A stretch of 64,000 nt of DNA from the IMG/VR virus record IMGVR_UViG_3300009193_000002. One strand, 5' to 3'. Positions 1 through 64,000 of the stretch are shown one piece after another. A program made the position numbers and the translations under genes. A model generated the notes under the pieces. The model worked only from the letters and a program-made list of their open reading frames with translations. It ran no database searches and was not told the DNA's origin. The stretch comes from a virus. Numbering within the stretch: position 1 is the first letter of the stretch; each line of letters opens with the position of its first letter.

Positions 1-1
1 A

Positions 2-220
2 GTAAAAGAGCAAATAGGTTTCACCCCAGCAATGGTCAAGAACTTTATTGGTAGTCGTGACCTGCTGAAGAAGTACTGGGACATTGTTGGGTTCCTTTGG
101 ATTGACGGTGCCAAGCTAAGCCAAGCAATGAAGCTGGGTGACGGCAATATGGCAGCGGCTCAAAAAATACTAGATGTCTTAGCCATCGACAAAGATATTC
201 CGAGTATGGCCACCGCTTAG
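2..220 (+). CDS. hypothetical protein, probably 5'-partial at the window edge
   Basis: The reading frame is open from nt 2 and the first ATG is at 32. A GC hairpin follows at 228-241. Confidence 0.4.
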   Translation, partial: VKEQIGFTPAMVKNFIGSRDLLKKYWDIVGFLWIDGAKLSQAMKLGDGNMAAAQKILDVLAIDKDIPSMATA

Positions 221-227
221 TATTTAC

Positions 228-241
228 GCCCCTTCGGGGGC
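228..241 (+). terminator. GC stem-loop GCCCC-ttcg-GGGGC upstream of the polymerase RBS block
   Basis: 5-bp G/C stem with a TTCG loop. The same hairpin-then-RBS layout is seen at many other gene junctions. Confidence 0.5.
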
Positions 242-258
242 AATCTTTGGAGTTGACG

Positions 259-3126
259 ATGATTAGTAGAATTAACCCCCTCACGGGGATTGTTGAGCAA
301 CTGATCGACATGCGTAATATTAACATGTTGAGCGAGTTGATTGACCGAATTGAGTTTACCGAAAACGCAGTTGTTGGTTTAGATATTGAAACCCACGATG
401 CGGATAGACATGACGGTTTGAACCAATTCATGGAAATGAATCCAAAGTCAAAAGTATTTAAGAAACCTAGAAAGCTCGTGTTCGATACAAACCGAACTAC
501 CCTCTGCGGTGGTTCTATTTATCTCCGAGGAGATGAAACCGTTTATTATATCAATGTTGCTCATGCTGACGTTGAGAACAGAATCCCAAAAGAAATTTTT
601 GCTGAGTTTGTAAAGAAGGTTCGAGATAACAGCCTACTTATCATTCACAATTATCAATTCGAATTCGTCATGCTTATGAAGACAGTCGGCGTTGATATCG
701 GCAAGAACTATGTAGATACCATGCAACTGGCCGTTTCAGCTTATAACTCTGACGAGTACGACAAGGAGCGGTTCAAGAAAGCAGACCTTGGTGGCATGAA
801 AGCTGTCCTTCCTATCATCAAAAAGACCTTTGCCGGATACGTCACAGGAAAGCCTCTGACGACCGAACAGGTTCAAGTCATGAATATGGTCATCGGTAAG
901 CAATCTATCGCAGCACACAGCTATAACGGCTACGTTAGAAGCCTTCGCTACGGTTACGGCCTTAAAGAGATGAGTGAAAAAATATTCGGATATGAGCAGA
1001 CCACGTTCAAAGACGCATTGTTAGGCCGTGCTCATATGGGACAGGTTACCGGTGAAGAAATTCTCCATTACGGTGCGGATGATGCTTACTGGTGTGTACG
1101 TTGCTTTGATTGGCTTATGCAGTTCGTTCAGAATACTAACCCTCAGTTGTTAAACACGTTCTTCACTCAAGAAAATCCAATGGTTAGGATCTTCGGCAAA
1201 AGTTGGATAAAGGGCTGGAGAGTTAATCTTGAGAATATCGAGAAGCGTAATATTTCAGAAAGAAAAATGTATGCTCAGGAGTTATTGAACTTAAGCAATG
1301 CGATTGCTGAAATAAGTTTCATGAGTGCGCCTTCAGCGAGACTAAGCCAGAAGAACCCTAAGTGGTACCTAGGAAAGACGAACGACAAGTACCAAATTTA
1401 CCGAAACAAAATTCAGTTCCTCCTCGATGGCGTTGACGATATCTGCAGCTACTTTGATTTAGAGCATATAAGCTCAGATGACTTAGAGAATGAAGAAATT
1501 GCGTTTGAACTTTGTCAGTTGACTTCAGGGTCGGTGAGCAAAGCTTGGCTATATGAGCAAGATGTTAAATTAAAGAAAGCTGAGCTGGACAAACGAGGTA
1601 ATTATACTCACTACATGGTTATGCGTACCTTGCTACACGACCTTTGTATGTTGCCTTTCGTTTACATCAAAGGGGAAATAAAAAGTGATGGTGAAGCACG
1701 CGGTACGATGCTTGAGACGGCAGATAGATTAAAGAACGAGCCAGAGCTTTGGCTAAAAGAGTGGAACCGGTACGGAGAGCATACCAATCTACCGGAAGAG
1801 ATGCGTTTAAATCTTGCCAAAGGCATTGCTGCAGCCTACCCGACTGAGACGGTAAAAAGGATCATCACTTCGTTAAATCGAATTGCTGAGATTGAGCAGC
1901 GGATTAAGTTATTTGTAACCTCGTATCGACAGCTGACTGACCCACAGACAGAAAGAATGTATCCGGTTATCAGCTCACTATTGAACACCAGACGAATGGC
2001 GGCTGAGAATCCCAACACAATGCAGCTCTCTAAGCAGGGGGACTCAACCTACGTTCGAGGTTTCTTCTTACCCGAGAACGATGAGCACTTGTTGGTTGCC
2101 ATCGATTGGTCTCAGGTAGAGCTAGTGTTGATTGGTGAGGAGTCTTTAGACCCAGCATTTAAAAAAGCTTATGGTCAGATCCCCTATGAGGATTTGCACT
2201 TAGGAGCGGCAGCTGCAGCGTTGAAAGTGTTTTACCCTGAGTTCACTGAAGAGAATTTGCTTTCGATTAAATCAGGAAGCGAGGAGGATATCTTTGAGCT
2301 TCGTGAGCATTTCCCTAAGGTCTTTATTGATCCGGTTAAGAAAAACCACTTGGAAAATTATCAGGTCTTAAAATTTTGGCGTGGTACTGCCGGTAAGCCT
2401 TCAAACTTCGGCTACTGGTATTCAGGTTCATTGATGACGGTTCAGGAGAAGCTGGGCTGGACAAGCGATGAGATGTGGGAAGGTACCGACAATTACCGGT
2501 TAACTTTCCGAGGGGCTGAGATTTGGCGCAAGGGTGTTATCGAAGAGGTGGGTTACAACGGGTTTGTAAATATCTTTGATGGCCACCGCCGCGTTAGATA
2601 CGAAGCAACCAACGAATGGTTTTTTGAGTTTACGAATAAATGGAGCGCATATAACGACAGCGGCCTTGCTCAGTTCGGCTACATGATAGCTAAAAAGATA
2701 CAACGTAGAGCTGGCAATCAAAGCGTAAACGCAAAGATACAAGGAGGGTGTGCAACCCTAGCCAAACGCTCTATTATCCGCTTAGACGAGATATTAGAGA
2801 CCGGTAAATGGGATGCTAACTTTATTATGCCTATCCATGATGAATTGATATTCAGTGTTCATCATACTCAGGCAGTTGAGTTCTCAAAAATTATTCTAAA
2901 AACGATGTGTGATCATCCTGATTTAGTCTCAGAATTAAAACTGGATGGTACAATATCGATTGGTAAAACCTTGGAGCCCTATCACCCTGTGAAAGCGCCC
3001 TTTGGTCAAATAGAGTTAGACGAAGCTCCACATTTGGAGGGTTATATTCCTGAGAGCCTCGCTGACACAAAGCTAGACGACGCTCACAGACAAAGAGTTG
3101 TCGATTATTTAATGAATAAGGATTGA
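259..3126 (+). CDS. family A DNA polymerase with 3'-5' exonuclease domain
   Basis: Exo motifs LDIETHD and YGADDAYW. Pol motif A DWSQVELVL, motif B RGTAGKPSNFGYWYSG, motif C PIHDELIF. The start is the ATG of GGAGTTGACGATG. Confidence 0.9.
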   Translation: MISRINPLTGIVEQLIDMRNINMLSELIDRIEFTENAVVGLDIETHDADRHDGLNQFMEMNPKSKVFKKPRKLVFDTNRTTLCGGSIYLRGDETVYYINVAHADVENRIPKEIFAEFVKKVRDNSLLIIHNYQFEFVMLMKTVGVDIGKNYVDTMQLAVSAYNSDEYDKERFKKADLGGMKAVLPIIKKTFAGYVTGKPLTTEQVQVMNMVIGKQSIAAHSYNGYVRSLRYGYGLKEMSEKIFGYEQTTFKDALLGRAHMGQVTGEEILHYGADDAYWCVRCFDWLMQFVQNTNPQLLNTFFTQENPMVRIFGKSWIKGWRVNLENIEKRNISERKMYAQELLNLSNAIAEISFMSAPSARLSQKNPKWYLGKTNDKYQIYRNKIQFLLDGVDDICSYFDLEHISSDDLENEEIAFELCQLTSGSVSKAWLYEQDVKLKKAELDKRGNYTHYMVMRTLLHDLCMLPFVYIKGEIKSDGEARGTMLETADRLKNEPELWLKEWNRYGEHTNLPEEMRLNLAKGIAAAYPTETVKRIITSLNRIAEIEQRIKLFVTSYRQLTDPQTERMYPVISSLLNTRRMAAENPNTMQLSKQGDSTYVRGFFLPENDEHLLVAIDWSQVELVLIGEESLDPAFKKAYGQIPYEDLHLGAAAAALKVFYPEFTEENLLSIKSGSEEDIFELREHFPKVFIDPVKKNHLENYQVLKFWRGTAGKPSNFGYWYSGSLMTVQEKLGWTSDEMWEGTDNYRLTFRGAEIWRKGVIEEVGYNGFVNIFDGHRRVRYEATNEWFFEFTNKWSAYNDSGLAQFGYMIAKKIQRRAGNQSVNAKIQGGCATLAKRSIIRLDEILETGKWDANFIMPIHDELIFSVHHTQAVEFSKIILKTMCDHPDLVSELKLDGTISIGKTLEPYHPVKAPFGQIELDEAPHLEGYIPESLADTKLDDAHRQRVVDYLMNKD

Positions 3127-3128
3127 CG

Positions 3129-3359
3129 ATGATTGCAGAAGATTACCCAAAAGGATTACTAAATCAAATTCCTGAGTTAGAATGGTGTTGTGGTTCACTT
3201 GTTGATAAACCGAAGTTAGTGAGCCAAGTGCGCGATTTAATTAACTATAATAAGGCATTGGAAAGAGCGGTTATGGAAATTAACCCTAAGCACCCTGCCC
3301 TCAGGAATATTAACAATGAACTCGGTGAACAACGTGATAAAAATTCCCCAACCTTTTGA
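3129..3359 (+). CDS. hypothetical small protein
   Basis: The start is the ATG of AAGGATTGACGATG, which overlaps the polymerase stop. No recognisable motif. Confidence 0.5.
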   Translation: MIAEDYPKGLLNQIPELEWCCGSLVDKPKLVSQVRDLINYNKALERAVMEINPKHPALRNINNELGEQRDKNSPTF

Positions 3360-3924
3360 ATACTTGCTAGACAAGGAATTCGTCGTTTTTGATACAGAGA
3401 CCACGGGACTTGGCCCAACGGCTGAGATATGTGAAATCTGTATGATGGATGGCCACACTGGAAAGCTACTCTTAAACACACTGGTTAAGCCGGTGAACCC
3501 AATTCAAGAAGGAGCCATGCGTATCCATGGCATCACTGAAGAAATGGTCGAGAATGCTCCGACATGGGACATCATAAGCCAAGCGGTTCGCTATGTTGCT
3601 CAGGGTAAAATAGGCGTTGCCTATAATGCTCAGTTTGATATCAACATGTTGATACAAAGCAGCAATGCTAGAGGTGAGATTGTCGACCCGCTGTTTAACT
3701 TCGATGGTTACTTTTGTGCGATGCAAGAGTATTCAAAGAGAGCTAAGCTCTACGACATCATGCGGAACTCGGCGAAGTGGATAAAGCTTGTGGTAGCTTG
3801 CGAGATGGAGAAAATTGAAGTCCCTTCAAACACACACAGAGCCCATACTGATACCTACTTAACTCGGGAGTTAATTGCAAAAATACTGGAGGAAATAAGA
3901 GATGAAAATCGAAAGTTTGCTTGA
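3316..3924 (+). CDS. DnaQ/epsilon-like DEDDh 3'-5' exonuclease
   Basis: VVFDTETTGL (Exo I), AYNAQFDINML (Exo II), HRAHTDTYL (Exo III, H-x4-D). AGGAA lies 9 nt before the ATG. Confidence 0.85.
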   Translation: MNSVNNVIKIPQPFEYLLDKEFVVFDTETTGLGPTAEICEICMMDGHTGKLLLNTLVKPVNPIQEGAMRIHGITEEMVENAPTWDIISQAVRYVAQGKIGVAYNAQFDINMLIQSSNARGEIVDPLFNFDGYFCAMQEYSKRAKLYDIMRNSAKWIKLVVACEMEKIEVPSNTHRAHTDTYLTRELIAKILEEIRDENRKFA

Positions 3925-4099
3925 GGAATATGCCTTGTATTACGGATTAGCGATCATCGTGCTGGGATTTGTCTCAGCATGGTGGGATATCCGACAGGCA
4001 AGAAAGAAGAACGCTGAGGCTGAGGCTTTACAAGCTCAGCCAAAGAAAAACGATAACGATGTAATTGCCGACAGGCTTAATAACGGGTATCCGCTTTAG
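3902..4099 (+). CDS. small single-pass membrane protein
   Basis: Hydrophobic helix YYGLAIIVLGFVSAWW followed by a charged tail. GGAGGAAA RBS. Confidence 0.5.
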   Translation: MKIESLLEEYALYYGLAIIVLGFVSAWWDIRQARKKNAEAEALQAQPKKNDNDVIADRLNNGYPL

Positions 4100-4127
4100 G
4101 AACTCACAAACAACTAGGAAATTGACG

Positions 4128-4712
4128 ATGTATAAAGTTTTAAATGGTGACAAATTCTCTAAGCTTTGGATGGATATTATTGAGTTTAGAGGAGCCTTTG
4201 GTTTACCTTGCAACCAACCCAACAACGATAACACCGAGCTTCACATTGAATTATTGCGCGAAGAGCTGATAGAAGGATTCTCATCCACCGAGAGAGCTTT
4301 GCAGATAGACGGCATTATTGATAGTGCGTATGTAGTCATGGGGTACTTTGTAGAAAATTCGCTAACTTACGAAACATTAAAAATGCAACACCCTTATCTG
4401 CTGGGGCTTTTAGACACATTCCTCTGTGCTGCCGAGAATTTAAAATTTAACTTTTTCGACGCATGGGGTATTGTACACAGAAGCAATCTTTCAAAAATAT
4501 GTACCCTAGCCAACGTTGGATTAACACTAGACTTCTATCGAGAGCTAGGTATTTCAGCCGCTGCCGACCCTGTTCATTCGGAGCACACCGTGGGTGAAGC
4601 GTTATTTATTGTGAAAGTGAAAGAAACGACTGTGTTGGGTGATAAAACCTTCCCAAGCGGCAAGGTTCTGAAATGTATTGAATACATGGAGGCAGACCTA
4701 AGTCGACTATAA
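4128..4712 (+). CDS. MazG-like all-alpha NTP pyrophosphohydrolase
   Basis: Acidic helices ELLREELIEG and DGIIDSAYV plus VHRSNLSK, as in phage MazG-like pyrophosphatases. The start is the ATG of AGGAAATTGACGATG. Confidence 0.55.
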   Translation: MYKVLNGDKFSKLWMDIIEFRGAFGLPCNQPNNDNTELHIELLREELIEGFSSTERALQIDGIIDSAYVVMGYFVENSLTYETLKMQHPYLLGLLDTFLCAAENLKFNFFDAWGIVHRSNLSKICTLANVGLTLDFYRELGISAAADPVHSEHTVGEALFIVKVKETTVLGDKTFPSGKVLKCIEYMEADLSRL

Positions 4713-4724
4713 GGTAAATGATTA

Positions 4725-4743
4725 GGGGGGAGAGCTCCCCCCC
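4725..4743 (+). terminator. GC stem-loop G6-agagct-C7 between the MazG-like and primase genes
   Basis: Run of 6 G pairing with a run of C. The RBS block follows at 4758-4772. Confidence 0.5.
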
Positions 4744-4769
4744 TTCTCTTAACAATTTGGAAAATGACG

Positions 4770-7700
4770 ATGATTAAAACTAATAATAAGGGTGCCCCGC
4801 TTACCGTATTTAAAACCGGTAGTGGTGTGCTTACAAAGACGCTTACCCGTGTTCACGGCGAGATCAAATCAGAAGCGCCTAAGATGTTCTCCGGCATTGC
4901 CAACACCGTCAATCTATCACTAAAAGAATTACCCAACTTCATCAACGGACTAGAATCAGATGAGTGTTTTTCACTTGGTGTTTTCGAAGGGTATCAAGAC
5001 AAAAAAATTGAAGTGTTGTCTGTAAATGAATTTGAAAACAGGGGCTATCAGTACCCTGTTCACGTTGACGACTCAGGAACCTATGGGACTCGCTCAGGTA
5101 AGTCGATGAAGCAATCGCACCGTGGTTTCATCATGATGGATTACGATGTCGATGAGCAAGAAAAGAACCCAATAAACTGCCCGTTAGAGTTTATTCGTTT
5201 ACTCAACAAAGCAGTGCCTGAATTAGAACTAGCCGACACCTCTTTCGTTAGAACATTCTCGACCTCAGGTGGTTTATATCTGAAGAGTTCAGGGGAATGT
5301 ATTGCCGAGCCTAGAGGCTTCCATATTTATTTCCAAGTAAAAGATGCACGCGATATTAAACGCTTCTCGGATGCGTTAGAAAAGCGTTGCTGGCTTGCAG
5401 GGCTGGGTCATATAAAGTTATCAAGAAACGGAAGCAAGATGCTACGCGTTCCTTTTGATACCTCAGTATTCCAACCGGAAAGATTGTGTTTCGAAGCGGG
5501 GGCATTCATCCCTGAGAACGAGGACTTTTATCAAAAGCGTCCGATGCCTGAGTATTACGGCAAGGCCCACGAAGTTCTGGATACAAAGAAGCTATCAACG
5601 GTTGACGACCAGCGCCTCCGTGAGCTTAAAGAAGTTCAAAACGATGCCAAGACTTGCCCTAAGCTTTTAAACCGCTTAGAGAAGCTGAGAGAGATTAATA
5701 TAAAGCGTATTGTGCATGAGAGGCACTATACCAAAGACAGGATTGATGAAGAGACAGCGCGTAAGATTGTTTTAGGACGTGAGAGCTTCATCCTTCATCC
5801 AAGTGATCACTTAGAGTTTGAAGATGGTAGAGTCGCCACGGTTATGTACGCAGCGTTAAACCCGTTAGAGTTTGACAAAGCGTCTTGTGTAGACCCCTTC
5901 AGACCGGAGAAAGGCGCATCTAAGGCTAAGTTTTATGCCAACTTCGATAAGTGGGGTAACACTAACCCAGTGATTAACTCTTTCGTTGAAGGTGGTCGCC
6001 AATTCGTTTTAAGAAAGTCGATATCACATCATCAAGAAAAACCGCCAGCTGCACCGTCAAGCTTAGGTCACTTGTTTGAAAAGCCGTACATACTTGAACA
6101 GCAATACTTACCAGAGATTACGTTGCGCTCGGGTTACACCTTTGTGAAGTCGAGTAAAGGAACCGGTAAAACTTATTCGTTGGCCAAGCAAATCAAGGCT
6201 ACGGAGGGCAGAGTATTGTCAATCAGCCACCTTATTTCACTGGCTAAGACAACGGCTAAAGTCTTCAATCTTGAGGATTACAATGAGGTTGAAGGTAGAA
6301 ACTTGAGAATGTGCCCTCGCCTTTCAATATGTTTGCCTAGCTTAAGACGAATCGAAGGCACGCAATATAACATCATAATTATTGATGAAGCGTGTCAGTT
6401 ACTTAGAGCGTTAAAGTCGCCGGTTGTTGAGTTCCCAGCGGCGACAGTAAGAACATTGAGAAACCTTTGCCAGATGGCCAACAAAGTTGTTTTGATGGAT
6501 GCAGATTTAAACGAGGAGATGATTGAACTAATGTACAACCCGAAGTTTGGGATCCTCGATAAAGAAAAAGCAATGCACCTTGTAGAGAATAATTTTAAAC
6601 CGGCAAAAGAGAAAGGCAGCGGGATTGAGCTTTACAAGAACAATGATGAAAAAGCAGACGTCAACGCCTTCACGAATAAGCTACTTGAAGTGGTTTACGA
6701 GCAAGGCCAAGGTACCTTCTATGCGAGTAACACGCGTAAGGATGTGCTTAAGAAAGCCAGTTTGTTGATAAAGAAATTTGGGGGTGACCCGATTATTGCT
6801 GAAGAGCATTTCATCACTGAGGTTGCCGGTCGCCGTATCATTACGATAACCAGCCACAATTCTCAGAATGAAGAAGTGCAAACGTTTGTAAAGGCTATCA
6901 ACACTGAGTTGAGACACGATGACATTTTATTAAGTTCACCCTCGATGGGGACAGGCCACTCGATTGATGCTACGGACGGACAAAGTTTCTTTGCTGAAAC
7001 TTTTGGCTACTTCAGCAAACGCTCGGGTAACTTACCCTCGGATTGTGCTCAGCATATGTCCCGAGTAAGAGAATGCACAAAGATTCACTTGTGCATTCAG
7101 GACAACGTTCAGCAATATCCGACAACGCCTATTGAGATTTTAGCTCGGGACATCAACGGTAAAAAGATGACCTTAGATAATCAGATGCATTTCTCGAACG
7201 TGGCGGAATACGACCTTGTAACAAAGTCGATTACTTATAACGACTTTGGTTGGAACAGCTGGTACGTGGCCCTTACGGTTATTGAGAACAATAACAAAAA
7301 TGAATTTGGTGAAAACTTGCTAACGCAGCTTGAGAACGAAGGTTACACGATTAACAAATTGTATGACCTCGACACAGGTACCGGTAGATTTGCCAATAAA
7401 CAAATTCGCCAGTTAGCGGAAGAGCTTACTCGAAAAGAACGTGAGGAGATGGTGGCCACGCCTTTGATTGATGATGAGGAATATCATTTATTGAATATTG
7501 GTGTGAACCTAAGTGCGGATGAGACCAGACGGGTAACTAAGAAGCGTCTTGCCCATACCTTTGGCTTTGAGGAAGACGGTGAAGAGTTTGCCGATTTGTT
7601 ATTGTCCTCGACTCAAAGAATTGCTGCGAGAAGAAAGTCTTTGATCCTAGGAGCAGACATTAATCATCTTAGATTTACCGATGCTTTGAACCGAATAGAT

Positions 7701-8276
7701 GACCTTCGAGCGGACAAGGATAAAACGGCCTATGCCGAACACTACACGATGCTAAAGGACTTCTTAGCTGAGTTAGGGGTTATTATTCTAAACGGCCAGC
7801 TGAGCTATGACGGGCGCGACATCGATGAGAAGGTACAAAAGAACGCGTTTAGGGCGTTAGGCATATGCCAGCGTGAAATGGATTACTTGCACCATATGAA
7901 GGTACCGAGCACACAAGACCCTGAAGAAAAGAAACAATTTATATCTAAGGTCTTGGGCTCGATTGGTCTTAAGTTTGAAAGAAAGCGTAGCAGAGTGAAT
8001 GGTATGAGAGTAACCTCTCATAAATTATGCGAGGTCAGACTTATTGAATTGAATACAGACCTCCGCCGAGCTAGGGCAGCATCGACCTCAGGCATGTATA
8101 ACCAACGGGAAGAAATACCCGTGGCTATTGAGAGCTATTACTATCATCGGTTAGCTGGAAATGCGAAGGCAGCTGCAATGCACGCCTTTGTTGAGAGAAT
8201 GCCTTACGAATATCAACGTGATTTATTTGAGGGCTTAGAGTTAAGACAGCGACTAAGTATGAAAATGAGAGCCTGA
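4770..8276 (+). CDS. AEP primase-polymerase fused to a P-loop helicase/NTPase
   Basis: N-terminal IMMDYDVD (DxD), SGGLY..RGFHIYFQV (sGxGxH) and VPFDTS. C-terminal Walker A SSKGTGKTYS and Walker B IIIIDEACQ. Confidence 0.75.
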   Translation: MIKTNNKGAPLTVFKTGSGVLTKTLTRVHGEIKSEAPKMFSGIANTVNLSLKELPNFINGLESDECFSLGVFEGYQDKKIEVLSVNEFENRGYQYPVHVDDSGTYGTRSGKSMKQSHRGFIMMDYDVDEQEKNPINCPLEFIRLLNKAVPELELADTSFVRTFSTSGGLYLKSSGECIAEPRGFHIYFQVKDARDIKRFSDALEKRCWLAGLGHIKLSRNGSKMLRVPFDTSVFQPERLCFEAGAFIPENEDFYQKRPMPEYYGKAHEVLDTKKLSTVDDQRLRELKEVQNDAKTCPKLLNRLEKLREINIKRIVHERHYTKDRIDEETARKIVLGRESFILHPSDHLEFEDGRVATVMYAALNPLEFDKASCVDPFRPEKGASKAKFYANFDKWGNTNPVINSFVEGGRQFVLRKSISHHQEKPPAAPSSLGHLFEKPYILEQQYLPEITLRSGYTFVKSSKGTGKTYSLAKQIKATEGRVLSISHLISLAKTTAKVFNLEDYNEVEGRNLRMCPRLSICLPSLRRIEGTQYNIIIIDEACQLLRALKSPVVEFPAATVRTLRNLCQMANKVVLMDADLNEEMIELMYNPKFGILDKEKAMHLVENNFKPAKEKGSGIELYKNNDEKADVNAFTNKLLEVVYEQGQGTFYASNTRKDVLKKASLLIKKFGGDPIIAEEHFITEVAGRRIITITSHNSQNEEVQTFVKAINTELRHDDILLSSPSMGTGHSIDATDGQSFFAETFGYFSKRSGNLPSDCAQHMSRVRECTKIHLCIQDNVQQYPTTPIEILARDINGKKMTLDNQMHFSNVAEYDLVTKSITYNDFGWNSWYVALTVIENNNKNEFGENLLTQLENEGYTINKLYDLDTGTGRFANKQIRQLAEELTRKEREEMVATPLIDDEEYHLLNIGVNLSADETRRVTKKRLAHTFGFEEDGEEFADLLLSSTQRIAARRKSLILGADINHLRFTDALNRIDDLRADKDKTAYAEHYTMLKDFLAELGVIILNGQLSYDGRDIDEKVQKNAFRALGICQREMDYLHHMKVPSTQDPEEKKQFISKVLGSIGLKFERKRSRVNGMRVTSHKLCEVRLIELNTDLRRARAASTSGMYNQREEIPVAIESYYYHRLAGNAKAAAMHAFVERMPYEYQRDLFEGLELRQRLSMKMRA

Positions 8277-8337
8277 GGGCTTTCATTCTAAAAATAAATA
8301 ATTATAATAAAAAATAATAAATAATTCGGGAAAAATT

Positions 8338-8826
8338 ATGACGGAAATTGACGAGGATAAGATTTACTTATCGGCGGGGGTTTATCATTACCCTCACAAA
8401 AAGAGACTCCACTTCAAATCAGACCATTACAGATGGATTTGGGTCTCACGCTACTTAAGAGAGAACGAATACAAGTTCAAACGAGACAAACCGTTTGCAA
8501 CAAAGATTTATCTTCAGATAAGAAATGTTATCTCCCCTAAAATAATCAGCTCCAAAGACCTTTATGCTGCCATTGGTTTTTACACGACCTCAATTAACTA
8601 TTTGAAGTCGATTAAGGCTGGGGATAATCGTTGGAACCTATACGGTCGCCCTGACGGTAAAGTTACTGAGAAGGAGGCTGCCTATGCCCGAGACAAGATG
8701 GTTAAAGTGCATTCAGGGTATTTAATGGATCTTAGAAAGTCCCGAAAAAAGAACAACCGAATAGTTGTGAATAATGGGGCTAGAAATCAAATACCAAACA
8801 GGGGTAAACTAGCAGTTAAGAAGTAG
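8338..8826 (+). CDS. ProQ/FinO-domain RNA-binding protein
   Basis: KPFATKIYLQI..SSKDLYAAIGFYTTSINYLKSIKAGDNRWNLYGRPDGKVTEKEAAYARDK aligns by eye with E. coli ProQ [61 protein letters not shown]. Confidence 0.7.
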   Translation: MTEIDEDKIYLSAGVYHYPHKKRLHFKSDHYRWIWVSRYLRENEYKFKRDKPFATKIYLQIRNVISPKIISSKDLYAAIGFYTTSINYLKSIKAGDNRWNLYGRPDGKVTEKEAAYARDKMVKVHSGYLMDLRKSRKKNNRIVVNNGARNQIPNRGKLAVKK

Positions 8827-8849
8827 ACCCCACAATTAGGAAATTGACG

Positions 8850-9290
8850 ATGGCACGACCTGAAAAGACCTTTAACACAGGCAAAGACTCAGAACTCATT
8901 TTTGAAGACCGTATGACTGAACGAAATGCTTTTGTCTATCGATTCGAAGACTACGCCGATATTAATTATAAAGGCGGCAGTAACAGCCCAAACAAAGCGG
9001 TAGATGCTAAGCCTTCAGATTATATTGTGAGTCTTAGTGGTAGCTTATTCTTTGCCGAGGTAAAGAGTGTGGCCACCAAGAGAAGCTTCCCCTTCTCAAG
9101 TATCACCAAAGAACAATGGAGGACAGCATTTAAAGTAGTCCAAACAGGAGGATTATATTTCTTCTTTATTCATTTTAGAGAACTAGACGAATGGTTTATG
9201 GTTCCGGCAAAAGAAATCATTAGGCATGAAAAACGCTCAATGAATCAGCCCGACTTAGTACCCTTCAGAATAAATAACGATTTTACATAA
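8850..9290 (+). CDS. PD-(D/E)xK nuclease, RecU-like Holliday junction resolvase candidate
   Basis: PSDYIVSL...FFAEVKS (D...E-x-K) with a following Q-containing helix and a GG..FF.I strand, the RecU-like order. Motif ATG. Confidence 0.5.
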   Translation: MARPEKTFNTGKDSELIFEDRMTERNAFVYRFEDYADINYKGGSNSPNKAVDAKPSDYIVSLSGSLFFAEVKSVATKRSFPFSSITKEQWRTAFKVVQTGGLYFFFIHFRELDEWFMVPAKEIIRHEKRSMNQPDLVPFRINNDFT

Positions 9291-9311
9291 AAACACCACA
9301 GGAAATTGACG

Positions 9312-10319
9312 ATGAAAATTAAACACTTTGAAACCCCTAAAGGAGTTCAGCTTTTAGGCGACCCCCATTTAGGCAAGAAATTCAATTCACACGTTCCAAG
9401 AGAAAGACTTGGCGAACGCGAGGAGATGGTTCGTAAACAGTTCCTTGAAGAGCTTGAACCTATCGACGACACAATCACTGATCACATTTGCATGGGTGAC
9501 TTATTTGATAAGTTCCGTGTGCCTGAAGAAGTTATTTTGTTTGCTGCCCAAGCATACCGTGATGCCGCCGCGAGAAACCCGAATATTGAGTATTACATCA
9601 TTCGAGGTAACCACGACGCCAGCCGTGATTCATCTTTTAAATCAAGCTTTGACGTTTTTGAAGCGTTGCTTGAAGACGTTGACGGCGTGAATGTCATATC
9701 AGAAGAACCTTTGCATGTGATTTCGCTAGGACAGGAGCACACTCTATACCCTTGGCACCCGTTCATTCATGCCAAAGAAATGGTTGAGCTGCACCCCCCA
9801 ACTAAAGGCGGTTACGTTTATGGCCACTGGGATATTTTAGCCTTTGAAGAAGGCAGCAGCTCTGAAGAAAACTTTGTACCTACCGAGCACTTCAAAGAGT
9901 GTGCTGGAATTTACACAGGGCATTATCATTTACCCAAGGCATTCCCGTTAGACGGTATGACAATTAACATCACCGGTTCAATGCAGCCATACACCCACGC
10001 TGAAGACGAGGTGGGTGAACTTTACCGGACAGAAAGCTTGCCAGAAGTTGTGGCCACGCTGTCAGCCAATCCAGAGCATTACAAGTACGTTAACTTGAGA
10101 GTGCTGCTTGGCCCTGACGAAGTGCCGCTGGCGGACATCGATTGCCTTAGCTATCGAGTAAAGAGAATGCAGAAGGATGAACAGGAAAATATCGACGTCG
10201 ATATCGAGAGCTTCAACCTTGAATCAATATTTAAAAATACAATGAGCGACTTTAAAGTCTCAGACGAAACAACGTCTAAGTTATGGACTCGCTTCTTATC
10301 AGTTAATGAGGCTGAATAA
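9312..10319 (+). CDS. SbcD/Mre11-like metallophosphoesterase nuclease
   Basis: GDPHLG, GDLFD, RGNHD, GHWD and GHYH calcineurin-like motifs. Immediately upstream of the SbcC-like ATPase gene. Confidence 0.85.
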   Translation: MKIKHFETPKGVQLLGDPHLGKKFNSHVPRERLGEREEMVRKQFLEELEPIDDTITDHICMGDLFDKFRVPEEVILFAAQAYRDAAARNPNIEYYIIRGNHDASRDSSFKSSFDVFEALLEDVDGVNVISEEPLHVISLGQEHTLYPWHPFIHAKEMVELHPPTKGGYVYGHWDILAFEEGSSSEENFVPTEHFKECAGIYTGHYHLPKAFPLDGMTINITGSMQPYTHAEDEVGELYRTESLPEVVATLSANPEHYKYVNLRVLLGPDEVPLADIDCLSYRVKRMQKDEQENIDVDIESFNLESIFKNTMSDFKVSDETTSKLWTRFLSVNEAE

Positions 10320-12350
10320 ATGATTTCACTATTAAAATACGACATAGGCTTTTCAAACGGCAAAGGCCTAAGCCAAGAACTGACGCTGGAAAATGGCTCT
10401 ACTTTAATTACCGGTAAAAACGGTAAAGGTAAATCCATGACATTTGAAATGATTGCCTTTGCTTTCTTCGGCGCCAAAGCGTTGCGAGGAGCTGCCGCTG
10501 ACTACAAGAAAATCAGCTGCGATATGACAGTTACGATCAAAGAAGTCACCTACGAAATAAACCGCACCAAATCAAATGCGAAAGTCATCTTGAAAGGTGA
10601 AACGATTGTCAGCGGTAATACGCCGGTTAATCAGTGGGTGACCAGAACACTGGGCCAAGACTACAACGTCTTTAGAATTGCTCACTGGTGTGCCCAAGGC
10701 GATATCCAAGCCCTAGCCAACATGCGTCCGACTGAGCGTAAAGCGATGATTGATTCTGTGGCTGGCCTTACTCAAATGGACGGTCTATCTAAAGAGTTGA
10801 ACAACGAATGGAAGACACTCAGTGCTGAAGTTAATGCCGTAAAGGGCACGTTAGTTCAACCTCAAAAACCCGAGTGTAGCGTCGAGGGTGATGTTACTAA
10901 GTGGGAAAAATCTTTAGCGGGAACAGAAGCGTTATTAACTAAATTTAATGAAGCTCAATCGGTTCAGAAGCCTAGTGAGCCATTCGCCCCGACTGAGCCT
11001 TCAGAGCCTATTTACGCGGATGAGCCTAAGAAGCTGGGCAATCAAAGCGTTAAGAAGCCGGAGCCTTTGGAGATTAAACAAGGGATGCCCTCGACTGTTC
11101 AGCAAGCGATAGCTATTGAGAATCAATTTCTTGATCAGCTGCAGATTTTGGAGCCGATGGAACGCAAACTGTTAGACCTTGAAGCTAAACGCAACCCAGA
11201 CGTGAAGTTCCCAAAAGGGTTTGAGACAGTTGAAAAACTTGAGGCTGCTTGGAACGAATATAATCTACACTTAAAGATTGAAACGTTGAAAGACCAGAGC
11301 GGCGTAGATTGCCCACACTGTAAAGAACATTTCTTTTTAAACACTGAGATTGCTGAGCTAGAAAAAGGTAAGACTAGAAAAACAGAGCCCAGTATTACCC
11401 GTTCAAAGTGGGCTGAACTAAAAACTCAGTTAGAGATTAACGCGGAGCATGACAAAGTTGAAGCTGAGTTCGATGCTGAACGAATGGACAACGTAAGAAC
11501 AGCCTTAAGCCAAATTCGTAAAGCTCGGGCGGACTTAGAATTGTTTGAAGATGAGATGGCCACGTATACCAAGCAAGAGAATTTGCTGTTGTCCCTTCAT
11601 GCTGAACAGTTGGATAGTTGGAAGAAGCAAATTGCCAGCCAGAAAACGAAATACAATGCTCAGTTCTCAGCTTACCAAACTCAGCTGACAAATTATAAAG
11701 CGGCGTTGGTAAAATATGACGAGGGTGTGGCCGCTTACGAGACAGCTCAGAAATATATTTCAGGCTTGTTGGTAACGACCTCGAACTATAAAGAAGAGCT
11801 GGTTTCGTACAAACAAAATTGCCAATCAAATATCGCTGAGTTGAAATTGCACGCTGATAGATGGACGCGCTATGAGAGTGACTTAAAGGAATACAACGCA
11901 CAACTTAGTGGTATTTCAGAAAAGGAAACCGAGTTATCTGAATTAGCCAATGCTCAGGCGGCGTTGAAATCAGTTAAGAGCCAAGTTCAGAACCATTTAA
12001 TTCCGAGCTTGAACGTGGTTGCTTCTAAGTTAATGTTCGACATGACCGGCGGTGAATTCCAAGAAGTGGAGATTGGTCAAGACTTCGAGGTAAACGTCGA
12101 CGGACAGTCTCTAAGGACGTTATCTGGCTCAGGCAAAGACTTAGCCAACTTAACGCTTAGAATTGCACTGGGACGCATTCTGACCCATAAAACCTTACCG
12201 GTTGTTATGCTGGATGAAATCGATTCAGCAATGGATGATACCAGAGCCGGTTATACTTGGGATTGTATCAACCGCATCACGCCACAAATTGGCCAAGTGA
12301 TTCAAGCCAGTCATAAGGAGCTGGACGCGAGTCGCCGTATTGAAGTTTAA
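10320..12350 (+). CDS. SbcC/Rad50-like SMC-type ATPase
   Basis: Walker A GKNGKGKS, long coiled coil with a CPHC hook, signature LSGSGKD, Walker B VVMLDEID. Confidence 0.85.
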   Translation: MISLLKYDIGFSNGKGLSQELTLENGSTLITGKNGKGKSMTFEMIAFAFFGAKALRGAAADYKKISCDMTVTIKEVTYEINRTKSNAKVILKGETIVSGNTPVNQWVTRTLGQDYNVFRIAHWCAQGDIQALANMRPTERKAMIDSVAGLTQMDGLSKELNNEWKTLSAEVNAVKGTLVQPQKPECSVEGDVTKWEKSLAGTEALLTKFNEAQSVQKPSEPFAPTEPSEPIYADEPKKLGNQSVKKPEPLEIKQGMPSTVQQAIAIENQFLDQLQILEPMERKLLDLEAKRNPDVKFPKGFETVEKLEAAWNEYNLHLKIETLKDQSGVDCPHCKEHFFLNTEIAELEKGKTRKTEPSITRSKWAELKTQLEINAEHDKVEAEFDAERMDNVRTALSQIRKARADLELFEDEMATYTKQENLLLSLHAEQLDSWKKQIASQKTKYNAQFSAYQTQLTNYKAALVKYDEGVAAYETAQKYISGLLVTTSNYKEELVSYKQNCQSNIAELKLHADRWTRYESDLKEYNAQLSGISEKETELSELANAQAALKSVKSQVQNHLIPSLNVVASKLMFDMTGGEFQEVEIGQDFEVNVDGQSLRTLSGSGKDLANLTLRIALGRILTHKTLPVVMLDEIDSAMDDTRAGYTWDCINRITPQIGQVIQASHKELDASRRIEV

Positions 12351-12358
12351 CTATTAAA

Positions 12359-12374
12359 GGGGGCATGTGCCCCC
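12359..12374 (+). terminator. hairpin GGGGGCATGTGCCCCC (family copy 1)
   Basis: 6-bp G/C stem with a 4-nt loop, 9 nt after the SbcC-like stop. The RBS block follows. Confidence 0.6.
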
Positions 12375-12394
12375 GCCTACCTTTGGAATTGACG

Positions 12395-12610
12395 ATGATG
12401 AATGTATGTAGCTTTCTAACTGCAGAAGAAATGAAAACTTTAACTGGCGCAACACACCGCGCAAAACAAAAACTGGTTCTGGATAAAAACCGAATCCGTT
12501 ATGTGGAGCAAGAAGACGGTAAATTAAAAGTAGCTTGGGTAAGTTTACTGGGGAACGACCTCCCCACCCAGACTAAACAAAAGGAGCCGGATTTTTCTCA
12601 TTTAACTTAA
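12395..12610 (+). CDS. DUF4224-like small protein (excisionase/recombination directionality candidate)
   Basis: FLTAEEMKTLTGATHRAKQKLVLDKNRIRYVEQEDGKLKV resembles DUF4224 proteins found upstream of phage integrases. Motif ATG. Confidence 0.55.
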   Translation: MMNVCSFLTAEEMKTLTGATHRAKQKLVLDKNRIRYVEQEDGKLKVAWVSLLGNDLPTQTKQKEPDFSHLT

Positions 12611-12633
12611 CTATAGCTACGTGGAAATTAACT

Positions 12634-13689
12634 ATGAAACGACCTGACTGGCTTCCGCCCAAGGTATCCCCAAAAGGGAATTTTTATTATTACAGACCAT
12701 TGAGAAATGGAAAGCGTTACAGATTATGTTCGACCAGTGACTCACGAAGAGACGTGCTGCTAAGTTATGATCGCGTTCTGAGTGAATTAGATGGCGATAC
12801 CAACTTCAAGAAAGTCATTCTTGAATACCTTGATAGCGAGGAGTTCAGTCGCCTCGCTAACAAAACCCAAAAAGATTATATTCTGTATGCCAAAGAAGTC
12901 ACACTGGCCTTTGGCAACATGAATCCTGACAGCATAGAGACGCCACATATTGTTAAGTGGCGTAATCTACTGGCAAAGAAAAGAAGCTCCCCCCTCCAAG
13001 GTAATCGACACGTCTCCTTCATTGGCTCAGTATGCCGCTACGGGAAAGAGAACGGTTACCTCAAGACAAACCCTGCCCTACAGATAAAGAAGCTGCCAGA
13101 GAAGGCGAGAACTCGTTATATCACCCACGAAGAATACTCCATCCTTTATAAGAACGCCGACCCGATATTAAAAGTGGCCATGGAAATTGCGTATGTCTGC
13201 ATGGCCAGAATTAATGATGTAGTTGAATTAAGAAAATCAAACTTGCTTGAAGAAGGTTTATTTATCCAACAGTCAAAAACCGGAGTGGGCCAAATAAAAG
13301 AATGGAATGACCGACTGAGAGATGCAATAAAAAGAGCGCATAAACTCCCATTAGAAAATAATATGCATTCTATTTATCTCATTCATCAAGTGAATGGTAA
13401 GAAAGTGAGTATCCGAATGCTTCAAAAGCGATTTGAGATAGCTCGTTTTAATTCACTGGATGAATGTGGATTCAAAACACCATCAGAAATGAATATACAC
13501 TTCCATGATTTAAAATCGAAGGGTGTTTCTGACATGAAAGGTAGTCTTGAGGATAAAAGATTCGCTGCAGGGCACACCAATCTTAGGCAAACACAGTCAT
13601 ATGATAGGAAATTATCGGTCGTACCGGCTCTCGATGGTGACTTAGCCCCGATAAACCTCTCAGATTTCACACACAGGAGCAATAAATAA
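12634..13689 (+). CDS. int: tyrosine recombinase / phage integrase
   Basis: C-terminal catalytic region ARINDV (R), HFHDLKSKG (H-x-x-K/R-type box), AGHTNLRQTQSYDR (H..R..Y). Adjacent to the tRNA-derived attP. Confidence 0.9.
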   Translation: MKRPDWLPPKVSPKGNFYYYRPLRNGKRYRLCSTSDSRRDVLLSYDRVLSELDGDTNFKKVILEYLDSEEFSRLANKTQKDYILYAKEVTLAFGNMNPDSIETPHIVKWRNLLAKKRSSPLQGNRHVSFIGSVCRYGKENGYLKTNPALQIKKLPEKARTRYITHEEYSILYKNADPILKVAMEIAYVCMARINDVVELRKSNLLEEGLFIQQSKTGVGQIKEWNDRLRDAIKRAHKLPLENNMHSIYLIHQVNGKKVSIRMLQKRFEIARFNSLDECGFKTPSEMNIHFHDLKSKGVSDMKGSLEDKRFAAGHTNLRQTQSYDRKLSVVPALDGDLAPINLSDFTHRSNK

Positions 13690-13702
13690 TGCAGGGAATT
13701 AT

Positions 13703-13734
13703 TGCTCCCCAAAAGTGCTCCCCTTTTGCTCCCC
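13703..13734 (+). repeat. three direct TGCTCCCC repeats (candidate integrase arm-type sites)
   Basis: TGCTCCCC at 13703, 13716 and 13727 (13- and 11-nt spacing), between the int stop and attP. An inverted copy GGGGAGCA lies at 13881-13888. Confidence 0.5.
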
Positions 13735-13740
13735 TTCGTG

Positions 13741-13772
13741 AAAACAAAAAAGCCCCGACTTTCGTCGAGGCC
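13741..13772 (-). terminator. intrinsic terminator downstream of the tRNA-Ser 3' fragment
   Basis: The minus strand reads GGCCTCGAC-gaaa-GTCGGGGC followed by TTTTTGTTTT. Confidence 0.6.
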
Positions 13773-13779
13773 TTGTGTG

Positions 13780-13843
13780 TGGCGGATAGCGAGGGATTCG
13801 AACCCCCGGTACGTTTGACCGTACGTCTGATTTCAAGTCAGGA
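13780..13843 (-). other. attP core: 3' ~64 nt of a tRNA-Ser(UGA) gene (partial, not a functional tRNA)
   Basis: The minus strand gives anticodon loop CTTGAAA, long variable arm GTACG-gtcaaa-CGTAC, T arm GGGGG-TTCGAAT-CCCTC and acceptor GCTATCC-G-CCA. No matching 5' acceptor or D arm lies upstream. Confidence 0.75.
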
Positions 13844-13880
13844 GTAAAATCAAGCTGGTAAAGGGCTGGAGGCCAATTTG

Positions 13881-13888
13881 GGGGAGCA
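13881..13888 (-). repeat. inverted copy of the TGCTCCCC repeat on the other side of attP
   Basis: GGGGAGCA is the reverse complement of TGCTCCCC. Confidence 0.4.
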
Positions 13889-13901
13889 AGACTTTTGGCC
13901 T

Positions 13902-14324
13902 TTATTCCTTTTTTATACCTAAACTTGGGGTGTTTGTCGCCCCGAGTTTCATGTCGGCCATCTTAAAGTTTTGACGTTTGAAATACCATCGTAAACCGAA
14001 CGTTGCAGCAATTATCCCAAACGACCCAAACCACCACCAGTAAGGCAAGGAGTTAGCAAAGGCCACCCATTCAGTGGCACTTACTCGTTTTCCGTCTTCA
14101 TCCCACCAACCTAAAACCATCGGAGCAAACCAAATCAACATGAGTATTTCATCCTTCCATGATGTCTGTGCATTCTTCTGAGCTTGCAGGTCGTAATTCT
14201 GCTCCCCCGAAAGTTCTTGGCGATTGTAAGCGGCAGTGTATTCCATTTGCGATTTCTTCATATCGAAGTAACCGCCGATCAACATCTTAAAACCGCTGTA
14301 AATTAGCGTCCACATGGTTGGCAC
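13902..14324 (-). CDS. holin-like membrane protein (three hydrophobic segments)
   Basis: WTLIYSGFKMLIGGYF, ILMLIWFAPMVLGWW and WWWFGSFGIIAATFGL. Located in the lysis cluster. Confidence 0.4.
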   Translation of the reverse strand: MPTMWTLIYSGFKMLIGGYFDMKKSQMEYTAAYNRQELSGEQNYDLQAQKNAQTSWKDEILMLIWFAPMVLGWWDEDGKRVSATEWVAFANSLPYWWWFGSFGIIAATFGLRWYFKRQNFKMADMKLGATNTPSLGIKKE

Positions 14325-14566
14325 CCCTTTTGGTGGTTATAAGGCTCTAACTCGCCAAAGGTATTAAAGAAACATACCCCTAGCCAAAGAATAGATTTAC
14401 GTCGTGCCATAAGAGGATAATGTGCTGAGGATTTAAACATATTTACGGGCCCAACAGGGAAAGCATCTAGTAACAATGTTTTGTCCGTACCATATTCAAA
14501 AGCCACATACTCTTCAATAAAATGTGGAATTAAAAATACCAGTAAATCTTTTAAGTCCTGAAACAT
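14303..14566 (-). CDS. hypothetical protein in the lysis cluster
   Basis: ORF directly downstream of the endolysin gene, overlapping the next gene. No motif recognised. Confidence 0.3.
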   Translation of the reverse strand: MFQDLKDLLVFLIPHFIEEYVAFEYGTDKTLLLDAFPVGPVNMFKSSAHYPLMARRKSILWLGVCFFNTFGELEPYNHQKGCQPCGR

Positions 14567-14576
14567 ACTCTTCCCC

Positions 14577-15119
14577 TTATGCTCGGTCTTTTATCCAGCC
14601 AAAGACGAAGCTTTCATTTTCTTCTCTGGCCTCAGCTGCAGCAATGTAATACTCACCTTGAAGACAATTCAATGCTTTACTTAGCACATATTCACCGTGC
14701 AGACTGCGACGGTTAAAATAAAGTTTGAGCGCATGACGCGTGTTCTCCCCCATCACACCGTCAACAACAAGGTCGGTATACCACTCGCCTTTTTTATTGA
14801 ATGCATTCAGGGCGCGTTGAAGAAATTTAATAGCGCGGTGCATACCGATATTCACGCCGGTGTCTAAGACTTCCAGCGCGATTATGCTTGAATGCTGTTG
14901 GATTAAATCTAAGCGGGGCTCGTCCCAATAAAAACGAGCGTAAATATCCCTAGCAGTATCAATCTGCATGTCGACCATTTCACCAACGTACCCAAATTTC
15001 TCAGCGGTCTTCTTAGTAATACCGAAATTAGTTTCGCCGCCCAAATCGTCAGGATGATTAACGTAACCACGTTCTTTAGAAATGATTTCATTTATGTGGC
15101 CAATTAAATGTGGATCCAT
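14577..15119 (-). CDS. endolysin, GH108-type muramidase with C-terminal peptidoglycan-binding region
   Basis: SKERGYVNHPDDLGGETNFGITKKT matches the GH108 signature EGGYVNDPxDxGGxTxxGIT. Confidence 0.85.
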   Translation of the reverse strand: MDPHLIGHINEIISKERGYVNHPDDLGGETNFGITKKTAEKFGYVGEMVDMQIDTARDIYARFYWDEPRLDLIQQHSSIIALEVLDTGVNIGMHRAIKFLQRALNAFNKKGEWYTDLVVDGVMGENTRHALKLYFNRRSLHGEYVLSKALNCLQGEYYIAAAEAREENESFVFGWIKDRA

Positions 15120-15120
15120 G

Positions 15121-15627
15121 TTAGTTGCCTTTGCTGTTGAGTGTTTTCATCGCCTCAACCATTTGAGGTAATAAGGTGGTTAAACCTTTGATGCCCTCTT
15201 CTGTGGTTGCTGCATGTACTTCAAGTTTATTCAAACGCAAATCGATAGCTGACAGGGTGGAATTGATTTGCATATCGGTTTTCTGTTCCAACGCCGAAAG
15301 CTTAACGTCAACGTCATTCTTCTGAGGGTAATAACTAATCACTCGCTCTCTAAACGCGCTGTTCGTTTTATCCGAATCGTTAATCCGGTCATTGGTTTTT
15401 TCGTAGGAAGACCTAAGAGACTCGCTGGTCTTTTCTGCCAAGGTAGTCATGGCTGAGCTTGTTTCTTTTGAAAGAGAATCAATTCGGTCTTGAGTCTGTT
15501 TAAAATCAGACTTTAAGCCGGAGAGTATGAATAGCGATATTGTGGTAAGGACAGTTGCAACAATCCCGAAAAAGGAAATGATTTCTGCAAAACCCATATA
15601 AAGACCTTTAACCTTAAATAGTGACAA
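15121..15627 (-). CDS. N-terminally membrane-anchored coiled-coil protein (spanin- or holin-associated?)
   Basis: TM segment IISFFGIVATVLTTISLFILSGL followed by about 120 aa of heptad-like S/T/E/K-rich sequence. Upstream of the endolysin gene. Confidence 0.35.
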   Translation of the reverse strand: MSLFKVKGLYMGFAEIISFFGIVATVLTTISLFILSGLKSDFKQTQDRIDSLSKETSSAMTTLAEKTSESLRSSYEKTNDRINDSDKTNSAFRERVISYYPQKNDVDVKLSALEQKTDMQINSTLSAIDLRLNKLEVHAATTEEGIKGLTTLLPQMVEAMKTLNSKGN

Positions 15628-15958
15628 GCACTATTTGAGTGTAGGTGTAGGCTGAGGAGACAAGGATAGGAGCGTCTTCATTCAATTTATAAACAAGCAA
15701 GGTTAGGACATGCTGCCCACCTTTTGGCAACATAAGGTCACCAAATTTTATAAACACAGTATCCACGTCAAACCAAATAGAGTCTGGGGAAATATCAGAA
15801 TCGAGAACCTTATTACCTGCTTCCGCAACCACACGAACTATCCCATGTTTAAGCAAGTCGAACTCTTTCAACGAACTAAGACTGTTCGCTGGGAAGGATT
15901 CGACTTTGAAAGAGGAGACACTAAGTGCCCCCTGATAAACTGGGATGCGCTTAATCAT
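15614..15958 (-). CDS. hypothetical protein
   Basis: ORF packed tightly in the tail-fibre/lysis transition. No motif. Confidence 0.4.
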   Translation of the reverse strand: MIKRIPVYQGALSVSSFKVESFPANSLSSLKEFDLLKHGIVRVVAEAGNKVLDSDISPDSIWFDVDTVFIKFGDLMLPKGGQHVLTLLVYKLNEDAPILVSSAYTYTQIVLVTI

Positions 15959-16359
15959 TAGACAACAATCGCCGAAGGCTCTCGAATATAATGAACCGAC
16001 TGCGGAATGTTCAGCGTGTCGCCGTCATCGTTAGCAATGGTTTTGTCGTTGATGTCTTGAATAAATTCAAAGCGGGTTGCAGAGGAGTTACGAACATACA
16101 AACAAATATCGTCGCTGTCTAACGCTGAACCTGTTGGGTCAATGCCTGTCTTCGCATTAATTACAACACGGGCTGAGCCATCACCTTCGGCAGTGAAACC
16201 TACGTCACCGGCGGTCATTGCCGTTGTGCAGATTACTTTAGCAAGCAGCTGAGCATCACTGTCGCTTTTTAAAGGGTTCTTTATGATCCCAATTTCGTTA
16301 CAGGCCTCAAGGACAGCCTTAGGAGCTTGTTTGTACTGGTATGAGCTGAAATTAGCCAT
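15958..16359 (-). CDS. hypothetical protein downstream of the fibre gene (assembly factor?)
   Basis: Position only. Confidence 0.4.
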   Translation of the reverse strand: MANFSSYQYKQAPKAVLEACNEIGIIKNPLKSDSDAQLLAKVICTTAMTAGDVGFTAEGDGSARVVINAKTGIDPTGSALDSDDICLYVRNSSATRFEFIQDINDKTIANDDGDTLNIPQSVHYIREPSAIVV

Positions 16360-16366
16360 AGTTTAC

Positions 16367-19300
16367 TTACCTCATCGTCAATCTAAATTGTTCCGTTGTC
16401 TCGGTAAGCTTAAATCTAACGTTGCTACCAAGCGGGATAATATTTTCAGGGTCAATGTTCAAGTTTCTAATAACGATGCTGATAATATCAACGGTCGATA
16501 GTTGCTCGGTCATTGCGCCCGTAAAGTTTAGCAAGCTAGAAACATAAACGGAATTAACTGCAGTGTTTGTCTCCGTAGGATTCGATGAAAGCTCACTGTC
16601 CCCTAGTAAGGTTAGCCCAGTTAATTCGGTCAATTGCTCCGTTGACGTTGTAGCGAAATTAATTAATTGATTCAGCTCAACAAGCTCAACCTGAACCTCG
16701 ATTTCGCTCTGAGGAGTTTCCAAATTGATTGTTTGGTCAACGATTAAACTTTCTACGTCCGTATTCTGCTCGACCCGTACAACAATAACGTTGGCTTGGT
16801 CTAACAAATCTAAGACAGTGTAATTGCAGTGCTGCTCAGTCTCAACGCCCCCTAACTCTTGCACAGTCAATGCTGACAATACGTCACTCTCCGTCAACTG
16901 CTCAGCATTCACAACAAAGAAATGCAAGTCACTGTTTGCGGTTGCGGTCTGCGTTTCATTCAGCTGCTCAACAACGCTGGCAATAAACTTATCAACCCCA
17001 TCTAAATTACCGGTAATAGCCTCATTTAAAATTTCTAATGGTGAAGTTGTTAACGATAGACTTTGACTAAGGTCAAGGCTTTGTGTCTCTGTCCGTATTT
17101 GCAGAGAGGGAACATCCACAAGGATGATATTCTGTAGTGTGGCTGCTTGGGTGCCGACTATTATTTCAGAAGGTAAGGTGCTGAATGTCGCATCCTGAGT
17201 CAAAGATACTTGGCCGATTTCGAATAAGGTTTGTACGGTAGAGCTATTGAAGAACTGGTTTGAGGTTATTTGGAAGCTAGGAACCTCGATTACCGTTTCA
17301 ACGTCGACGCTGTTAAACAACTGACGAGAACTAACCTGCACGTCCTGTGCTTCGATTAGCACCTCAGCCGCTGAGATAGCAAGGTCAAGCTCAGAGTCTA
17401 ATACAATGCCTTGGTATTCAATTAATACTTCGGCCTCGCTCGATTGGGTAACGATTTGATTACCCAGTGTCAGCGAGGTTGTCTGGAAAATAATTTCAGA
17501 CTCAGAGGAAACTGTAGCTATTTGACTGGCAAGGGTTAAGGCTTGTACACCTGTAACTTGCTCTGTTGGCGTGGTGTTGATTGAGAAATTTAAGCCGACA
17601 CTGAACGCTGCCGCTGAAATAATAACTTCAGAGGCGCTTAGATCAAGGTCAATCGCACCAGACAAAGATAATGTTTGTGCCTCGTTCTTAACTTCGGATA
17701 TTTTAGCGTTTAACGCTAAAGCCACGGCTGCAGCTACCGAAGTGTAAGTGGTTTTTACTTCACTGGTGGCAATCTCAAAGTCGATTACGACGTTGGCTGG
17801 GCCACTTACCGTACTCTGCGGCACACCTGTTTCCCAGAATGTCGCGGGGTCTGATTGGTTCGCGTATTCCGTTTCTATATAAGCTGTAGGCCTGCTAATA
17901 TTGTTATTAGTTAATCTAGGTTCATCTATTATTACATTACCCCCACTAATAGGAGAACTATCCATAAGCCTATTAAATGAGAGTTTGTTAAATCCAGAAC
18001 CTTGTAGTTTTAAAGCACTTGTACCAGAGTACGTAACTCCATTATGTATCGCAGTAACCGTTGATCCATTTATATCTTGATTGACCGATATATAGACTAA
18101 AGCGCTACTAGGTAAGTTTGGAATCGACACAACGTCTATTACTGCTGTATTACTATTTCTAGCAAAAAGAGCTACTTTAAAGTCCGCACCTACTCTATTT
18201 AAAACTATTGCATAGTTGTCAAAAGCATTACCGCTATTTGCTATACCAAGAACAGCTTCATTTAATGGTAAGTCAGTACTTCCGTCTCTTTGATACCAAA
18301 ACGACATATTAAAAGTACCTGCAACAACACCTACATAATCAGTGTGAAGATAATCACTACTCGATGCAAACTTGTAGCTTTTACCTACAATACCCTCTAT
18401 AAGACTTGGACTACCAACTACCGTTAAGTCATTAGCGTTTCCAGCACTGTCACTTAAAGTATTAAGATGCCATGCGGAAGCATAATCAACGTTTACTGCA
18501 TTCCTACCATTAACATCTGTCACCGCTGGCTGAGTCTCACCCGCTTTACCGTAAAACAGCCACAACCCTTGTGCGGGGTTAATGTTCGGTGACCTAGACC
18601 ACATGACCGCTTTTTGATTTACGGTATCAAAGTTAACTATTTCAAGTGGCAAACGTCCTGTACCGTCTTCGTTTAGGCAAACGCGTATGTCACCTCCGCC
18701 ACTTTCAGCAATATCCCATATTTCAGCAGGTAAATTAGCCTCTGTAACGAGTGACACAAACGGATCGGCAATACTCGGTATTGTGTTCTTGGTTTTTATC
18801 TCAACTTTCTTTTGCCAAAACGTAGGGTCTATTGCGGTGAAGTATTCTACCCAAGCGGTAAGTGGATCGAAGTTTACAAGTGTTCCGTCATTAGATGCAT
18901 TAAGAGCATCAGGCAATACACTTCCTGTACCACTTGAGCTTGATGGGTTGTAGTTACGCTGAGAGGCGAACCCACCAGAAAAACTAATACCATAAAGTTC
19001 TAAATTAGCGTCAGGTCTATCTCTAAAAGTAGAAAAAAGCCCAACAAGCGCGTTAGGCGGCTGAATAGCATCGCCTGCTTTTGTTTCAAGCGGAATCCCA
19101 TCTACAATTAGTGATAAATCTGAGCCGTCTGATTCTATTTTAAATTTATGCCTGATTGATAAATCTATAGTGGTTACATTAAAATCATAGTTTGTTAACG
19201 CTGTACCTACAGCGCGTAACCTTAAGGTGTTACCTCCATTCTGGAATGTAATTTGAGTGCTAACATCTCCAGATGAGCTGGAAATTAAATATTCACCAGT

Positions 19301-19414
19301 TGTAAATGTTGCATCAATCCTTATATCAAACTCTATTGCCCAAACATTGCTAGTCCAAGCTAGTGATGGGAATGTAACTAGCTGGTCAGGTTGACGCAGT
19401 AAATAATAAGCCAC
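16367..19414 (-). CDS. tail fibre / receptor-binding protein with LamG-like N-terminal half and degenerate-repeat C-terminal half
   Basis: 1015 aa. The N-terminal beta-rich regions look like concanavalin/LamG lectin folds. The C-terminal ~480 aa are S/T/Q/E/V/L-rich degenerate repeats. Confidence 0.6.
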   Translation of the reverse strand: MAYYLLRQPDQLVTFPSLAWTSNVWAIEFDIRIDATFTTGEYLISSSSGDVSTQITFQNGGNTLRLRAVGTALTNYDFNVTTIDLSIRHKFKIESDGSDLSLIVDGIPLETKAGDAIQPPNALVGLFSTFRDRPDANLELYGISFSGGFASQRNYNPSSSSGTGSVLPDALNASNDGTLVNFDPLTAWVEYFTAIDPTFWQKKVEIKTKNTIPSIADPFVSLVTEANLPAEIWDIAESGGGDIRVCLNEDGTGRLPLEIVNFDTVNQKAVMWSRSPNINPAQGLWLFYGKAGETQPAVTDVNGRNAVNVDYASAWHLNTLSDSAGNANDLTVVGSPSLIEGIVGKSYKFASSSDYLHTDYVGVVAGTFNMSFWYQRDGSTDLPLNEAVLGIANSGNAFDNYAIVLNRVGADFKVALFARNSNTAVIDVVSIPNLPSSALVYISVNQDINGSTVTAIHNGVTYSGTSALKLQGSGFNKLSFNRLMDSSPISGGNVIIDEPRLTNNNISRPTAYIETEYANQSDPATFWETGVPQSTVSGPANVVIDFEIATSEVKTTYTSVAAAVALALNAKISEVKNEAQTLSLSGAIDLDLSASEVIISAAAFSVGLNFSINTTPTEQVTGVQALTLASQIATVSSESEIIFQTTSLTLGNQIVTQSSEAEVLIEYQGIVLDSELDLAISAAEVLIEAQDVQVSSRQLFNSVDVETVIEVPSFQITSNQFFNSSTVQTLFEIGQVSLTQDATFSTLPSEIIVGTQAATLQNIILVDVPSLQIRTETQSLDLSQSLSLTTSPLEILNEAITGNLDGVDKFIASVVEQLNETQTATANSDLHFFVVNAEQLTESDVLSALTVQELGGVETEQHCNYTVLDLLDQANVIVVRVEQNTDVESLIVDQTINLETPQSEIEVQVELVELNQLINFATTSTEQLTELTGLTLLGDSELSSNPTETNTAVNSVYVSSLLNFTGAMTEQLSTVDIISIVIRNLNIDPENIIPLGSNVRFKLTETTEQFRLTMR

Positions 19415-19416
19415 AG

Positions 19417-20043
19417 TTAAGCAACCACACCATAAGCATCATCCACAAACAAATCTTGACCGCGATACTCATTAGGAATAGTGAACGAGTAGAAACCAAC
19501 AGCGGCAACATTGTAGAAATATCCAATGCGTGTGCCGTTAGCAATCGTTACTCTCGGTGCGTGGTTGTCACAGCTTGTTGATACTTCCATCACTGCGCAA
19601 TCACCGTTCGCTGTTTGTCTCAACGGCACTTTGGTTATCGTGTTCTTAGCGACCTTAAAATCATACTCAGTCTTGTTCTTGAATGGGAATGTGACCGTTT
19701 CAGCTTTAGAATAGAAGCCATCCATCTGTGCTTGAGTCAATACACCGAAGGCAACTAGTATTGAGCTTGAGCCGCGATTAACTGCACCGTCCTCAGTGTT
19801 TGGGTCAGTAGCAAACTGACCGCCATTGAGAGTACGAATAACAGTACGGCATAATGCACCGACTGTTGTAGGATCACCCGCTGTCACTTCTACTTGTTGA
19901 AGATTCTCAGTGTTTGCTTCAATGCTATCTAACGCACTGGTCTTGGCTAAAATCTGACTCGCTTCATTACCGCCAATTTTACGGTAAGTAGTTTCAAAGT
20001 GAGCCTGTGCATCTGCTAGTGTAGCGAAATCTTGTAAGTTCAT
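19417..20043 (-). CDS. hypothetical protein (tail-fibre cluster)
   Basis: Position only. Confidence 0.45.
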   Translation of the reverse strand: MNLQDFATLADAQAHFETTYRKIGGNEASQILAKTSALDSIEANTENLQQVEVTAGDPTTVGALCRTVIRTLNGGQFATDPNTEDGAVNRGSSSILVAFGVLTQAQMDGFYSKAETVTFPFKNKTEYDFKVAKNTITKVPLRQTANGDCAVMEVSTSCDNHAPRVTIANGTRIGYFYNVAAVGFYSFTIPNEYRGQDLFVDDAYGVVA

Positions 20044-20047
20044 TTTA

Positions 20048-20332
20048 TCAATCTCTTTGTTTTAAAGTGTGGTGTTTAACTTCCCCGCCCTTTTCTCGTT
20101 CAAAAGAGACAGAAGAAAATCCTTCAGCTAACAAACCTTGTTCAACGTCAAAGAAGACGCCGACGCCTGAGGTGTCAAAGGTTGCCCCGAGGGTTACATG
20201 TGCGTGCGTACCATCCACACTCAACGAGCATTGGAACAATCTATGTTCTTTATCGCCGGTAAAAAGTCTTAGCTCGGCGTTTGTATAAAGTATCTCACAC
20301 AGATTGCCGCGTTTGGTTATGTGAGTACCCAT
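20048..20332 (-). CDS. hypothetical protein
   Basis: Position only. Confidence 0.35.
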   Translation of the reverse strand: MGTHITKRGNLCEILYTNAELRLFTGDKEHRLFQCSLSVDGTHAHVTLGATFDTSGVGVFFDVEQGLLAEGFSSVSFEREKGGEVKHHTLKQRD

Positions 20333-20793
20333 AAAATCTCCGTAAGCAATAAATAAATTGCCGCATATTTAGCTATATTAACGGACATAAATATAAAAAA
20401 GCCAATAACCATCCTCAAAGGATTAAAGATATGCCGGTCATTTGGCTCGATAGCCCCTACGCAGTGGTTCGCTTGTTTGAAAAGTTTCCAGAAAAACCAA
20501 TCTACAATCTCAGCCACGATGGTTCCAACCTCACTCCCTTTTAGCTTTAACTCCCCCAGCTCACTGGAAATAGTTGTTCTAAAATACCCGCCACAGTCGA
20601 CGTTGACGTTGACGTCTTGGGCTAATAATTTACTGTGAAGCCAACCGGTTTCTGGGTCTCGAGTTTTTCTTTCCTTCGCATCTGAGATGTCGAATAGCAC
20701 ACAAAAAATCATAGAGACCCATTCATTAAAAATACGAGTCCCCCACATCAGAATTAACATTATTACGACTAAATACGCTTTTAAATACTTCAT
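20317..20793 (-). CDS. integral membrane protein within the tail-fibre cluster
   Basis: Hydrophobic segments AYLVVIMLILMW, WVSMIFCVLF and MVIGFFIFMSV..AAIYLLLTEILWVL. Confidence 0.45.
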   Translation of the reverse strand: MKYLKAYLVVIMLILMWGTRIFNEWVSMIFCVLFDISDAKERKTRDPETGWLHSKLLAQDVNVNVDCGGYFRTTISSELGELKLKGSEVGTIVAEIVDWFFWKLFKQANHCVGAIEPNDRHIFNPLRMVIGFFIFMSVNIAKYAAIYLLLTEILWVLT

Positions 20794-20811
20794 AAGGGGA
20801 CTCCTAATTTA

Positions 20812-21177
20812 TTAAGCTAAGATGACTGTTTGTAGATAGTGCAAGCACTGTTCTTCAAGAGACATACCTTCATACTCAACACCTTCAACGACAAAATTAA
20901 AGCTCATCGTCGGGGGGGCTGTGCCATCATTCATATTTGCTAGAATGTAAGGGCTCTTACCTTCCAAACGTTTTGCTTCATCTGCCCAATAATAAAATTG
21001 AACGTTGACGTTAACTTGGCTGAAAACATTTTGATTCATGCTCTCCATGTCTGCCATGTTACGGTTTAAATCCACGTTTTCAGTTGTGTTACGTGACGCA
21101 TAAGAAACGCCAAACGTTGCAGCGGCAAACTCCATGCCTTGTGGGTCTGTGAACGGTATATTTTTTAATAAAGCCAT
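20812..21177 (-). CDS. hypothetical protein
   Basis: Position only. Confidence 0.45.
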   Translation of the reverse strand: MALLKNIPFTDPQGMEFAAATFGVSYASRNTTENVDLNRNMADMESMNQNVFSQVNVNVQFYYWADEAKRLEGKSPYILANMNDGTAPPTMSFNFVVEGVEYEGMSLEEQCLHYLQTVILA

Positions 21178-21207
21178 GTGTATCTCCAGATTGTGGTTAG
21201 TTGTAAA

Positions 21208-22461
21208 TTAATTAGCTTGTTCCAATGCGCCTTCAAATTGCAGGGCGTATTCAAATTCAGCGGTTAAAACAGGGTAAGGACTGATTAAAGAGCGCATGTA
21301 CATCGTGATTTTTCCCGTAAAATAGCGGTACTTATCCGGTGGTGCCGACGCTGTGATTGAGACTCTAAAGTTACTTGAGCTATAAGAGCCTGTTGATGGG
21401 CCACTACTACTAAAAGTAACTGGCTCATTAAATAGGTTTATGTCTGGGGTATGCGTGAACTTATATTCAACGTTGTATTTAGTCAGAGGACTGTAGCCCA
21501 GAAGCCAATCTGTTTCTGCCGACCAGTTCAAACTCAAATTGCGCGTTCCTACACTGGTGCTAACACTCTGAAACTTATTTTGAGGGTAAGATTCAAATGT
21601 AAATAGCGTTGCTGTGCCGGTTAAAAACTGCCCCAATTTTAAATCGTTGTTCTGATTCATATCCGCAACTTGCGAATTCTCAGGGATATTAGGAACGTGA
21701 TCGCCGCCACGCCTAAAGTGTGACATGACACGATCTGTTTCTGGTGCTGTGATAGGTGCGGCAAAATGCTGAGTCACATCTTTCAAACTGACAGGTGGTT
21801 GAGTTTTAGGAAAATACAAACGCATACCATCGGCAGGGTTGTTCTTTGTTATCAGGTTGTTGGTATCGTTAACACCCCCAATGCTCATGCTTAACGGTAG
21901 TGTTTCAGCAAAACCTGACGGAGCAGTAGCTCTAACCTGAATTTGCTGATTAGGTAACACTGACGAGTTTGTTAGCCAACTTCCAGTACCGCTTTTCTGA
22001 AACTCACAATTGTTAGAAGTGATACCTACCGATTGTGATATTCCTCTCACAACAAACGCTGCAAAATAGACAGTTGAACTAGGCTCCACTGACCTCGCAG
22101 GTTGCCCCATATCGTAAGCGTCTGGGGTTAGGTCGATGCTTGACACAACTTCAAAATAGAAAGCGAACGATTGACCTGCTAAAAATATCGTAGCGTTGTT
22201 TGTGCCACTGGTAGCTCCTGAATTAACCGTCAACGTGCCAAAGCTGTTTGCAGCGGCTAACAGATTATTTGTGTTAAATCTGGCTGTACCCTGCCCACTG
22301 ATAGTCGCATTGCTGCTATATTGGTTAGTGAACTTAACCGTATCGTTAGGGGCTACTACGAGGCGATCATTCGAAGATAATCCTCCATCTGGGCTTTGAA
22401 CAAACAATTGAGGGCCGCCGCCAAAATCTACAGCATCGATTGTAACATTGTAATTAGCCAT
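21208..22461 (-). CDS. hypothetical virion-associated protein downstream of the J-like gene
   Basis: 417 aa, S/T/N-rich and beta-like. Overlaps the J-like stop. Confidence 0.45.
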   Translation of the reverse strand: MANYNVTIDAVDFGGGPQLFVQSPDGGLSSNDRLVVAPNDTVKFTNQYSSNATISGQGTARFNTNNLLAAANSFGTLTVNSGATSGTNNATIFLAGQSFAFYFEVVSSIDLTPDAYDMGQPARSVEPSSTVYFAAFVVRGISQSVGITSNNCEFQKSGTGSWLTNSSVLPNQQIQVRATAPSGFAETLPLSMSIGGVNDTNNLITKNNPADGMRLYFPKTQPPVSLKDVTQHFAAPITAPETDRVMSHFRRGGDHVPNIPENSQVADMNQNNDLKLGQFLTGTATLFTFESYPQNKFQSVSTSVGTRNLSLNWSAETDWLLGYSPLTKYNVEYKFTHTPDINLFNEPVTFSSSGPSTGSYSSSNFRVSITASAPPDKYRYFTGKITMYMRSLISPYPVLTAEFEYALQFEGALEQAN

Positions 22462-25400
22462 TTAATTTAGCCTCCAACATCTCAACACGCGCCATTAGCC
22501 TTTCAATAATTTCTTGCTGCTTTGCTATGGCTGCGTAAGCGTCTGGAAGCATACGAGTGTAGCTAAGACCGTCGACTTCACCGTCTTTGTATTTGACCGC
22601 TTCTTTGAAGTCTTCTTCGGCTTCATCAGCAATAAAGTGGAGCTTTAACGTATTGGTCTTATCATCTTTATAGCTACCAACAGCGACACCTTTTTTACCG
22701 AGTGCAACTACTCGCCTTAATGACTCATCTATACCAACACGATGGCTAATGTTTTTGTACTTTAATGCTGAGGTTTCGGTAACTTCTACACCATAAATGT
22801 CACCTAAAGCGGTGATGTCACCCGCCGTCCATATGTTTTGGCCTAAAGCAACTTTAGGTACACCATTTTCACACCAAACGAATTGATGACCGTTGGCTAA
22901 CGTTCCTTCTCCGTTACTAGGATGATAATAAGATGCGCCATACATGTTGCCAAAAGGAGAACCTATTCGTTCACCCGAAGAACCTGACGTTCTTACACCT
23001 CCGGCTGCATTTCTGTAATTGGTACCCATAGACCAAATGTGCTGAGTTTTAGCAGGGTCGTATGTTCCAAAAACACCACGATTACGGTATCCAGTTTCTA
23101 CAACAATGTCGTTTCTTAAATAAAGAAGTCCGTTGATATAGTCCGTCACATCAGACCGTAAGAAGCTGCCACTACCTAAACTGTCAAAAGTGCCCGCATT
23201 TATCCCTGCCGAGCCGTTCACATCTATGGTTTTAATTATCTCTAAAGCATTACCGTCATGTAGAAAGCGTTTCCAAGCTCTATAAGTACCCGAAGCTGAC
23301 CAACCTCGTGCATACCATTCGTCATGTATGAAACCGCCAGCAAGTTGAAAGCCGACATCGCTATTTCTAGCGACCATCATCGCTAAGTAGCTTTTACTTG
23401 AGGGGCCATTTGTAGGGAGGTTATTAAATCCATAAAACCCGCTTTCTCTATAAGCCGCAGCATTACAATCAGCAACTACTCGCCCAGAAGAAGCTGCCAA
23501 GTGGAAAACATTACCCGAAGTAATAGCATTGAGAGTCACATTAGATGTCAATGTTCCTCCACCAGATAAGCCCGTACCCGCATTTACGCTTCGGTTTACG
23601 TTATTAGCCGACCCCACCGTATCACCCGACATAACGGGGCTTAACCAAGGTTGCCAAACACCGTTATTTCTACCCCTAACCGCTATACGCCCTGTTCTGT
23701 AATCGCCTATTATTTGGTGTCTCCATAACGTACTGTAAGAATTGGCATACAATGCACCATCACTTAAACTAGTAGTGCCGACAATAGCCCCAGAAGGTAT
23801 ACCTTGCGTGTATCCAACCATACTTGATATAGTTTCTAACCCAAGACTTGCAGTTGATGCTCCTATGGTTAATACGGTTGGAGGTCTCGCATCAGTTAAG
23901 CGGGAATCAGACGTATAAACACCGTTAGTTACACTACCGGCATTACCAGATATAGAGCCTGCTATTGTGCTGCTAAAGGTTTTGACACCACTTATTGTCT
24001 GGTTTCCAGTAGTATAGACACCGCCACTGACAGACCCCGCATTCCCTGTGATATTTACTTGTGGATTGTGAGGGCTGTAAGGTGGGTAAATGGCCGTGTC
24101 TAAAGCAAGATTAGGTGTGGAATCGCTTTCGGAGATATCCCATCCCGTGTTCCAATCACCTGTGCGATAACCGCCAACAACGTCCATTACAGCAACGCCT
24201 CTGTAATTGCTACCAGCTAACCAAACGTAGGCTCTACCATCTGCATCTCTACCCATTCTCACAAACATCCCGTTTGCATTGGTGGAGCAGAGCATAGTTG
24301 CTTTAGGCGAGTACCAGTTATTGGGAGCATCGGAGTACAAATATCCGCTAAACACTACATCATAGTGTTGATAACCTTGATAAACACGAACTGTAAACGC
24401 CACCATTTTGCTTGAGTCAGTATTAAAAGGGAGGCGTATCTTTGTACCGACATTACCGCTTGCGCTTGTTAAATAATAAGCAGCGATAGGTGTACCATTT
24501 GCTTTATTACTTTTTAAGAAATCAGTCGAATCTAAGTTGTCTAATTTGGCAGCGTTACTCGCAGTAGAATTTATTCCTAAGTATCTAAGGCTTAATGCCT
24601 GATTGCCTTCGTAAAGAGTGTTGAAATAACCAGACAAGAAATTCCACGAAGCCGAACCTATATTACTAGCCCCTCCTGAATTACTTGGTAGCAATCCTGT
24701 GGAGGGGGTTCTTACCCATCCTGAGCCATTGCCTGCCTTGCTTTGTATTTGACGATAATCGGTAGTGTCGTCAAAGAGATCAGACGCTTGATATCCGTCT
24801 AGCAAGTCAGCATCTAAGCCTGAGCCTTCTCCATCGCTTCTATCTGTCCATACTTTCGCCCACGGTCTGAATGCAGCATTACTGGCTGTGCGGTGATAAA
24901 AATTGTCACCCGTAGTGTCAAACCATAGCTGACTGAAATAGTTACCCGAATGAGTGTGTAGAGAAATTAAACCATTAGCATTGTCAACCTGTGGTCCTCG
25001 ATTGCTCCAACTCCCTGTTGAGCCGACTGCTATCTTAGAACCGGCAGCAAAACTATTTACGTCAAGGTTTCCGGCAACAACTTCATCAAGATAGCTGTGG
25101 CTATGCGACTTGGCTGCAAGATAAAGCGACAAATCAATTTCGTTAGTTGTATTGTGGACATGCCCCTTGCCGTCCGTTGCGATATAGTTAACAACTTTCA
25201 GACTCGTGCCACCACCGCCTTTTATTCGAGTGACCGCTTGTGGGTCTGCGTGATTGAGATCGATAGTTTCATTGGCGATCTGATTTAGCGTGAAGTTGCC
25301 ACCTCCGCTTAAACCTGAGCCCATCTGCAACGTGATTTGAGCGTTGTTAGCTTCTGCTGAGCTAGTTGCTCCACCCGTAGCCTCTTCGCTTACTGAGAGC

Positions 25401-28400
25401 GTTCCAGTTACGGAATTGGTGTAGGCTGAGCCAACAGAAGAGACCACCAATTGATAGTCATATTCTTCCGCCGCTTGGTTCTCAATAACCGTTATCGTTT
25501 CTGTTTGTGATAGTGTGTTGTACTTCGTGCTTGAGGTGTACTCCAATATCATCGGTGTGGTTGTGTTTGGAACATCCACCCAACCAGACGCACTAGAGGA
25601 AAGCTTTCTTTGTATCTTTAAAGTGGCAGAACGATCAGCCAGTGAGGGCGCCGTAGCTCCAGCTCCACTGAAATATCTAACCGTGGCTGAAATCGTGGTC
25701 GGATTGTTGCCATGAACAAAGTTGCTAACTAGGGCTGTTGACCCGTTGTTCGGGTAAGTGAAGCTGATTGGTGAATCTAGCACACCGCCACTTGCCGCCA
25801 CTGGGACGCCTAACGTCGCACGCAGAAAGTCAACTACCCCTTGAGTTAGTGACTCAGCTTTAATGCTGCTAGGGTTGATTATGCCGCCGTCAAATATCCC
25901 GCTACCCTGCTTAACCGCGAAAATAATATTATTGTTCTGGGTGACTTGAATAGGGTAATCATCCACCGCACTGATTTGTACTGAGGTGTCACCTTTGGTG
26001 GCCGTCACACTCTCACTAACCGTTACCGCATTTGCAAACACCTTGTTGGCGATTGCATTCCCGTTGACCAGTAGATTGCTATCAATGAAAGCCCCCACCT
26101 CTTCCCACGTTCCTGTCCAAACTTTAGTTTCTGAATAATCAGAACCATTGCTTATCGTCACCCTGTCACCAATTTGTACTGGCGCGGGGACTGCTCCGTT
26201 GGCTTTAGTTTCATCCCAAGTAGGGCCATTCCCTGTGGTATAGTAATGACCAGCGCCTCGAACGCCATCGATGCCGACCATCTTTAAATAAGATAATCCG
26301 GTTGGCGGCGTCGCTGGCTTTGTCCCTGTCCACTCGTAAAAGTTGACATAGGTTCTTGACCCGCGAGTATAACTGGCGCTTGTCCCTGTCGAATTCGTGG
26401 CGTAAATAGGAACGACACCACTGGAGGTTCCATCGGTACCTTTAAATCTAGCGTAAGTAAGCCCAGCTGGAACGGTAGTAGGGGCTGTACCTGTCCATTC
26501 GTACAGATTAATAAATTCTCTTGTGCCTTCGGTAAAGCTGGCACTCGTTCCAGTGGCATTCGTCGCATAAATCGCTTTGACGCCCTTAGCGATTCCATCC
26601 GCCCCGCGACTGATCGTTGTCGAAGACCCGTCACTGAAATTAACAACGGTATCACCATTACCATCGATGCTGCTTCCAGAAACAGTAACTGAAGTTCCGT
26701 CATCTCCTTTAAGAACGCCAACTAAAGACCAAGACCCTGCGACTTTTTCATAATGCTTGCCCGAACCAGTAACTAAATAGTTGTCGCCGTTTTTCCCTAA
26801 GGAGGCTGAAGGAGGATCCTCAACACCGTTAAACCAGTTGTCCCCGTCTCCACCGCTAAGATTACCTTCTAACGTCCACTCAGCAGCCCCAGTTTTGGTG
26901 TAAACGTCTCCGCTGTCCAAATCTAAGTACTTGGTTCTTATCTTTCCTATGTTGTTGCTAGGAGCTCCTGAGCCGGTTAGCCAATCGACACCCTCCACCG
27001 CTGGTACCCAAGTGTAAATACTGGGGTCTCCCAATTCGGGCGTCTCGTTAGTGTGGCCAGAGGAAATACCAATGTACGTTCTGGCCCCTCGGGTTACGCT
27101 AATATCTGTCCCTGTGTCTGAATTGGCGTAAACTGTCCAATCATAAAGCGTCTGTTCATCCGCCACTACGGAGGTAGTTGCCCACTCTCCTAACCCTTCT
27201 GGTGACTTTTGACGGTACCAAATATATTGGGTTTGGCCTTTCTTAGTATTAGGTATGACCAACGTTGTGCCATCGGGCCCATCTTTTGCCAGTGACAAAT
27301 CATTTATCGTGCCATGCTTGAACTGGTAAGTATCAGAAGGTCTTTCAAGCACAAAAGGAGTTGTTCTAATCACACCATTATCAATGTCTACCTTTGGCGC
27401 TTGTCCGTTTGTAATCACATTGTTGTTATTGCGAAAAATAACGTAAGCCGTTCGACTGTAGTTTTGATTGATATCAAAACCTTGAACGCTTACTCGATAG
27501 CCTGAACCATCGGAAAAGGTAGGCAGCGAAAACGTATTCTCATAAAGTGTTCTTGTCGATAAGACGTTGTTTACATTCGTACCAAGGACATTAACGATAT
27601 ACCCATGGTGCGTGTCATCCCAATCAAACTTGTAGCGGTCTATGTCTGAATTTACCAAAGCCACACGAAGATTTAGAATATCCCCATTGGCCACGCCGAT
27701 TGGGTACGCTATCTCATCTTCTTCAAGAACAGGAAATCTGCCGCCAAACGCATCTCTTAAATGCCCGTAAACTGTTAAGCTCGTTGGAACATAGTCAACC
27801 TCGCCCATGAACTGCTTGAATTCACCGCTGCTGTAATTGAATCGACCGTCCTCGCTTTCTGCCTCAAGTATTAATCTGGGGGAAAGTGGGTCAGTGGTAT
27901 CAAAAACACGGATGTGGCCAACAAGCTGCGGGTCTTCTTTTAACAGATTAACAACGCGACTCGTTTCATAAGTGAAAGGCAAACTCAAAGACACACTGAA
28001 AACGTACTTGCTTAAGTTTCCTAAAGTAACAATGCTCAACCCAGCATCAATAAAGTCTTGTATCCCAATTCTTGAGACATACCATTCAATTCTGACAGGA
28101 GACGTCACGCTGTCGCCAGCTCGGGTTCTAACCAGAATAACAACCTGTCCTAAACCCACGTTGTCTATTTCAACGTAGTTAGTTGAGGTCAAAATCTTTT
28201 GGTTACCCGCGTTTTGTTCGTGACTCTGGATTTCAACTTCGTAGGTGGTTCCTAAGCGTTTTTGTGTCTGCTCATCCCAGCTAACAACTAAGTTGTATTT
28301 CACGCCCGTATCAGTTTCTAAGGCTTCTTGTTTACTAACCTGAAGGCCTGTGACTTTCTGCAGAATGCCCTCATTCAAAAACGAATACTGAGGTACCGGC

Positions 28401-31036
28401 GTGTTCTCCATCAAATCAGCATCGCTGTGTTTGTTTGGATTTACCTCGGTCGCTGTAATTTGGTAGGCGTTGGCCACCTCTCCAGATTCTTCGATGTTGG
28501 CAATACGGTAGAGTTTAGGTAAGCCCACGCTTGACGTCGGCGTGCTTTCACTATTCTTGATATAAACGACCGGATACTCAGCAATCTCAGTTGGTGCGGG
28601 GAAAGAAACTACGCCCTGAACAGTTCTCCACGGATTGGGCCCAAAGTTAATTAGTTCAGCATTAACCCCATTAGCAACGTCCACCCATACCCTAGGGGTG
28701 GTTCCATCCGTATTGCGGTAATCGTGCAGAATTTCAGTCGTAGTGTTGTCGGTAATCGTGAAGGATTTTAGGTCGCCTTTGAACGGACGAGCATAACCAT
28801 TCAAGTCATCCCCAATGAAAAGGAACTTTAAATTTGCTAAGACATCGCTGCCCGACTCAGTAGCACTGTCTACAAAAGTCCCATCTTCTAAATAGACGCT
28901 TATGCTTACTTGCAAACCGGATTGAATAGTTAACTCAATCTTGTAAACGGTATCCACGGAGAGTCCTAGTATCCCACTATTTCTAAACCCTACCCCAGAG
29001 GTTCCTCTTCTTACAAAGAAGACTAACCCTTGAGGGTCGTCATACCAGACAACTAAATCCGTTTCATTGAATGCTGCTTTGCTTTGAAACAAGCCGTAGT
29101 CTTTATTAAGCAAGGCGGCAAAAGAGCCCACCCAAGTAAACGTAGTATCGGTCAGCGGGATATCGACCACAGGCAAACTTAAGCGGTCATTGCTGCCATC
29201 AAATCTCAGCGGAGTGAGAGCTTGAGTTGCTCCGACCGTTAACTCCGTAATCGGTACCATTTCATCTTGAATACCAATCGTTGTCTGGAACTCATAATCT
29301 TGATCAAAGCCCTGCAGCGTGACGTCATACGTTCCCGCTTGAGCAAAGTAAAGTGGGTCTCTAACGCGTATCACACCATTAGAAAGCTCAACGCTGCGGC
29401 CTGACAAAGCATTCCCCATGTCAGGGTCAACAACGGCAATAACATCGAAAACCTCCATGTAATAACCAAGCATAGGCAGGGTGAACGAAATCGTTTTTAT
29501 TTCTGTTTGCGCTGTACGCATATACAAGAAACGTTTTCTATCAGCCTCCCACGCAGAAGTTGTCCCCACTGCATCGAACTCAAATCGATTGTAGCCATGC
29601 TTGGCTATCGACTCTTCATCTCGAATTTCAGACAAGACTTGAGGTTGATACTTGTTTTCTTTATCAATGTACTTGGCAGTTACCGCATTGTGTCTGCCTG
29701 TGATGTCGGAGAAAGTATAAGAGAAAGGTGTCCCGCCCTCAGGAGAAATACACATTTCAGGCATTATTGTGATGGTTGGTAACGCTGGCATATCTGAATA
29801 GATTTGAATTTCGCCGTCGTCATTATCCACGGCAATACTGAATGCTGAGGCAAGTATCTGGTTAATAACCCCCATGCCGCTTTGAGACTCAGTGACGATG
29901 GCGTTATACGTATATCTAGCCGCACCCTCAATATTTAAAATCGGGTCGTATAAATCTTTCTCTCCGCTGATAGGATTGTAGCCGTCAGCATACTTCGCTT
30001 TCTCATAAACGGAGAAACGATTCACACGAATTAACGGGTTGTATTTAGCGGCCCCAAAACGGATGTTAGTAATTAATTCATGTGCTATCCAGAAAGGGTT
30101 ATCTGTCCACTGTTTTTCAGCTAAGAAAGTGCCATCCCAAGAAGTACTTTCATCATACGTCTTGGTTACTGGGTCATAGTTAGAGGGAACGGCACAAAGC
30201 AACCCTTTGTAGATAGCATTAATATTAGGTAGGTTCGTTAGTTGCTGCCCTAAAACCCCTGCAACATGCAGCATCGAGTTCCCTGCATGATACTCAAACC
30301 TGTCGCTGGTATAGTCAGGGTTCTCGGTCTGATAGGCGTCACCGGTAAGCTGGACTAATTCATAGGAGGCCCATGAAATTTCAGCGATCCTTTCTTCGTT
30401 AGAGTCTTCAGTGGTGACTGTGACTTTCAATTCATGCTGGGTGTTAGAGTCCCCTCTAGGCACCGTAATAACCGTGCTTTTTACAAAGCCGTTAACGGTA
30501 GTCTTGCCATCCACTTGAAGAAAGGTAGTTTTATATTCCGCCTCACCAACTTCACGATATTCTATGAACATGTTTATTCGAGAGGGCTTAGAGCCGTTAT
30601 CGGTATACTCAACTAGTTGGCTAACGTAAAAGCGAAGCTCTATTTGGTCGTAACCTTCAGGAGTTTTAGACGTGACTTTGGTGACCGTGGCTTGAGAGCT
30701 AAGGCTTAGATTAACCGGCTCACTAACCGTCGCCCCTTTAAAGGCATACATGATAGGTGTCTGACCCATATCAGGGTCATCAATTGCCGTTAACTCGGTG
30801 CCTTTTTCGAAGCGGATAAAGAGTTTACTATCGCTGAAATTTGGCTTACCCGTTGTTGAATAAACTGCTGTGTCATCGATATAAATATTTTTTAATTTCT
30901 CTTCAATGGTATCGCCATCGATGCCACCGATTGGGCCTTCTGAAATGCCCAGTACAAACTCAAATGCGTCTGTGGAAAATAAACTATCTCGGGCATTACT
31001 TCCGCCCCCGCCACCACCAGAACCCTTAAAGTTCAT
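22454..31036 (-). CDS. giant host-specificity (lambda J-like) central tail fibre protein with C-terminal S74-type intramolecular chaperone domain
   Basis: N-terminus DSLFSTDAFEFVLGISEGPIGGI is J-like. C-terminus VGIDESLRRV...LHFIADEAEE...YTRMLPDAYAAIAKQQEIIERLMARVEMLE is chaperone-like. ATG 31036 has GAGAGG 5 nt upstream, whereas the ORF track's TTG 31051 lacks an SD. Confidence 0.85.
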   Translation of the reverse strand: MNFKGSGGGGGGSNARDSLFSTDAFEFVLGISEGPIGGIDGDTIEEKLKNIYIDDTAVYSTTGKPNFSDSKLFIRFEKGTELTAIDDPDMGQTPIMYAFKGATVSEPVNLSLSSQATVTKVTSKTPEGYDQIELRFYVSQLVEYTDNGSKPSRINMFIEYREVGEAEYKTTFLQVDGKTTVNGFVKSTVITVPRGDSNTQHELKVTVTTEDSNEERIAEISWASYELVQLTGDAYQTENPDYTSDRFEYHAGNSMLHVAGVLGQQLTNLPNINAIYKGLLCAVPSNYDPVTKTYDESTSWDGTFLAEKQWTDNPFWIAHELITNIRFGAAKYNPLIRVNRFSVYEKAKYADGYNPISGEKDLYDPILNIEGAARYTYNAIVTESQSGMGVINQILASAFSIAVDNDDGEIQIYSDMPALPTITIMPEMCISPEGGTPFSYTFSDITGRHNAVTAKYIDKENKYQPQVLSEIRDEESIAKHGYNRFEFDAVGTTSAWEADRKRFLYMRTAQTEIKTISFTLPMLGYYMEVFDVIAVVDPDMGNALSGRSVELSNGVIRVRDPLYFAQAGTYDVTLQGFDQDYEFQTTIGIQDEMVPITELTVGATQALTPLRFDGSNDRLSLPVVDIPLTDTTFTWVGSFAALLNKDYGLFQSKAAFNETDLVVWYDDPQGLVFFVRRGTSGVGFRNSGILGLSVDTVYKIELTIQSGLQVSISVYLEDGTFVDSATESGSDVLANLKFLFIGDDLNGYARPFKGDLKSFTITDNTTTEILHDYRNTDGTTPRVWVDVANGVNAELINFGPNPWRTVQGVVSFPAPTEIAEYPVVYIKNSESTPTSSVGLPKLYRIANIEESGEVANAYQITATEVNPNKHSDADLMENTPVPQYSFLNEGILQKVTGLQVSKQEALETDTGVKYNLVVSWDEQTQKRLGTTYEVEIQSHEQNAGNQKILTSTNYVEIDNVGLGQVVILVRTRAGDSVTSPVRIEWYVSRIGIQDFIDAGLSIVTLGNLSKYVFSVSLSLPFTYETSRVVNLLKEDPQLVGHIRVFDTTDPLSPRLILEAESEDGRFNYSSGEFKQFMGEVDYVPTSLTVYGHLRDAFGGRFPVLEEDEIAYPIGVANGDILNLRVALVNSDIDRYKFDWDDTHHGYIVNVLGTNVNNVLSTRTLYENTFSLPTFSDGSGYRVSVQGFDINQNYSRTAYVIFRNNNNVITNGQAPKVDIDNGVIRTTPFVLERPSDTYQFKHGTINDLSLAKDGPDGTTLVIPNTKKGQTQYIWYRQKSPEGLGEWATTSVVADEQTLYDWTVYANSDTGTDISVTRGARTYIGISSGHTNETPELGDPSIYTWVPAVEGVDWLTGSGAPSNNIGKIRTKYLDLDSGDVYTKTGAAEWTLEGNLSGGDGDNWFNGVEDPPSASLGKNGDNYLVTGSGKHYEKVAGSWSLVGVLKGDDGTSVTVSGSSIDGNGDTVVNFSDGSSTTISRGADGIAKGVKAIYATNATGTSASFTEGTREFINLYEWTGTAPTTVPAGLTYARFKGTDGTSSGVVPIYATNSTGTSASYTRGSRTYVNFYEWTGTKPATPPTGLSYLKMVGIDGVRGAGHYYTTGNGPTWDETKANGAVPAPVQIGDRVTISNGSDYSETKVWTGTWEEVGAFIDSNLLVNGNAIANKVFANAVTVSESVTATKGDTSVQISAVDDYPIQVTQNNNIIFAVKQGSGIFDGGIINPSSIKAESLTQGVVDFLRATLGVPVAASGGVLDSPISFTYPNNGSTALVSNFVHGNNPTTISATVRYFSGAGATAPSLADRSATLKIQRKLSSSASGWVDVPNTTTPMILEYTSSTKYNTLSQTETITVIENQAAEEYDYQLVVSSVGSAYTNSVTGTLSVSEEATGGATSSAEANNAQITLQMGSGLSGGGNFTLNQIANETIDLNHADPQAVTRIKGGGGTSLKVVNYIATDGKGHVHNTTNEIDLSLYLAAKSHSHSYLDEVVAGNLDVNSFAAGSKIAVGSTGSWSNRGPQVDNANGLISLHTHSGNYFSQLWFDTTGDNFYHRTASNAAFRPWAKVWTDRSDGEGSGLDADLLDGYQASDLFDDTTDYRQIQSKAGNGSGWVRTPSTGLLPSNSGGASNIGSASWNFLSGYFNTLYEGNQALSLRYLGINSTASNAAKLDNLDSTDFLKSNKANGTPIAAYYLTSASGNVGTKIRLPFNTDSSKMVAFTVRVYQGYQHYDVVFSGYLYSDAPNNWYSPKATMLCSTNANGMFVRMGRDADGRAYVWLAGSNYRGVAVMDVVGGYRTGDWNTGWDISESDSTPNLALDTAIYPPYSPHNPQVNITGNAGSVSGGVYTTGNQTISGVKTFSSTIAGSISGNAGSVTNGVYTSDSRLTDARPPTVLTIGASTASLGLETISSMVGYTQGIPSGAIVGTTSLSDGALYANSYSTLWRHQIIGDYRTGRIAVRGRNNGVWQPWLSPVMSGDTVGSANNVNRSVNAGTGLSGGGTLTSNVTLNAITSGNVFHLAASSGRVVADCNAAAYRESGFYGFNNLPTNGPSSKSYLAMMVARNSDVGFQLAGGFIHDEWYARGWSASGTYRAWKRFLHDGNALEIIKTIDVNGSAGINAGTFDSLGSGSFLRSDVTDYINGLLYLRNDIVVETGYRNRGVFGTYDPAKTQHIWSMGTNYRNAAGGVRTSGSSGERIGSPFGNMYGASYYHPSNGEGTLANGHQFVWCENGVPKVALGQNIWTAGDITALGDIYGVEVTETSALKYKNISHRVGIDESLRRVVALGKKGVAVGSYKDDKTNTLKLHFIADEAEEDFKEAVKYKDGEVDGLSYTRMLPDAYAAIAKQQEIIERLMARVEMLEAKLNG
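26275..26590 (-). repeat. in-frame tandem duplication (~50 aa x2) inside the J-like gene
   Basis: IYATNATGTSASFTEGTREFINLYEWTGTAPTTVPAGLTY and IYATNSTGTSASYTRGSRTYVNFYEWTGTKPATPPTGLSY. Coordinates are approximate. Confidence 0.7.
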
Positions 31037-31061
31037 ACTTACCTCTCTCAATCATCGTCAT
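31026..31061 (-). promoter_or_regulatory. upstream mini-ORF (M-T-M-I-E-R-G-K-Y-E-L-stop) starting in a degenerate TGACGATG block and overlapping the J-like start
   Basis: The minus strand reads AAATGACGATGATTGAGAGAGGTAAGTATGAAC. The block ATG is out of frame with the main ORF. Confidence 0.4.
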
Positions 31062-31078
31062 TTAAATTTTAAGTGCTT

Positions 31079-31810
31079 CTAGGGGTGCAGCCAATCTTCA
31101 TCGCGTGGGCCACCAACAGTTCCACCGCCACCACCCCAAGCACCAAGCCTTCCGGTGGTACCTGTTTCTGTATTTTGGTAGAGGGTTTCCCAAGTATCTC
31201 GCCCTGAATATAGCGTTGAATCCCAAAGGTTGTAAACAAACTCTTCAAAGTCCAAGTCCACACCGTCTCTGGATTCAACGTTAACGCTGATCAAGTGGCC
31301 ACCAAAACGAAACTTACCGAGTATCAGCGCCTTTGGTGTTCCTGAAGCCACCGTATTTGGGTACCGCTGAGCGATTCGACTTTGCCGGTCGTCAGCTTCT
31401 TCCTCATCTGGCATCAATAAGTATTGAACGATGGCACCTATAAGGGTGGCGACCCCTGCTGCTACTAAAGCTGGGCCAACCGTAGGAAACCCAGCCATGG
31501 TTACAACGACACCAACAACAATTAGAACAACCCCGATGATAACTTGCATCTTTTGTTCACCTGAGCCAGTAAACCCTGCTTTAACTTCAGATTCACAAAC
31601 TAGGTTTATTTCATCCCCAACGATGCGGCTTTTCAACGCTGCTATGTCCGCACACTCAATCACCTTGCATACAAACCGTTTAATTTGTTTAAGGGGATTA
31701 AATTTTTCATGCAGTTTCAGCATCTCGATAGCTTCTTCATAGGTTGTCGCTGCAACCTTAAGCTGACTAGGGAAGCTAGAGTCAAACCCCGTTAAGTTAA
31801 TCGTTACCAT
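31079..31810 (-). CDS. tail assembly protein I-like
   Basis: Lies between the K-like and J-like genes. Central hydrophobic G/V/A-rich segment and a glycine-rich C-terminus, as in lambda gpI. Confidence 0.55.
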   Translation of the reverse strand: MVTINLTGFDSSFPSQLKVAATTYEEAIEMLKLHEKFNPLKQIKRFVCKVIECADIAALKSRIVGDEINLVCESEVKAGFTGSGEQKMQVIIGVVLIVVGVVVTMAGFPTVGPALVAAGVATLIGAIVQYLLMPDEEEADDRQSRIAQRYPNTVASGTPKALILGKFRFGGHLISVNVESRDGVDLDFEEFVYNLWDSTLYSGRDTWETLYQNTETGTTGRLGAWGGGGGTVGGPRDEDWLHP

Positions 31811-32147
31811 GTTCAGTCACCTTTTCGATTAATAGTTGGCCATCGGTCATTCTGTAACAAACAACATGTGTCCGACAAATAATAACGTGGGTGATATTAG
31901 GCCACTGCTTGAACGAATTGTAATCAGCAAGGCTAAGATTAGCGTTCCCTGTTGGGTGTGTGTGCCAAGTGCCCGTCATTTTTTCTTGGTACTTTTTGAA
32001 GTCTTTTTCAGAGATTAAAAAGTCGAGCTTTGGATTCTCTGCCTTATTTTCTAATTCAACAATCTGTCCTCGGCCATTGATGATTCCGCATCGCTCGACA
32101 TCATCTACCCAGTACTTGGCTAGGTTGCTTAGTATATTATCTTTCAT
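31797..32147 (-). CDS. MPN/JAMM metalloprotease-domain tail protein (one half of lambda K)
   Basis: GTWHTHPTGNANLSLADYNSF matches the JAMM motif HxHx7Sx2D. Confidence 0.7.
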   Translation of the reverse strand: MKDNILSNLAKYWVDDVERCGIINGRGQIVELENKAENPKLDFLISEKDFKKYQEKMTGTWHTHPTGNANLSLADYNSFKQWPNITHVIICRTHVVCYRMTDGQLLIEKVTEHGND

Positions 32148-32619
32148 TTTTAATCCGCATACGCACCATTGGTGGGAGCTGGCTTTCTAAGGTTGTAATG
32201 GTTTTACTTTCAATCCCCATCAGGACAATAGGGTGTCTCAACACTTTGGAGACGCGAAGGCGCCATTTATAACTATATTCTTCTACTTGGCTACGTTGCC
32301 CTTGAAGGTGGTGAAGTATCTTGTTGTTTCCCACATACACAGCGACGTGGTTATCACAGGGAGACTTTAAAAGATTGATCAACAATACATCTCCCTTTCT
32401 AACATGATTTGAGGAGCAACCCGTGTCCTCAAAGCCTTCTTTGGCAAAAAATTTATTAAAGAAATCGAGTTCTTTCAGCATGTACCAATTTGTTGGACGG
32501 GCGTAGTTGGTCAGTTCCAATCCAAAGCGTGCCGAGAAATAACGCTGTACCAACGTATAACAATCGTTAAAACCGGTTTGGTAGCGTTCACCGAGAAAGG
32601 GTCTAAGTTCAGCATTCAT
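32137..32619 (-). CDS. NlpC/P60 cysteine peptidase-domain tail protein (other half of lambda K)
   Basis: FNDCYTLVQRYF (catalytic Cys), DNHVAVYVGNNKILHH (His). Confidence 0.7.
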   Translation of the reverse strand: MNAELRPFLGERYQTGFNDCYTLVQRYFSARFGLELTNYARPTNWYMLKELDFFNKFFAKEGFEDTGCSSNHVRKGDVLLINLLKSPCDNHVAVYVGNNKILHHLQGQRSQVEEYSYKWRLRVSKVLRHPIVLMGIESKTITTLESQLPPMVRMRIKNER

Positions 32620-33104
32620 AGAACCACCGTTCCATATTCGGGCTGTTCATAGCGAGTGCCGGACAATCTAAATGCGTTCCCGTCTGAACTTTTACGCAGC
32701 TCAACGGTTAGAATATCCCTCGTTAGAGACACCACTTGACTAATAAAAAAGACTTGTTTGTCAAAGCTACCAACCTCTAATTCTAACGGGGAGACTCTAA
32801 ATCGTGTGACAATAGCTCTTTCTAAGAAACCCTTGTCAACGTAAAAAGAATACTGCCCGTCCATATTTGGAAGGTTTAATTTTGGACGACTCAATTCACC
32901 ATCTGAACTATAGGTGTTGCCAACAATCTGAAACGGGGTATTGCTCCATGTATTCCCTCGCCAAATTCGGGTACCAGCATCGGTTAATCGAAAAGCAAAA
33001 GGATTACCCTGAGCGTCTTCCATCACAATTTCAATAAAGGTGATTGGTTCGTGCGGGTTCAAAGATTGAACCTCACGTTTTAAGAGAGGGGAAGGATTTT
33101 TCAT
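32616..33104 (-). CDS. minor tail protein L-like
   Basis: SLNPHEPITFIEI...IWRGNTWSNTPFQIVG..SRPKLNLPN resembles the gpL family. Lies between the M-like and K-like genes. Starts at the ATG of GGAAACTGACGATG. Confidence 0.6.
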   Translation of the reverse strand: MKNPSPLLKREVQSLNPHEPITFIEIVMEDAQGNPFAFRLTDAGTRIWRGNTWSNTPFQIVGNTYSSDGELSRPKLNLPNMDGQYSFYVDKGFLERAIVTRFRVSPLELEVGSFDKQVFFISQVVSLTRDILTVELRKSSDGNAFRLSGTRYEQPEYGTVVL

Positions 33105-33184
33105 CGTCAGTTTCCAAGTTTTAAGTATCTAGTATACGTAAAAATCAAAGAAATTGAAGATATTCCGAAGCCAGAAATAAAGAA

Positions 33185-33233
33185 CCCCGCAGCTAAGGCG
33201 GGGTTGACGTGGAAATTGACGATGATTGAGTAA
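33185..33233 (+). promoter_or_regulatory. orphan hairpin + GGAAATTGACGATG block on the + strand, followed by only a 3-codon ORF
   Basis: CCCCGC-agctaag-GCGGGG (33185-33203), GGAAATTGACGATG (33211-33224), then ATG ATT GAG TAA. It sits inside the minus-strand tail module. Confidence 0.6.
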
Positions 33234-33307
33234 GTAAACTTACTAATCGAGGTCTATATTAACGACTTTTTTATTTTCGTCAATAGCTTTTATTAATATT
33301 TATTATA

Positions 33308-33697
33308 TTAGGTTACTTTTTGTTCTTTTAAACTCGTTGAGATGTTTAAAACCGCCCCATCTCCTCCAGTAACTCCGGTTGGAATTTCTAAAGGGGCACT
33401 GAATTTAACCACCACATCCCCGTGTTGTGGATGTGGATAGACAAAAGCAGTGTGGGTTTCATGCTCTTCGTAGAACGCTTCGAGAGCAGCCATGCTGATT
33501 TGTTGCTCTCGCAGACTCAGCACGGCAAACGGATCAAAGTATTTCATCGCTGAGAAAGAAAGTTGAAACGTTCTTGCTGCAGGGGTATTTGGTTTAATTG
33601 TGTAGTCCCAGTTTCCCCCGAGGGTCATTTTATTTCCTCTGTCTGGGTAACGAGTCGCCGCCTTATGATAAGGGAAATTAAATACTTTAAGTGCCAT
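33308..33697 (-). CDS. minor tail protein M-like
   Basis: Immediately downstream of the tape measure gene. F.FP....TRYPDRGNKMTLGGNWDY..KPN...RTFQLSF resembles the phage minor tail (gpM) family. Confidence 0.6.
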   Translation of the reverse strand: MALKVFNFPYHKAATRYPDRGNKMTLGGNWDYTIKPNTPAARTFQLSFSAMKYFDPFAVLSLREQQISMAALEAFYEEHETHTAFVYPHPQHGDVVVKFSAPLEIPTGVTGGDGAVLNISTSLKEQKVT

Positions 33698-33698
33698 G

Positions 33699-36600
33699 TT
33701 AAATCCTATTCATGCTAATGGAACGAACCAGCTTTTTGATGGTGCCGTTTCTATTTATATTGTCGCTGACAACCGTAACTATGTCGTTCTCGGTTAACCC
33801 TTCTGGTTTTTGGTCAGGGGTTACAACCCAGACGTTGACCGTTTTATCTTGACCGGATGACGGCTTAGTATCCATGCCGACACTGGCCAGCTTAGCTTCA
33901 CTCGATTGAATCGATGAGGGGTCAGCTGAGTTCAATGCTCTCACTGTATCTAAGCCTAAGGCTTGTACAGCACGACGGCGCATAACAAATTCGCCTTTAG
34001 CTACTTTGGCATAGGTAGAATCCCGAGACGTTGACCCTGAAGTTATCTCTCCACCCTTATAGTAAGACCCAGCAATCATCTCCCCTCCGGTATAGGCTGT
34101 CATGTCCGACCCAAAGTTCATGGTAGACGCCCCATCCCCAACCGTATCGCCCGTGCCCCCTAGTAAAGTCATTCCCAAGTTAACCAACAACTGGATTGCT
34201 TTTTTAAAGGCTGCATTCGCCGCTATTCTGAGAACTTCCGTTAATAACCCAGCCATCAGATTCTTAATTGCTCTATGGCCACTCTCTGCGCCCGTAACAA
34301 TAGATACAAAGGTATCTGAGAAGGTCTCCCCCAATCCCTTACCCATCTCGGTTAAGTTCATTACAGAGTCAACCAGAGGATCAAAACCAGTGTAGTACGC
34401 TTGCAGGTCTCCAAGTACAGAGTTTGCCCCGTTTTCTGCAATTTCACCGTACCCCATGCCGCTCCGACTTAAATTAGTCGTGTCCTCAGTGGCATTGTCT
34501 GTGGGGTTGTATCCCTTACCATATAGACGAGCGCCTACCTGCTGCTCACGCGTACTGTTGAAGTTAGACTCAACCAGCTGCTGTTCTAGTAGCTTAAGAC
34601 TATCTTTTAATTCACCAACACCACGCCCAGCATCCCGTGATTTAGTTTCCAGCTTATCCATCTCAAGACTAACTTCACTCACCTTTTCAGCTGCGTCCTG
34701 TGAGGCTTTACGTAACTTATTCTTAGCCTCCCCATCAACAACGTTCTCGTCAGTAAGGATTTTATCGGCTTGAGCTTTTAGCTCATTCAGACTATCAATT
34801 TTGTCTAGCAAGATTTGTCGTTCAGCGGCCAGCTGCTCTTCAGTTAGTTGAGCGATTGTCTGTTGAAGTTGTTGTGCTTTTTCAAACGCAGCTACCCGAG
34901 TTTCATATTCATAGCCTGAACCCGCTTTAGCAATCTCGGTGCTTTGGTCAAACTGGTACTTGGTCTCATCGATATCACGACCAATAGATTCGACGCCACG
35001 CTTACCAATCGTTTCTTGCTGGTCTATTTTGGAATTAGCTTCAGTGATGAAATCGCCCAGCAACTTTTTCAAGTCTCTGTCCGTCAGCTTAGTTTCACCA
35101 TCAGGAATACCCTGACCCGCACGAAGGGATTTACTCACTTCGATTAGGTTGAAGGTTCTGTCCTGACTTTCTGCTAATTTAGCACGTCGTGATTCATTGA
35201 CCTGCAGCTCAGTGATTTCTCTCTGGCGGATGGTGGCATCGTCACCCCCGTTAAGGTCTTTATTAAACTTAACCTCGTTGGTGGTCAATGTTTCTAAAGA
35301 AGCGTAAAGGGTATTCAACTTAGCTTCTAATGCTTCCGACCTTTCTAAATTTTGCTCGTTACTAAACAACGGTGTTAACTCTTCAATCGTTGCTTGGATA
35401 GAAGCTCTCTGGTCTGCCGTTTGTTGTGCAAAAGGGCCAGCGGCTAACTGAGCAGCTGATTTAACAGTGCGCTTGGCGTTGGATATTGAGGTTCCATACT
35501 CCTCGTAATAACCCTCTTTGTTTAGGGTAGCCTCAAGCTGAGTTTTATCAATTCCGCTGGCAAGAAGTACCTCTTTTATTAGTGCTCTGTTTTCTTCGAG
35601 ATTAATAACCTCTTGCTCATACAGTTTCTTAGTGTCTTCATACGCTTGAATATAATCCGTGCCCGTAAGTGTAGACTTTTCACCTTTAGGGGTAACTAAT
35701 CGGTCGCTTATATCTTTACTCCCCACACGGAACGCATTCCCTTCACTCGCAATAGCTCTCCCAGCATCAGTTACCAGCCCTGTTATCTGGTCTCTTTTCG
35801 TTCTATTTTCTTCAGAGTTTTCTTGAAAGCTAGACTCAGCAATCGTTAGTGCATTTACTTTTTGAGCAAAGTCCGATAAGCCTTTTTCCACCTCGGCAAT
35901 CGTTTTTATACCAAACGCACGCCCCTCTTTGTTGAGACCAAAGTATTTTGTAATCGTGTCTTCGTAGTCAGAAACGTTATTCTCTTTAAAATTAACAAAC
36001 TGAGCTTGCATTTCTTTTACTAGTTCTAGCGCACTCCTAAGCCCCTCAAGACTGGTATCACTACCACTTTCAAAATTTCTTACCAGCGTTAAGGCTTCGT
36101 CACGTTTCGCATTAAATCCTTCAAAAGAGCTTCCTTTATTTCTGCTCTCTTGGGTTAGAAATCTTTCAACGCGAGGCATTTGTCTAATATCGTTAAACCC
36201 TAAATTTTCATTGGATGTGTTGTTTAGAATACGACTACTTGAATCCCTCAATTCAGGATTTGCAAGTATATCCTCTTTCATATCCTTAATATTTTCTTGC
36301 AACTTAGAGCGACTTTCACTTTCTAAGAAAAAACGAGCGTCCTTTGTTTGTTCTTCAAACTCAATCATCTTTGCAATAAGTTCGTCGTAGCTCTTAACGT
36401 TTTTACCAATGAACAACCCCTGCTGCTTAAAGTCAGAGTTTAAGTTCTGAATGGTTTGACGCAGCTCTTTAGGATCAGAAAGTCTATCTTGTTTGAAAAT
36501 CAATTCCGAGATGGAGTTGCTAAGTTTATCCACACGCTTATTATAGGACTCAACTTCAGACTCAGCCTTATTATATCCCGCTGTAGAAACATCTAGGTTA

Positions 36601-39600
36601 TTCTCTTTTGGGCCACGTTTTGACGAAGAATATGCTGCCACACCCCCCGCAACCGAAAGTGCTGTAGCTGCCCAACCAATTGGGCTTGCCAATCCAAGTA
36701 TTCTAAAAACTACCGCCATTATTGAAGAAATAGCTGTAGTCGAGGCTACTGCCGCCCCTCCTCTCGCTGCTACGGCAGTTCCTCCAGCGGCAACTGTCCC
36801 AGCACCTTTAAAGAAACCTGCAGCAGCACGTAAAGCCCCACCTCCGCCAACCAAGAACCCGAGTAAACGAATGACGCTGGCAATCCCTTTAATCCCTAAA
36901 AAAGTAATGACAGCCGTCCCCAGACCTTGTAACGCTGGCCCCATATTACGTATACCTGTCAATGCGTCTGCAGTCACTTCAACTAGTTTTGCAAACACCT
37001 TCAGCATAGGTTCAAACGCTTCAAAGGCGATTGAGTTGGCCACGGAGCCAAGCCTTGCTAGTTGGTTCGCAAGGGCACCCATTTGAACCCCGTTAGCTCT
37101 TGCCGCTGACCCCCCAAGTTCCATCTTAGTTTGCAGCTCATCAGCAACTTTAATATTACCTACGAACGCTTGGAAAGCAGACGCCGCTCGAACCTGCATT
37201 GATTCGATTGCATCCCGAGAGGTAAAGCCAGCATTAGCCAGCGTTTTTAATACGGGGATTAGTCCTCGGGTAGAGATATCTAAATCATCCATCCCGATAC
37301 CAAGGCCTCGAACAATACTAACAAATTGTTCTGACGGTTTACGCAGGGCAATGATTATCTGACGAAGACCGGTACCCAAGGTTGAGCCTGAACGAATACC
37401 GGCGTTGGCCATGGCGCCAAGTGCGGCCACAACTTCTTCAAATCGAACGTTAGATTGTGCAGCCAAGTTACCTGAGTACTGGAGGCCTAAGCTTAGTTTA
37501 TCCAAGTTCAGCTTTGAGCTGTTGACAGCAGTGGTCATCTTGTCGGTGATGTCAGTCATTTCCGAGGCGTCTTTCTTAAATACCCCGAGCGTTGACGTTG
37601 CTAGGTCAACCGCACTTTTTAGGTCAGAGCCAACCGCTGTTGCGAATAAGGTTACGCCTTGTATTGAATCCTGAATCTCTTTAGACCCGAAACCAGCTTG
37701 TCCCAAAATAACCGCAGCGTCAGCAACTTCGAGCGCAGTAAATTTAGTTTCTTCAGACACGTCGATAAGATTTGTCTTCAGCTCATTCATCTCAGTGTTC
37801 GTCAATGCGACGATACTTTGTAGCTGCTTGAACTGTTTATCTAAATCATTGCTGAAGGTCGCTGCTGAGGTAACCGCGCCAACACCCGCACCCATGACCG
37901 CATAGTTTCTAAGCAAGGCGGCTTGCTGTTTAAACAGCCCCGCCCCGCCGTCAAAGTTTCGATTCACTGTCCTTTGCTTATCACTCTCGATAGCGTTACT
38001 TCGGCGTTGGGCATCTGTAATCGGCGCTTTCTTATTTCGCGTGGTACTGCGGTCACTCATTTCTTGCTGAGCGGCTTTTAGCGCACGGGTAAAATCAGCT
38101 AAGGCGGCACTAGCTCTTTTCTGTTCAGCTTCACTACGTTTATTGTCGATAGCAAAAGAATTAGCCTTGTTAGCCCCAGCCACCAAAAGCTTTTGACTTG
38201 CGATTTGGTCTTTGAGTTGAGAGTCAGTAAGACCCCCGAGCTTGGATTGTTTAATCGGGTCAAAACGTTGAACCGCTGGATTTAACTTAAACTGCCTGTT
38301 TACGAACTCATCAAAGTTGCCGTTCTTTACTTTGGCTCGGTTATTCTGCGCGGTGGTCTGCGTGCGGCGTTTATTTTCATCGGTTAATGCTTTGAGCTGC
38401 GCCGTGTTTTCCGTAATCGCTTTTCGAGCATCAGCTTCTAAACGGCTGTCACCATTCTTTCGAGCAAAGTTCAATGCTTCGTAGGACGCGCCTTTTCTCA
38501 GGTTAGCATTTTGCAAACCATCCTGAAGCTCTTTATTTTTTAAGTCTCGAATTTTCGCTTCAGCAATCGCCTCTTTGCGTTTTACTTCTGGCTTATCGCC
38601 ATAACGCTTGTCATAGAAAGCCTCAACGCTGCGCTGCTTTATCCTAGCTTGGTTGTTGGTCTTCTCGATACTGGTTCTAAGCTTCGTCTCTGCGCTTAGT
38701 TTCTCCAGCGCCGTCTGGTGCTGCTTTATCGCTAAGGCCGATTTATCGTAAAGGTCTCGATTATTATTTTTGTCCGCAAACTTATTCGCCGACTGAGCCC
38801 CAGACAATAGCGTGCGACGACTCGCTTGCTGTTCTTGCAGCCCTTGAAGTGTCAGCGTCTTTATTTTTTTATCTTTGATTTCTTCCTGACGGGTGACTGA
38901 CGGATTTCTTTTGAACGCTTTTTTGTTGAAGTTTTCCAACTCGGCGCTCTTAACCCCAGAACTTCTTAACTGTCTTTCGTAAAGCTTACGGTCACGCAAC
39001 TCATTTTGAAAACGATTCAATACGCCTTGGTTCTTTTCAAGGGTCGTCGTCGCACTTTTGATCAGGCTTTCGTCTTTCTTAGTAAGACCGGTGTTTAACG
39101 CCTTCTGAGCGCCCTTAACGGTTAAGCTTAGGGATTGGATTGATTGCTCAAGATTTTTGCCTGAGAGTGGCTTAGGATTGGCATTAGAGCGCACATCAAC
39201 TCGTTGAGAGCCAACTTTTCTTTTGAACTCGTTATCAATGAAGTCTGAGGTCTTTTGACGAACCTTCTTAGCGGTGTCTTTAAACGTACCATTCAATTCA
39301 GAGAGTATGGTATTAAACGCGCTGGAGATTAATGCTTTCTGAGCCTGAGGTAATCCTTGAGACATTTCTCGGGAAGCAACCCCAAGCAACGTTTTTAGGT
39401 TAGACCTGTTTTGCTCTATTATTTTACGGCTCTGGGTAAGATCTGTTTTTGCTCCACCTGACTGCTCTTCAATATATTTATTTCGAGCAGCGGGGCTAGT
39501 AAACTTGCCTTTAGCTAATTTATTGAATGCCTGTTCAGACGCTTTAAGAGCTTCCTCAATCGCTTGCGCTTTTTGAAGAACTTCGTCCATTCTCTTTTTT

Positions 39601-39656
39601 GCTGCAGAGGATAAATTAATATCCAATACCGTTTGGCGGATTTTGTTCACAGACAT
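33699..39656 (-). CDS. tail tape measure protein (1985 aa)
   Basis: Very long coiled-coil-rich ORF. TP901-type core FTALEVADAAVILGQAGF and a glycine-rich hydrophobic block. Downstream of the G/GT genes. Confidence 0.9.
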   Translation of the reverse strand: MSVNKIRQTVLDINLSSAAKKRMDEVLQKAQAIEEALKASEQAFNKLAKGKFTSPAARNKYIEEQSGGAKTDLTQSRKIIEQNRSNLKTLLGVASREMSQGLPQAQKALISSAFNTILSELNGTFKDTAKKVRQKTSDFIDNEFKRKVGSQRVDVRSNANPKPLSGKNLEQSIQSLSLTVKGAQKALNTGLTKKDESLIKSATTTLEKNQGVLNRFQNELRDRKLYERQLRSSGVKSAELENFNKKAFKRNPSVTRQEEIKDKKIKTLTLQGLQEQQASRRTLLSGAQSANKFADKNNNRDLYDKSALAIKQHQTALEKLSAETKLRTSIEKTNNQARIKQRSVEAFYDKRYGDKPEVKRKEAIAEAKIRDLKNKELQDGLQNANLRKGASYEALNFARKNGDSRLEADARKAITENTAQLKALTDENKRRTQTTAQNNRAKVKNGNFDEFVNRQFKLNPAVQRFDPIKQSKLGGLTDSQLKDQIASQKLLVAGANKANSFAIDNKRSEAEQKRASAALADFTRALKAAQQEMSDRSTTRNKKAPITDAQRRSNAIESDKQRTVNRNFDGGAGLFKQQAALLRNYAVMGAGVGAVTSAATFSNDLDKQFKQLQSIVALTNTEMNELKTNLIDVSEETKFTALEVADAAVILGQAGFGSKEIQDSIQGVTLFATAVGSDLKSAVDLATSTLGVFKKDASEMTDITDKMTTAVNSSKLNLDKLSLGLQYSGNLAAQSNVRFEEVVAALGAMANAGIRSGSTLGTGLRQIIIALRKPSEQFVSIVRGLGIGMDDLDISTRGLIPVLKTLANAGFTSRDAIESMQVRAASAFQAFVGNIKVADELQTKMELGGSAARANGVQMGALANQLARLGSVANSIAFEAFEPMLKVFAKLVEVTADALTGIRNMGPALQGLGTAVITFLGIKGIASVIRLLGFLVGGGGALRAAAGFFKGAGTVAAGGTAVAARGGAAVASTTAISSIMAVVFRILGLASPIGWAATALSVAGGVAAYSSSKRGPKENNLDVSTAGYNKAESEVESYNKRVDKLSNSISELIFKQDRLSDPKELRQTIQNLNSDFKQQGLFIGKNVKSYDELIAKMIEFEEQTKDARFFLESESRSKLQENIKDMKEDILANPELRDSSSRILNNTSNENLGFNDIRQMPRVERFLTQESRNKGSSFEGFNAKRDEALTLVRNFESGSDTSLEGLRSALELVKEMQAQFVNFKENNVSDYEDTITKYFGLNKEGRAFGIKTIAEVEKGLSDFAQKVNALTIAESSFQENSEENRTKRDQITGLVTDAGRAIASEGNAFRVGSKDISDRLVTPKGEKSTLTGTDYIQAYEDTKKLYEQEVINLEENRALIKEVLLASGIDKTQLEATLNKEGYYEEYGTSISNAKRTVKSAAQLAAGPFAQQTADQRASIQATIEELTPLFSNEQNLERSEALEAKLNTLYASLETLTTNEVKFNKDLNGGDDATIRQREITELQVNESRRAKLAESQDRTFNLIEVSKSLRAGQGIPDGETKLTDRDLKKLLGDFITEANSKIDQQETIGKRGVESIGRDIDETKYQFDQSTEIAKAGSGYEYETRVAAFEKAQQLQQTIAQLTEEQLAAERQILLDKIDSLNELKAQADKILTDENVVDGEAKNKLRKASQDAAEKVSEVSLEMDKLETKSRDAGRGVGELKDSLKLLEQQLVESNFNSTREQQVGARLYGKGYNPTDNATEDTTNLSRSGMGYGEIAENGANSVLGDLQAYYTGFDPLVDSVMNLTEMGKGLGETFSDTFVSIVTGAESGHRAIKNLMAGLLTEVLRIAANAAFKKAIQLLVNLGMTLLGGTGDTVGDGASTMNFGSDMTAYTGGEMIAGSYYKGGEITSGSTSRDSTYAKVAKGEFVMRRRAVQALGLDTVRALNSADPSSIQSSEAKLASVGMDTKPSSGQDKTVNVWVVTPDQKPEGLTENDIVTVVSDNINRNGTIKKLVRSISMNRI

Positions 39657-39675
39657 TCGTCAATCTCCAAGTTGT

Positions 39676-40343
39676 TTAGCTGAATACAGCGTTTGCTAAG
39701 GCCATCGCTTCAGCGTCATTCTTTGGTTCTGGTGCGTTGGTATGTGGCTTCTCTTCACCGCCACCCATGACAGCTCCAGCGACCTTCAATAAATTTTCGT
39801 AGTTTTGTGTGAGTTCAACTGTCTTCAAACCTACTACAAGTTTGAGTTGAGTCTGAATATCACGATACGTGTTACGCCAATAAATTGAGCTGAGTTGACT
39901 TGGTACGCATTGAAAGGCAAGACATAGTTGCTCTTCTAAGTCGAGCCCCATGTACCATCCATTGAATGATCTTAGGAGTTCGCTTTCTTCAATGCTTGCG
40001 TGAGCCTTAGCTGTCTCTTTTTGTTGGAGTTCGACGTCTTTATAAAAAAATTGGTGACATGCACCTCCACCCATTCAACAAACTCGATAAAGGCATCGTC
40101 TTCAATCTCAAGGGTTTGAATGTTCAACTCCTTTGTGATTTTGCCGTGCTCATCTCGCTCCGAAAAGGCTTCAACCAATATTACTCCACGTAGCATCGGA
40201 TTAGTAAATAACTCGGGTATTTGCTCAACGTTCTCAAACATATTTGTAAGCGTATTGATTAAGCCAAAGCTCATGAATACCGTACGTTCCTGACCATTCA
40301 AAATGGTAGTGTGGCGGGGTTCAACTTTCGTTGGTTCTAACAT
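39676..40343 (-). CDS. tail assembly chaperone G-T fusion made by -1 programmed frameshift
   Basis: The overlapping -1 frame is open from 40074 to 39676. The slip site is T TTT TTT A on the minus strand (40044-40050). Confidence 0.6.
39972..40343 (-). CDS. tail assembly chaperone (lambda G analogue)
   Basis: Lies between the major tail and tape measure genes. Starts at AGGAAATTGACGAATG and contains a T7 slippery run near its end. Confidence 0.7.
   Translation of the reverse strand: MLEPTKVEPRHTTILNGQERTVFMSFGLINTLTNMFENVEQIPELFTNPMLRGVILVEAFSERDEHGKITKELNIQTLEIEDDAFIEFVEWVEVHVTNFFIKTSNSNKKRQLRLTQALKKANS
40044..40050 (-). other. -1 ribosomal frameshift slippery heptamer TTTTTTT
   Basis: The zero frame reads ACC AAT TTT TTT ATA. 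The -1 frame reads CAA TTT TTT TAT AAA and continues into the T-like ORF. Confidence 0.65.
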
Positions 40344-40366
40344 TCGTCAATTTCCTAATTGTTTAA

Positions 40367-40396
40367 ATAAAAAAGCCTCCCAATTGGGAGGCTTTT
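40367..40396 (-). terminator. intrinsic terminator after the major tail gene (palindromic, possibly bidirectional)
   Basis: AGCCTCCC-aatt-GGGAGGCT with a T run on the minus strand (TTTTTTATTT) and TTTT on the plus strand. Confidence 0.75.
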
Positions 40397-40417
40397 AATA
40401 ATACGTTAGAAAGCTTA

Positions 40418-41251
40418 TTAAGCCAATGGTGCCTGAACCGTATCCATCACTAACTTACCAGACAATCCTTTAAATGGTATGTAGTTGTCATCCTGAGGAG
40501 TTACCTTCATAGGGGTAAACTCAAAAGGAATGTTGCCGAAGTTATCCGTAGTAAACGCCATAGATAGACCAGACGTGATACGGATTTTCGGGAACAAGTA
40601 AGTAACGTAAGTACCATTTGCCAACTGGCCAGTAACCTTGGCCGAGAAGTCACGGTCAACGTCAGTAGAACCAACTTCAAGAACCGTTACACCTGAAACA
40701 AGGGTACCTGCAGAAATAGCCGCCACTGAAACAGAATCGGGGATCATAACCGTCATCGTTGCCGAAGTAGCAGAACCGCCAGTGATACCTGATACAGCTG
40801 TTACTTTAGCAAGGATAACGTTTTCACCGTCGCCTGTACGTAAAGAAACATCTTGACCAACTAAGATATCTTGAACACCCGCTGCGTCTACGAAAGTTAA
40901 ATCAGCGGTGCCAGAAGCAAAGGTTACGGCTCCATCAGTAACTAATGCATCACCGGTCAACTCAGTAATAGCGCCGCCTTCAAGACCTAGAGCATAAGCA
41001 ATGTTAGTCACTGAATACTCGTACATCTCGAACGTTGCTCGGGTTGTTGAGCTAGTTGTTAATGTGAAAACGATGTCGTTAGTACGGCCTTGTGTTAAGT
41101 CAGTACGGTCTTTCGTCGCTTCACATGTGAAATTCTTAACGAGACCAACGCTGTGTTCGTCTGGGTTAAGGTCGTATAGTTCGTTGGTATTACCGATCAT
41201 TACGGTAGCGGTTCCCAACATGAATTTATTTGAACGTGCTTCACCAGCCAT
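40418..41251 (-). CDS. major tail protein
   Basis: Position upstream of G/GT. Start at GGAGATTGACGATG with a strong terminator after it. 277 aa, beta-rich. Confidence 0.6.
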   Translation of the reverse strand: MAGEARSNKFMLGTATVMIGNTNELYDLNPDEHSVGLVKNFTCEATKDRTDLTQGRTNDIVFTLTTSSTTRATFEMYEYSVTNIAYALGLEGGAITELTGDALVTDGAVTFASGTADLTFVDAAGVQDILVGQDVSLRTGDGENVILAKVTAVSGITGGSATSATMTVMIPDSVSVAAISAGTLVSGVTVLEVGSTDVDRDFSAKVTGQLANGTYVTYLFPKIRITSGLSMAFTTDNFGNIPFEFTPMKVTPQDDNYIPFKGLSGKLVMDTVQAPLA

Positions 41252-41279
41252 CGTCAATCTCCAAATTTTAGGTTATACT
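41251..41279 (+). promoter_or_regulatory. candidate sigma70-type promoter for the + strand gene 41307-41627
   Basis: TCGTCA (-35-like, 4/6), a 17-nt spacer, then TATACT (-10, 5/6). AGGAG RBS at 41291-41295. Confidence 0.35.
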
Positions 41280-41306
41280 CAATACCTGAAAGGAGAAACA
41301 AAAATC

Positions 41307-41627
41307 ATGAATGCAGAACAAACATTAATTCCAGTTGCTTTTAATATCCCGTCAGGACTTGTTGAAATGGCAACCAACGCACCGTTTAATAAAAGCACTA
41401 CGGCTTCAAAAATTCGGTTACTGTTAAACCACTTCTTCGAGAATAAATTGTCACCCATTGACATGTCAAATTACGAACATCTCAAGAATGACCATAACTT
41501 CACCTTACGCCTTCTCGGTAGCGAGTTGGAAAGCTTAGACACTTATTGCAAACAAACTTTATATACTAGACAACAAGCCTTGCAAATAGCTATCTGCACG
41601 GCCCTTAGTGACTTAGAAAATCTCTAA
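41307..41627 (+). CDS. reverse-oriented small protein in the tail module (ribbon-helix-helix-like N-terminus?)
   Basis: AGGAG RBS plus ATG. IPVAFNIPSGLVEMA...STTASKIRLLLNHFFEN fits a strand-helix-helix pattern. It is the only + strand gene between 13.9 and 50.8 kb. Confidence 0.5.
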   Translation: MNAEQTLIPVAFNIPSGLVEMATNAPFNKSTTASKIRLLLNHFFENKLSPIDMSNYEHLKNDHNFTLRLLGSELESLDTYCKQTLYTRQQALQIAICTALSDLENL

Positions 41628-42067
41628 GTCACTGAGGCACTAATTACGATAGATTGAAACACACGGTCGTTTTCTCCCATCATTACTGGGGTAATAAACG
41701 TTTGACCATAGACAACCGCCTTGGCAATTAACAATCCACTTGTCGCATCAAAAATACCGACCGTCTTACTCGAACGTAATTCTTCAAAGAGAGAATCGAT
41801 TAAGTCAACGAGCAGCATGTTGTTCTCATCCTGAACTGTCCCGATTGTGATCGACACCGTAAAGTTGTCCAGTCCTTGAGAATCACCTTCACTCTGATAA
41901 GTCATCTTCTCAATGCCAATTACATTGACGCTAGGCAATTGCGATTCATCTGAAATAGCATCTAAGTTCAACGCTTCGAGGTTAGTCCCTTTTAGCATGT
42001 TGAAGTTGACTGCCTTGTCGCTGCAATATCTAAGTAGCGAGGTATGCACGTTCTTGTAAGTTGCCAT
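41624..42067 (-). CDS. tail completion/terminator-position protein
   Basis: Position immediately upstream of the major tail gene (lambda U position). Confidence 0.4.
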   Translation of the reverse strand: MATYKNVHTSLLRYCSDKAVNFNMLKGTNLEALNLDAISDESQLPSVNVIGIEKMTYQSEGDSQGLDNFTVSITIGTVQDENNMLLVDLIDSLFEELRSSKTVGIFDATSGLLIAKAVVYGQTFITPVMMGENDRVFQSIVISASVT

Positions 42068-43005
42068 TAAACTACCTTATCCAAATATTCGTGAAGGTTA
42101 TTATCCCCGCCTCTAAATCCTTTAGAAAGCAGCATCCCCATCATAGCGGTAATCACTGGATGGCCTTGCTTGTGCAATCCGTCGAACTTCTTAAAGTTCG
42201 TGCCATCCATTTCACCCATATTCTTTAGCATGAGGGCTATCTCATCTGTCGTAGAACTTGGGCCTTGAATAGAGTTTAATCTATCCAAAAAAATTAATTT
42301 ATTTTTGGTCGCCGCGTATCCTAATTGTATTGCACTGTAGATAGACACGCTTCGGCCTCTTCCACTTTTTGGGATAGTTATTCTTCCGCTGGCGGTTCTC
42401 GTCGCGCCGGTTAGTAACTGAATATCTGCATTCTTAACCGCGTTTACCACTTCAGGTCGAACTGCCGTTGCCCAGCTTTCGTACTTCTTGGTTACCGTGT
42501 TATAGGGTCTACCATTCATCCCTCGGCGACGGTTCTCTCTAAACGTGGACTTTCCCGACGTTGCTCCCCCACTAATCCCGCCGAATTTATCATACAACTG
42601 CTTACCGACTTTTTTCGTTGTCAGGTCTCGCAAAATTTCTTCTAAGGGGTCTCTATGCTTCTGCCTAAAACGTTTTTTGTTCTGAGCGGGTATCCGCCAA
42701 AGCATTGGATTTCTTGCGCCTTCCTTTGCGGTCAATCCCCCTGTCTTAGCGTTAATCCATTTTTTAGTGAGTGGTTTTGTTCGCTTAAACCCAAAGACAT
42801 TGCCTTCAAAGTTATAGGCGGAACTGTCAATTTTAACCGCTGTTATGATCTTAATCATTTGGTTAAAAATACCATCTAAGAATTCGATGGTTGCGACTTC
42901 CAACTTACCTCTTATCTGGTCTTGCGTGCCTTGTTCAAGCCCTAATAAAACGGCCTGAATTCGAGTTTGAAGGTCTCTGAAAATATCGTTCCGCTGCTTG
43001 GCCAC
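42067..43005 (-). CDS. highly basic head-tail module protein
   Basis: 312 aa, K/R-rich (KKRFRQKHRD, RENRRRGMNGR). GTG start overlapping the upstream stop. Confidence 0.4.
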   Translation of the reverse strand: MAKQRNDIFRDLQTRIQAVLLGLEQGTQDQIRGKLEVATIEFLDGIFNQMIKIITAVKIDSSAYNFEGNVFGFKRTKPLTKKWINAKTGGLTAKEGARNPMLWRIPAQNKKRFRQKHRDPLEEILRDLTTKKVGKQLYDKFGGISGGATSGKSTFRENRRRGMNGRPYNTVTKKYESWATAVRPEVVNAVKNADIQLLTGATRTASGRITIPKSGRGRSVSIYSAIQLGYAATKNKLIFLDRLNSIQGPSSTTDEIALMLKNMGEMDGTNFKKFDGLHKQGHPVITAMMGMLLSKGFRGGDNNLHEYLDKVV

Positions 43006-43493
43006 TACTTTACCTCGATATAATAAATACCGTTCAGCTTTTGCACACCAGTAATAGACTGACCGTCAATCACATCACCCTCTTTAACTTGCTCAGCGAC
43101 ATAATAAACATCCCTTGAAGTCTGTAGTCCTCTGTCATCAATTAGCTTTCCAAGTTCATGCACCGCTCGGCAGGTAATCGGCTCAACCGTGAAAGAGCCT
43201 TGCTTCATTTTGGTCACAGGGTTAATGCCTGAAAAACGTTTTTCAATCGTTACGGTGGCATTCATATGAAGACCCATAAATACCCAATACTCTGGATTCT
43301 CATGGTGGGTGGCCAAAAGCAAATCATCATCTTTGCCATCGAAACTTAATATTTCTCCGGCTTCAACAGGGTACTTTTTAGGGACATAAACCAACGAACG
43401 CACGGGCATCATCGTCAGCGTGTTTTCATTTGGTTTTGTGACAGCGGCTCTAACCTTGAGATTACCTACCCGATAATTCGATAAGGTTCTCAT
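43005..43493 (-). CDS. head-tail joining protein candidate
   Basis: Position only. Confidence 0.4.
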   Translation of the reverse strand: MRTLSNYRVGNLKVRAAVTKPNENTLTMMPVRSLVYVPKKYPVEAGEILSFDGKDDDLLLATHHENPEYWVFMGLHMNATVTIEKRFSGINPVTKMKQGSFTVEPITCRAVHELGKLIDDRGLQTSRDVYYVAEQVKEGDVIDGQSITGVQKLNGIYYIEVK

Positions 43494-43494
43494 A

Positions 43495-44187
43495 TTAGCT
43501 ACCTAGAAAGGGGTCGGTTCTTGTGACAACCGTTAGAAGTGGACTGTCGCCAACGACAAACTCTTCGGTGAAATTATTCAGCAAGCGGATATACACATTC
43601 GTCAATCTCGCTTTCATGCCCACATAATCAAATTTTGCTAATCTAGCTTGACGGATATCATCGAATTCATCACTTTTCAGTAACTTCAATTCTAGGCTGT
43701 CTAATTGCTTTAGGGCTTCGTGGTAGGTGATGAGATCATTCGCATTCTTAATATTCGAATTATTCGAAATAAACGAAATTCCCAAATCAACTGATAACTC
43801 AGCGTAAGCGCCATAAATATCGATTTCTTCATTTGGCAACTCTTTTTCAGAAGCGCCTAGAATAGTCCGCACCGAATTCTCATCGGTGTAAATCATAGGG
43901 TCTCGTTGCAATCGAATAATGTCTTTAAACGTGTGAGACTTACCATTGGATTGAAACGTAACTTTAATCGTAAAGAACTCATAAGCTGCATCAAGGGATG
44001 CGAACAGAAGCTCTCCGGCCATGACATAATAATAAGCGGGATCAAAGGAAAATACTTTTGAGTACGCCTCCACACCTTGGTCATTGTAAACGACAACAGC
44101 AACGTTACTAGCATCTGGCGTGAGAAATCGACCCTGAATTTCAAAGTCTTTTAGCTCAAGCTCGGCACCTTCTTTTAAATTTATCAT
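43495..44187 (-). CDS. head-tail connector/adaptor candidate
   Basis: Position only. Confidence 0.4.
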   Translation of the reverse strand: MINLKEGAELELKDFEIQGRFLTPDASNVAVVVYNDQGVEAYSKVFSFDPAYYYVMAGELLFASLDAAYEFFTIKVTFQSNGKSHTFKDIIRLQRDPMIYTDENSVRTILGASEKELPNEEIDIYGAYAELSVDLGISFISNNSNIKNANDLITYHEALKQLDSLELKLLKSDEFDDIRQARLAKFDYVGMKARLTNVYIRLLNNFTEEFVVGDSPLLTVVTRTDPFLGS

Positions 44188-44204
44188 TGCTGTTGTCCTT
44201 TAAA

Positions 44205-44564
44205 TTACTTTTTAGCCACGGGCTTTTTAGCCAGTGCTTTTTCAGCTTCCGCTTTGGCTTCAGCGTCGGCAATATCTTTCGCCATCGCATCCGCTTCAGG
44301 GTCATCGCTTGCGTCGATACCAAACTTCGCTAAGAAGTTTTCAGTCGCCGTTTCAACGTCACCGTCATGGCTGGCAATGAAGTCGACAAAATCTTGGTCA
44401 GTGGCTTCGTCTTTCAACTCTGCTAAAGGCTTTAACTTACCTTCATCTACAAGTTGCTTGTACTTGTTACAGTCGGCAACTACCGCTGGACGAAAAGCCG
44501 GTACAAAGTCGTTCTCTACAAGGCAAGTAAATTTGCCTTTTACTTTTACTAGTATTTTTGACAT
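44205..44564 (-). CDS. hypothetical head-module protein with A/K/E-rich C-terminus
   Basis: ATG (MSKILVKV) is preceded by GGGAAAAGAAA. The longer track start would run into hairpin 44586-44601. Confidence 0.4.
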   Translation of the reverse strand: MSKILVKVKGKFTCLVENDFVPAFRPAVVADCNKYKQLVDEGKLKPLAELKDEATDQDFVDFIASHDGDVETATENFLAKFGIDASDDPEADAMAKDIADAEAKAEAEKALAKKPVAKK

Positions 44565-44585
44565 TTTCTTTTCCCAAAGTTTAAA

Positions 44586-44601
44586 GGGGGCAGAAGCCCC
44601 C
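44586..44601 (-). terminator. GC hairpin GGGGGC-ttct-GCCCCC just after the major capsid gene
   Basis: The minus strand reads GGGGGCTTCTGCCCCC followed by TTTAAACTTTGGGAAAAGAAAATG. The layout is the same as at the early-gene junctions. Confidence 0.55.
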
Positions 44602-44607
44602 AATCAA

Positions 44608-45813
44608 TTACGCCGTAAGGTCTAACAAAGTACGAGTGTCGCCGTAAACTAAACGGTAACCCATGTTCATTGTTTTGATATACGTGATTGACTGATTCTT
44701 GATAGCTGTCTCAGACTCAGACAGAACAGAACCGTTTTCGATCAACTCTTCCAAAGTATCGCCAACGCTGTAACACATTAGCTGACCCGCTGGCATTGAG
44801 CTTGAAATCTTGAAGTTAACACCTTGCAAGAAGTCTAACTGTAGGCCAACACGTGGCATACCACGGCCCTGAAGCTCTGCAGCATCAGAGTTAGTTGTCT
44901 TAGTCGGTAAGAACATTAAGAACAACTCTAACCACATGTCGTAGTTACCGATGATGGTATCTACTGGGTTACCCGCTTTAGCACGACGCGCTAGGAAGTC
45001 AGCAAGACCAACATAGTTGTCTTTAAGTGACTTAGAACCAGTGATGTCCCAATTCTTCAGCGCACTTGCTGCGAACGGAGTTGCTGCAGAATGAACACCA
45101 TCACCTTCGATAAGAAGACGAGTCGCTTGAGCCACTTTGCTTAACTCTAGGTTGCGAGCAACACGGTTAGCATACGGAGTCAGTACGTCCAAAGAAACAC
45201 GACGTTCAAATTCATACGAGGTACGAATCGCTGAACCGTGCTTGAAGAACTTCACACTACGATCAGAACTAGTGATAGTCTGAACTGGAATGTTCGCTAA
45301 CTCAGCAATCGGGCTCGTATTCAACTGACCTTGGTCATCAAAAATCGCCTGAGTGATAACTTCGTTACCAGTAACCGTACGGGTTTGAGACACTAAACCT
45401 TCAGTTGATTCGAACTGGTCTTGCTTCGTAGACCACTGCATCATTGAGTCAATGACTTCAGGGAAAAGTGCGCGAGAGCCTGGGCGAGCACTGAAGCTAT
45501 CCGCAGCTGCTTGAAGCACAATGCCTTGCTTGAAGTTGTTCTGTACTGGTAGATTCAAGTCAGCTAGTGCCGCCTCGTAACCAGACATACGCTCGTTTGC
45601 GTTCTTCAGATACTTGCCTTTGTCTTCGCCTTCAGAGGCGCGGACATCTACCGCTAAGTCCAAGTAGTCCTTTACAGAAATACCATACGACTTGGCTTTG
45701 TCGACAAGGCTAAGACCAGCACTTGAAGAGGCTTGTTTATTTTCAGAACCTATCTCGCCAAGAATCACAGCAAGAGGGGCGCGTTTTATAGTTGTTAATG
45801 ATTGTAAACTCAT
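44608..45813 (-). CDS. major capsid protein
   Basis: ~400 aa ORF after the protease and decoration genes. Start at AGGAGATTGACGATG. A hairpin follows. Confidence 0.7.
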   Translation of the reverse strand: MSLQSLTTIKRAPLAVILGEIGSENKQASSSAGLSLVDKAKSYGISVKDYLDLAVDVRASEGEDKGKYLKNANERMSGYEAALADLNLPVQNNFKQGIVLQAAADSFSARPGSRALFPEVIDSMMQWSTKQDQFESTEGLVSQTRTVTGNEVITQAIFDDQGQLNTSPIAELANIPVQTITSSDRSVKFFKHGSAIRTSYEFERRVSLDVLTPYANRVARNLELSKVAQATRLLIEGDGVHSAATPFAASALKNWDITGSKSLKDNYVGLADFLARRAKAGNPVDTIIGNYDMWLELFLMFLPTKTTNSDAAELQGRGMPRVGLQLDFLQGVNFKISSSMPAGQLMCYSVGDTLEELIENGSVLSESETAIKNQSITYIKTMNMGYRLVYGDTRTLLDLTA

Positions 45814-45841
45814 CGTCAATCTCCTAATTTTCAGTTATCAA

Positions 45842-46237
45842 TTATCGAAGGATAACTGAAACTATTTTGTTTGTGGTGTCAACGGCTGTTACCAACGCGT
45901 TTTGACCTGCTGGGGCGACTGCCGCTTTAACAGCACCTTCTGTCGCTGAACCTACTACACCGCCGCCAACAACTGGAGCTGTGCCCGTGTAAGTCCATTC
46001 CGCGCAGATATTCCACGAAACTGCACCTGTTTTAGTGCCATCCGCTTTACGCTCTTCATACGACTCTAGGTAACCTACAATCGCATCGCCATCACCCGCC
46101 AAGCCGACAAGAAAGTTACCTTTCATAGCAACTGGGAGACCGACTTTATCGTACCCATCGATGCTCGCGTCTAACTCGAAAGTGGCGGCAGCGGATTCGG
46201 TACGAATACCTTTATGTGTTAGTTGTCCAAAATACAT
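45842..46237 (-). CDS. head decoration protein (DUF2190-like)
   Basis: 131 aa, G/A/V-rich beta protein between the protease and capsid genes (lambda D position). Confidence 0.5.
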   Translation of the reverse strand: MYFGQLTHKGIRTESAAATFELDASIDGYDKVGLPVAMKGNFLVGLAGDGDAIVGYLESYEERKADGTKTGAVSWNICAEWTYTGTAPVVGGGVVGSATEGAVKAAVAPAGQNALVTAVDTTNKIVSVILR

Positions 46238-46253
46238 AGTATTGTACTCCTAC

Positions 46254-47429
46254 TTACTTCGTTAAAAATGCTGAATTGCGAAGAATAGTAGCCGACAACT
46301 CTGCCGTCTGTTCTTTGCCACCAGACGCTAAGATGTCAGAACCGTTTCTAGGGATTGCACCTAGTTTGATTTGAGCACTTTTCAGTACTTCAATCTGTTC
46401 TTGCATCGTTGCATCTTCTTTCAGTTCTAATCCGGCAGCAACCGCCGCAATCTTAACTTGTTCAGTTAAGTACGCTGTTACTGGTTCGAATTCCGCTTGC
46501 TTAGCTTTCGCTTCAGTAAGTTCAAGCTTAATAGCCGACTCATCTGTTGCTGCTAATTGTGTTTGTAGCTCCGTCACTTTGCCATTCAGCTCCGCTACCT
46601 TGGAATCAGAAGTCGCTAAGTTAGCCTCAACAATCTCTAATTTACTTTCCAATTTAGCTTTTTCTGCTGACAAAGAAATGGCTTTATCGCTCAATGCTGT
46701 TAAATCCATGATTACACCTTCATCTTTAGTTTTGGGGGTAGCAGAGCAAAGCAAATAAGACATTTGAACCGCTTCAGGAGACATACCCGACGCGGCCAAT
46801 TGTTCATAAGACTCTTTACTCAATCGTTGCTTGGCAGTGCCAAGTATTTTCGGTTTGTTGGAAGCCCCTTTTCCAACAAGCGAAAGTTCTTTCCACTTTT
46901 CAAGACCGGTTAAACGAAGGTGCACTCCGTTCTGGCCTAACGCATGACCATTGTCACACTCACGGTAGTAAAAACTGTATTCGTTCTCAGGAGCCATATA
47001 ATCAAAATCACACTCAGAACAATAAGCGTGCTTAGGTAAGGCACCCACTGAAACTTCATCGATAATGCCTAAGTCGATTTGACGAGCATGTTCGCTATCA
47101 CTCTCAACATAAAATAAGGCGTTTAAATCGTAATGCCCTGCTTCAGCATCAAGCACACCCGCTTTGAACGTTTTTCCGATAGGAAGTACGCTGCCGTTGT
47201 GCATAACATGAATAGGGACTGATTCGGTTTCGAGATACGTTTCCATATCTCTTAGAAAGGTCTCGGTCATTTGAGCGCCATCGTAGGCAGTCGCTGACTG
47301 AGAAATCGGACGGGTAGACGCGGCTACCGCTTCATAAGCAGAAATTAGATTAAAATCTATATCGTCATCCCCCGCTGCTTTTCTAATTGCAGCACGCAAT
47401 GATTCTGTGAGTGTAAGTTTCTTAGCCAT
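46254..47429 (-). CDS. prohead protease fused to a coiled-coil scaffold region
   Basis: IHVMHNGSVLPIGK and IDEVSVGALP resemble the His/Ser regions of S78-type prohead proteases. The C-terminal half is coiled-coil (LESKLEIVEANL...). Confidence 0.55.
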   Translation of the reverse strand: MAKKLTLTESLRAAIRKAAGDDDIDFNLISAYEAVAASTRPISQSATAYDGAQMTETFLRDMETYLETESVPIHVMHNGSVLPIGKTFKAGVLDAEAGHYDLNALFYVESDSEHARQIDLGIIDEVSVGALPKHAYCSECDFDYMAPENEYSFYYRECDNGHALGQNGVHLRLTGLEKWKELSLVGKGASNKPKILGTAKQRLSKESYEQLAASGMSPEAVQMSYLLCSATPKTKDEGVIMDLTALSDKAISLSAEKAKLESKLEIVEANLATSDSKVAELNGKVTELQTQLAATDESAIKLELTEAKAKQAEFEPVTAYLTEQVKIAAVAAGLELKEDATMQEQIEVLKSAQIKLGAIPRNGSDILASGGKEQTAELSATILRNSAFLTK

Positions 47430-47511
47430 CGTCATTTTCCAAATTTTTTAACTCTTAACGAGTTTCTTTATTACTATAACTTTATCTAACCAGTAATTTC
47501 TAGTATCTCAG

Positions 47512-48960
47512 TTAATTAGATTTAGCTTGCTTATCTGAGGCTCTGGAAACGGAACGTCCTTGAGGGTCAGAATTAGGTGAAACTTTCTCGGCGTCAACTT
47601 CCATCTTAGCATTTGCAAAACCGGTGCCTGAAAGCTCTGGAGAAGCATCTGGTCGAATTCTTCGGTACATTGCTAAGTGATAGTCGTCATCACTAATTAA
47701 ACCGTCACTGAGGTCTGTACGGAGCCGCTGGGATTTTAAATTTAATTGCGCTTCAAGTTCTAACTCAGAGCGTAAATCAATATTCGGGAAAGTTAAAATA
47801 ACGCGGCTCTCACTGCCTTGTAATCTCAGCGCCATTGTTAAAATTTTACTTAACACATCACCAATCGGCTCGTTCAAACTATCGGCGTTCTTTGAGAACA
47901 AGTTAGCTTCAACTGTCGCGGTGTTAACCCCACTCTCACCGCGTCCCAATACCGTGGCCATGGTTCTAAGCCCAGCTTGGTTTTGTGCGTTTAGGGTTTC
48001 AATAATCTTCGAGACATCGAGGCCTGAGGCCGGATTCTTTTCATTGAGCATCGATACTTCTAACGAGTCAGTATGCACAATCGGTTGGTCTGGTCTTATC
48101 GCAGCAAACTGGGCACCAATCGCGTTACGCTGGTTGGTGATATAAGCACGAAGCTTCACAGGGTCACTCTTAATTTCAATCGGCGCATTTTCAACTAACA
48201 CACTCTCGAGAACTTTAAGAGTGATTCTCGGGAAACCGGTTATTTGCAATATGCGGTATAGATCATTAATTACCTGCTGTCTTGCTGCCATCGTATTAAT
48301 TGCAGAGACAAACGGAGACGAAGCGTAAGGCGTTCTGGACGGCTTTCTAAACCAGCCAATGAATAAGGTAGGGACATCAATCTTAACAGGGTCGCCGTCG
48401 CCTTGGTCTTGATAAGGCACCAACGTACCGGCTTCTTTTTCTTGCCATCTCAAACTCGATAGCTCAACCATCCTCACCGCGCTTAATTCAAGGAAGTCAC
48501 CGAAGATAGCTTCAGCGGCACAACCGCCTTGTGCCAAAATCATGTAGCGCATTTCTTCGCAAAGTTCACGCAGCGTTTTCTTATGCACGAACCCTTTTGA
48601 GTAATCGCGTCGCGTTTCGAGCAATTCCACAATTTGATTTAAGATTTTATAGCCGTCTCTATCGATGGCGCCATCAGGGTCGGTAATCTTGATTAAGGGT
48701 TTCGAACTTCCAGCGGTGGTCAAGAAAGCGTTCAACGCAGCGGAAGCATCAGGGTCAGATTCAAGCAGCTGCTGAATTATCTCCTGAGAGTTCTTGGCAG
48801 CGCGTTCTGTTTGTAAATCTTGAAGGTGCTCACGATAGTCTGGGGTACCTAGAACCTCAGTTCGGTTCTCAGCGTCATAACTGCCTGTTTGCGTAACGCC
48901 CTTGGGTTTGGTGCGTGTTGGCAATAACAGTTTAAATTTTGAAATGATATTCTCAGCCAT
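47512..48960 (-). CDS. portal protein
   Basis: 482 aa ORF between the large terminase and protease genes. Start at GGAAACTGACGATG. Confidence 0.7.
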   Translation of the reverse strand: MAENIISKFKLLLPTRTKPKGVTQTGSYDAENRTEVLGTPDYREHLQDLQTERAAKNSQEIIQQLLESDPDASAALNAFLTTAGSSKPLIKITDPDGAIDRDGYKILNQIVELLETRRDYSKGFVHKKTLRELCEEMRYMILAQGGCAAEAIFGDFLELSAVRMVELSSLRWQEKEAGTLVPYQDQGDGDPVKIDVPTLFIGWFRKPSRTPYASSPFVSAINTMAARQQVINDLYRILQITGFPRITLKVLESVLVENAPIEIKSDPVKLRAYITNQRNAIGAQFAAIRPDQPIVHTDSLEVSMLNEKNPASGLDVSKIIETLNAQNQAGLRTMATVLGRGESGVNTATVEANLFSKNADSLNEPIGDVLSKILTMALRLQGSESRVILTFPNIDLRSELELEAQLNLKSQRLRTDLSDGLISDDDYHLAMYRRIRPDASPELSGTGFANAKMEVDAEKVSPNSDPQGRSVSRASDKQAKSN

Positions 48961-48974
48961 CGTCAGTTTCCAAG

Positions 48975-50771
48975 TTATTTGCGGTTGCTACGAATTATTT
49001 TATCGTTGCTAGGTGTCTGAGCATACCCGATTAAGGTGGACGTGCCAAAGAAATCCTGTTGCGCGGGTTGGCCCAAAACCACGGAACCCGCGCTCGGTGT
49101 GCTGAAACCGAGTGTCATATTTTTATGACCACCTAACTCAATTAAGAGCTGACGGTATTCATAAGCGGCCCACATATACCCTAGCGAGTGAAAAAAGTGG
49201 TCGTTGCCGTTGAGTTTTATCCAAATAGGCTCTTGCTCTTCTTTTTCCTCACGCACCATATCTTGAAGGTGAATCTTAATGGTTTCTTTGTACTGCGTGA
49301 AACCCCTGAATCGCATCGTCGCATTACGAACCCCATTGGCCACCTTATCCAGCATCGAAGTTCTGTTCACCGTCAAATAGTCAACCTCGCCGCCAGCGTC
49401 TTTCACTTCAGCAACCACTTTTCGGCCCCCGTAGTGAACAGGCATCAACTTTCCGTTACTGGCGGTTCGAATATCATTAACTGTCGGCGTGTAGGGATAT
49501 CTATCCAAGCCCCCGTTTTGAAATTTGTATTTCTCTTCGAGGACTTTAACTATATTGGGTAAGGCGTCAGCTGTGCAGATTTGAAAGAGCACGACGTCCG
49601 CATCCTTCGGCCCTCTGATATCACCCACCGTGATATAACAAGTGGCACCGATATCCACGCCCAGAAAATACTGGCCCTCAGGAACGGGCTCGGGAATAGA
49701 ATCTTGCAGTAGGACTAACTCGATTTGCTGTTCGGTCATCTTCTGATCAGCATTGGTGTAAGCATCCCCCAGCACCGTATTTTTAAAGCCCTTGATATTG
49801 TCCTTCTCCAAATATTTAAACATCTGGGTGAAGCAATAAACAGGGTCTAATCGGTGGCTCGAAAAAGTCCGCACGCGATAACCTCGATTCAACGTGCGGC
49901 TGGGAAACTTGGCAACCCATTCTCGACTGGAGTAGTCAGATAAGTCTAAAGGCTTTCGACATTTTTCACAAAAAACATAGGCCGTTTCAATTCTCACTTT
50001 GCCAGCATCCACCAACGATTCTTGCAAATTGATAAAATCATCAATATCCGGCATCCCATCGACGTGAACAAAGTCCGGTGTGAACAACGGTATTTGATGG
50101 TGATTGCATCCACCGCACTTAATCATGTATTCATGCTGGTCTGAGCGTGCAAAACCCCTATCTACCCCAAACCCTTCAAAGGTCGGTGTGCTGAAACGTT
50201 GGCTGACTCGGTGGTCGGAACCCTGAAGACGTGAGTTAAATAGCGCCAGCATCGAGGAGTCGGTCAAATCAATCTCATCGTTAAACACATAGTCGGCGTT
50301 GATTGACGTGGCATCTGCTTCTGAAGAACCGGTAACGTACATGAACGAAGAGCCAACACGCATTAAGTCCATTGACTGTTTTGTATTATCGCCTTTGTCT
50401 AACTTAAATGCTTTGTCGTAGTTCATCAAAGGCTGAATACGCGCCTTAGAAATACGTTTGAACATTCGCTCGTTAGGCATTGTGTAAATCAGTGACGTGT
50501 TCGGGGTTCTGGTTAAGATTGTCAGGGCTTTTCGGATTTGAATCTCCGTGAGACCCACTTGCGACGGTTTTATGCAGTCCAAATTAGGGTGCATGTCGTT
50601 GGCAATCTGCTCCTGAAAAGGATAGCGAGTGAAACTAAAGGGTTTCTTATTGAGTGACGTGTTTTTACACATCCATTGACCATGGGTCATATCGGCTGTG
50701 TCACGGTTATATCGGCGCGAAGCTGTGTCGCAAAAATCAGCGGTATAAGTATTTTGCACGTTTACTCTCAT
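48975..50771 (-). CDS. terminase large subunit (lambda gpA-type)
   Basis: IKPSQVGLTE (gpA-type Walker A variant), ADYVFNDEIDL (Walker B) and a C-terminal nuclease region. First gene of the head operon. Confidence 0.85.
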   Translation of the reverse strand: MRVNVQNTYTADFCDTASRRYNRDTADMTHGQWMCKNTSLNKKPFSFTRYPFQEQIANDMHPNLDCIKPSQVGLTEIQIRKALTILTRTPNTSLIYTMPNERMFKRISKARIQPLMNYDKAFKLDKGDNTKQSMDLMRVGSSFMYVTGSSEADATSINADYVFNDEIDLTDSSMLALFNSRLQGSDHRVSQRFSTPTFEGFGVDRGFARSDQHEYMIKCGGCNHHQIPLFTPDFVHVDGMPDIDDFINLQESLVDAGKVRIETAYVFCEKCRKPLDLSDYSSREWVAKFPSRTLNRGYRVRTFSSHRLDPVYCFTQMFKYLEKDNIKGFKNTVLGDAYTNADQKMTEQQIELVLLQDSIPEPVPEGQYFLGVDIGATCYITVGDIRGPKDADVVLFQICTADALPNIVKVLEEKYKFQNGGLDRYPYTPTVNDIRTASNGKLMPVHYGGRKVVAEVKDAGGEVDYLTVNRTSMLDKVANGVRNATMRFRGFTQYKETIKIHLQDMVREEKEEQEPIWIKLNGNDHFFHSLGYMWAAYEYRQLLIELGGHKNMTLGFSTPSAGSVVLGQPAQQDFFGTSTLIGYAQTPSNDKIIRSNRK

Positions 50772-50775
50772 TCAT
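50737..50775 (-). promoter_or_regulatory. 12-codon upstream ORF starting at the block ATG, 4 nt before and out of frame with the terminase ATG
   Basis: The minus strand reads TTAGGCAAGACGATGAATGAGAGTAAA. ATG 50775 has the canonical block spacing, but only ATG 50771 opens the TerL frame. Confidence 0.4.
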
Positions 50776-50846
50776 CGTCTTGCCTAATTGTAGTCAAAAG
50801 GTATCATGGATAGCCTATACCCTATTAAACCACATTGGAATTGACG

Positions 50847-51323
50847 ATGCACTATCCCACAATCACCCCTGAAATTTTTACGACGCTTTCTACCCTAGCC
50901 GCCATGACTAAAAGTCACCGCACTTACTTGACCTCAGACGACTGCCCTTATGATGCAAAGACGCTCATGCTGCTGGAGAAAATATTCGCGCCTGAGGAAA
51001 AAGAGGGTATTAGCCCCGAAGAAGTTTTTCTATACGATTTAGAATCCATCGATTTATCTCAGGAGACGTTAACCCTATACAACGAGATGCGAAGCTTTAA
51101 GAAAACGCTAAGTGCCGAAGACACCACCGAAAAGATGGGTACTTTTCGAGTCATGGTTACTCTCATGGAAAAGATTCTGGTTATCCAAGAACGTTCCAGC
51201 GGGGTGGTCAACTTCAAAGCCTTCAAAGAGCTTATGCTGGACTCGATGGACAGATATCTAAGCCCGACACAAAAGACCGAGTTCATCGATTCAGTGCAAG
51301 AAACATTACAGACGGAGGGCTAA
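50847..51323 (+). CDS. hypothetical protein divergent from the terminase gene
   Basis: Start at GGAATTGACGATG. No motif recognised. Confidence 0.5.
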   Translation: MHYPTITPEIFTTLSTLAAMTKSHRTYLTSDDCPYDAKTLMLLEKIFAPEEKEGISPEEVFLYDLESIDLSQETLTLYNEMRSFKKTLSAEDTTEKMGTFRVMVTLMEKILVIQERSSGVVNFKAFKELMLDSMDRYLSPTQKTEFIDSVQETLQTEG

Positions 51324-51326
51324 GCC

Positions 51327-53621
51327 GTGTACTTACATTTAGTCGACATGAGCCCTATTCCGCTGATACCTATTTACAAAACATCACGGTTGCCAGCCAT
51401 CAAAAGAGACAGCTTTTCAAAGGCCCACATGCCATCCGTAATCGAGGTCTGGAAAAACCAGCACGGGGATAAAGACGCGGCAGTGTTGCTAAAACCGCCG
51501 TTGGCCCTGTTAGAGTTCTTATCTCCTCAAACCGTGGAGATACCAAACGCTGTGGCTGTCGACTGGGGTCAAAATCCCCTCCTCTTAGTGAACACAGACC
51601 ATCCGTCAGCGAAATTTAATGATCATGACGTTATCTTGCATACGAATACCTATTTTCCAATCACCTCAGCGTCGTATATCCCAAACCCGCAAGGTATTCT
51701 CCCGACCGACTTAACCGCGTTAGGTCATGCGTCCGAACTGCAGGAAAAAGAAACCTCAAAGGCCATGTTCAGCGCCCAGCTGCAATCATTGACTGTCGAA
51801 TTCGCCCTCGACTTAACCCTAAATCACACTAATCAACCGACATTGCTGCAGGTCATTAACGAATTAGAAGTCATTCTGGAGGAGAAAAACGCCCCATCCT
51901 TGCTGGATTCAACCCTAAGAATGCTCTACCAGACGATTCAGTATTTCTGCGTCAAATACAAGCTGCAGCTACATCCAACCTTCGATAAGGGCATAAACAC
52001 CGGTTTTAGAGATAAATACCATATATCCGTTAATTTCAGCCTAAAACAGCGTAATTACGATGATTTACGAGCGTTTATCTATGAAAAACTATCAGAAGGG
52101 CTAGAAAGTGAAGGTAAAATGGTCGAAAACTGTCAGCTAATAATAGAGCAAATGGCCCTATCTACTGCCATAAACAAGGTCGCATTAGACCAATTAAAGC
52201 GTTTTGTGAGTAAACAGTCAGGCCTGTCCCTGAACATGAGCAAGATGGAAAGCCAGCGACTGCAATTACAGCGCGAAGCCCTCGGCACCGATACCGTGGC
52301 CAACATCAGCACTCGAGCGTTAGAAATTCTGCAGCTGCAGGGAAATTATAAGTTTGATTCAGACCATGCTTACCAACCGGCCCTATATTATTACAACGGC
52401 GTGTGCTGGGAAGTCTTCGCCGACTATAAACTCATCCGACTGCTGCAGTTATACTTCCCGTGCGAGTTCACCCTAAGAAACGCGACGGCGCTGAATACTA
52501 TTATCAGCACCATTAAAGACGCCTTAACCTCGCCAATTAAAATACTCAATCAGAAGGGCATGAACTTCGCCAACGGCATTCTGGATATCAACCAGCAGCT
52601 AAAAGCGCATAACCCCGACTTAGGCATGGACTATTATTTTCCGTTCGAGTACCAAAATTTCCCACCTCCCCCAGAACAATTCCTCGCCTTCCTCAACGAG
52701 TGCTTTGGCCAGCACCCAGAAGAAGAACGCATCGTAATAATCCAAACCCTGAGGCAAGCGTTCGCAGCCACCCTATTCAATCAGGCCCACAACTTACAAC
52801 AGGCCTTCTTGCTTTACGGGAGTTCGAACTCAGGCAAAACCCAGCTACTCAGAATATTGAGTCACCTCATCCCAAAACAAAAGCAAGTCTCCTTGCCCCC
52901 GAACAAGTGGAGTGACACCGACAGCCTGTTCAGTTTGAATTCGGTTTTGCTCAACGTCTGCGGGGAATTGTCAGAAAGCGCCTCAGTCAACTCACAAAGA
53001 TTCAAAGAGATTGTGGATGGTTCCACAATTACGGTGGCCAAGAAAACCACCTCCCGAGATATCAAGCCTCAGTGCGCTCATTGGTTCGCCAGTAACCATC
53101 TCCCGCTTACCAAAGATTTCTCTGAAGGATTTACCCGACGCTGGTTGATTTTCCATTTCAACAACCCGACGACAAAACCCGTGCTCGAGCTAGGCCGAAA
53201 AATTGCCGAGCAAGAGGGAGAAAAAATAATCAACTGGGCGGCGTCGGCTTTGCCAGAGTCTGAATATAAAATCCCGAACTCACATTTAGAGATACAGCGC
53301 GAAATGGCCATGGTGAATAATAACGTGATTTATTACTTTTACCGGTCAGGCGCAGTCACGGTCAACAATCTCAATGCGCTTAAATCATTGCCAAAAGAAG
53401 AGCTGAGCGCGGAGATTAATAAGCTTCGCTGCACCGACAGTTTAAAGCTGTATCAGCATTATGCTTATATTTGCAGTAAACACGGGAAGCGCGAAGTTCC
53501 TGAGGTGGAGTTTCACAAACGCACCCGTGAGCTGGCTTCACAGCTAGGGTTTCTTGTGGTTAGCGGGGCGGATTACAACGGGAACTATCAGCTGCGGTAT
53601 TACGGAATAAAGTGCGGTTAG
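51327..53621 (+). CDS. D5/P4-family SF3 helicase (primase C-terminal-domain type) with unknown ~400-aa N-terminal region
   Basis: QAFLLYGSSNSGKTQLL (Walker A), LLNVCGELSE (Walker B), WFASNHLP (motif C) and FTRRWLIFHF. GTG start with GGAGGG 7 nt upstream. Confidence 0.8.
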   Translation: MYLHLVDMSPIPLIPIYKTSRLPAIKRDSFSKAHMPSVIEVWKNQHGDKDAAVLLKPPLALLEFLSPQTVEIPNAVAVDWGQNPLLLVNTDHPSAKFNDHDVILHTNTYFPITSASYIPNPQGILPTDLTALGHASELQEKETSKAMFSAQLQSLTVEFALDLTLNHTNQPTLLQVINELEVILEEKNAPSLLDSTLRMLYQTIQYFCVKYKLQLHPTFDKGINTGFRDKYHISVNFSLKQRNYDDLRAFIYEKLSEGLESEGKMVENCQLIIEQMALSTAINKVALDQLKRFVSKQSGLSLNMSKMESQRLQLQREALGTDTVANISTRALEILQLQGNYKFDSDHAYQPALYYYNGVCWEVFADYKLIRLLQLYFPCEFTLRNATALNTIISTIKDALTSPIKILNQKGMNFANGILDINQQLKAHNPDLGMDYYFPFEYQNFPPPPEQFLAFLNECFGQHPEEERIVIIQTLRQAFAATLFNQAHNLQQAFLLYGSSNSGKTQLLRILSHLIPKQKQVSLPPNKWSDTDSLFSLNSVLLNVCGELSESASVNSQRFKEIVDGSTITVAKKTTSRDIKPQCAHWFASNHLPLTKDFSEGFTRRWLIFHFNNPTTKPVLELGRKIAEQEGEKIINWAASALPESEYKIPNSHLEIQREMAMVNNNVIYYFYRSGAVTVNNLNALKSLPKEELSAEINKLRCTDSLKLYQHYAYICSKHGKREVPEVEFHKRTRELASQLGFLVVSGADYNGNYQLRYYGIKCG

Positions 53622-53634
53622 TCGTGAGCAGATA

Positions 53635-53664
53635 CAAAAAAACCACCCTAAGGTGGTTTTTTTT
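53635..53664 (+). terminator. strong intrinsic terminator (A-tract, ACCACC-ctaa-GGTGGT, T8), potentially bidirectional
   Basis: Read directly: AAAAAAACCACCCTAAGGTGGTTTTTTTT. Confidence 0.85.
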
Positions 53665-53759
53665 AGCCTACTAAAACTCTAGGGAATTCTAGGGGCTAAG
53701 CGAGACAGCTTCGGGAATAAAGTTAAAGCCTACCGCGCATACTGCTTTGGTAAAATTTA

Positions 53760-53785
53760 CTATCTCAATATCATCGTCATTTTCC
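53760..53785 (-). promoter_or_regulatory. orphan GGAAAATGACGATG block on the minus strand followed by only a 4-codon ORF
   Basis: The minus strand reads GGAAAATGACGATG ATA TTG AGA TAG. No gene lies downstream before the convergent terminator. Confidence 0.55.
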
Positions 53786-54233
53786 AGCGTCATACCGTTT
53801 ACTAAAATCATACTGCGATTCCTTGTGCGGTACTACATTTAGCTGAGCAGATTAAGGCTCACTAAACGAACTTGCGATTTGCAAGAGGCTGGATATTACA
53901 TAATTATGACAAAAAATTAAATATAAAAATCGTTTAAGTTGTGTTTTACCTTCAATCTGGTCACGTAAATGTTTCTAAATATTTCTGTTGTTTATTTAAT
54001 CATCTAATCGTAAGAATAACGTTTAACTTTTTTCTGGCGGGGGTTTCTAGTCTGTTCTTTGAAGGTAGTGGATGTAGCCTATCGCCGAAATCTCAAAAAT
54101 TTTTCAGGGAGAGTGAGGTGGCCCCCCTCTCATATCACTAAAATACTAGACAGAAAAACTACCCCCCCTTTATAGTAGTTTCACGTTGCAACCCAGCAAC
54201 GCCGCAAACAGCGGACAACTTAAACCAAACAAG

Positions 54234-54247
54234 GGGGCATATGCCCC
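54234..54247 (+). terminator. hairpin GGGGCATATGCCCC (family variant)
   Basis: Palindrome directly upstream of the AAGGAATTGACGAAATG start block. Confidence 0.5.
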
Positions 54248-54264
54248 TACAAGGAATTGACGAA

Positions 54265-55104
54265 ATGACTACTACTACTAAGGCAGCACCAAAAACACGT
54301 AAAGCATCTACTACTAAAACAGCACCTAAAAAAGCACCAGTAAAGACCGCGCCTGAAGCCGTTGAACCAAAAGCAATTAAGGCATTGAACTTGCCTGAAC
54401 TATTAGGCGCATCAATTATGCAAGGTCTACAGTCTGAAGCGGGCAAGGTGGTTAGTGCTTTACTTATCGCTATGCAACACAAGGGCACGCCAACGGAAGC
54501 CAACGTTGCACAAACTGGTTTCGGTATCGACTTAACAGGCAAGGCTTTAAAAGAGCACGCACAATATAACCGAATGAAAGGTTTTAGACGTCACTATGTG
54601 GTTCCATTCGCGGCGGTTCTTAAACAGCTACCCGACCAATTGACCATGTTAATTGAGACGTTAGAAACTCCAACGCCGGAAGCCGTTATTGAACAGCTTA
54701 GCCTTTACTCATTCGGTGTAAACGGTATGCCTGAATCAAAGCAAGAATGGATCGAGTTTTGCGATGGTTTTGCCAAGACGGATGCGGACAAAGTGAAGCA
54801 AACCGCCCCAAGTAAGCAAGCGCCAAAGGTAACAGTAGGCAAGCCACAAAAGGACAAAAAACATTCTTCAGCTGGTGGACGTGAAAAAGGCCAACAAAAT
54901 ACAGGCAGTACAGCGGCCCAAGTTGAGGCCAACGAAAGTGCGGGTAAATCTGAAGTTGAAAAAGAGACGCTTCAGCAGAGCACCGATAAAACGCGTGCTT
55001 TAACCAATGATTTTGGCCGCCGTATGGGTGAACTTAAACTGGACAGCGCAACATTGCTCAAGGTTATGGCCGCCTTCAAAGACACAATAGCAGCCATCGC
55101 TTAA
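54265..55104 (+). CDS. protein with a K/A/T/P-rich histone-H1-like N-terminus (DNA-binding candidate)
   Basis: MTTTTKAAPKTRKASTTKTAPKKAPVKTAPE..., with a second basic/low-complexity stretch near residues 190-230. Flanked by non-coding repeat regions. Confidence 0.55.
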   Translation: MTTTTKAAPKTRKASTTKTAPKKAPVKTAPEAVEPKAIKALNLPELLGASIMQGLQSEAGKVVSALLIAMQHKGTPTEANVAQTGFGIDLTGKALKEHAQYNRMKGFRRHYVVPFAAVLKQLPDQLTMLIETLETPTPEAVIEQLSLYSFGVNGMPESKQEWIEFCDGFAKTDADKVKQTAPSKQAPKVTVGKPQKDKKHSSAGGREKGQQNTGSTAAQVEANESAGKSEVEKETLQQSTDKTRALTNDFGRRMGELKLDSATLLKVMAAFKDTIAAIA

Positions 55105-55113
55105 GCCATAAAC

Positions 55114-55129
55114 GGGGGCACGTGCCCCC
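55114..55129 (+). terminator. hairpin GGGGGCACGTGCCCCC (perfect palindrome)
   Basis: 10 nt after the stop at 55104. No RBS block follows. Confidence 0.55.
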
Positions 55130-55734
55130 ATTATCCAACGAAAAACACCTGTTTTTGGTATGTATTCAGATACGTATCAAAAACGTGTTTTTTTCGCGCA
55201 AGCGAATAACAAAAAACTTCTACAGCCCACAGCCCACGCCGTACGCCGTTATATGTAGGTAGTGATAATTGACCGCGAGCTTCATAAATCGGGGTGTGTA
55301 CGATTGAAAATAATCGCCACGTTTTTGCAGGTGGTTTTTAGGGGTTATTTCACTGTGTTTATAGCCAGTAGTTTGTCCCACTAAGAATACAAGTTAGGTC
55401 AGCCGTGGGCTGTAGACGTGTTTTTGTTTTTAGGCGGGGTTTTTAGGCGTTGGTTTTAGGTTTTTTAGCATTCTAGGCATTTATTTTTGCTTATTTTGAG
55501 GTTTTTTCGCTAAGTGGTTGACGTAAAAGAAAAAATTGCAGGCCGTTTTTTGCCCTACGCCTTCAGCCGAAGTCGCCGCCGATAGCCTAAATTAATCGTT
55601 TTACCCTAAAAAATATACAAACTAAAAACACTATTTTAGTTTCTTAATTAATAAAACCGATTTTATTCGGCCTTATTCATTAATAAATTAGATTGGATTT
55701 CGCAAATCACTTGCGATTAAACTAGCCTCAAGTT
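55130..55734. promoter_or_regulatory. non-coding repeat-rich region: iteron-like T-tract/AGG array, inverted repeats, AT-rich tract (ori/cos/regulatory candidate)
   Basis: No credible ORF. (G)GTTTTTAGG(CG) units at 55333 and 55426-55478. ACGTGTTTTT at 55183 and 55416. TCTACAGCCCAC inverted at 55218 and 55405. AT-rich stretch at 55600-55700. Confidence 0.6.
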
Positions 55735-55750
55735 GGGGGCACATGCCCCC
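55735..55750 (+). terminator. hairpin GGGGGCACATGCCCCC (loop flipped relative to most copies)
   Basis: Upstream of the GGAAATTGACGATG block of gene 55773. Confidence 0.5.
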
Positions 55751-55772
55751 TACTACATACTGGAAATTGACG

Positions 55773-56144
55773 ATGATATACAACTTTAAAGAAAGAGCAT
55801 TCGAGCTAGAATGCTTTAATCTAGCGACCTGCAAAGGTCAAACCATTCAAATTCGCGGTTTAGCTGAGCAATACAAAACCGTTCGAAACATACTGGCTGT
55901 TTACCCTCATTTGTGCGATGCCCTCTATCAACGTGGTTATAGAGTAATCGACAAACCCGAGAGTAAATTCAGAAAAATAGCCTCATCGCCGTTGGTCGAC
56001 ATTCCCATCGTTGCCCCTGCCCGACCGTTGCTATTTGATGCCACAAAATACGCCTTATTGGACGAAATCTTTTGGAATGTTCACGCCCTTATTCCACTGG
56101 AAGTCCAACGCCCTACGTCGCAAACAGACGGCCAACTTAACTAA
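55773..56144 (+). CDS. hypothetical protein
   Basis: Motif ATG. 123 aa. No motif recognised. Confidence 0.55.
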   Translation: MIYNFKERAFELECFNLATCKGQTIQIRGLAEQYKTVRNILAVYPHLCDALYQRGYRVIDKPESKFRKIASSPLVDIPIVAPARPLLFDATKYALLDEIFWNVHALIPLEVQRPTSQTDGQLN

Positions 56145-56497
56145 TGGTTTTGGCGGTTAGACAGCGATTGCGGCTTGGACTACCTAAAACACTGACTTTT
56201 GCACATGCAAAAATAATGGATTTTGGGCTAAAAACTTGCAATGCCTTCCCTTTGGATTTTAACTCTACTCTAGCCCAGTACTGGCGTTGCCTCCATAAGT
56301 TTGTCCCACTGAAAAAAGTTATTAATATACATTATGTTCTTTTAATAAATTTTTGGGTGGGACAGAACGAAAGAGCTAAAACCCTATTTTTACAATTTGG
56401 CGTAAAATTAATTTACCCACTTGAAGCTGATGATTTAATCAAGGGGGAATATGCATTGTGGGGCTGCGCCCTCATTTCGCCCAGTTTCAAGGCGTAG
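56144..56497 (+). CDS. doubtful ORF (region may be regulatory or RNA-coding instead)
   Basis: No RBS block. The odd L/F/K-rich translation overlaps operator-like repeats and an AT-rich promoter-like tract. Confidence 0.2.
   Translation: MVLAVRQRLRLGLPKTLTFAHAKIMDFGLKTCNAFPLDFNSTLAQYWRCLHKFVPLKKVINIHYVLLINFWVGQNERAKTLFLQFGVKLIYPLEADDLIKGEYALWGCALISPSFKA
56298..56368. promoter_or_regulatory. inverted pair of GTT(C)TGTCCCAC sites flanking a 47-nt AT-rich tract
   Basis: AGTTTGTCCCACT (56298-56310) and GTGGGACAGAAC (56357-56368). The same 13-mer occurs at 55370-55382 and GTTCTGTCC at 56518-56526. Confidence 0.5.
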
Positions 56498-56580
56498 AGA
56501 CGTAACACCTCAATGCCGTTCTGTCCGGCAGCAAATGACAGAAATTTAGTGTAACTATATGATTTACAAGGAAATTGACG

Positions 56581-56742
56581 ATGAAAAATTACGTAAATGT
56601 GCTCGATATTCAGTTCAAAAATATGTTCGGGGAAGACCTTTTTCCTGAAGATTTGGAACTTGAGTGCGTTCTAACCGACCTGAGAGACGATTTAAGCGGA
56701 TATAATTCTGACGAGGTAGCTCAGGATGGAATTCTAATTTGA
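56581..56742 (+). CDS. small highly acidic protein (53 aa), absent from the ORF track
   Basis: Perfect AAGGAAATTGACGATG block. Translation MKNYVNVLDIQFKNMFGEDLFPEDLELECVLTDLRDDLSGYNSDEVAQDGILI has 13 D/E against 3 K/R. Confidence 0.55.
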   Translation: MKNYVNVLDIQFKNMFGEDLFPEDLELECVLTDLRDDLSGYNSDEVAQDGILI

Positions 56743-56825
56743 TGCGCTTACCGTTCGATATGAAACCCTAATTCGCGCTATAAAATGCTCACTTCAACTA
56801 TTCAAATACACTTTTAGGAAAAACA

Positions 56826-57041
56826 ATGAAAAATATAGACGTTGAAATATTACGTAAAGACCACGGCCAAAAATTCAATTCTTTGATGGATAGAGACGAC
56901 TGTTATCGGCTATTGATTGACCAAACTTTGGACGGTGCTCAGTGTCAACAATTAGACACGGCGATTCGAGTTGGTTCGAAATATACGTATGAAAACCGAT
57001 TTGTGCGTTTCACTTTTAACCCTACTCCAGAATTACACTAG
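56826..57041 (+). CDS. hypothetical small protein
   Basis: AGGAAAAACA then ATG. The stop TAG merges into hairpin 57041-57055. Confidence 0.5.
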   Translation: MKNIDVEILRKDHGQKFNSLMDRDDCYRLLIDQTLDGAQCQQLDTAIRVGSKYTYENRFVRFTFNPTPELH

Positions 57042-57075
57042 GGGCATGTGCCCCCTTTAAGGAAATTGACGATGA
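57039..57075 (+). repeat. 37-nt junction unit copy 1: TAG-GGGCATGTGCCCCC-TTTAAGGAAATTGACG-ATGA
   Basis: Identical 37-mer at 57039, 57513 and 57978. Confidence 0.9.
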
Positions 57076-57515
57076 ACAAAAAAGAAGAATTACAAAATAA
57101 CCGTGCGAAGTGGCTTGCTGCTTTGCGTTCGGGTGACTATTCACAGGATACTGGCCAGCTGCAAGGGGGTGATGGTTTTTGCTGTTTAGGTGTGGCTTGT
57201 GATGTCTTTCAAAAAGAGACAGGTTTGAAATTACCCGTAAACCAGTTGGGTTATATCGCGGGAGGGTCTTTATTTTCGTATGAAGATGAAGACCTTGGCG
57301 CAGATTTTGTTTCTCCTAGTGAAGTTCAGGAGTGGTTGGGTTTACGCCATCGAGCGGGTGAATTTGAACAGAAAGTGTTAGATGGTTTAGGCCTAATCCC
57401 TGAGTTACACAAGCATGTTCATTCACTGGTTAGTTTAAATGACACGGCTCTAATGACCTTTGAGCAGATTGCTGATGTTATTGAAGCCAACCCTGCTGGG
57501 TTATTTGAAGAATAG
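57072..57515 (+). CDS. conserved-Cys phage protein, paralogue A (ALRSG-Y-Q...CCLGV family)
   Basis: NRAKWLAALRSGDYSQ..GFCCLGVACDV...SLVSLNDTALMTFEQIADVIEANPAGLFEE. Paralogous to the next gene. Confidence 0.65.
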   Translation: MNKKEELQNNRAKWLAALRSGDYSQDTGQLQGGDGFCCLGVACDVFQKETGLKLPVNQLGYIAGGSLFSYEDEDLGADFVSPSEVQEWLGLRHRAGEFEQKVLDGLGLIPELHKHVHSLVSLNDTALMTFEQIADVIEANPAGLFEE

Positions 57516-57549
57516 GGGCATGTGCCCCCTTTAAGGAAATTGACGATGA
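57513..57549 (+). repeat. 37-nt junction unit copy 2
   Basis: Identical to 57039-57075. Confidence 0.9.
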
Positions 57550-57980
57550 AAGATATTATACCACACCCCACGCCTGTAGAAATGAAAGCGAACCGCCAGA
57601 AATGGGTGGATGCTTTGCGTTCTGGCAAATACCAACAGACGACTAATTGCTTGAATAATGCGAGGGGCCATTGTTGCCTTGGCGTATTGGCTGAAGTTTA
57701 CGAGCAAAAAACGGGTGACGAACTGCCCCGAGATAAGAGTGGTTTTATTATTGGCTCGGGTCTAATTCATACTGATATGTATGGTTGGGCCTTGCGAAAC
57801 GTGGGTGTCTGGGTTGGTTTGCAGACGGACATGGGGTGTTTTTTCAATGACCAAAAAATCCCTATTATGGGGTATGACACTCAAGGTTCGCTGGCTAAAT
57901 TAAACGACCAGTACCGTATTGAGTTTTCAGCGATTGCGGATGTGATTGAATCCGAACCCAAAGAATTATTTATTGAATAG
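57546..57980 (+). CDS. conserved-Cys phage protein, paralogue B
   Basis: NRQKWVDALRSGKYQQ..GHCCLGVLAEV...SLAKLNDQYRIEFSAIADVIESEPKELFIE. Confidence 0.65.
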   Translation: MKDIIPHPTPVEMKANRQKWVDALRSGKYQQTTNCLNNARGHCCLGVLAEVYEQKTGDELPRDKSGFIIGSGLIHTDMYGWALRNVGVWVGLQTDMGCFFNDQKIPIMGYDTQGSLAKLNDQYRIEFSAIADVIESEPKELFIE

Positions 57981-58014
57981 GGGCATGTGCCCCCTTTAAG
58001 GAAATTGACGATGA
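57978..58014 (+). repeat. 37-nt junction unit copy 3
   Basis: Identical to 57039-57075. Confidence 0.9.
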
Positions 58015-58274
58015 GCAGCAAAAAATACATGAAATATATTATCCGTCGTTTGGATATGCCACCCAGCATAATCGAAATGTTTCTGGCTAATTTGAACCGT
58101 GCTTATGCCTCTGGTGATGTCTTCGTTATGGAGGTCGTTATTACTAACCTTCACGTTGAATACATAAGCTCTGGCACACAAAATCGCCGCACGTTTTTAC
58201 GTGGTGATCACAGTGACACCCATCGAGGCGTTCGCCTCTATTGTTTTGATGAGGAGAAAGCTTGTGGCCTTTAA
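58011..58274 (+). CDS. hypothetical small protein
   Basis: Motif ATG. 87 aa. Confidence 0.5.
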   Translation: MSSKKYMKYIIRRLDMPPSIIEMFLANLNRAYASGDVFVMEVVITNLHVEYISSGTQNRRTFLRGDHSDTHRGVRLYCFDEEKACGL

Positions 58275-58506
58275 ATACGAAGTTGATTACGTTGTTGCTG
58301 GAGCGACAGGCAGCAATCAATTATTTGAGACAAAAAAAGCCGCTAAAAAGTGGATAGCCGAACTCGTTCGAGCTTGGCGTGATGATATTCGTGACAATAA
58401 ATCGTGGAGCGGTTGGAAGGTTGACTGTTCAATCCAAAATTCTCGCAAGCTCTATCACCCTGTTTTCGGTTGGACTGAGATGGTGACGCTACGTGATTAT
58501 AAGTGA
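58249..58506 (+). CDS. hypothetical small protein (start uncertain; the track start 58201 is GTG)
   Basis: In-frame ATG at 58249 overlaps the previous gene's end. Basic/aromatic 85 aa. Confidence 0.4.
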   Translation: MRRKLVAFKYEVDYVVAGATGSNQLFETKKAAKKWIAELVRAWRDDIRDNKSWSGWKVDCSIQNSRKLYHPVFGWTEMVTLRDYK

Positions 58507-58539
58507 GCGTACACTAAAGTTTACAGATAGATTATTTCT

Positions 58540-58556
58540 GGGGGCATGTGCCCTCC
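58540..58556 (+). terminator. hairpin GGGGGCATGTGCCCTCC (imperfect family copy)
   Basis: After the stop at 58506. The next start block lies 60 nt downstream. Confidence 0.5.
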
Positions 58557-58616
58557 AATTACTGGCCGTTTCGGTCGCCGTTTACTGAGGTTTAATTATC
58601 TCTAAGGAAAAAGACG

Positions 58617-59648
58617 ATGTTTGATTATATAGATATGAGCGAAGCTGAGCTCAAAGAAAACTTTGATTTGAATTTTAGGTCTGAGTTTGACCCGACTGGG
58701 AAATTCACGATTGAAGTTGGCCCTCATGTGTTGAGGGGTGAAATTGAGCGGGATGTTTATCATGAGCCTGACTCTGAAGAATTGAGCATGGAAGATAATT
58801 TGTTCAAAGTCCTGAGTTTTACCGGTAACTATTCTATTGGCCATACACATGGCTATGAAAAAAATAACCGCTTTGAAATGATTGCTCAGTTAGTTTCTGA
58901 GTATGATCAAGCCGCTTATGACCGCTGGGAATCGAGTGACCAGAATCCATCTGACTATGACAAAATACTGGTTAAGTTTGATAAATATTATATCCACAAG
59001 CCAGTGTATGTTTACGAACACTCAGGCATCACCATTTCAACGCAGCCTTTCAGCTGCCAATGGGATTCGGGCACACTTGGGATTGCTATATGTGCCAAAG
59101 ATGAATATATCAAAGCGTATGGCTTCCCTCGTTTAACGGCTAAACGTACCGCTGATGCCATGGCGCATTTAGATAGCCAAGTGCAATATTTTGACGACTT
59201 GATACAAGGCAACGTCTACGGCTTCACGGTTGAGCTTGATGACGTTTGTCAGGATTCTTGCTGGGGTTTTGTGGGTAATAATTCTAGTGTTCGGGGAGAA
59301 TTAAAAGCCGCGTTGTTTTATTACTGGGCTGAAGTTAAATCTCGTTATGTGGTGCTCGAAAAGCACTGGGCGAAATATGAATCCTTGTGTGAGCTAGAGG
59401 ATAAAGCACAGACCAGTGACGTGCCTTTGAAATTAGCTGAGTATATCAGGATGAAAGAAATCGCCGATGAAATTTATGAGGCTGAAGAGGATGCAATTCA
59501 CACTCTTTTAGAGTCTCTGATGCAGCCTGAGCGATTAAAAATTGCGGTGCTAACACTGGCTCAGAATAATCAAAAAGAGGTTGCTGAGTTGCTAGTAGGG
59601 CTGGCCACGGCCAAGAAATCGCAAGCGTTGGCACAAAACACTTATTAA
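58617..59648 (+). CDS. hypothetical protein (VYVYEHSG...CQWDSGTLG...GNVYGF...DSCWGFVG motifs)
   Basis: Start at AAGGAAAAAGACGATG. 343 aa. The motifs are conserved-looking but not assignable by eye. Confidence 0.6.
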   Translation: MFDYIDMSEAELKENFDLNFRSEFDPTGKFTIEVGPHVLRGEIERDVYHEPDSEELSMEDNLFKVLSFTGNYSIGHTHGYEKNNRFEMIAQLVSEYDQAAYDRWESSDQNPSDYDKILVKFDKYYIHKPVYVYEHSGITISTQPFSCQWDSGTLGIAICAKDEYIKAYGFPRLTAKRTADAMAHLDSQVQYFDDLIQGNVYGFTVELDDVCQDSCWGFVGNNSSVRGELKAALFYYWAEVKSRYVVLEKHWAKYESLCELEDKAQTSDVPLKLAEYIRMKEIADEIYEAEEDAIHTLLESLMQPERLKIAVLTLAQNNQKEVAELLVGLATAKKSQALAQNTY

Positions 59649-59656
59649 CTAATTAA

Positions 59657-59672
59657 GGGGGCATGTGCCCCC
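59657..59672 (+). terminator. hairpin GGGGGCATGTGCCCCC
   Basis: Followed by GTAAGGAAAATTGACGATG. Confidence 0.6.
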
Positions 59673-59688
59673 GTAAGGAAAATTGACG

Positions 59689-59937
59689 ATGAATACCATT
59701 AAAACAGTAGGATTTTTTGCGACAGAAACAACCATTAAACATATCATTCGAAAGTTTAAAAACTGGGGTGTGGTTGTTGAAAACCCACTCTATCAAGAGA
59801 TTTACGTGGATATTGTTCGAATGAGAGGCACGTATATCAATAAAAATGAAACGCTTTTCGACCAGTTAATTACAGAGCTGTGTGGTCAATACCCTGACTT
59901 AGCCGACGACGTAGAATTTTTAGTGATCACTGAATAG
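59689..59937 (+). CDS. hypothetical small protein
   Basis: Motif ATG. 82 aa. Confidence 0.6.
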   Translation: MNTIKTVGFFATETTIKHIIRKFKNWGVVVENPLYQEIYVDIVRMRGTYINKNETLFDQLITELCGQYPDLADDVEFLVITE

Positions 59938-59948
59938 GAAATTTGACG

Positions 59949-60719
59949 ATGACAACAACAACTTTAAACAAAACAGAAATGGCCAAGCATGACTTGGTAT
60001 TGGGACTTTATCAGGTCGGTAATTTTTTACAGCGTGCTGATGCTATCCGTTATTTAACGGGTACTGATTGCCGCCTAAGTCTAACGACTGAGGAAAAATT
60101 TTGGCTGCACGAAAAATTGCGAAATGATGCTTTTGGGTACGGCATGAAAGCCTTTCGAACCATGGAATTTTCAGACTTCTTGAGATTTGCAGGTAAATCA
60201 CTGATTGAACAAGCGGATGATTATGCTGACCGCAATCAACTGGAAATTAAAAAAGGGGTTCGAAAGGTGCCGAAGACGACCTCGAATATGTTTGCGTATT
60301 TTCAGGATTGTTTTAAATCCTATGCCACATATGAAAAGGCCGCTAAGGAGATGAACCACAGCCAAAAACAAAGCTTTGATTGGCACTTTTCTGGTTTACA
60401 TGATGTTGGCCAGCTGGTTTTTCATGTCAAGAATTTTATGCGAGTTCGTAACACCCTACTTACTAACACGGGCTTTCGTAGACTTGAGAAAGTGTTGTTT
60501 GAGCCGATGATGGGCGGCAATTTGGATTGGTGGCGCAAAGGCTATCCTTGCGATGTTCTAGTCTGGGATGTGCAGCACTTTGAAAGCGGCGACACGGGAA
60601 AATTGAAGTATGTGGTCAATACAAAATATTGTGCGAGTCATATCATGGAAGCGCAGACCATCGACAACCACTTGAAAGCCAGTGGAAATTCACAAGATTT
60701 TAAGGAATTTACAGCATGA
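59949..60719 (+). CDS. hypothetical protein
   Basis: Start at AGGAAATTTGACGATG. 256 aa. Confidence 0.6.
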   Translation: MTTTTLNKTEMAKHDLVLGLYQVGNFLQRADAIRYLTGTDCRLSLTTEEKFWLHEKLRNDAFGYGMKAFRTMEFSDFLRFAGKSLIEQADDYADRNQLEIKKGVRKVPKTTSNMFAYFQDCFKSYATYEKAAKEMNHSQKQSFDWHFSGLHDVGQLVFHVKNFMRVRNTLLTNTGFRRLEKVLFEPMMGGNLDWWRKGYPCDVLVWDVQHFESGDTGKLKYVVNTKYCASHIMEAQTIDNHLKASGNSQDFKEFTA

Positions 60720-61384
60720 ATATTGGCAATATGAAACGGTTTTTAACGTATTTGGAAGCACTTCCTGAAAATTATGAACACTTCGATATGTATCAGTATT
60801 GCAATAAGCATGATGACCCTCATGACTTGCTTGCGTACCGTGGATCGGAACCGTTGGAGTGCGGGCATGTGCTTTGTTTGGCGGGGCACATGGCAATGTG
60901 TAGCGACCTCCCCGCTCCCATGGAAATGGAAGCATGGTCACGTTATTCATGTCGGGTAATGGGGTTACTTAAGATTGATAGCGGGGTGTGGACATTTTTG
61001 TTTGATTCGGCTTGGAAGACCTTCGACAACAGTTTGTCAGGGGCAATTGGGCGCTTAAAAGCGGTGATTGCTGAGCCTAACCAAGACGTTTACGGTTGCT
61101 ATCATTATGATTCGGGGACTCAAAGAACGGCAATGGCTTACTGGGTTCGAGAGGGTGAGCATTTTGAATCACCCGTGTCTGATATTGATAAAGCCATTAT
61201 TGAGTTAGGCGATAGCTTTTTTCATGAGCCAATCACGGTCTCGCTGATAAATGGTTCAAAGGATGAATTGCGAGATTTTGTTTCGCTTAAAAGTTTCGAC
61301 ATGTTTGAGGCGACTGACCCTGAAGAGCTTTGGGACACAATCATAGAAATCGCTAACAAAATGGTAAAGTTTAACAACGAGTAA
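60716..61384 (+). CDS. hypothetical protein (Cys/His-containing, LECGHVLCLAGHMAM)
   Basis: ATGA start/stop overlap with the previous gene suggests translational coupling. Confidence 0.6.
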   Translation: MNIGNMKRFLTYLEALPENYEHFDMYQYCNKHDDPHDLLAYRGSEPLECGHVLCLAGHMAMCSDLPAPMEMEAWSRYSCRVMGLLKIDSGVWTFLFDSAWKTFDNSLSGAIGRLKAVIAEPNQDVYGCYHYDSGTQRTAMAYWVREGEHFESPVSDIDKAIIELGDSFFHEPITVSLINGSKDELRDFVSLKSFDMFEATDPEELWDTIIEIANKMVKFNNE

Positions 61385-61392
61385 TTAAATCA

Positions 61393-61408
61393 GGGGGCAT
61401 GTGCCCCC
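61393..61408 (+). terminator. hairpin GGGGGCATGTGCCCCC
   Basis: Followed by CGTAAGGAAATTGATGATG. Confidence 0.6.
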
Positions 61409-61424
61409 CGTAAGGAAATTGATG

Positions 61425-61634
61425 ATGTTTGAAATAACGAAAGACCAATACGACAAAGCGATTGCTGAAAGCGAAAACTTTGAGACGCTGGAAGAAGCCC
61501 ACTCCGAAGGGTTTGTGTCGGTAAATTCTCGAACGGATGGCACGATAATTTCTATTCAAGTTGATACCAAAGAATTTGAATGGGTTGAGCGTCGTAACGA
61601 TATGTTATCAACGCTCTATTACGGTTCACGATAA
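61425..61634 (+). CDS. hypothetical small protein
   Basis: Block variant GGAAATTGATGATG. 69 aa. Confidence 0.55.
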   Translation: MFEITKDQYDKAIAESENFETLEEAHSEGFVSVNSRTDGTIISIQVDTKEFEWVERRNDMLSTLYYGSR

Positions 61635-61647
61635 GGAAAAATTGACG

Positions 61648-61923
61648 ATGACTAATAAACCTAGAAAGTTTCGAGGCTTGGAATACTCGTTAAACAAGCA
61701 AGATTTTTATCATGCTTGGTTAAATACAAAAAAAGAAACTTGGGCGACCGTTGGCCCTCAAGCTAAGATTATTTTAATTGACCTGTTAGAAATGGCGGAA
61801 AGTTTCGGGGAAGAGTCCGCCAGAAAGTACCACGATGAGTTGGAGTTAATCTTGCCCAACCACTACAAAGCCGCTGAAGCAGAGGCTTACACAAAAGATT
61901 ACATTTTAATTAAACTAAACTAA
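61648..61923 (+). CDS. hypothetical small protein
   Basis: Start at AAGGAAAAATTGACGATG. The track's longer ORF from 61561 overlaps the previous gene. Confidence 0.55.
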   Translation: MTNKPRKFRGLEYSLNKQDFYHAWLNTKKETWATVGPQAKIILIDLLEMAESFGEESARKYHDELELILPNHYKAAEAEAYTKDYILIKLN

Positions 61924-61926
61924 CGA

Positions 61927-61941
61927 GGGGCATGTGCCCCC
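61927..61941 (+). terminator. hairpin GGGGCATGTGCCCCC
   Basis: Followed by AAAGGAAATTGACGATG. Confidence 0.6.
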
Positions 61942-61955
61942 AAAGGAAATTGACG

Positions 61956-63353
61956 ATGCAAACTAACTACCCAGAAATTGATTCAGCCACGTATTCAGCT
62001 GAAGACAACAAGCTACGTATTTACACTAACGACCGTATCAGCGATGAGCTGTATGGTGAGCTCAAAGAGCTAGGCTTCAAGTGGGCTCCGATGCAAAAAT
62101 TTTATGGCGCCGCGTGGAATACAAAACGTGAAGACATGGCGATTGCTTTGGCCGGTTCGATTGAGCCTGAGGGCACCACGATGGCTGAGCGTGCTGAAAT
62201 AAAATCCCAGCGTTTGATTGAGATGACCGAGAAGAAAATTCAGCGTGCGTCAGGGTATGCTGAAGCGGCTCAAACTATTGCGGCCAAGATGAGTCACCAG
62301 CCAATTTTGGCCGGTCATCACAGCCAACGCAAAGCGGAAAAAATGAAAGATTCTGCGGAGCGATCGGAGGCAAAAGCCAAAGAGATGGAAAGCAATATTC
62401 AGTATTGGAAGTGGAAAATCTCCGGAGTTATTCACCACGCCAACAAGAAAGCCGATGCGTACACTCGTTCGAATCGCATTAAAACTTTGCTGGCTGATTT
62501 GCGAAAGCACCAACGCAGCTTGAACGATGATGAGTTTCGTTTGAGCTTGTGGGTTCGCTTGGACAAAAAGCGGGATTCAGAAACGATTGATCAGTCTGTT
62601 AAGCAGATTTGCAATCACTATAAATATTCAGTGAATGGCAGCTGGGGCAAATTGAACGACGGTGAGTGGACGACTAGCCATGCAATTGACGTCAATTTAA
62701 AAGCGGCTCAGAAAATTGCGGATTCCAATTTTCACTATCGTTGGATTAATCATATCTTAAATCGCTTGTCGTATGAGCAAAGCTTTTTTGCTGAGACGTC
62801 AAAATTTGAAGGCCAGTTGACTGCGCCAATTCTGCAAACGTTTTGCAGAACACACGGCGCTGAGAAACCGACGGCAAAAGCCACGGAGGGGGGCAAATGG
62901 AAGGTGACAAGCGTTCAATCGCTTCCGATTCAAATTGGTGAAGGTAAAAGTTTGGAGCTGTTAGCGAGCGAATGGGTTGACCTGATGGCCTCGCTTGATT
63001 ACACCGTCCCTGCTCCACCGCCAAAGAAAGCGCCAATTGTGAATCCGTGTGCTGAGTTATTCTCTCATGCTGGAGTGCGTGGCTATGGCGGCAAGCTGGA
63101 GATGATGGAAATTGTTGAGATGACCAAAGCGGACTATGCCAAGCAGCGAGGTGAAATCCGTGGCACGCGTGATTCTTACTGTGGTGAGGTTCGGGTAAAG
63201 GTTACGATCGACACCCGAGAAGCGGCTCAAAAAGAAGCATGGTACTGCCGTCCTTGGGTGGTTGTTTCGTTAACGGATTCGAAGAAACATAAAATCGAAT
63301 CCATCTCGTTTGTAAAACAAGGGGAGTATGTGGCCGGTGAAGAGACTGCATAA
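61956..63353 (+). CDS. DUF3560-like protein
   Basis: SHQPILAGHHSQRKAEK resembles the GQPILVGHHSE-R core of DUF3560 proteins from plasmid leading regions and phages. 465 aa. Confidence 0.55.
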   Translation: MQTNYPEIDSATYSAEDNKLRIYTNDRISDELYGELKELGFKWAPMQKFYGAAWNTKREDMAIALAGSIEPEGTTMAERAEIKSQRLIEMTEKKIQRASGYAEAAQTIAAKMSHQPILAGHHSQRKAEKMKDSAERSEAKAKEMESNIQYWKWKISGVIHHANKKADAYTRSNRIKTLLADLRKHQRSLNDDEFRLSLWVRLDKKRDSETIDQSVKQICNHYKYSVNGSWGKLNDGEWTTSHAIDVNLKAAQKIADSNFHYRWINHILNRLSYEQSFFAETSKFEGQLTAPILQTFCRTHGAEKPTAKATEGGKWKVTSVQSLPIQIGEGKSLELLASEWVDLMASLDYTVPAPPPKKAPIVNPCAELFSHAGVRGYGGKLEMMEIVEMTKADYAKQRGEIRGTRDSYCGEVRVKVTIDTREAAQKEAWYCRPWVVVSLTDSKKHKIESISFVKQGEYVAGEETA

Positions 63354-63987
63354 CGTTGGTGGTATGGGGGCGGCGGCTTTTCGCCGCCCTGACAAGCCGC
63401 TCTATGCGGTCAAGCCCTGCACAAAATCGATTGAGGCTGAGTTGACGTTAGATTGTGGCCCAAAAATTGAGATTGTAACGGTCGATAAAAGTACCGAGTG
63501 TCATGTGACACCTTCGGATGTTGCTCAGCGTATGGTCGAATATGTGGCGTGGGATTTTTATACTCATGAATCCTATGTGTTGGAGCCTAGTTTTGGCACA
63601 GGTCAAATTCTTCGAGAGTTGTTGAAACATGACTGGGCCAAAGTAGTCGGGGTTGAATTAAATATTCAGTTAGCCTCTCGGGTACAGCATACGCCGGATT
63701 TCAGTTATGTTGAAAAACATCAAATGGACTTTTTAGATTATCAGCCAGATATTGAGTTCACTTGTATTTGTATGAATCCCCCCTTCACTCCAGTGGTAAA
63801 GCATATGCAACATGCGTATGATTTGCTGGTCGAGGGGGGCATCATGATTGCCTTGGTTCCGACCAGTTATAACGAGGCTAAATTAAAAGGTGATTTTTCT
63901 TTTACCGAATTGGAAGTCTTACCAAACGACACGTTTGCAACCGCAAAAGTAAATACTAAAATCGTGGAGATTATAAAGAATGCGTGA
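63328..63987 (+). CDS. N6-adenine DNA methyltransferase (orphan, gamma-type motif order)
   Basis: VLEPSFGTGQIL (motif I, SAM binding) followed by CMNPPF (motif IV). No nuclease partner is seen within the window. The start may be 63328 or the internal ATG at 63364. Confidence 0.8.
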   Translation: MWPVKRLHNVGGMGAAAFRRPDKPLYAVKPCTKSIEAELTLDCGPKIEIVTVDKSTECHVTPSDVAQRMVEYVAWDFYTHESYVLEPSFGTGQILRELLKHDWAKVVGVELNIQLASRVQHTPDFSYVEKHQMDFLDYQPDIEFTCICMNPPFTPVVKHMQHAYDLLVEGGIMIALVPTSYNEAKLKGDFSFTELEVLPNDTFATAKVNTKIVEIIKNA

Positions 63988-64000
63988 AATTAACTATGAG

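Follow-up and report, generated by a model that had tools for sequence, protein, structure and literature searches.

The window, a 64-kb stretch of DNA (64,000 nt) from a temperate marine phage, holds about 63-68 probable genes, and ~27-29 of these are preceded by a short sequence block (Table 1). At ~28 gene starts on both strands GGA(A/G)ATTGACG was followed directly by ATG, giving a block of 14 bases including the start codon. Such a repeat before ATG was the core of the original observation and was confirmed: GGARATTGACG was matched exactly 15 times in the window, where 0.05 matches were expected and none of 100 shuffles reached 15, and ATTGACGATG with at most one mismatch was matched 34 times against 3.7 expected. 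Every start listed earlier had a block ahead of a long ORF, the sole correction being the weak site at 63995, which was moved to 63996. Block-bearing genes included early, replication (DNA polymerase, primase-helicase, SbcD), integrase-region and late structural genes (portal, scaffold-like, major capsid, major tail, chaperone, tape measure), so that the claimed spread over early, replication and late structural classes was recovered. Genes lacking the block mostly overlapped a neighbouring gene (median upstream gap of 4 nt, vs 31 nt with the block), and the block appeared wherever neighbouring genes left 11 nt or more free between them. Five further copies, at 8343-8353 (within the ProQ CDS), 33211-33224 (+), 53773-53786 (-), 16373-16386 (-) and 31053-31066 (-), did not coincide with genuine gene starts.

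Across the 23 canonical sites, the five bases TGACG (-5 to -1) were kept in 23, 23, 23, 22, and 23 sites, whereas GGA was kept in just 18-19. Information content was ~12.0 bits for the spacer (-8 to -1) vs ~3.4 bits for the SD triplet, both values being upper bounds because the sites were picked by motif. The spacer, earlier described as conserved as strongly as the SD, was thus the more conserved of the two. 'TTGACGAT' was retained even where the ATG was shifted by 2-3 nt, the register was fixed relative to SD and AUG, and orientation bias was ~29:1. Together, the SD GGA, an 8-nt spacer and AUG make the block a standardised translation-initiation region, and we agree with the earlier view that its spacer is under selection beyond 16S pairing. 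The closest precedent is provided by the Start-Associated Sequences of mycobacteriophages.

Table 1 Features of the window. Seed, unpaired region of the candidate sRNA; energies are for predicted pairing with the seed
Feature	Position	Strand	Remarks
Block + ATG, DNA polymerase gene (259-3126)	248-261	+	TGGAGTTGACGATG; 16-nt in-register complementarity to seed
Block + ATG, gene 3129-3359	3118-3131	+	TGA in block is polymerase gene stop codon
Block + ATG, gene 4128-4712	4117-4130	+	
Block variant, primase/helicase gene (4770-8276)	4759-4772	+	GGAAAATGACGATG
ProQ/FinO-domain protein gene	8338-8826	+	Pfam PF04352, 48.1 bits vs cut-off 27
Block copy inside ProQ CDS, codons 2-6	8343-8353	+	-23.9 kcal/mol
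Block + ATG, RecU-like resolvase gene (8850-9290)	8839-8852	+	
Block + ATG, SbcD-like nuclease gene (9312-10319)	9301-9314	+	
Block + ATG, DUF4224 (excisionase-like) gene (12395-12610)	12384-12397	+	
Weak block, integrase gene (12634-13689)	12623-12636	+	GGAAATTAACTATG; -19.3 kcal/mol
Block copy, then 2-codon mini-ORF	16373-16386	-	Overlaps SD of gene 15958-16359
Site upstream of J-like tail gene (start 31036)	31053-31066	-	TGACGATGATTGAG
Block, minor tail gene 32616-33104	33102-33115	-	GGAAACTGACGATG; gene directly downstream of sRNA unit
Predicted intrinsic terminator	33173-33205	-	AACCCCGCCUUAGCUGCGGGGUU + CUUUAUUUCU; independent scan (33205-33183); stem shows compensatory changes among relatives
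Candidate anti-RBS sRNA, ~77 nt	33173-33249	-	5' hairpin (~33231-33250), unpaired seed, intrinsic terminator
Single-stranded seed region (predicted)	33203-33230	-	CUCAAUCAUCGUCAAUUUCCACGUCAAC
Block-like copy, antisense of sRNA seed	33211-33224	+	
Predicted sigma-70-like promoter of candidate sRNA	33256-33283	-	TTGACG-16-TAATAT; independent scan
Spacing variant, tape-measure gene (33699-39656)	39654-39668	-	GGAGATTGACGAATG
Spacing variant, gene 39972-40343 (tail chaperone position)	40341-40355	-	GGAAATTGACGAATG
Block, major-tail-like gene (40418-41251)	41249-41262	-	
Block, major capsid gene (44608-45813)	45811-45824	-	
Block variant, gene 46254-47429	47427-47440	-	
Block variant, portal gene (47512-48960)	48958-48971	-	
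Block + ATG, gene 50847-51323	50836-50849	+	
Orphan block, then 4-codon mini-ORF	53773-53786	-	Strongest predicted seed partner in window, -30.1 kcal/mol
Spacing variant, gene 54265-55104	54252-54267	+	GGAATTGACGAAATG
Block + ATG, early gene 55773-56144	55762-55775	+	Longest seed complementarity: 17 nt, -26.7 kcal/mol
Block + ATG, gene 56581-56742	56570-56583	+	
Block + ATG, gene 57072-57515	57061-57074	+	GC hairpin upstream
Block + ATG, gene 57546-57980	57535-57548	+	GC hairpin upstream
Block + ATG, gene 58011-58274	58000-58013	+	GC hairpin upstream
Weak block, gene 58617-59648	58606-58619	+	GGAAAAAGACGATG
Block + ATG, gene 59689-59937	59678-59691	+	
Block + ATG, gene 59949-60719	59938-59951	+	
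Block variant, gene 61425-61634	61414-61427	+	GGAAATTGATGATG
Block + ATG, gene 61648-61923	61637-61650	+	
Block + ATG, gene 61956-63353	61945-61958	+	

Beyond what had been noted earlier, a conserved unit of promoter, 5' hairpin, unpaired seed and terminator was predicted in a gap of the tail module (33173-33283, - strand), and this unit is a new finding. Its seed core, CAUCGUCAAUUUCC (33211-33224, -), complements the block GGAAAUUGACGAUG exactly, AUG included. In single-sequence folds the candidate sRNA had z-scores between -3.7 and -5.8, and most of the seed lay unpaired between two hairpins; the consensus fold had compensatory changes in 9 of 14 pairs, the seed being the most conserved stretch. 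No family match was found in Rfam. Seed pairing at or below -18 kcal/mol was predicted for 25 of the 61 translation-initiation regions in the window, against 0.07 expected for shuffled seeds. Genome-wide, sites at or below -21 kcal/mol were almost all gene starts, the orphan block or the 5' CDS of the ProQ gene (exceptions: 63113 (+) and 63012 (-)). The site upstream of the J-like tail gene fits the 5' half of the seed over 14 nt, exceeding the block consensus, and ACGTGG upstream of the weak integrase block likewise fits the seed flank. Upstream of GGA, late genes have an A-rich AAYTT stretch that lacks complementarity to the seed of the window, so pairing explains less than the whole conserved region.

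The orphan block is complementary to nearly the entire unpaired region of the candidate sRNA, and in relatives the same gap holds an ORF-less, allele-matched block within a promoter-terminator unit. The orphan block is a candidate decoy or sponge, or a sibling sRNA copy instead if the + strand is transcribed.

The tail-module gap of every clade member, KB12-38 and two TC lineages among them, contained -35/-10 boxes with divergent spacers, as well as the 5' hairpin, seed, and GC hairpin with U-run; the -10 box of the TC lineage (TAATCT) misses the promoter-scan criteria. Block alleles among the relatives included TTGACG, TCGACG, GGAUUGACA, GGAUUGACGAUAU and others, and in each of eight lineages the seed was complementary to the block of its own genome. 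Seed CAUCGUCAAUUUCC was matched with block GGAAAUUGACGAUG, AUCGUCGAUUUCC with GGAAAUCGACGAU (in two separate TC lineages), AUCGUCAAUUCC with GGAAUUGACGAU, CAUAUUGUCAAUCC with GGAUUGACAAUAUG (KB12-38), and AUAUCGUCAAUCC with GGAUUGACGAUAU. Of 5,040 and then of 40,320 permutations, none matched seeds to blocks as well as the true assignment, and the L285 seed, forecast from the block allele before its sequence was read, was as forecast. Genomes with A in the seed had 0 TC blocks of ~117, while those with G, which pairs with C or U, had TC and TT blocks mixed; this U/C vs A/G asymmetry is predicted by base pairing. Covariation of seed and block would also be expected if the anti-block need only match a single block in cis, 100 nt further downstream, or if the reversed copy is one more site read by another factor.

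Block, sRNA gap and ProQ/FinO-domain gene occurred together, and all three were absent from block-less relatives. At the sRNA junction a gap of 176-222 nt was found in 13 of 13 block-bearing loci, and the genes abut in 39 block-less relatives. Only 1 of 50,697 deposited phages (KB12-38) had a ProQ/FinO homolog, and among ten SbcD loci it was found solely in the two with the block; this co-occurrence is clade-level, with few independent events behind it. The block spacer preceded 22 of 75 starts in KB12-38 and 21 of 63 in the window. It was absent from distant relatives of this ~80-kb temperate siphovirus family and from unrelated Pseudoalteromonas phages (0 of 43 and 0 of 53 starts), which agrees with the earlier view that it is not the generic RBS context of the host.

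We propose, with a probability of roughly 55%, that the block is nearly invariant because it is the common target site of a trans-acting phage sRNA, an anti-RBS RNA that represses translation, probably with FinO/ProQ assistance. The sRNA would be transcribed from its own sigma-70-type promoter within the tail module and end at the intrinsic terminator, leaving its seed exposed between the 5' hairpin and the terminator. Contiguous pairing of 9-17 bp (predicted at -18 to -27 kcal/mol) with the SD, spacer and start codon of ~25-30 phage mRNAs would occlude the 30S binding site and so repress translation. The FinO/ProQ-domain chaperone of the phage, whose own mRNA contains a predicted seed-pairing site, would probably assist, as FinO does when FinP pairs with and blocks the traJ RBS (PMC9977716); a comparable case is the c4 RNA of P1/P7, which defines heteroimmunity and pairs around the ant RBS (PMC12197685). 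For a temperate phage such as this one, the likeliest role would be a genome-wide post-transcriptional brake on lytic genes, which may serve as a lysogeny safeguard, as immunity against related superinfecting phages, or in timing control. Within the early control region, ORF-less and allele-matched copies of the block may serve as decoys and so ease this brake. Repression by a phage of ~40% of its own genes, late structural genes included, would be counter-intuitive during lytic growth, and a single sRNA would have to titrate many abundant mRNAs.

Alternatively, the anti-block could be part of a leader or attenuator acting on a single RBS, that of the tail gene immediately downstream (32616-33104), which it would sequester to keep distal tail expression low; the block elsewhere would be conserved for a separate reason, namely that the ribosome or a host factor initiates on it with unusual efficiency. 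In the MFE fold of 33085-33310 (-), 13 of 14 anti-block positions are paired with the RBS downstream (z = -5.0), the downstream gene is block-bearing in every lineage, and covariation with the genome consensus is trivial if the cis block follows that consensus. Efficient initiation would also suit the free upstream space of block-bearing genes, many of them highly expressed, and an SD at what Chen et al. reportedly described in 1994 as the canonical optimal aligned spacing. However, a strong terminator is predicted between the anti-block and its supposed cis partner, as is a dedicated promoter upstream. Spacer invariance and concerted allele switching between close relatives are left unexplained. 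The ORF-less, allele-matched block copies elsewhere in the genome and the co-occurring ProQ/FinO gene also speak against this reading, as does the absence of the block from distant relatives and from phages that infect the same host genus but are unrelated. UUGACG is not known to have convincing complementarity to the 16S 3' tail of E. coli. We regard this alternative as unlikely.

Binding of the block by a sequence-specific protein, be it a T4 RegA-like regulator, the ProQ-like protein or a stoperator-type DNA repressor, with the reversed copy in the tail gap as one more site, appears more doubtful still. Concerted allele switches would fit a change of specificity in any trans factor, the ProQ/FinO protein co-occurs with the block, and RegA and the Cluster A stoperators are established precedents for multi-site control (PMC3203893). 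Against this, none of 47 proteins scanned belonged to a RegA-type family, a DNA site needs neither a fixed SD/AUG register nor an orientation bias, and a reversed copy on the mRNA sense strand is of no use to an RNA-binding protein whose target is the forward sequence. That copy is conserved, co-varying and unpaired between two covarying hairpins, and the U/C vs A/G asymmetry is a prediction of base pairing. FinO/ProQ domains recognise structure (terminator hairpins) rather than sequence (PMC9977716). Of the readers suggested originally, a global translational regulator therefore holds in spirit, with an sRNA carrying a co-varying complementary seed as the indicated reader in place of a RegA-like protein. 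The ProQ/FinO suggestion gains indirect support, the protein being a genuine PF04352 member found with the block in every case examined, and it is more plausibly an sRNA chaperone than a sequence-specific reader of the block.

The third original suggestion, a DNA-level linker for cassette exchange among related phages, here taken as short gene-boundary homologies that promote such exchange and persist through it, is very improbable. In its favour, the genomes are mosaic, the modules of TC genomes that hold TT-type blocks are identical to their TT-genome counterparts, and early genes resemble cassettes of hairpin, block and ORF. Against it, homologous recombination would have very little to work with in 11-14 nt, late genes that are orthologous and vertically inherited (~70% protein identity) retain or co-switch the block, and SD/AUG register, orientation, concerted switches, complementary RNA unit and ProQ co-occurrence go unexplained. 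Recombination at blocks is possible as a by-product.

The sRNA reading makes a further forecast for lineage L252, the block of which is GGATTAACAA: if it is true, the L252 seed reads UUGUUAAUCC.

Counts of the block, the near-invariant GGA(A/G)ATTGACG that stands immediately before the ATG at ~28 gene starts, were obtained across the window. GGARATTGACG occurred 15 times against 0.05 expected, and ATTGACGATG with up to one mismatch occurred 34 times against 3.7 expected. A long open reading frame (ORF) stood behind every start named in the original prediction, and its list of starts was kept with a single coordinate corrected (63995 to 63996). The spacer, which had been claimed to be conserved as strongly as the Shine-Dalgarno (SD) sequence, was at least that, with ~12 bits against ~3.4 bits for the SD: a single C-to-T change was the only departure from TGACG (positions −5 to −1) across the 23 canonical sites, and GGA was kept in just 18-19 of the 23. 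Each of the ~28 sites was oriented with its own gene (an orientation bias of ~29:1), and the AUG lay directly 3′ of GACG in 23 of 26 strong sites, with GGA as the SD. The block was present where 11 nt or more of non-coding sequence lay 5′ of a gene and absent where genes overlapped or abutted (median upstream gap 31 nt with and 4 nt without the block). Early, replication and late structural genes had all been said to carry it, and indeed all temporal classes were included; it was also found 5′ of the portal, capsid, major tail and tape-measure genes.

Four other explanations of the block were considered and rejected. As the −35 box of an internal promoter (TTGACG resembling TTGACA), it lacked a suitably spaced TATAAT-like partner in the ~27 nt at the start of the coding sequences behind it, the stretch that was read for a −10 box, and positions +4 to +6 were information-poor. 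A CsrA-like hairpin (CAAUU-AGGA-AAUUG, with GGA in the loop) could be formed at 2-3 sites only, and its variants were without compensatory changes. The TGA or TAG of the block as a stop codon for termination-reinitiation was limited to a single upstream gene (end at 3126), which uses the block TGA. Extended pairing with 16S rRNA, through the 3′ tail or helix 34, was considered from general knowledge of that molecule. We know of no convincing extended register between the 3′ tail and the block, and the CGUCAA of helix 34, positioned downstream of the P site and conserved universally, could not explain the alleles seen among relatives.

The window covers the greater part of the ~80-kb genome of a temperate siphovirus, and its main features are collected in the table below. 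Megablast against deposited phages found no near-identical phage. The closest deposited relative was Pseudoalteromonas phage KB12-38 (TerL identity 50%), with Achromobacter JWF, Acinetobacter EAb13 and Caulobacter Seuss as farther members of the same family. No tRNA genes or Rfam families were detected in the window. Genome contig scans found no prophage of the clade in named genomes, the one 61% portal match being L259, in a MAG labelled Comamonadaceae, and an exact 14-mer scan of IMG/VR gave only scattered single matches among the matches listed. A DUF4224 protein, the tyrosine integrase and a small ORF (12395-13847) terminate the + strand arm and face the lysis/tail-fibre arm. This position of the integrase region indicates that the window is in the phage (attP) configuration and that the phage is temperate like KB12-38.

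Main features of the window, the decoy-like unit of relatives, and seeds of the candidate sRNA by lineage
Feature	Coordinates	Strand	Remarks
DNA polymerase	259-3126	+	
Primase/helicase	4770-8276	+	
SbcCD	9312-12350	+	
Tyrosine integrase	12634-13689		lysogeny gene, with DUF4224 partner
J-like tail protein	22454-31036	-	
Tape measure	33699-39656	-	
Major capsid	44608-45813	-	
Portal	47512-48960	-	
Large terminase	48975-50771	-	
GC hairpins	12359, 54234, 55114, 55735, ~57041, ~57515, ~57980, 58542, 59657, 61393, ~61927	+ arm	
Decoy-like unit of relatives	L124 4642-4900	-	also corresponding gaps of L129, L127/L128
Seed AUCGUCAAUUUCC			TT genomes (block TTGACG)
Seed AUCGUCGAUUUCC			TC genomes (block TCGACG) L211-L213
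Seed CAUCGUCGAUUU			L291, separate low-GC TC lineage
Seed AUCGUCAAUUCC			genomes with block GGAAUUGACG
Seed CAUAUUGUCAAUCC			KB12-38
Seed AUAUCGUCAAUCC			L285

The host was compared by proxy, using the unrelated Pseudoalteromonas phages H105/1 and RIO-1 (no Pseudoalteromonas DNA was found in PLSDB). A T[TC]GAC spacer preceded 0 of 43 and 0 of 53 starts in H105/1 and RIO-1, 22 of 75 in KB12-38 (same host genus) and 21 of 63 in the window. These zero counts, which are a proxy only, agree with the distant relatives that have no block in setting it apart from a generic host ribosome binding site (RBS), as the original prediction had supposed. Among 80 portal-anchored IMG/VR relatives, an over-represented spacer hexamer was limited to one sub-clade (portal identity at least 57%, GC 39-48%), and farther relatives, low-GC ones included, had SD hexamers only. 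The allele (GGA)RATTGACG-ATG was found in the window and most close relatives, and TCGACG-ATG in five contigs at the same orthologous genes. The allele of KB12-38 was GGATTGAC(A)-N1-6-ATG, that of relative loci L143 and L249 was GGATTGACGAT-ATG, and L252 (IMGVR_UViG_3300036770_008728; GC 51%, encoding a ProQ homolog) had GGATTAACAA(A)C at no fewer than four gene starts (2300-13300). TC blocks made up 0 of ~117 in TT genomes, and TC genomes were mixed, with 5-8 TC blocks and 0-4 TT blocks. The motif 'TTGACGAT' was retained even where the ATG was shifted by 2-3 nt. Because the allele changed in concert at many vertically inherited sites, a trans-acting reader is required.

The reverse complement of the block was located at 33211-33224 (−), in the 203 nt that separate two tail genes, on the sense strand. 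An independent scan placed a sigma-70-like promoter (TTGACG-16-TAATAT; 33283-33256, −) upstream and an intrinsic terminator (33205-33183, −) followed by a U-run downstream, and the promoter boxes were conserved across lineages. The predicted RNA of ~77 nt (~33249-33173, −) consists of a 5′ hairpin, an unpaired CUCAAUCAUCGUCAAUUUCCACGUCAAC that contains the seed, and the terminator. Single sequences from four lineages gave fold z-scores of −3.7 to −5.8, and the consensus fold of ten sequences had compensatory changes in 9 of 14 pairs, with the seed as the most conserved segment. No gathering-level Rfam matches, C4 and FinP included, were obtained in the window, and sub-threshold matches were generic leader or terminator look-alikes only. 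When loci were anchored on the major tail gene, a gap of 176-222 nt was found in 13 of 13 that bear the block; the two tail genes abutted or overlapped in 39 block-less relatives, and the annotation of JWF gives a 4-nt overlap at the corresponding junction. In silico, the unit therefore has the attributes of a small RNA (sRNA): its own promoter and Rho-independent terminator, a length within 50-300 nt, a conserved single-stranded seed with flanking structure backed by covariation, and seed complementarity to translation-initiation regions (TIRs) that exceeds chance and co-varies between lineages.

The seed of every lineage was the complement of the block in its own genome. That of L285 was foretold from the L143/L249 allele before its tail region was fetched, and the seed of L252 is predicted from its block to read UUGUUAAUCC. 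Covariation was scored by calculating duplex energies of each seed against the TIR set of each genome; the true assignment was the unique optimum among 5,040 permutations for seven lineages and 40,320 for eight. A wobble rule fits the allele mixtures, in that a seed G pairs with C or U (mixed TC/TT genomes) and a seed A with U only, matching the pure TT genomes. The window seed reads CAUCG and so would pair with the G of AUG, which agrees with the strict GACG-AUG adjacency in this genome.

Within the window, 25 of 61 TIRs reached −18 kcal/mol or better with the seed, compared with 0.07 for shuffled seeds, and the energies were bimodal (−18 to −27 versus −3 to −13 kcal/mol). Both strands of the whole window were then scanned, and sites at −21 kcal/mol or better were gene starts with five exceptions: the trivial antisense of the candidate RNA gene, the orphan block at 53773-53786 (−), the copy within the ProQ/FinO gene (both described below), and two sites with no known role at 63113 (+) and 63012 (−). 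In-register complementarity covered 9-17 nt and at some sites reached past the block; the site 5′ of the J-like gene, TGACGATGATTGAG, had a 14-nt match to the 5′ half of the seed. Separately, block copies at 16373-16386 (−) and 31053-31066 (−) are followed by mini-ORFs of 2 and 9 codons, respectively. They lie just 5′ of genes 15958-16359 and 22454-31036, respectively, whose real starts also have an ordinary second SD, overlapped or preceded by the block.

The reading that we find most economical, with a probability of about 0.55, takes the block as the shared target of an anti-RBS sRNA encoded by the phage. The sRNA would pair with the block at many TIRs and repress translation, probably with the assistance of a ProQ-like chaperone. 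Since the phage is temperate, a role as a brake in the service of lysogeny, immunity or timing is plausible.

Seed-block covariation is also expected under competing explanations, because a reversed copy of a motif always complements its forward copies. The first of these, which we consider unlikely, is that the anti-block acts in cis only and merely sequesters the RBS of the next gene; the full leader does fold that way (z = −5.0). Some other factor that reads the motif in both orientations would predict the same covariation. Neither fits well with a dedicated promoter and a strong terminator that separates the anti-block from the cis RBS, with an unpaired seed between two covarying hairpins, or with a fixed register relative to SD and AUG at an orientation bias of ~29:1. 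Both are likewise opposed by the wobble asymmetry, by the ORF-less copies that match the allele at distant sites, and by the co-occurrence with ProQ. A protein reader of the block is less probable again. T4 RegA, the precedent offered in the original prediction, resembles the control proposed here in acting globally via a sequence common to many phage initiation regions. RegA is, however, a protein that reads a loose AU-rich consensus, and the evidence here favours an RNA reader; no RegA-family protein was found among 30 proteins searched with Pfam and 17 with PHROGs, which were part of the ORFs. The suggestion that the block is a DNA linker for recombination is very improbable.

The proposed sRNA has a potential partner in the product of gene 8338-8826, which had been suggested to target the block itself. 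This product contains a ProQ/FinO domain (PF04352, 48.1 bits against a cut-off of 27). Across 50,697 deposited phages a homolog was found in KB12-38 only, and among ten SbcD-anchored loci in L249 and L252 only, which were the sole two with the block; JWF has neither homolog nor block. Codons 2-6 of the gene include a full block copy (8343-8353, +; −23.9 kcal/mol), upstream of which the gene has its own ordinary SD, and this internal copy may be an autoregulatory link between chaperone and sRNA. FinO is known to aid the pairing of FinP to the traJ RBS, and proteins with a FinO domain bind the hairpins of terminators (PMC9977716).

ORF-less copies of the block were found in control regions. In the early control gap of relatives, conserved −35/−10 hexamers (TTGACC-15-TATACT) with divergent spacers are followed by a predicted RNA of ~180-230 nt that carries an allele-matched ORF-less block and ends in a strong terminator. 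The block of this unit in L124 and L129 is a 19-nt perfect complement of their own seed, and the ORF-less block of TC genomes reads GGAAATCGACGA. The unit, whose neighbours are the early promoter and iteron-like repeats, may act as a decoy or sponge of the sRNA; the target mimic AgvB is a precedent for an anti-sRNA (PMC12197685), and the ORF-less mimic here may similarly titrate its sRNA. In the equivalent gap of the window (53621-54265), on the opposite strand, an orphan block at 53773-53786 (−) was the best seed partner in the window (−30.1 kcal/mol), complementing nearly all of the unpaired seed region. It precedes a 4-codon mini-ORF and is unpaired in the − strand fold, and a bidirectional terminator (53636-53665) lies beyond it; the promoter scan found no − strand promoter for it. 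Homology between this region and the decoy unit of relatives was rejected, given that the early promoter region alone aligns, and the orphan block is a candidate decoy or sibling copy. The 670-nt gap upstream of gene 55773 contains inverted AAAAACACNTGTTTTT and iteron-like GTTTTTAGG repeats (55143-55200 and 55420-55470), with GGGTCTAGG/TTCTCGG iterons at the equivalent place in relatives, and may be an origin or control region.

The closest parallel to the block as a phenomenon is the SAS/ESAS of Cluster K mycobacteriophages and Cluster EF Microbacterium phages, in which asymmetric repeats of ~13 nt with an SD core lie directly 5′ of the ATG of 10-19 genes (PMC3203893, PMC7302621). The window block is likewise an asymmetric SD-core repeat at ten or more starts. 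Both keep to a single orientation and favour genes preceded by wider intergenic gaps (median 31 versus 4 nt in the window), and both conserve positions that do not pair with 16S rRNA as strongly as the SD. Both are restricted to one cluster and absent from host RBSs, for the window as judged by the phage proxy only. They differ in host phylum and phage family, and the Cluster K and EF sequences (GGGATAGGAGCCC and GGGAAAGGACCCC) are not homologous to the block. SAS is confined to the non-structural arm, whereas the block includes structural genes. No function is known for SAS, whereas an sRNA-like unit that complements the block and co-varies with it was identified here, together with a FinO/ProQ gene. 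The block is thus an analogue of SAS and not a homologue. Each K1 genome has one reversed SAS copy away from gene starts (PMC3203893). In Anaya (JF704106; L289 and L290) the reversed copy, GGCCTCCTATCCC, was found at 59870-59882 on the sense strand of the 385-nt gp96-gp97 gap, and a long hairpin is predicted to hold it in a loop of 10 nt. By analogy, this suggests that SAS elements could be antisense-RNA targets too.

In mechanism, the proposed sRNA would resemble FinOP of F-like plasmids and c4 of P1/P7, and would differ in trans encoding and in dozens of targets. FinOP also combines an element-encoded FinO/ProQ-domain protein with a small terminator-bearing RNA that exposes the complement of an RBS (PMC9977716). 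FinP, however, is a cis-encoded antisense to a single target, traJ, whereas the candidate RNA is not encoded opposite a single target: it is specified in a gap of the tail module, and the ~25-30 TIRs that it matches are spread over 64 kb. The c4 RNA is similarly a small RNA of temperate phages that blocks translation by RBS pairing, with alleles that set specificity (PMC12197685). It differs in controlling one operon (icd-ant), compared with dozens of targets from all temporal classes here, and the window had no Rfam C4 match. The CI RNA of P4 is another temperate-phage small RNA that pairs around an RBS. Like a GcvB-type Hfq/ProQ sRNA regulon, the candidate has one conserved seed for many mRNAs that share a TIR motif. 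Known multi-target sRNA regulons are bacterial and use short imperfect matches, whereas here the phage's own RBSs share a standard, perfect match of 12-14 nt that includes the AUG. Stoperators are repressor sites in DNA that lie at variable distances from start codons. Those of Cluster A resemble the block in being many asymmetric, intergenic ~13-bp sites of a temperate phage that are oriented with transcription (PMC3203893). The block differs in its fixed SD/AUG register and its complementary RNA. A 2025 review of phage sRNAs listed nothing comparable (PMC12197685).

A broader scheme may be proposed tentatively, with rather less confidence than the sRNA reading itself. A third or more of the clade's RBSs would have been standardised so that one sRNA and a FinO/ProQ chaperone could shut off translation of the whole lytic programme, with an allele-matched decoy as the counter. 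This would be an RNA equivalent of operator/stoperator arrays, in which alleles are immunity specificities that diversify between related phages, and the same logic may cover actinobacteriophage SAS. If the sRNA reading is true, it would provide the first mechanistic account of the genome-wide RBS uniformity of a phage, with a single small RNA set against dozens of perfectly matched TIRs of early, replication and structural genes. It would also place a post-transcriptional level of control over lysogeny or immunity beside repressor-operator systems, give a phage-borne FinO/ProQ protein a defined function, and turn the 2011 question of SAS function into a hypothesis, namely to seek the reversed copy and its RNA. 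A compact orthogonal RBS-sRNA switch for synthetic biology in marine Gammaproteobacteria would be a further outcome. Natural compensatory allele pairs (U/A versus C/G, GGAUUGACA type) make the sRNA model directly testable.

Two further sequence elements were observed near the block. An A-rich AA[AC]AA[CT]T[TA] lies 5′ of GGA (−20 to −12) at late and middle genes (e.g., 41263-41271 and 45825-45833) and is common to those of the window and relatives (AAAATTT). It complements the seed flank in L205-type genomes (CCAAAU) and not in the window (CCACGU), and pairing therefore does not account for this stretch in the window. Approximately 11 palindromic GC hairpins, GGGG(G)CAYRTGCCCC(C), lie between early and middle genes of the + arm, at least nine of them 3-15 nt 5′ of an RBS block. 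They may serve as terminators or attenuators that lack a strong U-run, as elements for processing or stability, or as hairpins for a FinO/ProQ-type protein to grip.

Follow-up and report, generated by a model that had tools for sequence, protein, structure and literature searches.

Among bacterial RNA chaperones, FinO-domain proteins make up the third major class; members encoded on chromosomes and plasmids have been characterised. A Tyr/Arg pair of the ProQ Y70/R80 type forms a pocket for the 3' nucleotide and is essential for RNA binding (PMC9674577, PMC10578477); ProQ R58A loses binding to all seven RNAs tested. The Legionella RocC FinO domain complexed with the RocR terminator (7RGU) provides a template for recognition, in which the hairpin base lies at the N-cap helix and the 3'-OH nucleotide in the pocket. 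RocC G52, a 'nearly completely conserved' residue, touches the terminal ribose in the beta-turn before helix 2, and R75, at a position where Arg/Lys is ~80% conserved, touches the hairpin backbone. The turn Gly is highly conserved yet lies outside the PF04352 family definition.

The domain occurs in several architectures. In E. coli and Salmonella ProQ it is followed by a linker and a Tudor-like C-terminal domain, and RocC, a competence repressor with a single sRNA partner, has a long C-terminal region. NMB1681 (3MW6, Neisseria meningitidis) and Lpp1663 (6S10, Legionella) are stand-alone FinO domains with short basic extensions and act as chromosomal global RNA binders. On plasmids, FopA (pCol1B9), PcnR (IncI2) and FinO (F-like) control replication or transfer genes of their own plasmid via antisense RNA (PMC9977716, PMC8053102), and a review names DNA metabolism and mobile-element replication control as the functional association most widespread in the family (PMC9977716). 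The literature searched held no functional study of a phage-encoded FinO-domain protein. Homologues of the protein described here already carry the labels "PFAM-ProQ", "sRNA-binding protein" or ProQ-like in GenBank, JGI and UniProt, so the kind of protein is in itself unsurprising. Among them is ASV44004 of Pseudoalteromonas phage KB12-38 (GenBank MF098558; 'hypothetical protein', note 'PFAM-ProQ'), which is an annotation precedent, not functional knowledge.

The window, i.e., the whole 64 kb stretch of DNA analysed, derives from a phage, in agreement with the original prediction, as it carries tape measure, J-like tail protein, terminase, portal and integrase genes. The clade consists of ~65-90 kb temperate, siphovirus-type marine phages, with KB12-38 as the nearest cultured relative. 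No INPHARED phage matched 7000-11000 by megablast, so this phage is no sequenced isolate; tblastn for relatives returned KB12-38 only, and the KB12-38-like group (A6) had no match when scanned against IMG/VR. Host searches of GTDB representative genomes with the FinO profile and the primase-helicase profile gave no match. ARAGORN found no tRNAs in the window, and PADLOC found no defence-system match for the FinO gene or its neighbours. Coordinates are listed in Table 1. The region of interest, 8277-8826, starts at the first base past the stop codon of the upstream gene and thus comprises the intergenic tract and the ORF.

Table 1. Features of the FinO-gene locus and its replication/recombination module (window coordinates)
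Feature	Position	Strand	Description	Basis
GC hairpin GGGGGGAGAGCTCCCCCC, then pyrimidine tail CTTCTCTT	4725..4742	+	just 5' of the primase-helicase ribosome-binding site	
Primase-helicase / origin-binding-type protein	4764..8276	+	1170 aa; upstream of the FinO gene	Pfam Herpes_ori_bp; PHROG replication, DNA primase families
Weaker 10-bp hairpin AATGAGAGCC-TGAG-GGCTTTCATT	8264..8287	+	no U-run after it	MFE fold
AT-rich intergenic tract	8281..8337	.	6 G/C of 57 nt	
FinO-domain ORF	8338..8826	+	162 aa, 19.2 kDa, pI 10.1; stop codon included	ORF list
Displaced ribosome-binding block GAAATTGACG	8344..8353	+	within codons 3-6; followed by AGG, not ATG	exact copy
FinO domain proper, residues 29-125	8422..8712	+	pLDDT 80-90 over the stretch	AlphaFold2 model
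Basic C-terminal extension, residues 126-162	8713..8823	+	pLDDT <50 for residues 141-162	composition
RecU-type Holliday-junction resolvase	8850..9290	+	downstream of the FinO gene	Pfam RecU, PHROG 843; synteny
SbcD-like nuclease gene	9312-10319	+		Pfam Metallophos; PHROG 100 SbcD-like
SbcC-like nuclease gene	10320-12350	+		AAA_23/SMC_N in identical contig L002
Stereotyped hairpin GGGGGCATGTGCCCCC	12359..12374	+	module end, past SbcC	

The ORF encodes a genuine stand-alone, strongly basic FinO-domain protein. A FinO pattern had been recognised by eye at residues ~50-125, with a ProQ/FinO HMM match and a structural match to the FinO fold named as its tests, and both matches were found. PF04352 matches with 48.1 bits (E 1.3e-12; Pfam gathering cutoff, 27 bits), residues 50-124 (nucleotides 8485-8709) corresponding to profile positions 25-99 of 109. 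The HMMER alignment pairs the same residues as the by-eye reading: K51P52 with ProQ R32P33, I57Y58 with I38F39, L75 with L57, Y82TTS with Y64TSS, Y88L89 with Y70L71, G95 with G77, R98 with R80 and A117R118 with A99R100; L101, G103, P105 and G107 also fall in the pattern. All close homologues have a precomputed PF04352 match. A six-frame search of the whole window with the FinO profile matches this ORF alone, ruling out a second FinO gene copy there.

The AlphaFold2 model, built on a 7-sequence alignment, contains helices at residues 29-42, 57-64, 72-83, 86-91 and 111-139 and strands at 97-99 and 105-108, i.e., the helical bundle, beta-hairpin and long C-terminal helix of the FinO fold. In a Foldseek search of the PDB with this model, the best 27 matches are all FinO-domain structures (RocC, Lpp1663, NMB1681, FinO and ProQ) with probability 1.00, followed by noise; target-normalised TM scores are 0.43-0.72, or 0.57-0.72 without ProQ 5nb9. 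RocC is the best structural match (E 2e-5), and NMB1681 and Lpp1663, which have a similar length and share the Tyr/Arg pocket core, score 0.60-0.72 (target-normalised) at just 21-25% identity. The subfamily profile finds the same proteins in the PDB: ProQ (8e-9, aligned at profile residues 43-121), Lpp1663 (1e-7), RocC (1e-6), NMB1681 (1e-5) and FinO (5e-4). The domain is preceded by an N-terminal extension of ~28 residues, whose beginning, M-T-(D/E)...D-K, is kept in homologues. In the C-terminal extension (11 K/R, 1 D/E, pI 11.9), the last helix runs to about residue 139 and gives way to a disordered K/R-rich tail with a basic patch, LRK(S/A)R / RRKR, that is kept across the subfamily. Comparison with the closest relative yields a dN/dS of 0.065, equal to that of the adjoining replication genes, and shows purifying selection on the FinO gene at the codon level.

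The protein is neither ProQ proper nor FinO proper. It scores 30.1 bits against the NCBIfam ProQ equivalog NF003434 (cutoff, 127) and 26.6 bits against NCBIfam FinO NF010317 (cutoff, 136); with only 162 residues and a disordered tail, it has no second (Tudor-like) domain, and the ProQ linker is likewise absent. Recent capture from a host ProQ or a plasmid FinO is rejected because both scores are far below the cutoffs and because tblastn against PLSDB plasmids yields only weak Sodalis matches.

Its closest relatives form a phage replication-module FinO subfamily, defined here by a sequence signature together with a location between a Herpes_ori_bp-type primase-helicase gene and RecU; the residue table, alignments and synteny place the ORF in it. 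The signature is P-(L/F/M)-(S/A)-x-x-(I/M)-Y ... SS(K/R)xL(Y/F) ... (H/Y)xxSxxYL ... R(W/F/Y)(N/D)(L/I/V)xG ... followed by an invariant His at position 125 that is found in this subfamily specifically. The broad subfamily alignment (A4) is too diverse for viral scans. KB12-38 ASV44004 (159 aa, 33% identity) belongs to the same subfamily, and its gene, in a temperate phage of ~78 kb, likewise lies between a Herpes_ori_bp-type primase-helicase gene and the Holliday-junction resolvase/SbcCD genes. It differs in that its N-terminal extension is basic, Asn stands in place of Y76, and its gene follows a 27 nt gap instead of an AT-rich spacer.

The Tyr/Arg core of the 3'-end-binding pocket is conserved in the alignments. 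Y88 and R98 align to ProQ Y70/R80 and RocC Y87/R97; none of the 59 relatives in the residue table departs from Tyr at Y88, and a single one has Lys instead of Arg at position 98. Two other contacts are replaced. At the beta-turn Gly (ProQ G37/RocC G52) the protein has K56, and most subfamily members (E<1e-9) have K/N/T/Q/S/E/M/V; Gly returns in P0022, P0028, P0029 and P0031, and more distant matches have PLK(I/V)G at the turn, which is also the canonical turn in the Lpp1663 alignment and, presumably, in NMB1681. At the N-cap helix Arg (ProQ R58/RocC R75) the protein has Y76; the subfamily has Y/F for the most part, occasionally N, H or T, but in no case R. The lost helix Arg might be offset by the K/R at position 73, which is near-invariant. 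The equivalent of ProQ K35 is also not conserved. These replacements of the turn Gly and the helix Arg imply that details of recognition differ from those of ProQ and RocC.

The genomic position of the gene is fixed. In all related contigs examined, the gene directly 5' of FinO is that of the primase-helicase, and the order primase-helicase, FinO, RecU, SbcD, SbcC occurs in ~11 distinct phage lineages, FinO identity across the syntenic loci being roughly 30-90% (identical full order in the window, L018, L001, L004, L005-L008/L010, L009, L012, L021 and L025; the parts captured in the short contigs L019 and L023 agree). In L021 and L023, the FinO ORF overlaps the genes on either side; elsewhere it starts 13-27 nt past the helicase gene, or overlaps that gene. 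By comparative synteny, the FinO gene is thus shown to be held between primase-helicase and RecU-SbcCD, and this fixed place and the overlaps indicate an operon member of a replication/recombination module that appears to be translationally coupled to the replication genes in some lineages. The invariant neighbourhood, together with the substituted contact residues, points to a role more specific than that of a global chaperone.

The start region of the gene is atypical. The gene had been described as lacking the conserved TTGACG block and as one of the few to do so, and both statements are wrong: an exact GAAATTGACG is present six bases past the ATG, not directly before a start codon, and of ~69 ORFs called greedily, only ~22 have a start codon immediately preceded by the block (≤1 mismatch). 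The RecU gene has the canonical context, AGGAAATTGACG-ATG. In L005-L008, L010 and L019, a variant ATTGACGAG is present at the FinO gene start region, and L018 carries ATTGACGATG with its ATG out of frame. An overlapping out-of-frame ORF marked by the displaced block was considered, as L018 has ...TTGACGATG in the +2 frame, and rejected because that ATG reads AGG in the window and the other lineages have none. A weak Shine-Dalgarno-like GGGA is located at 8328-8331.

The A/T tract of about 60 nt before the gene was correctly noted: no other 57-mer in the window has so few G/C (the runner-up has 9), and the TATAAT within it is at 8303-8308. It also contains a direct repeat, ATAAATAATT, at 8294-8303 and 8317-8326. 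The tract is 85% identical to that of the closest relative, compared with 59% at four-fold degenerate sites (p 4.5e-6), and its 23-nt core, TAAAAATAAATAATTATAATAAA, is invariant in this comparison. By this measure, the comparison with the closest relative shows constraint, yet the tract is lineage-specific, as it is not conserved in L012, L001, L021 or L023. The suggestion that the gene is separately regulated is consistent with this constraint but is not established, since the tract is absent in other lineages and lacks an acceptable -35 box: a sigma-70 promoter scan gave no match within 8277-8337, the best -35 being CTTTCA (3/6). A promoter in the tract is therefore putative, though not rejected. 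The argument drawn from a missing TTGACG block falls with that claim.

The window is indeed rich in GC hairpins, as originally proposed. The stereotyped GGGGGCATGTGCCCCC type occurs at 12 sites against 0.17 expected, mostly at gene junctions and at a distance of 3-10 nt before the ribosome-binding block, and GGGGCAUGUGCCCC is the form of the 57040-type hairpin. The placement of GC hairpins between cistrons is shared across the clade. The stereotyped sites concentrate at 54-62 kb, away from the FinO gene, neither flank of which has one. The weaker hairpin at the helicase/FinO junction has a loop that contains the stop codon of the primase-helicase gene (8274-8276), and the hairpin is kept in L018 via G:U wobble changes; other lineages have unrelated hairpins at this junction (GGCTCC-N4-GGAGCC with T4-5 in L005-L008/L010, CCCGAT-N6-ATCGGG in L019). 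Differing hairpins are also present upstream of primase-helicase in L005, L006, L009, L001 and L021, and the one there in the window, whose tail is also given as CUUCUCUU, is only a candidate for the kind of RNA element that FinO domains bind. Likewise, the hairpin at the module end is only a candidate 3'-end element or ligand. Only ~3 U follow the stereotyped hairpins, so the 3'-OH ends needed by FinO domains may not form there. In 3900-13000, the number of terminator-like sites (13) shows no enrichment over that in shuffles (9.1), and the whole window has 0 Rfam matches at gathering thresholds.

The best explanation, with a probability of roughly 0.65, is that the protein is a FinO-domain member of the replication module that binds structured phage RNAs. 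As all characterised FinO domains do, it would bind structured RNA: the base of a stem-loop would be gripped while a single-stranded 3'-OH tail docks in the Tyr88/Arg98 pocket, and the basic C-terminal tail might add affinity. Binding would stabilise or match up phage RNAs. The likeliest clients would be RNAs tied to the replication module, because the gene is probably co-expressed with replication genes and apparently translationally coupled to them in some lineages. Within the replication operon, these could be 3' ends that carry a hairpin or hairpins between cistrons; a regulatory leader or antisense RNA is the other candidate. Control via an antisense RNA would be analogous to that by plasmid FopA, PcnR and FinO, which are similarly encoded by mobile elements; the ORF adjoins a replication initiator-type gene. 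The plasmid systems differ in that the host element here is a phage, on which an RNA partner is only a candidate. Against this explanation, the G37/R58 equivalents are substituted, hairpin 3'-OH ends may not form, the Rfam search of the window was empty, and the alignment behind the structure model has just 7 sequences.

A broader action, in which the protein binds the GGGGCATGTGCCCC junction hairpins phage-wide, or binds host sRNAs and mRNA 3' ends in competition with host ProQ, reprogramming expression genome-wide, is unlikely. The excess of stereotyped junction hairpins, the FinO fold with its pocket core and the global RNA binding of ProQ and NMB1681 (PMC9674577) are in line with it. Those hairpins, however, are remote from the FinO gene and lack U-tracts, so that 3' ends there are putative, and the invariant linkage is to replication/recombination genes, not regulatory ones. 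The replaced R58/G37 equivalents argue against simple mimicry of host ProQ, and both GTDB host scans were empty.

The same linkage could instead reflect an exapted binder of nucleic-acid 3' ends that acts directly in DNA replication/recombination, its remodelled pocket recognising primer 3' ends, RNA-DNA hybrids/R-loops or DNA hairpin/junction structures, and that works physically with primase-helicase, RecU and SbcCD rather than post-transcriptionally. The absolutely conserved place between primase-helicase and RecU, with ORF overlaps in some lineages, would fit this, as would substitutions exactly at the turn reading the terminal ribose 2'/3'-OH and at the duplex-contacting Arg, and the invariant, subfamily-specific His125. 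In this lineage, moreover, the gene adjoins the tract with the highest A/T content in the window, which could serve as an unwinding element; this constrained tract might be the one that unwinds an origin. Yet the Tyr/Arg pocket core is unchanged, synteny alone is no proof of physical cooperation, and in 7900-8900 a search for repeats detected only trivial short ones, with neither iterons nor other origin features. Such a function is improbable. No FinO-domain protein is known to have a DNA substrate or a direct role in replication. That the ORF is a functionless passenger or mis-called, as the atypical start context with its displaced block and weak GGGA might suggest, is effectively refuted by the conservation data: the dN/dS is low and the gene is held at the same locus in lineages down to 33% identity. 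The confidently folded model and the Pfam score above threshold also oppose it.

The finding is solid but only moderately novel, as homologues already carry ProQ-like labels. With proteins of 130-170 aa in a fixed genomic context, the subfamily is a compact test case, and its natural variation at two positions that are critical in ProQ and RocC could show how far FinO RNA recognition can drift. Were the protein a binder acting directly in replication or recombination, it would be the first FinO-domain protein to act outside post-transcriptional regulation. More generally, the subfamily could show whether phages use the FinO fold on their own replication/recombination operon, like plasmids, or on host riboregulation.

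The FinO-domain gene of the window lies within a fixed gene order that was traced by tblastn and gene calls: PolA ... RNase T-like exonuclease ... an ORF of ~200 aa, a Herpes_ori_bp-type primase-helicase, FinO, a RecU-type resolvase, SbcD and SbcC, with an integrase often following SbcC. All related contigs of sufficient length share this order, namely the window, its closest relative L018, L002/L003, Pseudoalteromonas phage KB12-38 (L001), the IMG/VR contigs L004-L010, L012, the metagenomic contigs L021/L022, and L025; the FinO-RecU part is seen in the short contigs L019 and L023. Across these loci, FinO protein identity to the query ranges from ~90% down to roughly 30%. The ~200-aa ORF preceding the primase-helicase is MazG-like (PRA-PH) in L012 and weakly so in L025. 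In two contigs, L021 and L023, the FinO ORF overlaps its neighbours on either side, the helicase stop codon (by 11 nt) and the RecU start, and the gap before the gene is only 13 nt in L012 and 27 nt in KB12-38. The conserved order, the overlaps and the short gaps therefore define the FinO gene as an integral cistron of a replication/recombination operon, neither a separately placed regulator nor a moron. This genomic context is the most informative new result of the analysis. In L025, an HNH endonuclease gene (PF13392; 9044-9598) is inserted between SbcD and SbcC of the otherwise invariant module.

The ORF is a real gene under selection. Its dN/dS is 0.065 between the window and L018 (88% amino acid identity), and the flanking primase-helicase, RecU, SbcD and SbcC genes have values of 0.03-0.07, with dS of ~0.5-1.2. 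A start at ATG 8338 is supported by the N-terminus M-T-(D/E)...D-K, which a 50%-identical homologue also has. In a six-frame profile search of the window, this was the only FinO ORF. That the gene belongs to a phage, as originally proposed, is borne out by PHROG matches indicating a temperate siphovirus-type phage (1985-aa tape measure, 2865-aa J-like tail protein, large terminase, portal and integrase). A comparison with 50,697 deposited phage genomes found no close DNA relative. The window matches a section of a metagenomic contig of ~83 kb (ENA ERZ807151 NODE_119), in which the protein and its neighbours are identical. A second primase-type gene (PHROG DNA primase families, E 4e-31) is present in addition to the primase-helicase.

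Features of the window discussed in the text
Feature	Position	Strand	Remarks
Primase-helicase	4764-8276		Herpes_ori_bp-type
Interval of the original prediction	8277-8826		61-nt intergenic spacer (8277-8337) and FinO ORF
FinO ORF	8338..8826	+	162 aa, 19.2 kDa, pI 10.1
AT-rich tract	8281-8337		6 G/C in 57 nt
TATAAT	8303-8308		within AT-rich spacer
10-bp hairpin	8264-8287		helicase stop codon in loop; kept in L018 via G:U changes
Translation-start block, examples	4118-4127, 8840-8849, 9302-9311, 55763-55772, 57062-57071, 57536-57545, 58001-58010, 61946-61955
Exact GAAATTGACG within FinO ORF	8344-8353		codons 3-6; followed by AGG, not ATG
Hairpin before primase-helicase	4725-4742		GGGGGGAGAGCTCCCCCC + CTTCTCTT
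Stereotyped GC hairpin	12359-12374		after SbcC, replication operon
Other stereotyped GC hairpins	44586-44601, 54233-54248, 55114-55129, 55735-55750, 57040-57055, 57514-57529, 57979-57994, 58540-58555, 59657-59672, 61393-61408, 61926-61941
Second primase-type gene	51327-53621	+	764 aa
Gaps without ORFs >=100 aa	53622-54240, 55105-55742, 56498-57047
AT-rich segments within gaps	53892, 53976, 55599, 56295
AT-rich hairpin	55150-55185	+	16 pairs; TGTTTTTGGTATGTAT-TCAG-ATACGTATCAAAAACG, then TGTTTTTTTC; within gap 55105-55742
Bidirectional terminator	40375-40392		GCCTCCCAATTGGGAGGC, T-runs on both sides
Bidirectional terminator	53643-53656		CCACCCTAAGGTGG + T8

Sequence profiles and predicted structure agree on the FinO fold. 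Residues 50-124 match Pfam PF04352 (ProQ/FinO) at 48.1 bits (E 1.3e-12; gathering cutoff, 27), and the motif recognized by eye is recovered column by column in the HMMER alignments. As a single phmmer query against PDB sequences, the protein retrieves ProQ-NTD and RocC at E~3-6e-4; a profile built from eight members of its subfamily retrieves ProQ (8e-9), Lpp1663 (1e-7), RocC (1e-6), NMB1681 (1e-5) and FinO (5e-4). The AlphaFold2 model, based on an alignment of 7 sequences, has a mean pLDDT of 72.6, with residues 21-125 at 80-90, and comprises helices 29-42, 57-64, 72-83 and 86-91, a beta-hairpin (97-99/105-108) and a long helix (111-139). In a Foldseek search of the PDB, all top 27 matches are FinO-domain structures (RocC, Lpp1663, NMB1681, FinO and ProQ), the first 26 with a probability of 1.00, and later ranks have E>3; target-normalised TM values are 0.57-0.72, except for ProQ 5nb9 (0.43). 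As both the HMM and the structural match are present, the FinO-domain assignment of the original prediction stands.

Judged by sequence, this basic protein is neither ProQ nor FinO proper, scoring 30.1 bits with the NCBIfam ProQ equivalog (cutoff, 127) and 26.6 bits with the NCBIfam FinO model (cutoff, 136). Exhaustive searching of 1.84 billion cluster representatives with HMMER yielded 166 relatives at E<=1e-3 and only 24 at E<=1e-10, the latter making up a small subfamily of 127-170 aa. The ProQ numbering used here agrees with the fragments printed by HMMER and with the residue names in PMC10578477. When key RocC/ProQ positions were tabulated across 59 relatives, Y88 and R98 were conserved in 59/59, except for one Lys at position 98. 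These residues align to ProQ Y70/R80 and RocC Y87/R97, which provide the floor of the 3'-nucleotide pocket and are indispensable for binding (PMC9674577; PMC10578477). The subfamily has P(L/F/M)(S/A)xx instead of the canonical turn PLK(I/V)G, and Lys56 takes the place of ProQ G37/RocC G52, a glycine turn that touches the terminal ribose and in which G37A is deleterious (PMC9674577; PMC10578477). Tyr76 occupies the position of ProQ R58/RocC R75, which is ~80% conserved in the family and whose R58A substitution abolished binding of 7/7 RNAs tested (PMC9674577; PMC10578477); in the subfamily this residue is Y/F/N/H/T, never R. His125 is invariant in and private to the subfamily, and position 73 is a near-invariant K/R. 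The protein is thus a FinO-superfamily member in which the core pocket is kept and peripheral RNA-contact residues are remodelled.

The AT-rich tract with TATAAT that had been noted upstream of the gene is indeed the G/C minimum of the 64-kb window, the next lowest count being 9. A consensus scan found no promoter in the spacer, as the best -35 is CTTTCA (3/6). Spacer identity between the window and L018 is 53/62 (85%), compared with 510/871 (59%) at four-fold degenerate sites of the five surrounding genes (binomial p 4.5e-6). Its 23-nt core, TAAAAATAAATAATTATAATAAA, does not differ at all, and some part of the spacer is therefore constrained in this lineage. The spacer might hold a promoter, either -10-only or dependent on an activator, it might serve as an AU-rich leader for translation or as an RNase site, or it might be a DNA unwinding element beside an origin-binding-type helicase gene; a repeat search of 7900-8900 found no iterons. 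L012, KB12-38, L021 and L023 have no such spacer. In L005-L008 and L010 (~5925-5973), the helicase stop is followed in turn by AT-rich DNA containing TATAAT, a clean hairpin that resembles a terminator (GGCTCC-N4-GGAGCC, T4-5), a variant translation-start block and the ATG. This arrangement resembles an attenuator, and FinO autoregulation is conceivable because the hairpin fronts a gene whose product would be expected to bind terminator hairpins.

The TTGACG block, (A/T)GGAAATTGACG with ATG directly after it, is a stereotyped context for translation initiation. The window contains 33 matches at <=1 mismatch (5.9 expected), nearly all abutting a start codon, at about 22-27 genes. It occurs clade-wide, including L004-L010, and its copies at the RecU and SbcD starts show 100% conservation when the window is compared with L018. 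A Shine-Dalgarno sequence could be much shorter than this block, whose spacer AAATTGACG is fixed. The FinO gene had been described as one of the few lacking this block. This was mistaken, since an exact copy lies inside the ORF, and only ~22 of ~69 greedily called ORFs carry the block directly before the start codon. The actual FinO start context is a weaker GGGA-N6-ATG. In L005-L008, L010 and L019, a variant, ...ATTGACGAG..., precedes the ATG of the FinO gene by 7-9 nt. In L018 the sequence is ...ATTGACGATG, whose ATG is out of frame: the ORF opens with ATGACTGACATTGACGATGAT (6001-6024, corresponding to window 8338-8361) and so carries, 16 nt in, a canonical block whose +2-frame ATG is intact; the window has AGG there. 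It would be unusual for a gene to contain such a strong start in another frame. The start context of the FinO cistron is thus non-canonical in several lineages, and its translation could be set differently from that of its neighbours.

The predicted richness in stereotyped GC hairpins was confirmed: the family GGGG(G)CATGTGCCCC(C) has 12 sites (0.17 expected), mostly among the small plus-strand genes at 54-62 kb and typically 3-10 nt upstream of the ribosome-binding block. Because most are followed by CTTTAAGG or similar without a U-tract, they are not classical U-tract terminators. The loop is asymmetric (CATGTG, not its complement) and its orientation is biased, suggesting a role that is strand-specific or exerted at the RNA level. 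In contrast to these U-poor hairpins, the window also has two bidirectional intrinsic terminators of the classical kind. The hairpins just before the primase-helicase and after SbcC resemble the RocR terminator (PMC9674577) in joining a GC hairpin to a pyrimidine tail, and are plausible FinO ligands; the pre-helicase junction holds hairpins of unrelated sequence in five other lineages. The 16-pair AT-rich hairpin resembles an intrinsic terminator. It lies in ~640 nt that contain no long ORF and could end a non-coding RNA, which would then be a natural candidate ligand of FinO type. The three large gaps, each with segments that are among the AT-richest of the window, are probably an early/regulatory region with promoters or small RNAs.

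By analogy with RocC, FinO and ProQ, the protein would bind the base of a stem-loop and its single-stranded 3'-OH tail. Since the primase-helicase and RecU/SbcCD are produced along with it, it probably acts on RNAs of the replication/recombination module, where it could stabilise or mask hairpin-ended transcripts, or alternatively bring a regulatory antisense RNA or leader onto its target, as in the plasmid systems FopA-Inc-repZ, PcnR and FinO-FinP-traJ (PMC9977716; PMC8053102). We give RNA binding in such a module-linked role a probability of about 0.65, and any specific RNA target a much lower one. A global or host-directed riboregulator would share the same fold and pocket core, and is unlikely for a gene so firmly embedded in the operon. 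Less likely still is a direct part in replication or recombination, in which the remodelled pocket would bind nucleic-acid 3' ends or structures; operon membership speaks for this idea and the retained Y88/R98 floor against it. That the ORF has no function is contradicted by its conservation and is very improbable.

Phage FinO-domain genes are already recognised in annotation: the KB12-38 orthologue carries the note 'PFAM-ProQ', several homologues are named 'sRNA-binding protein' by JGI, and BFVD holds about ten viral cluster representatives with the FinO fold, several named ProQ/FinO (phiM9, RHph_N34, Aeromonas 4_4572, Salmonella 7-11 and SU7). FinO-like proteins were described as found 'rarely in phage genomes' in the report on Shewanella phage KASIA (PMC8541194). 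The literature searched yielded no functional study of any phage member, and no description of the fixed place in the replication/recombination operon or of the G37/R58-equivalent substitutions with the private His125. These features make the protein a reasonable experimental target rather than a surprise.
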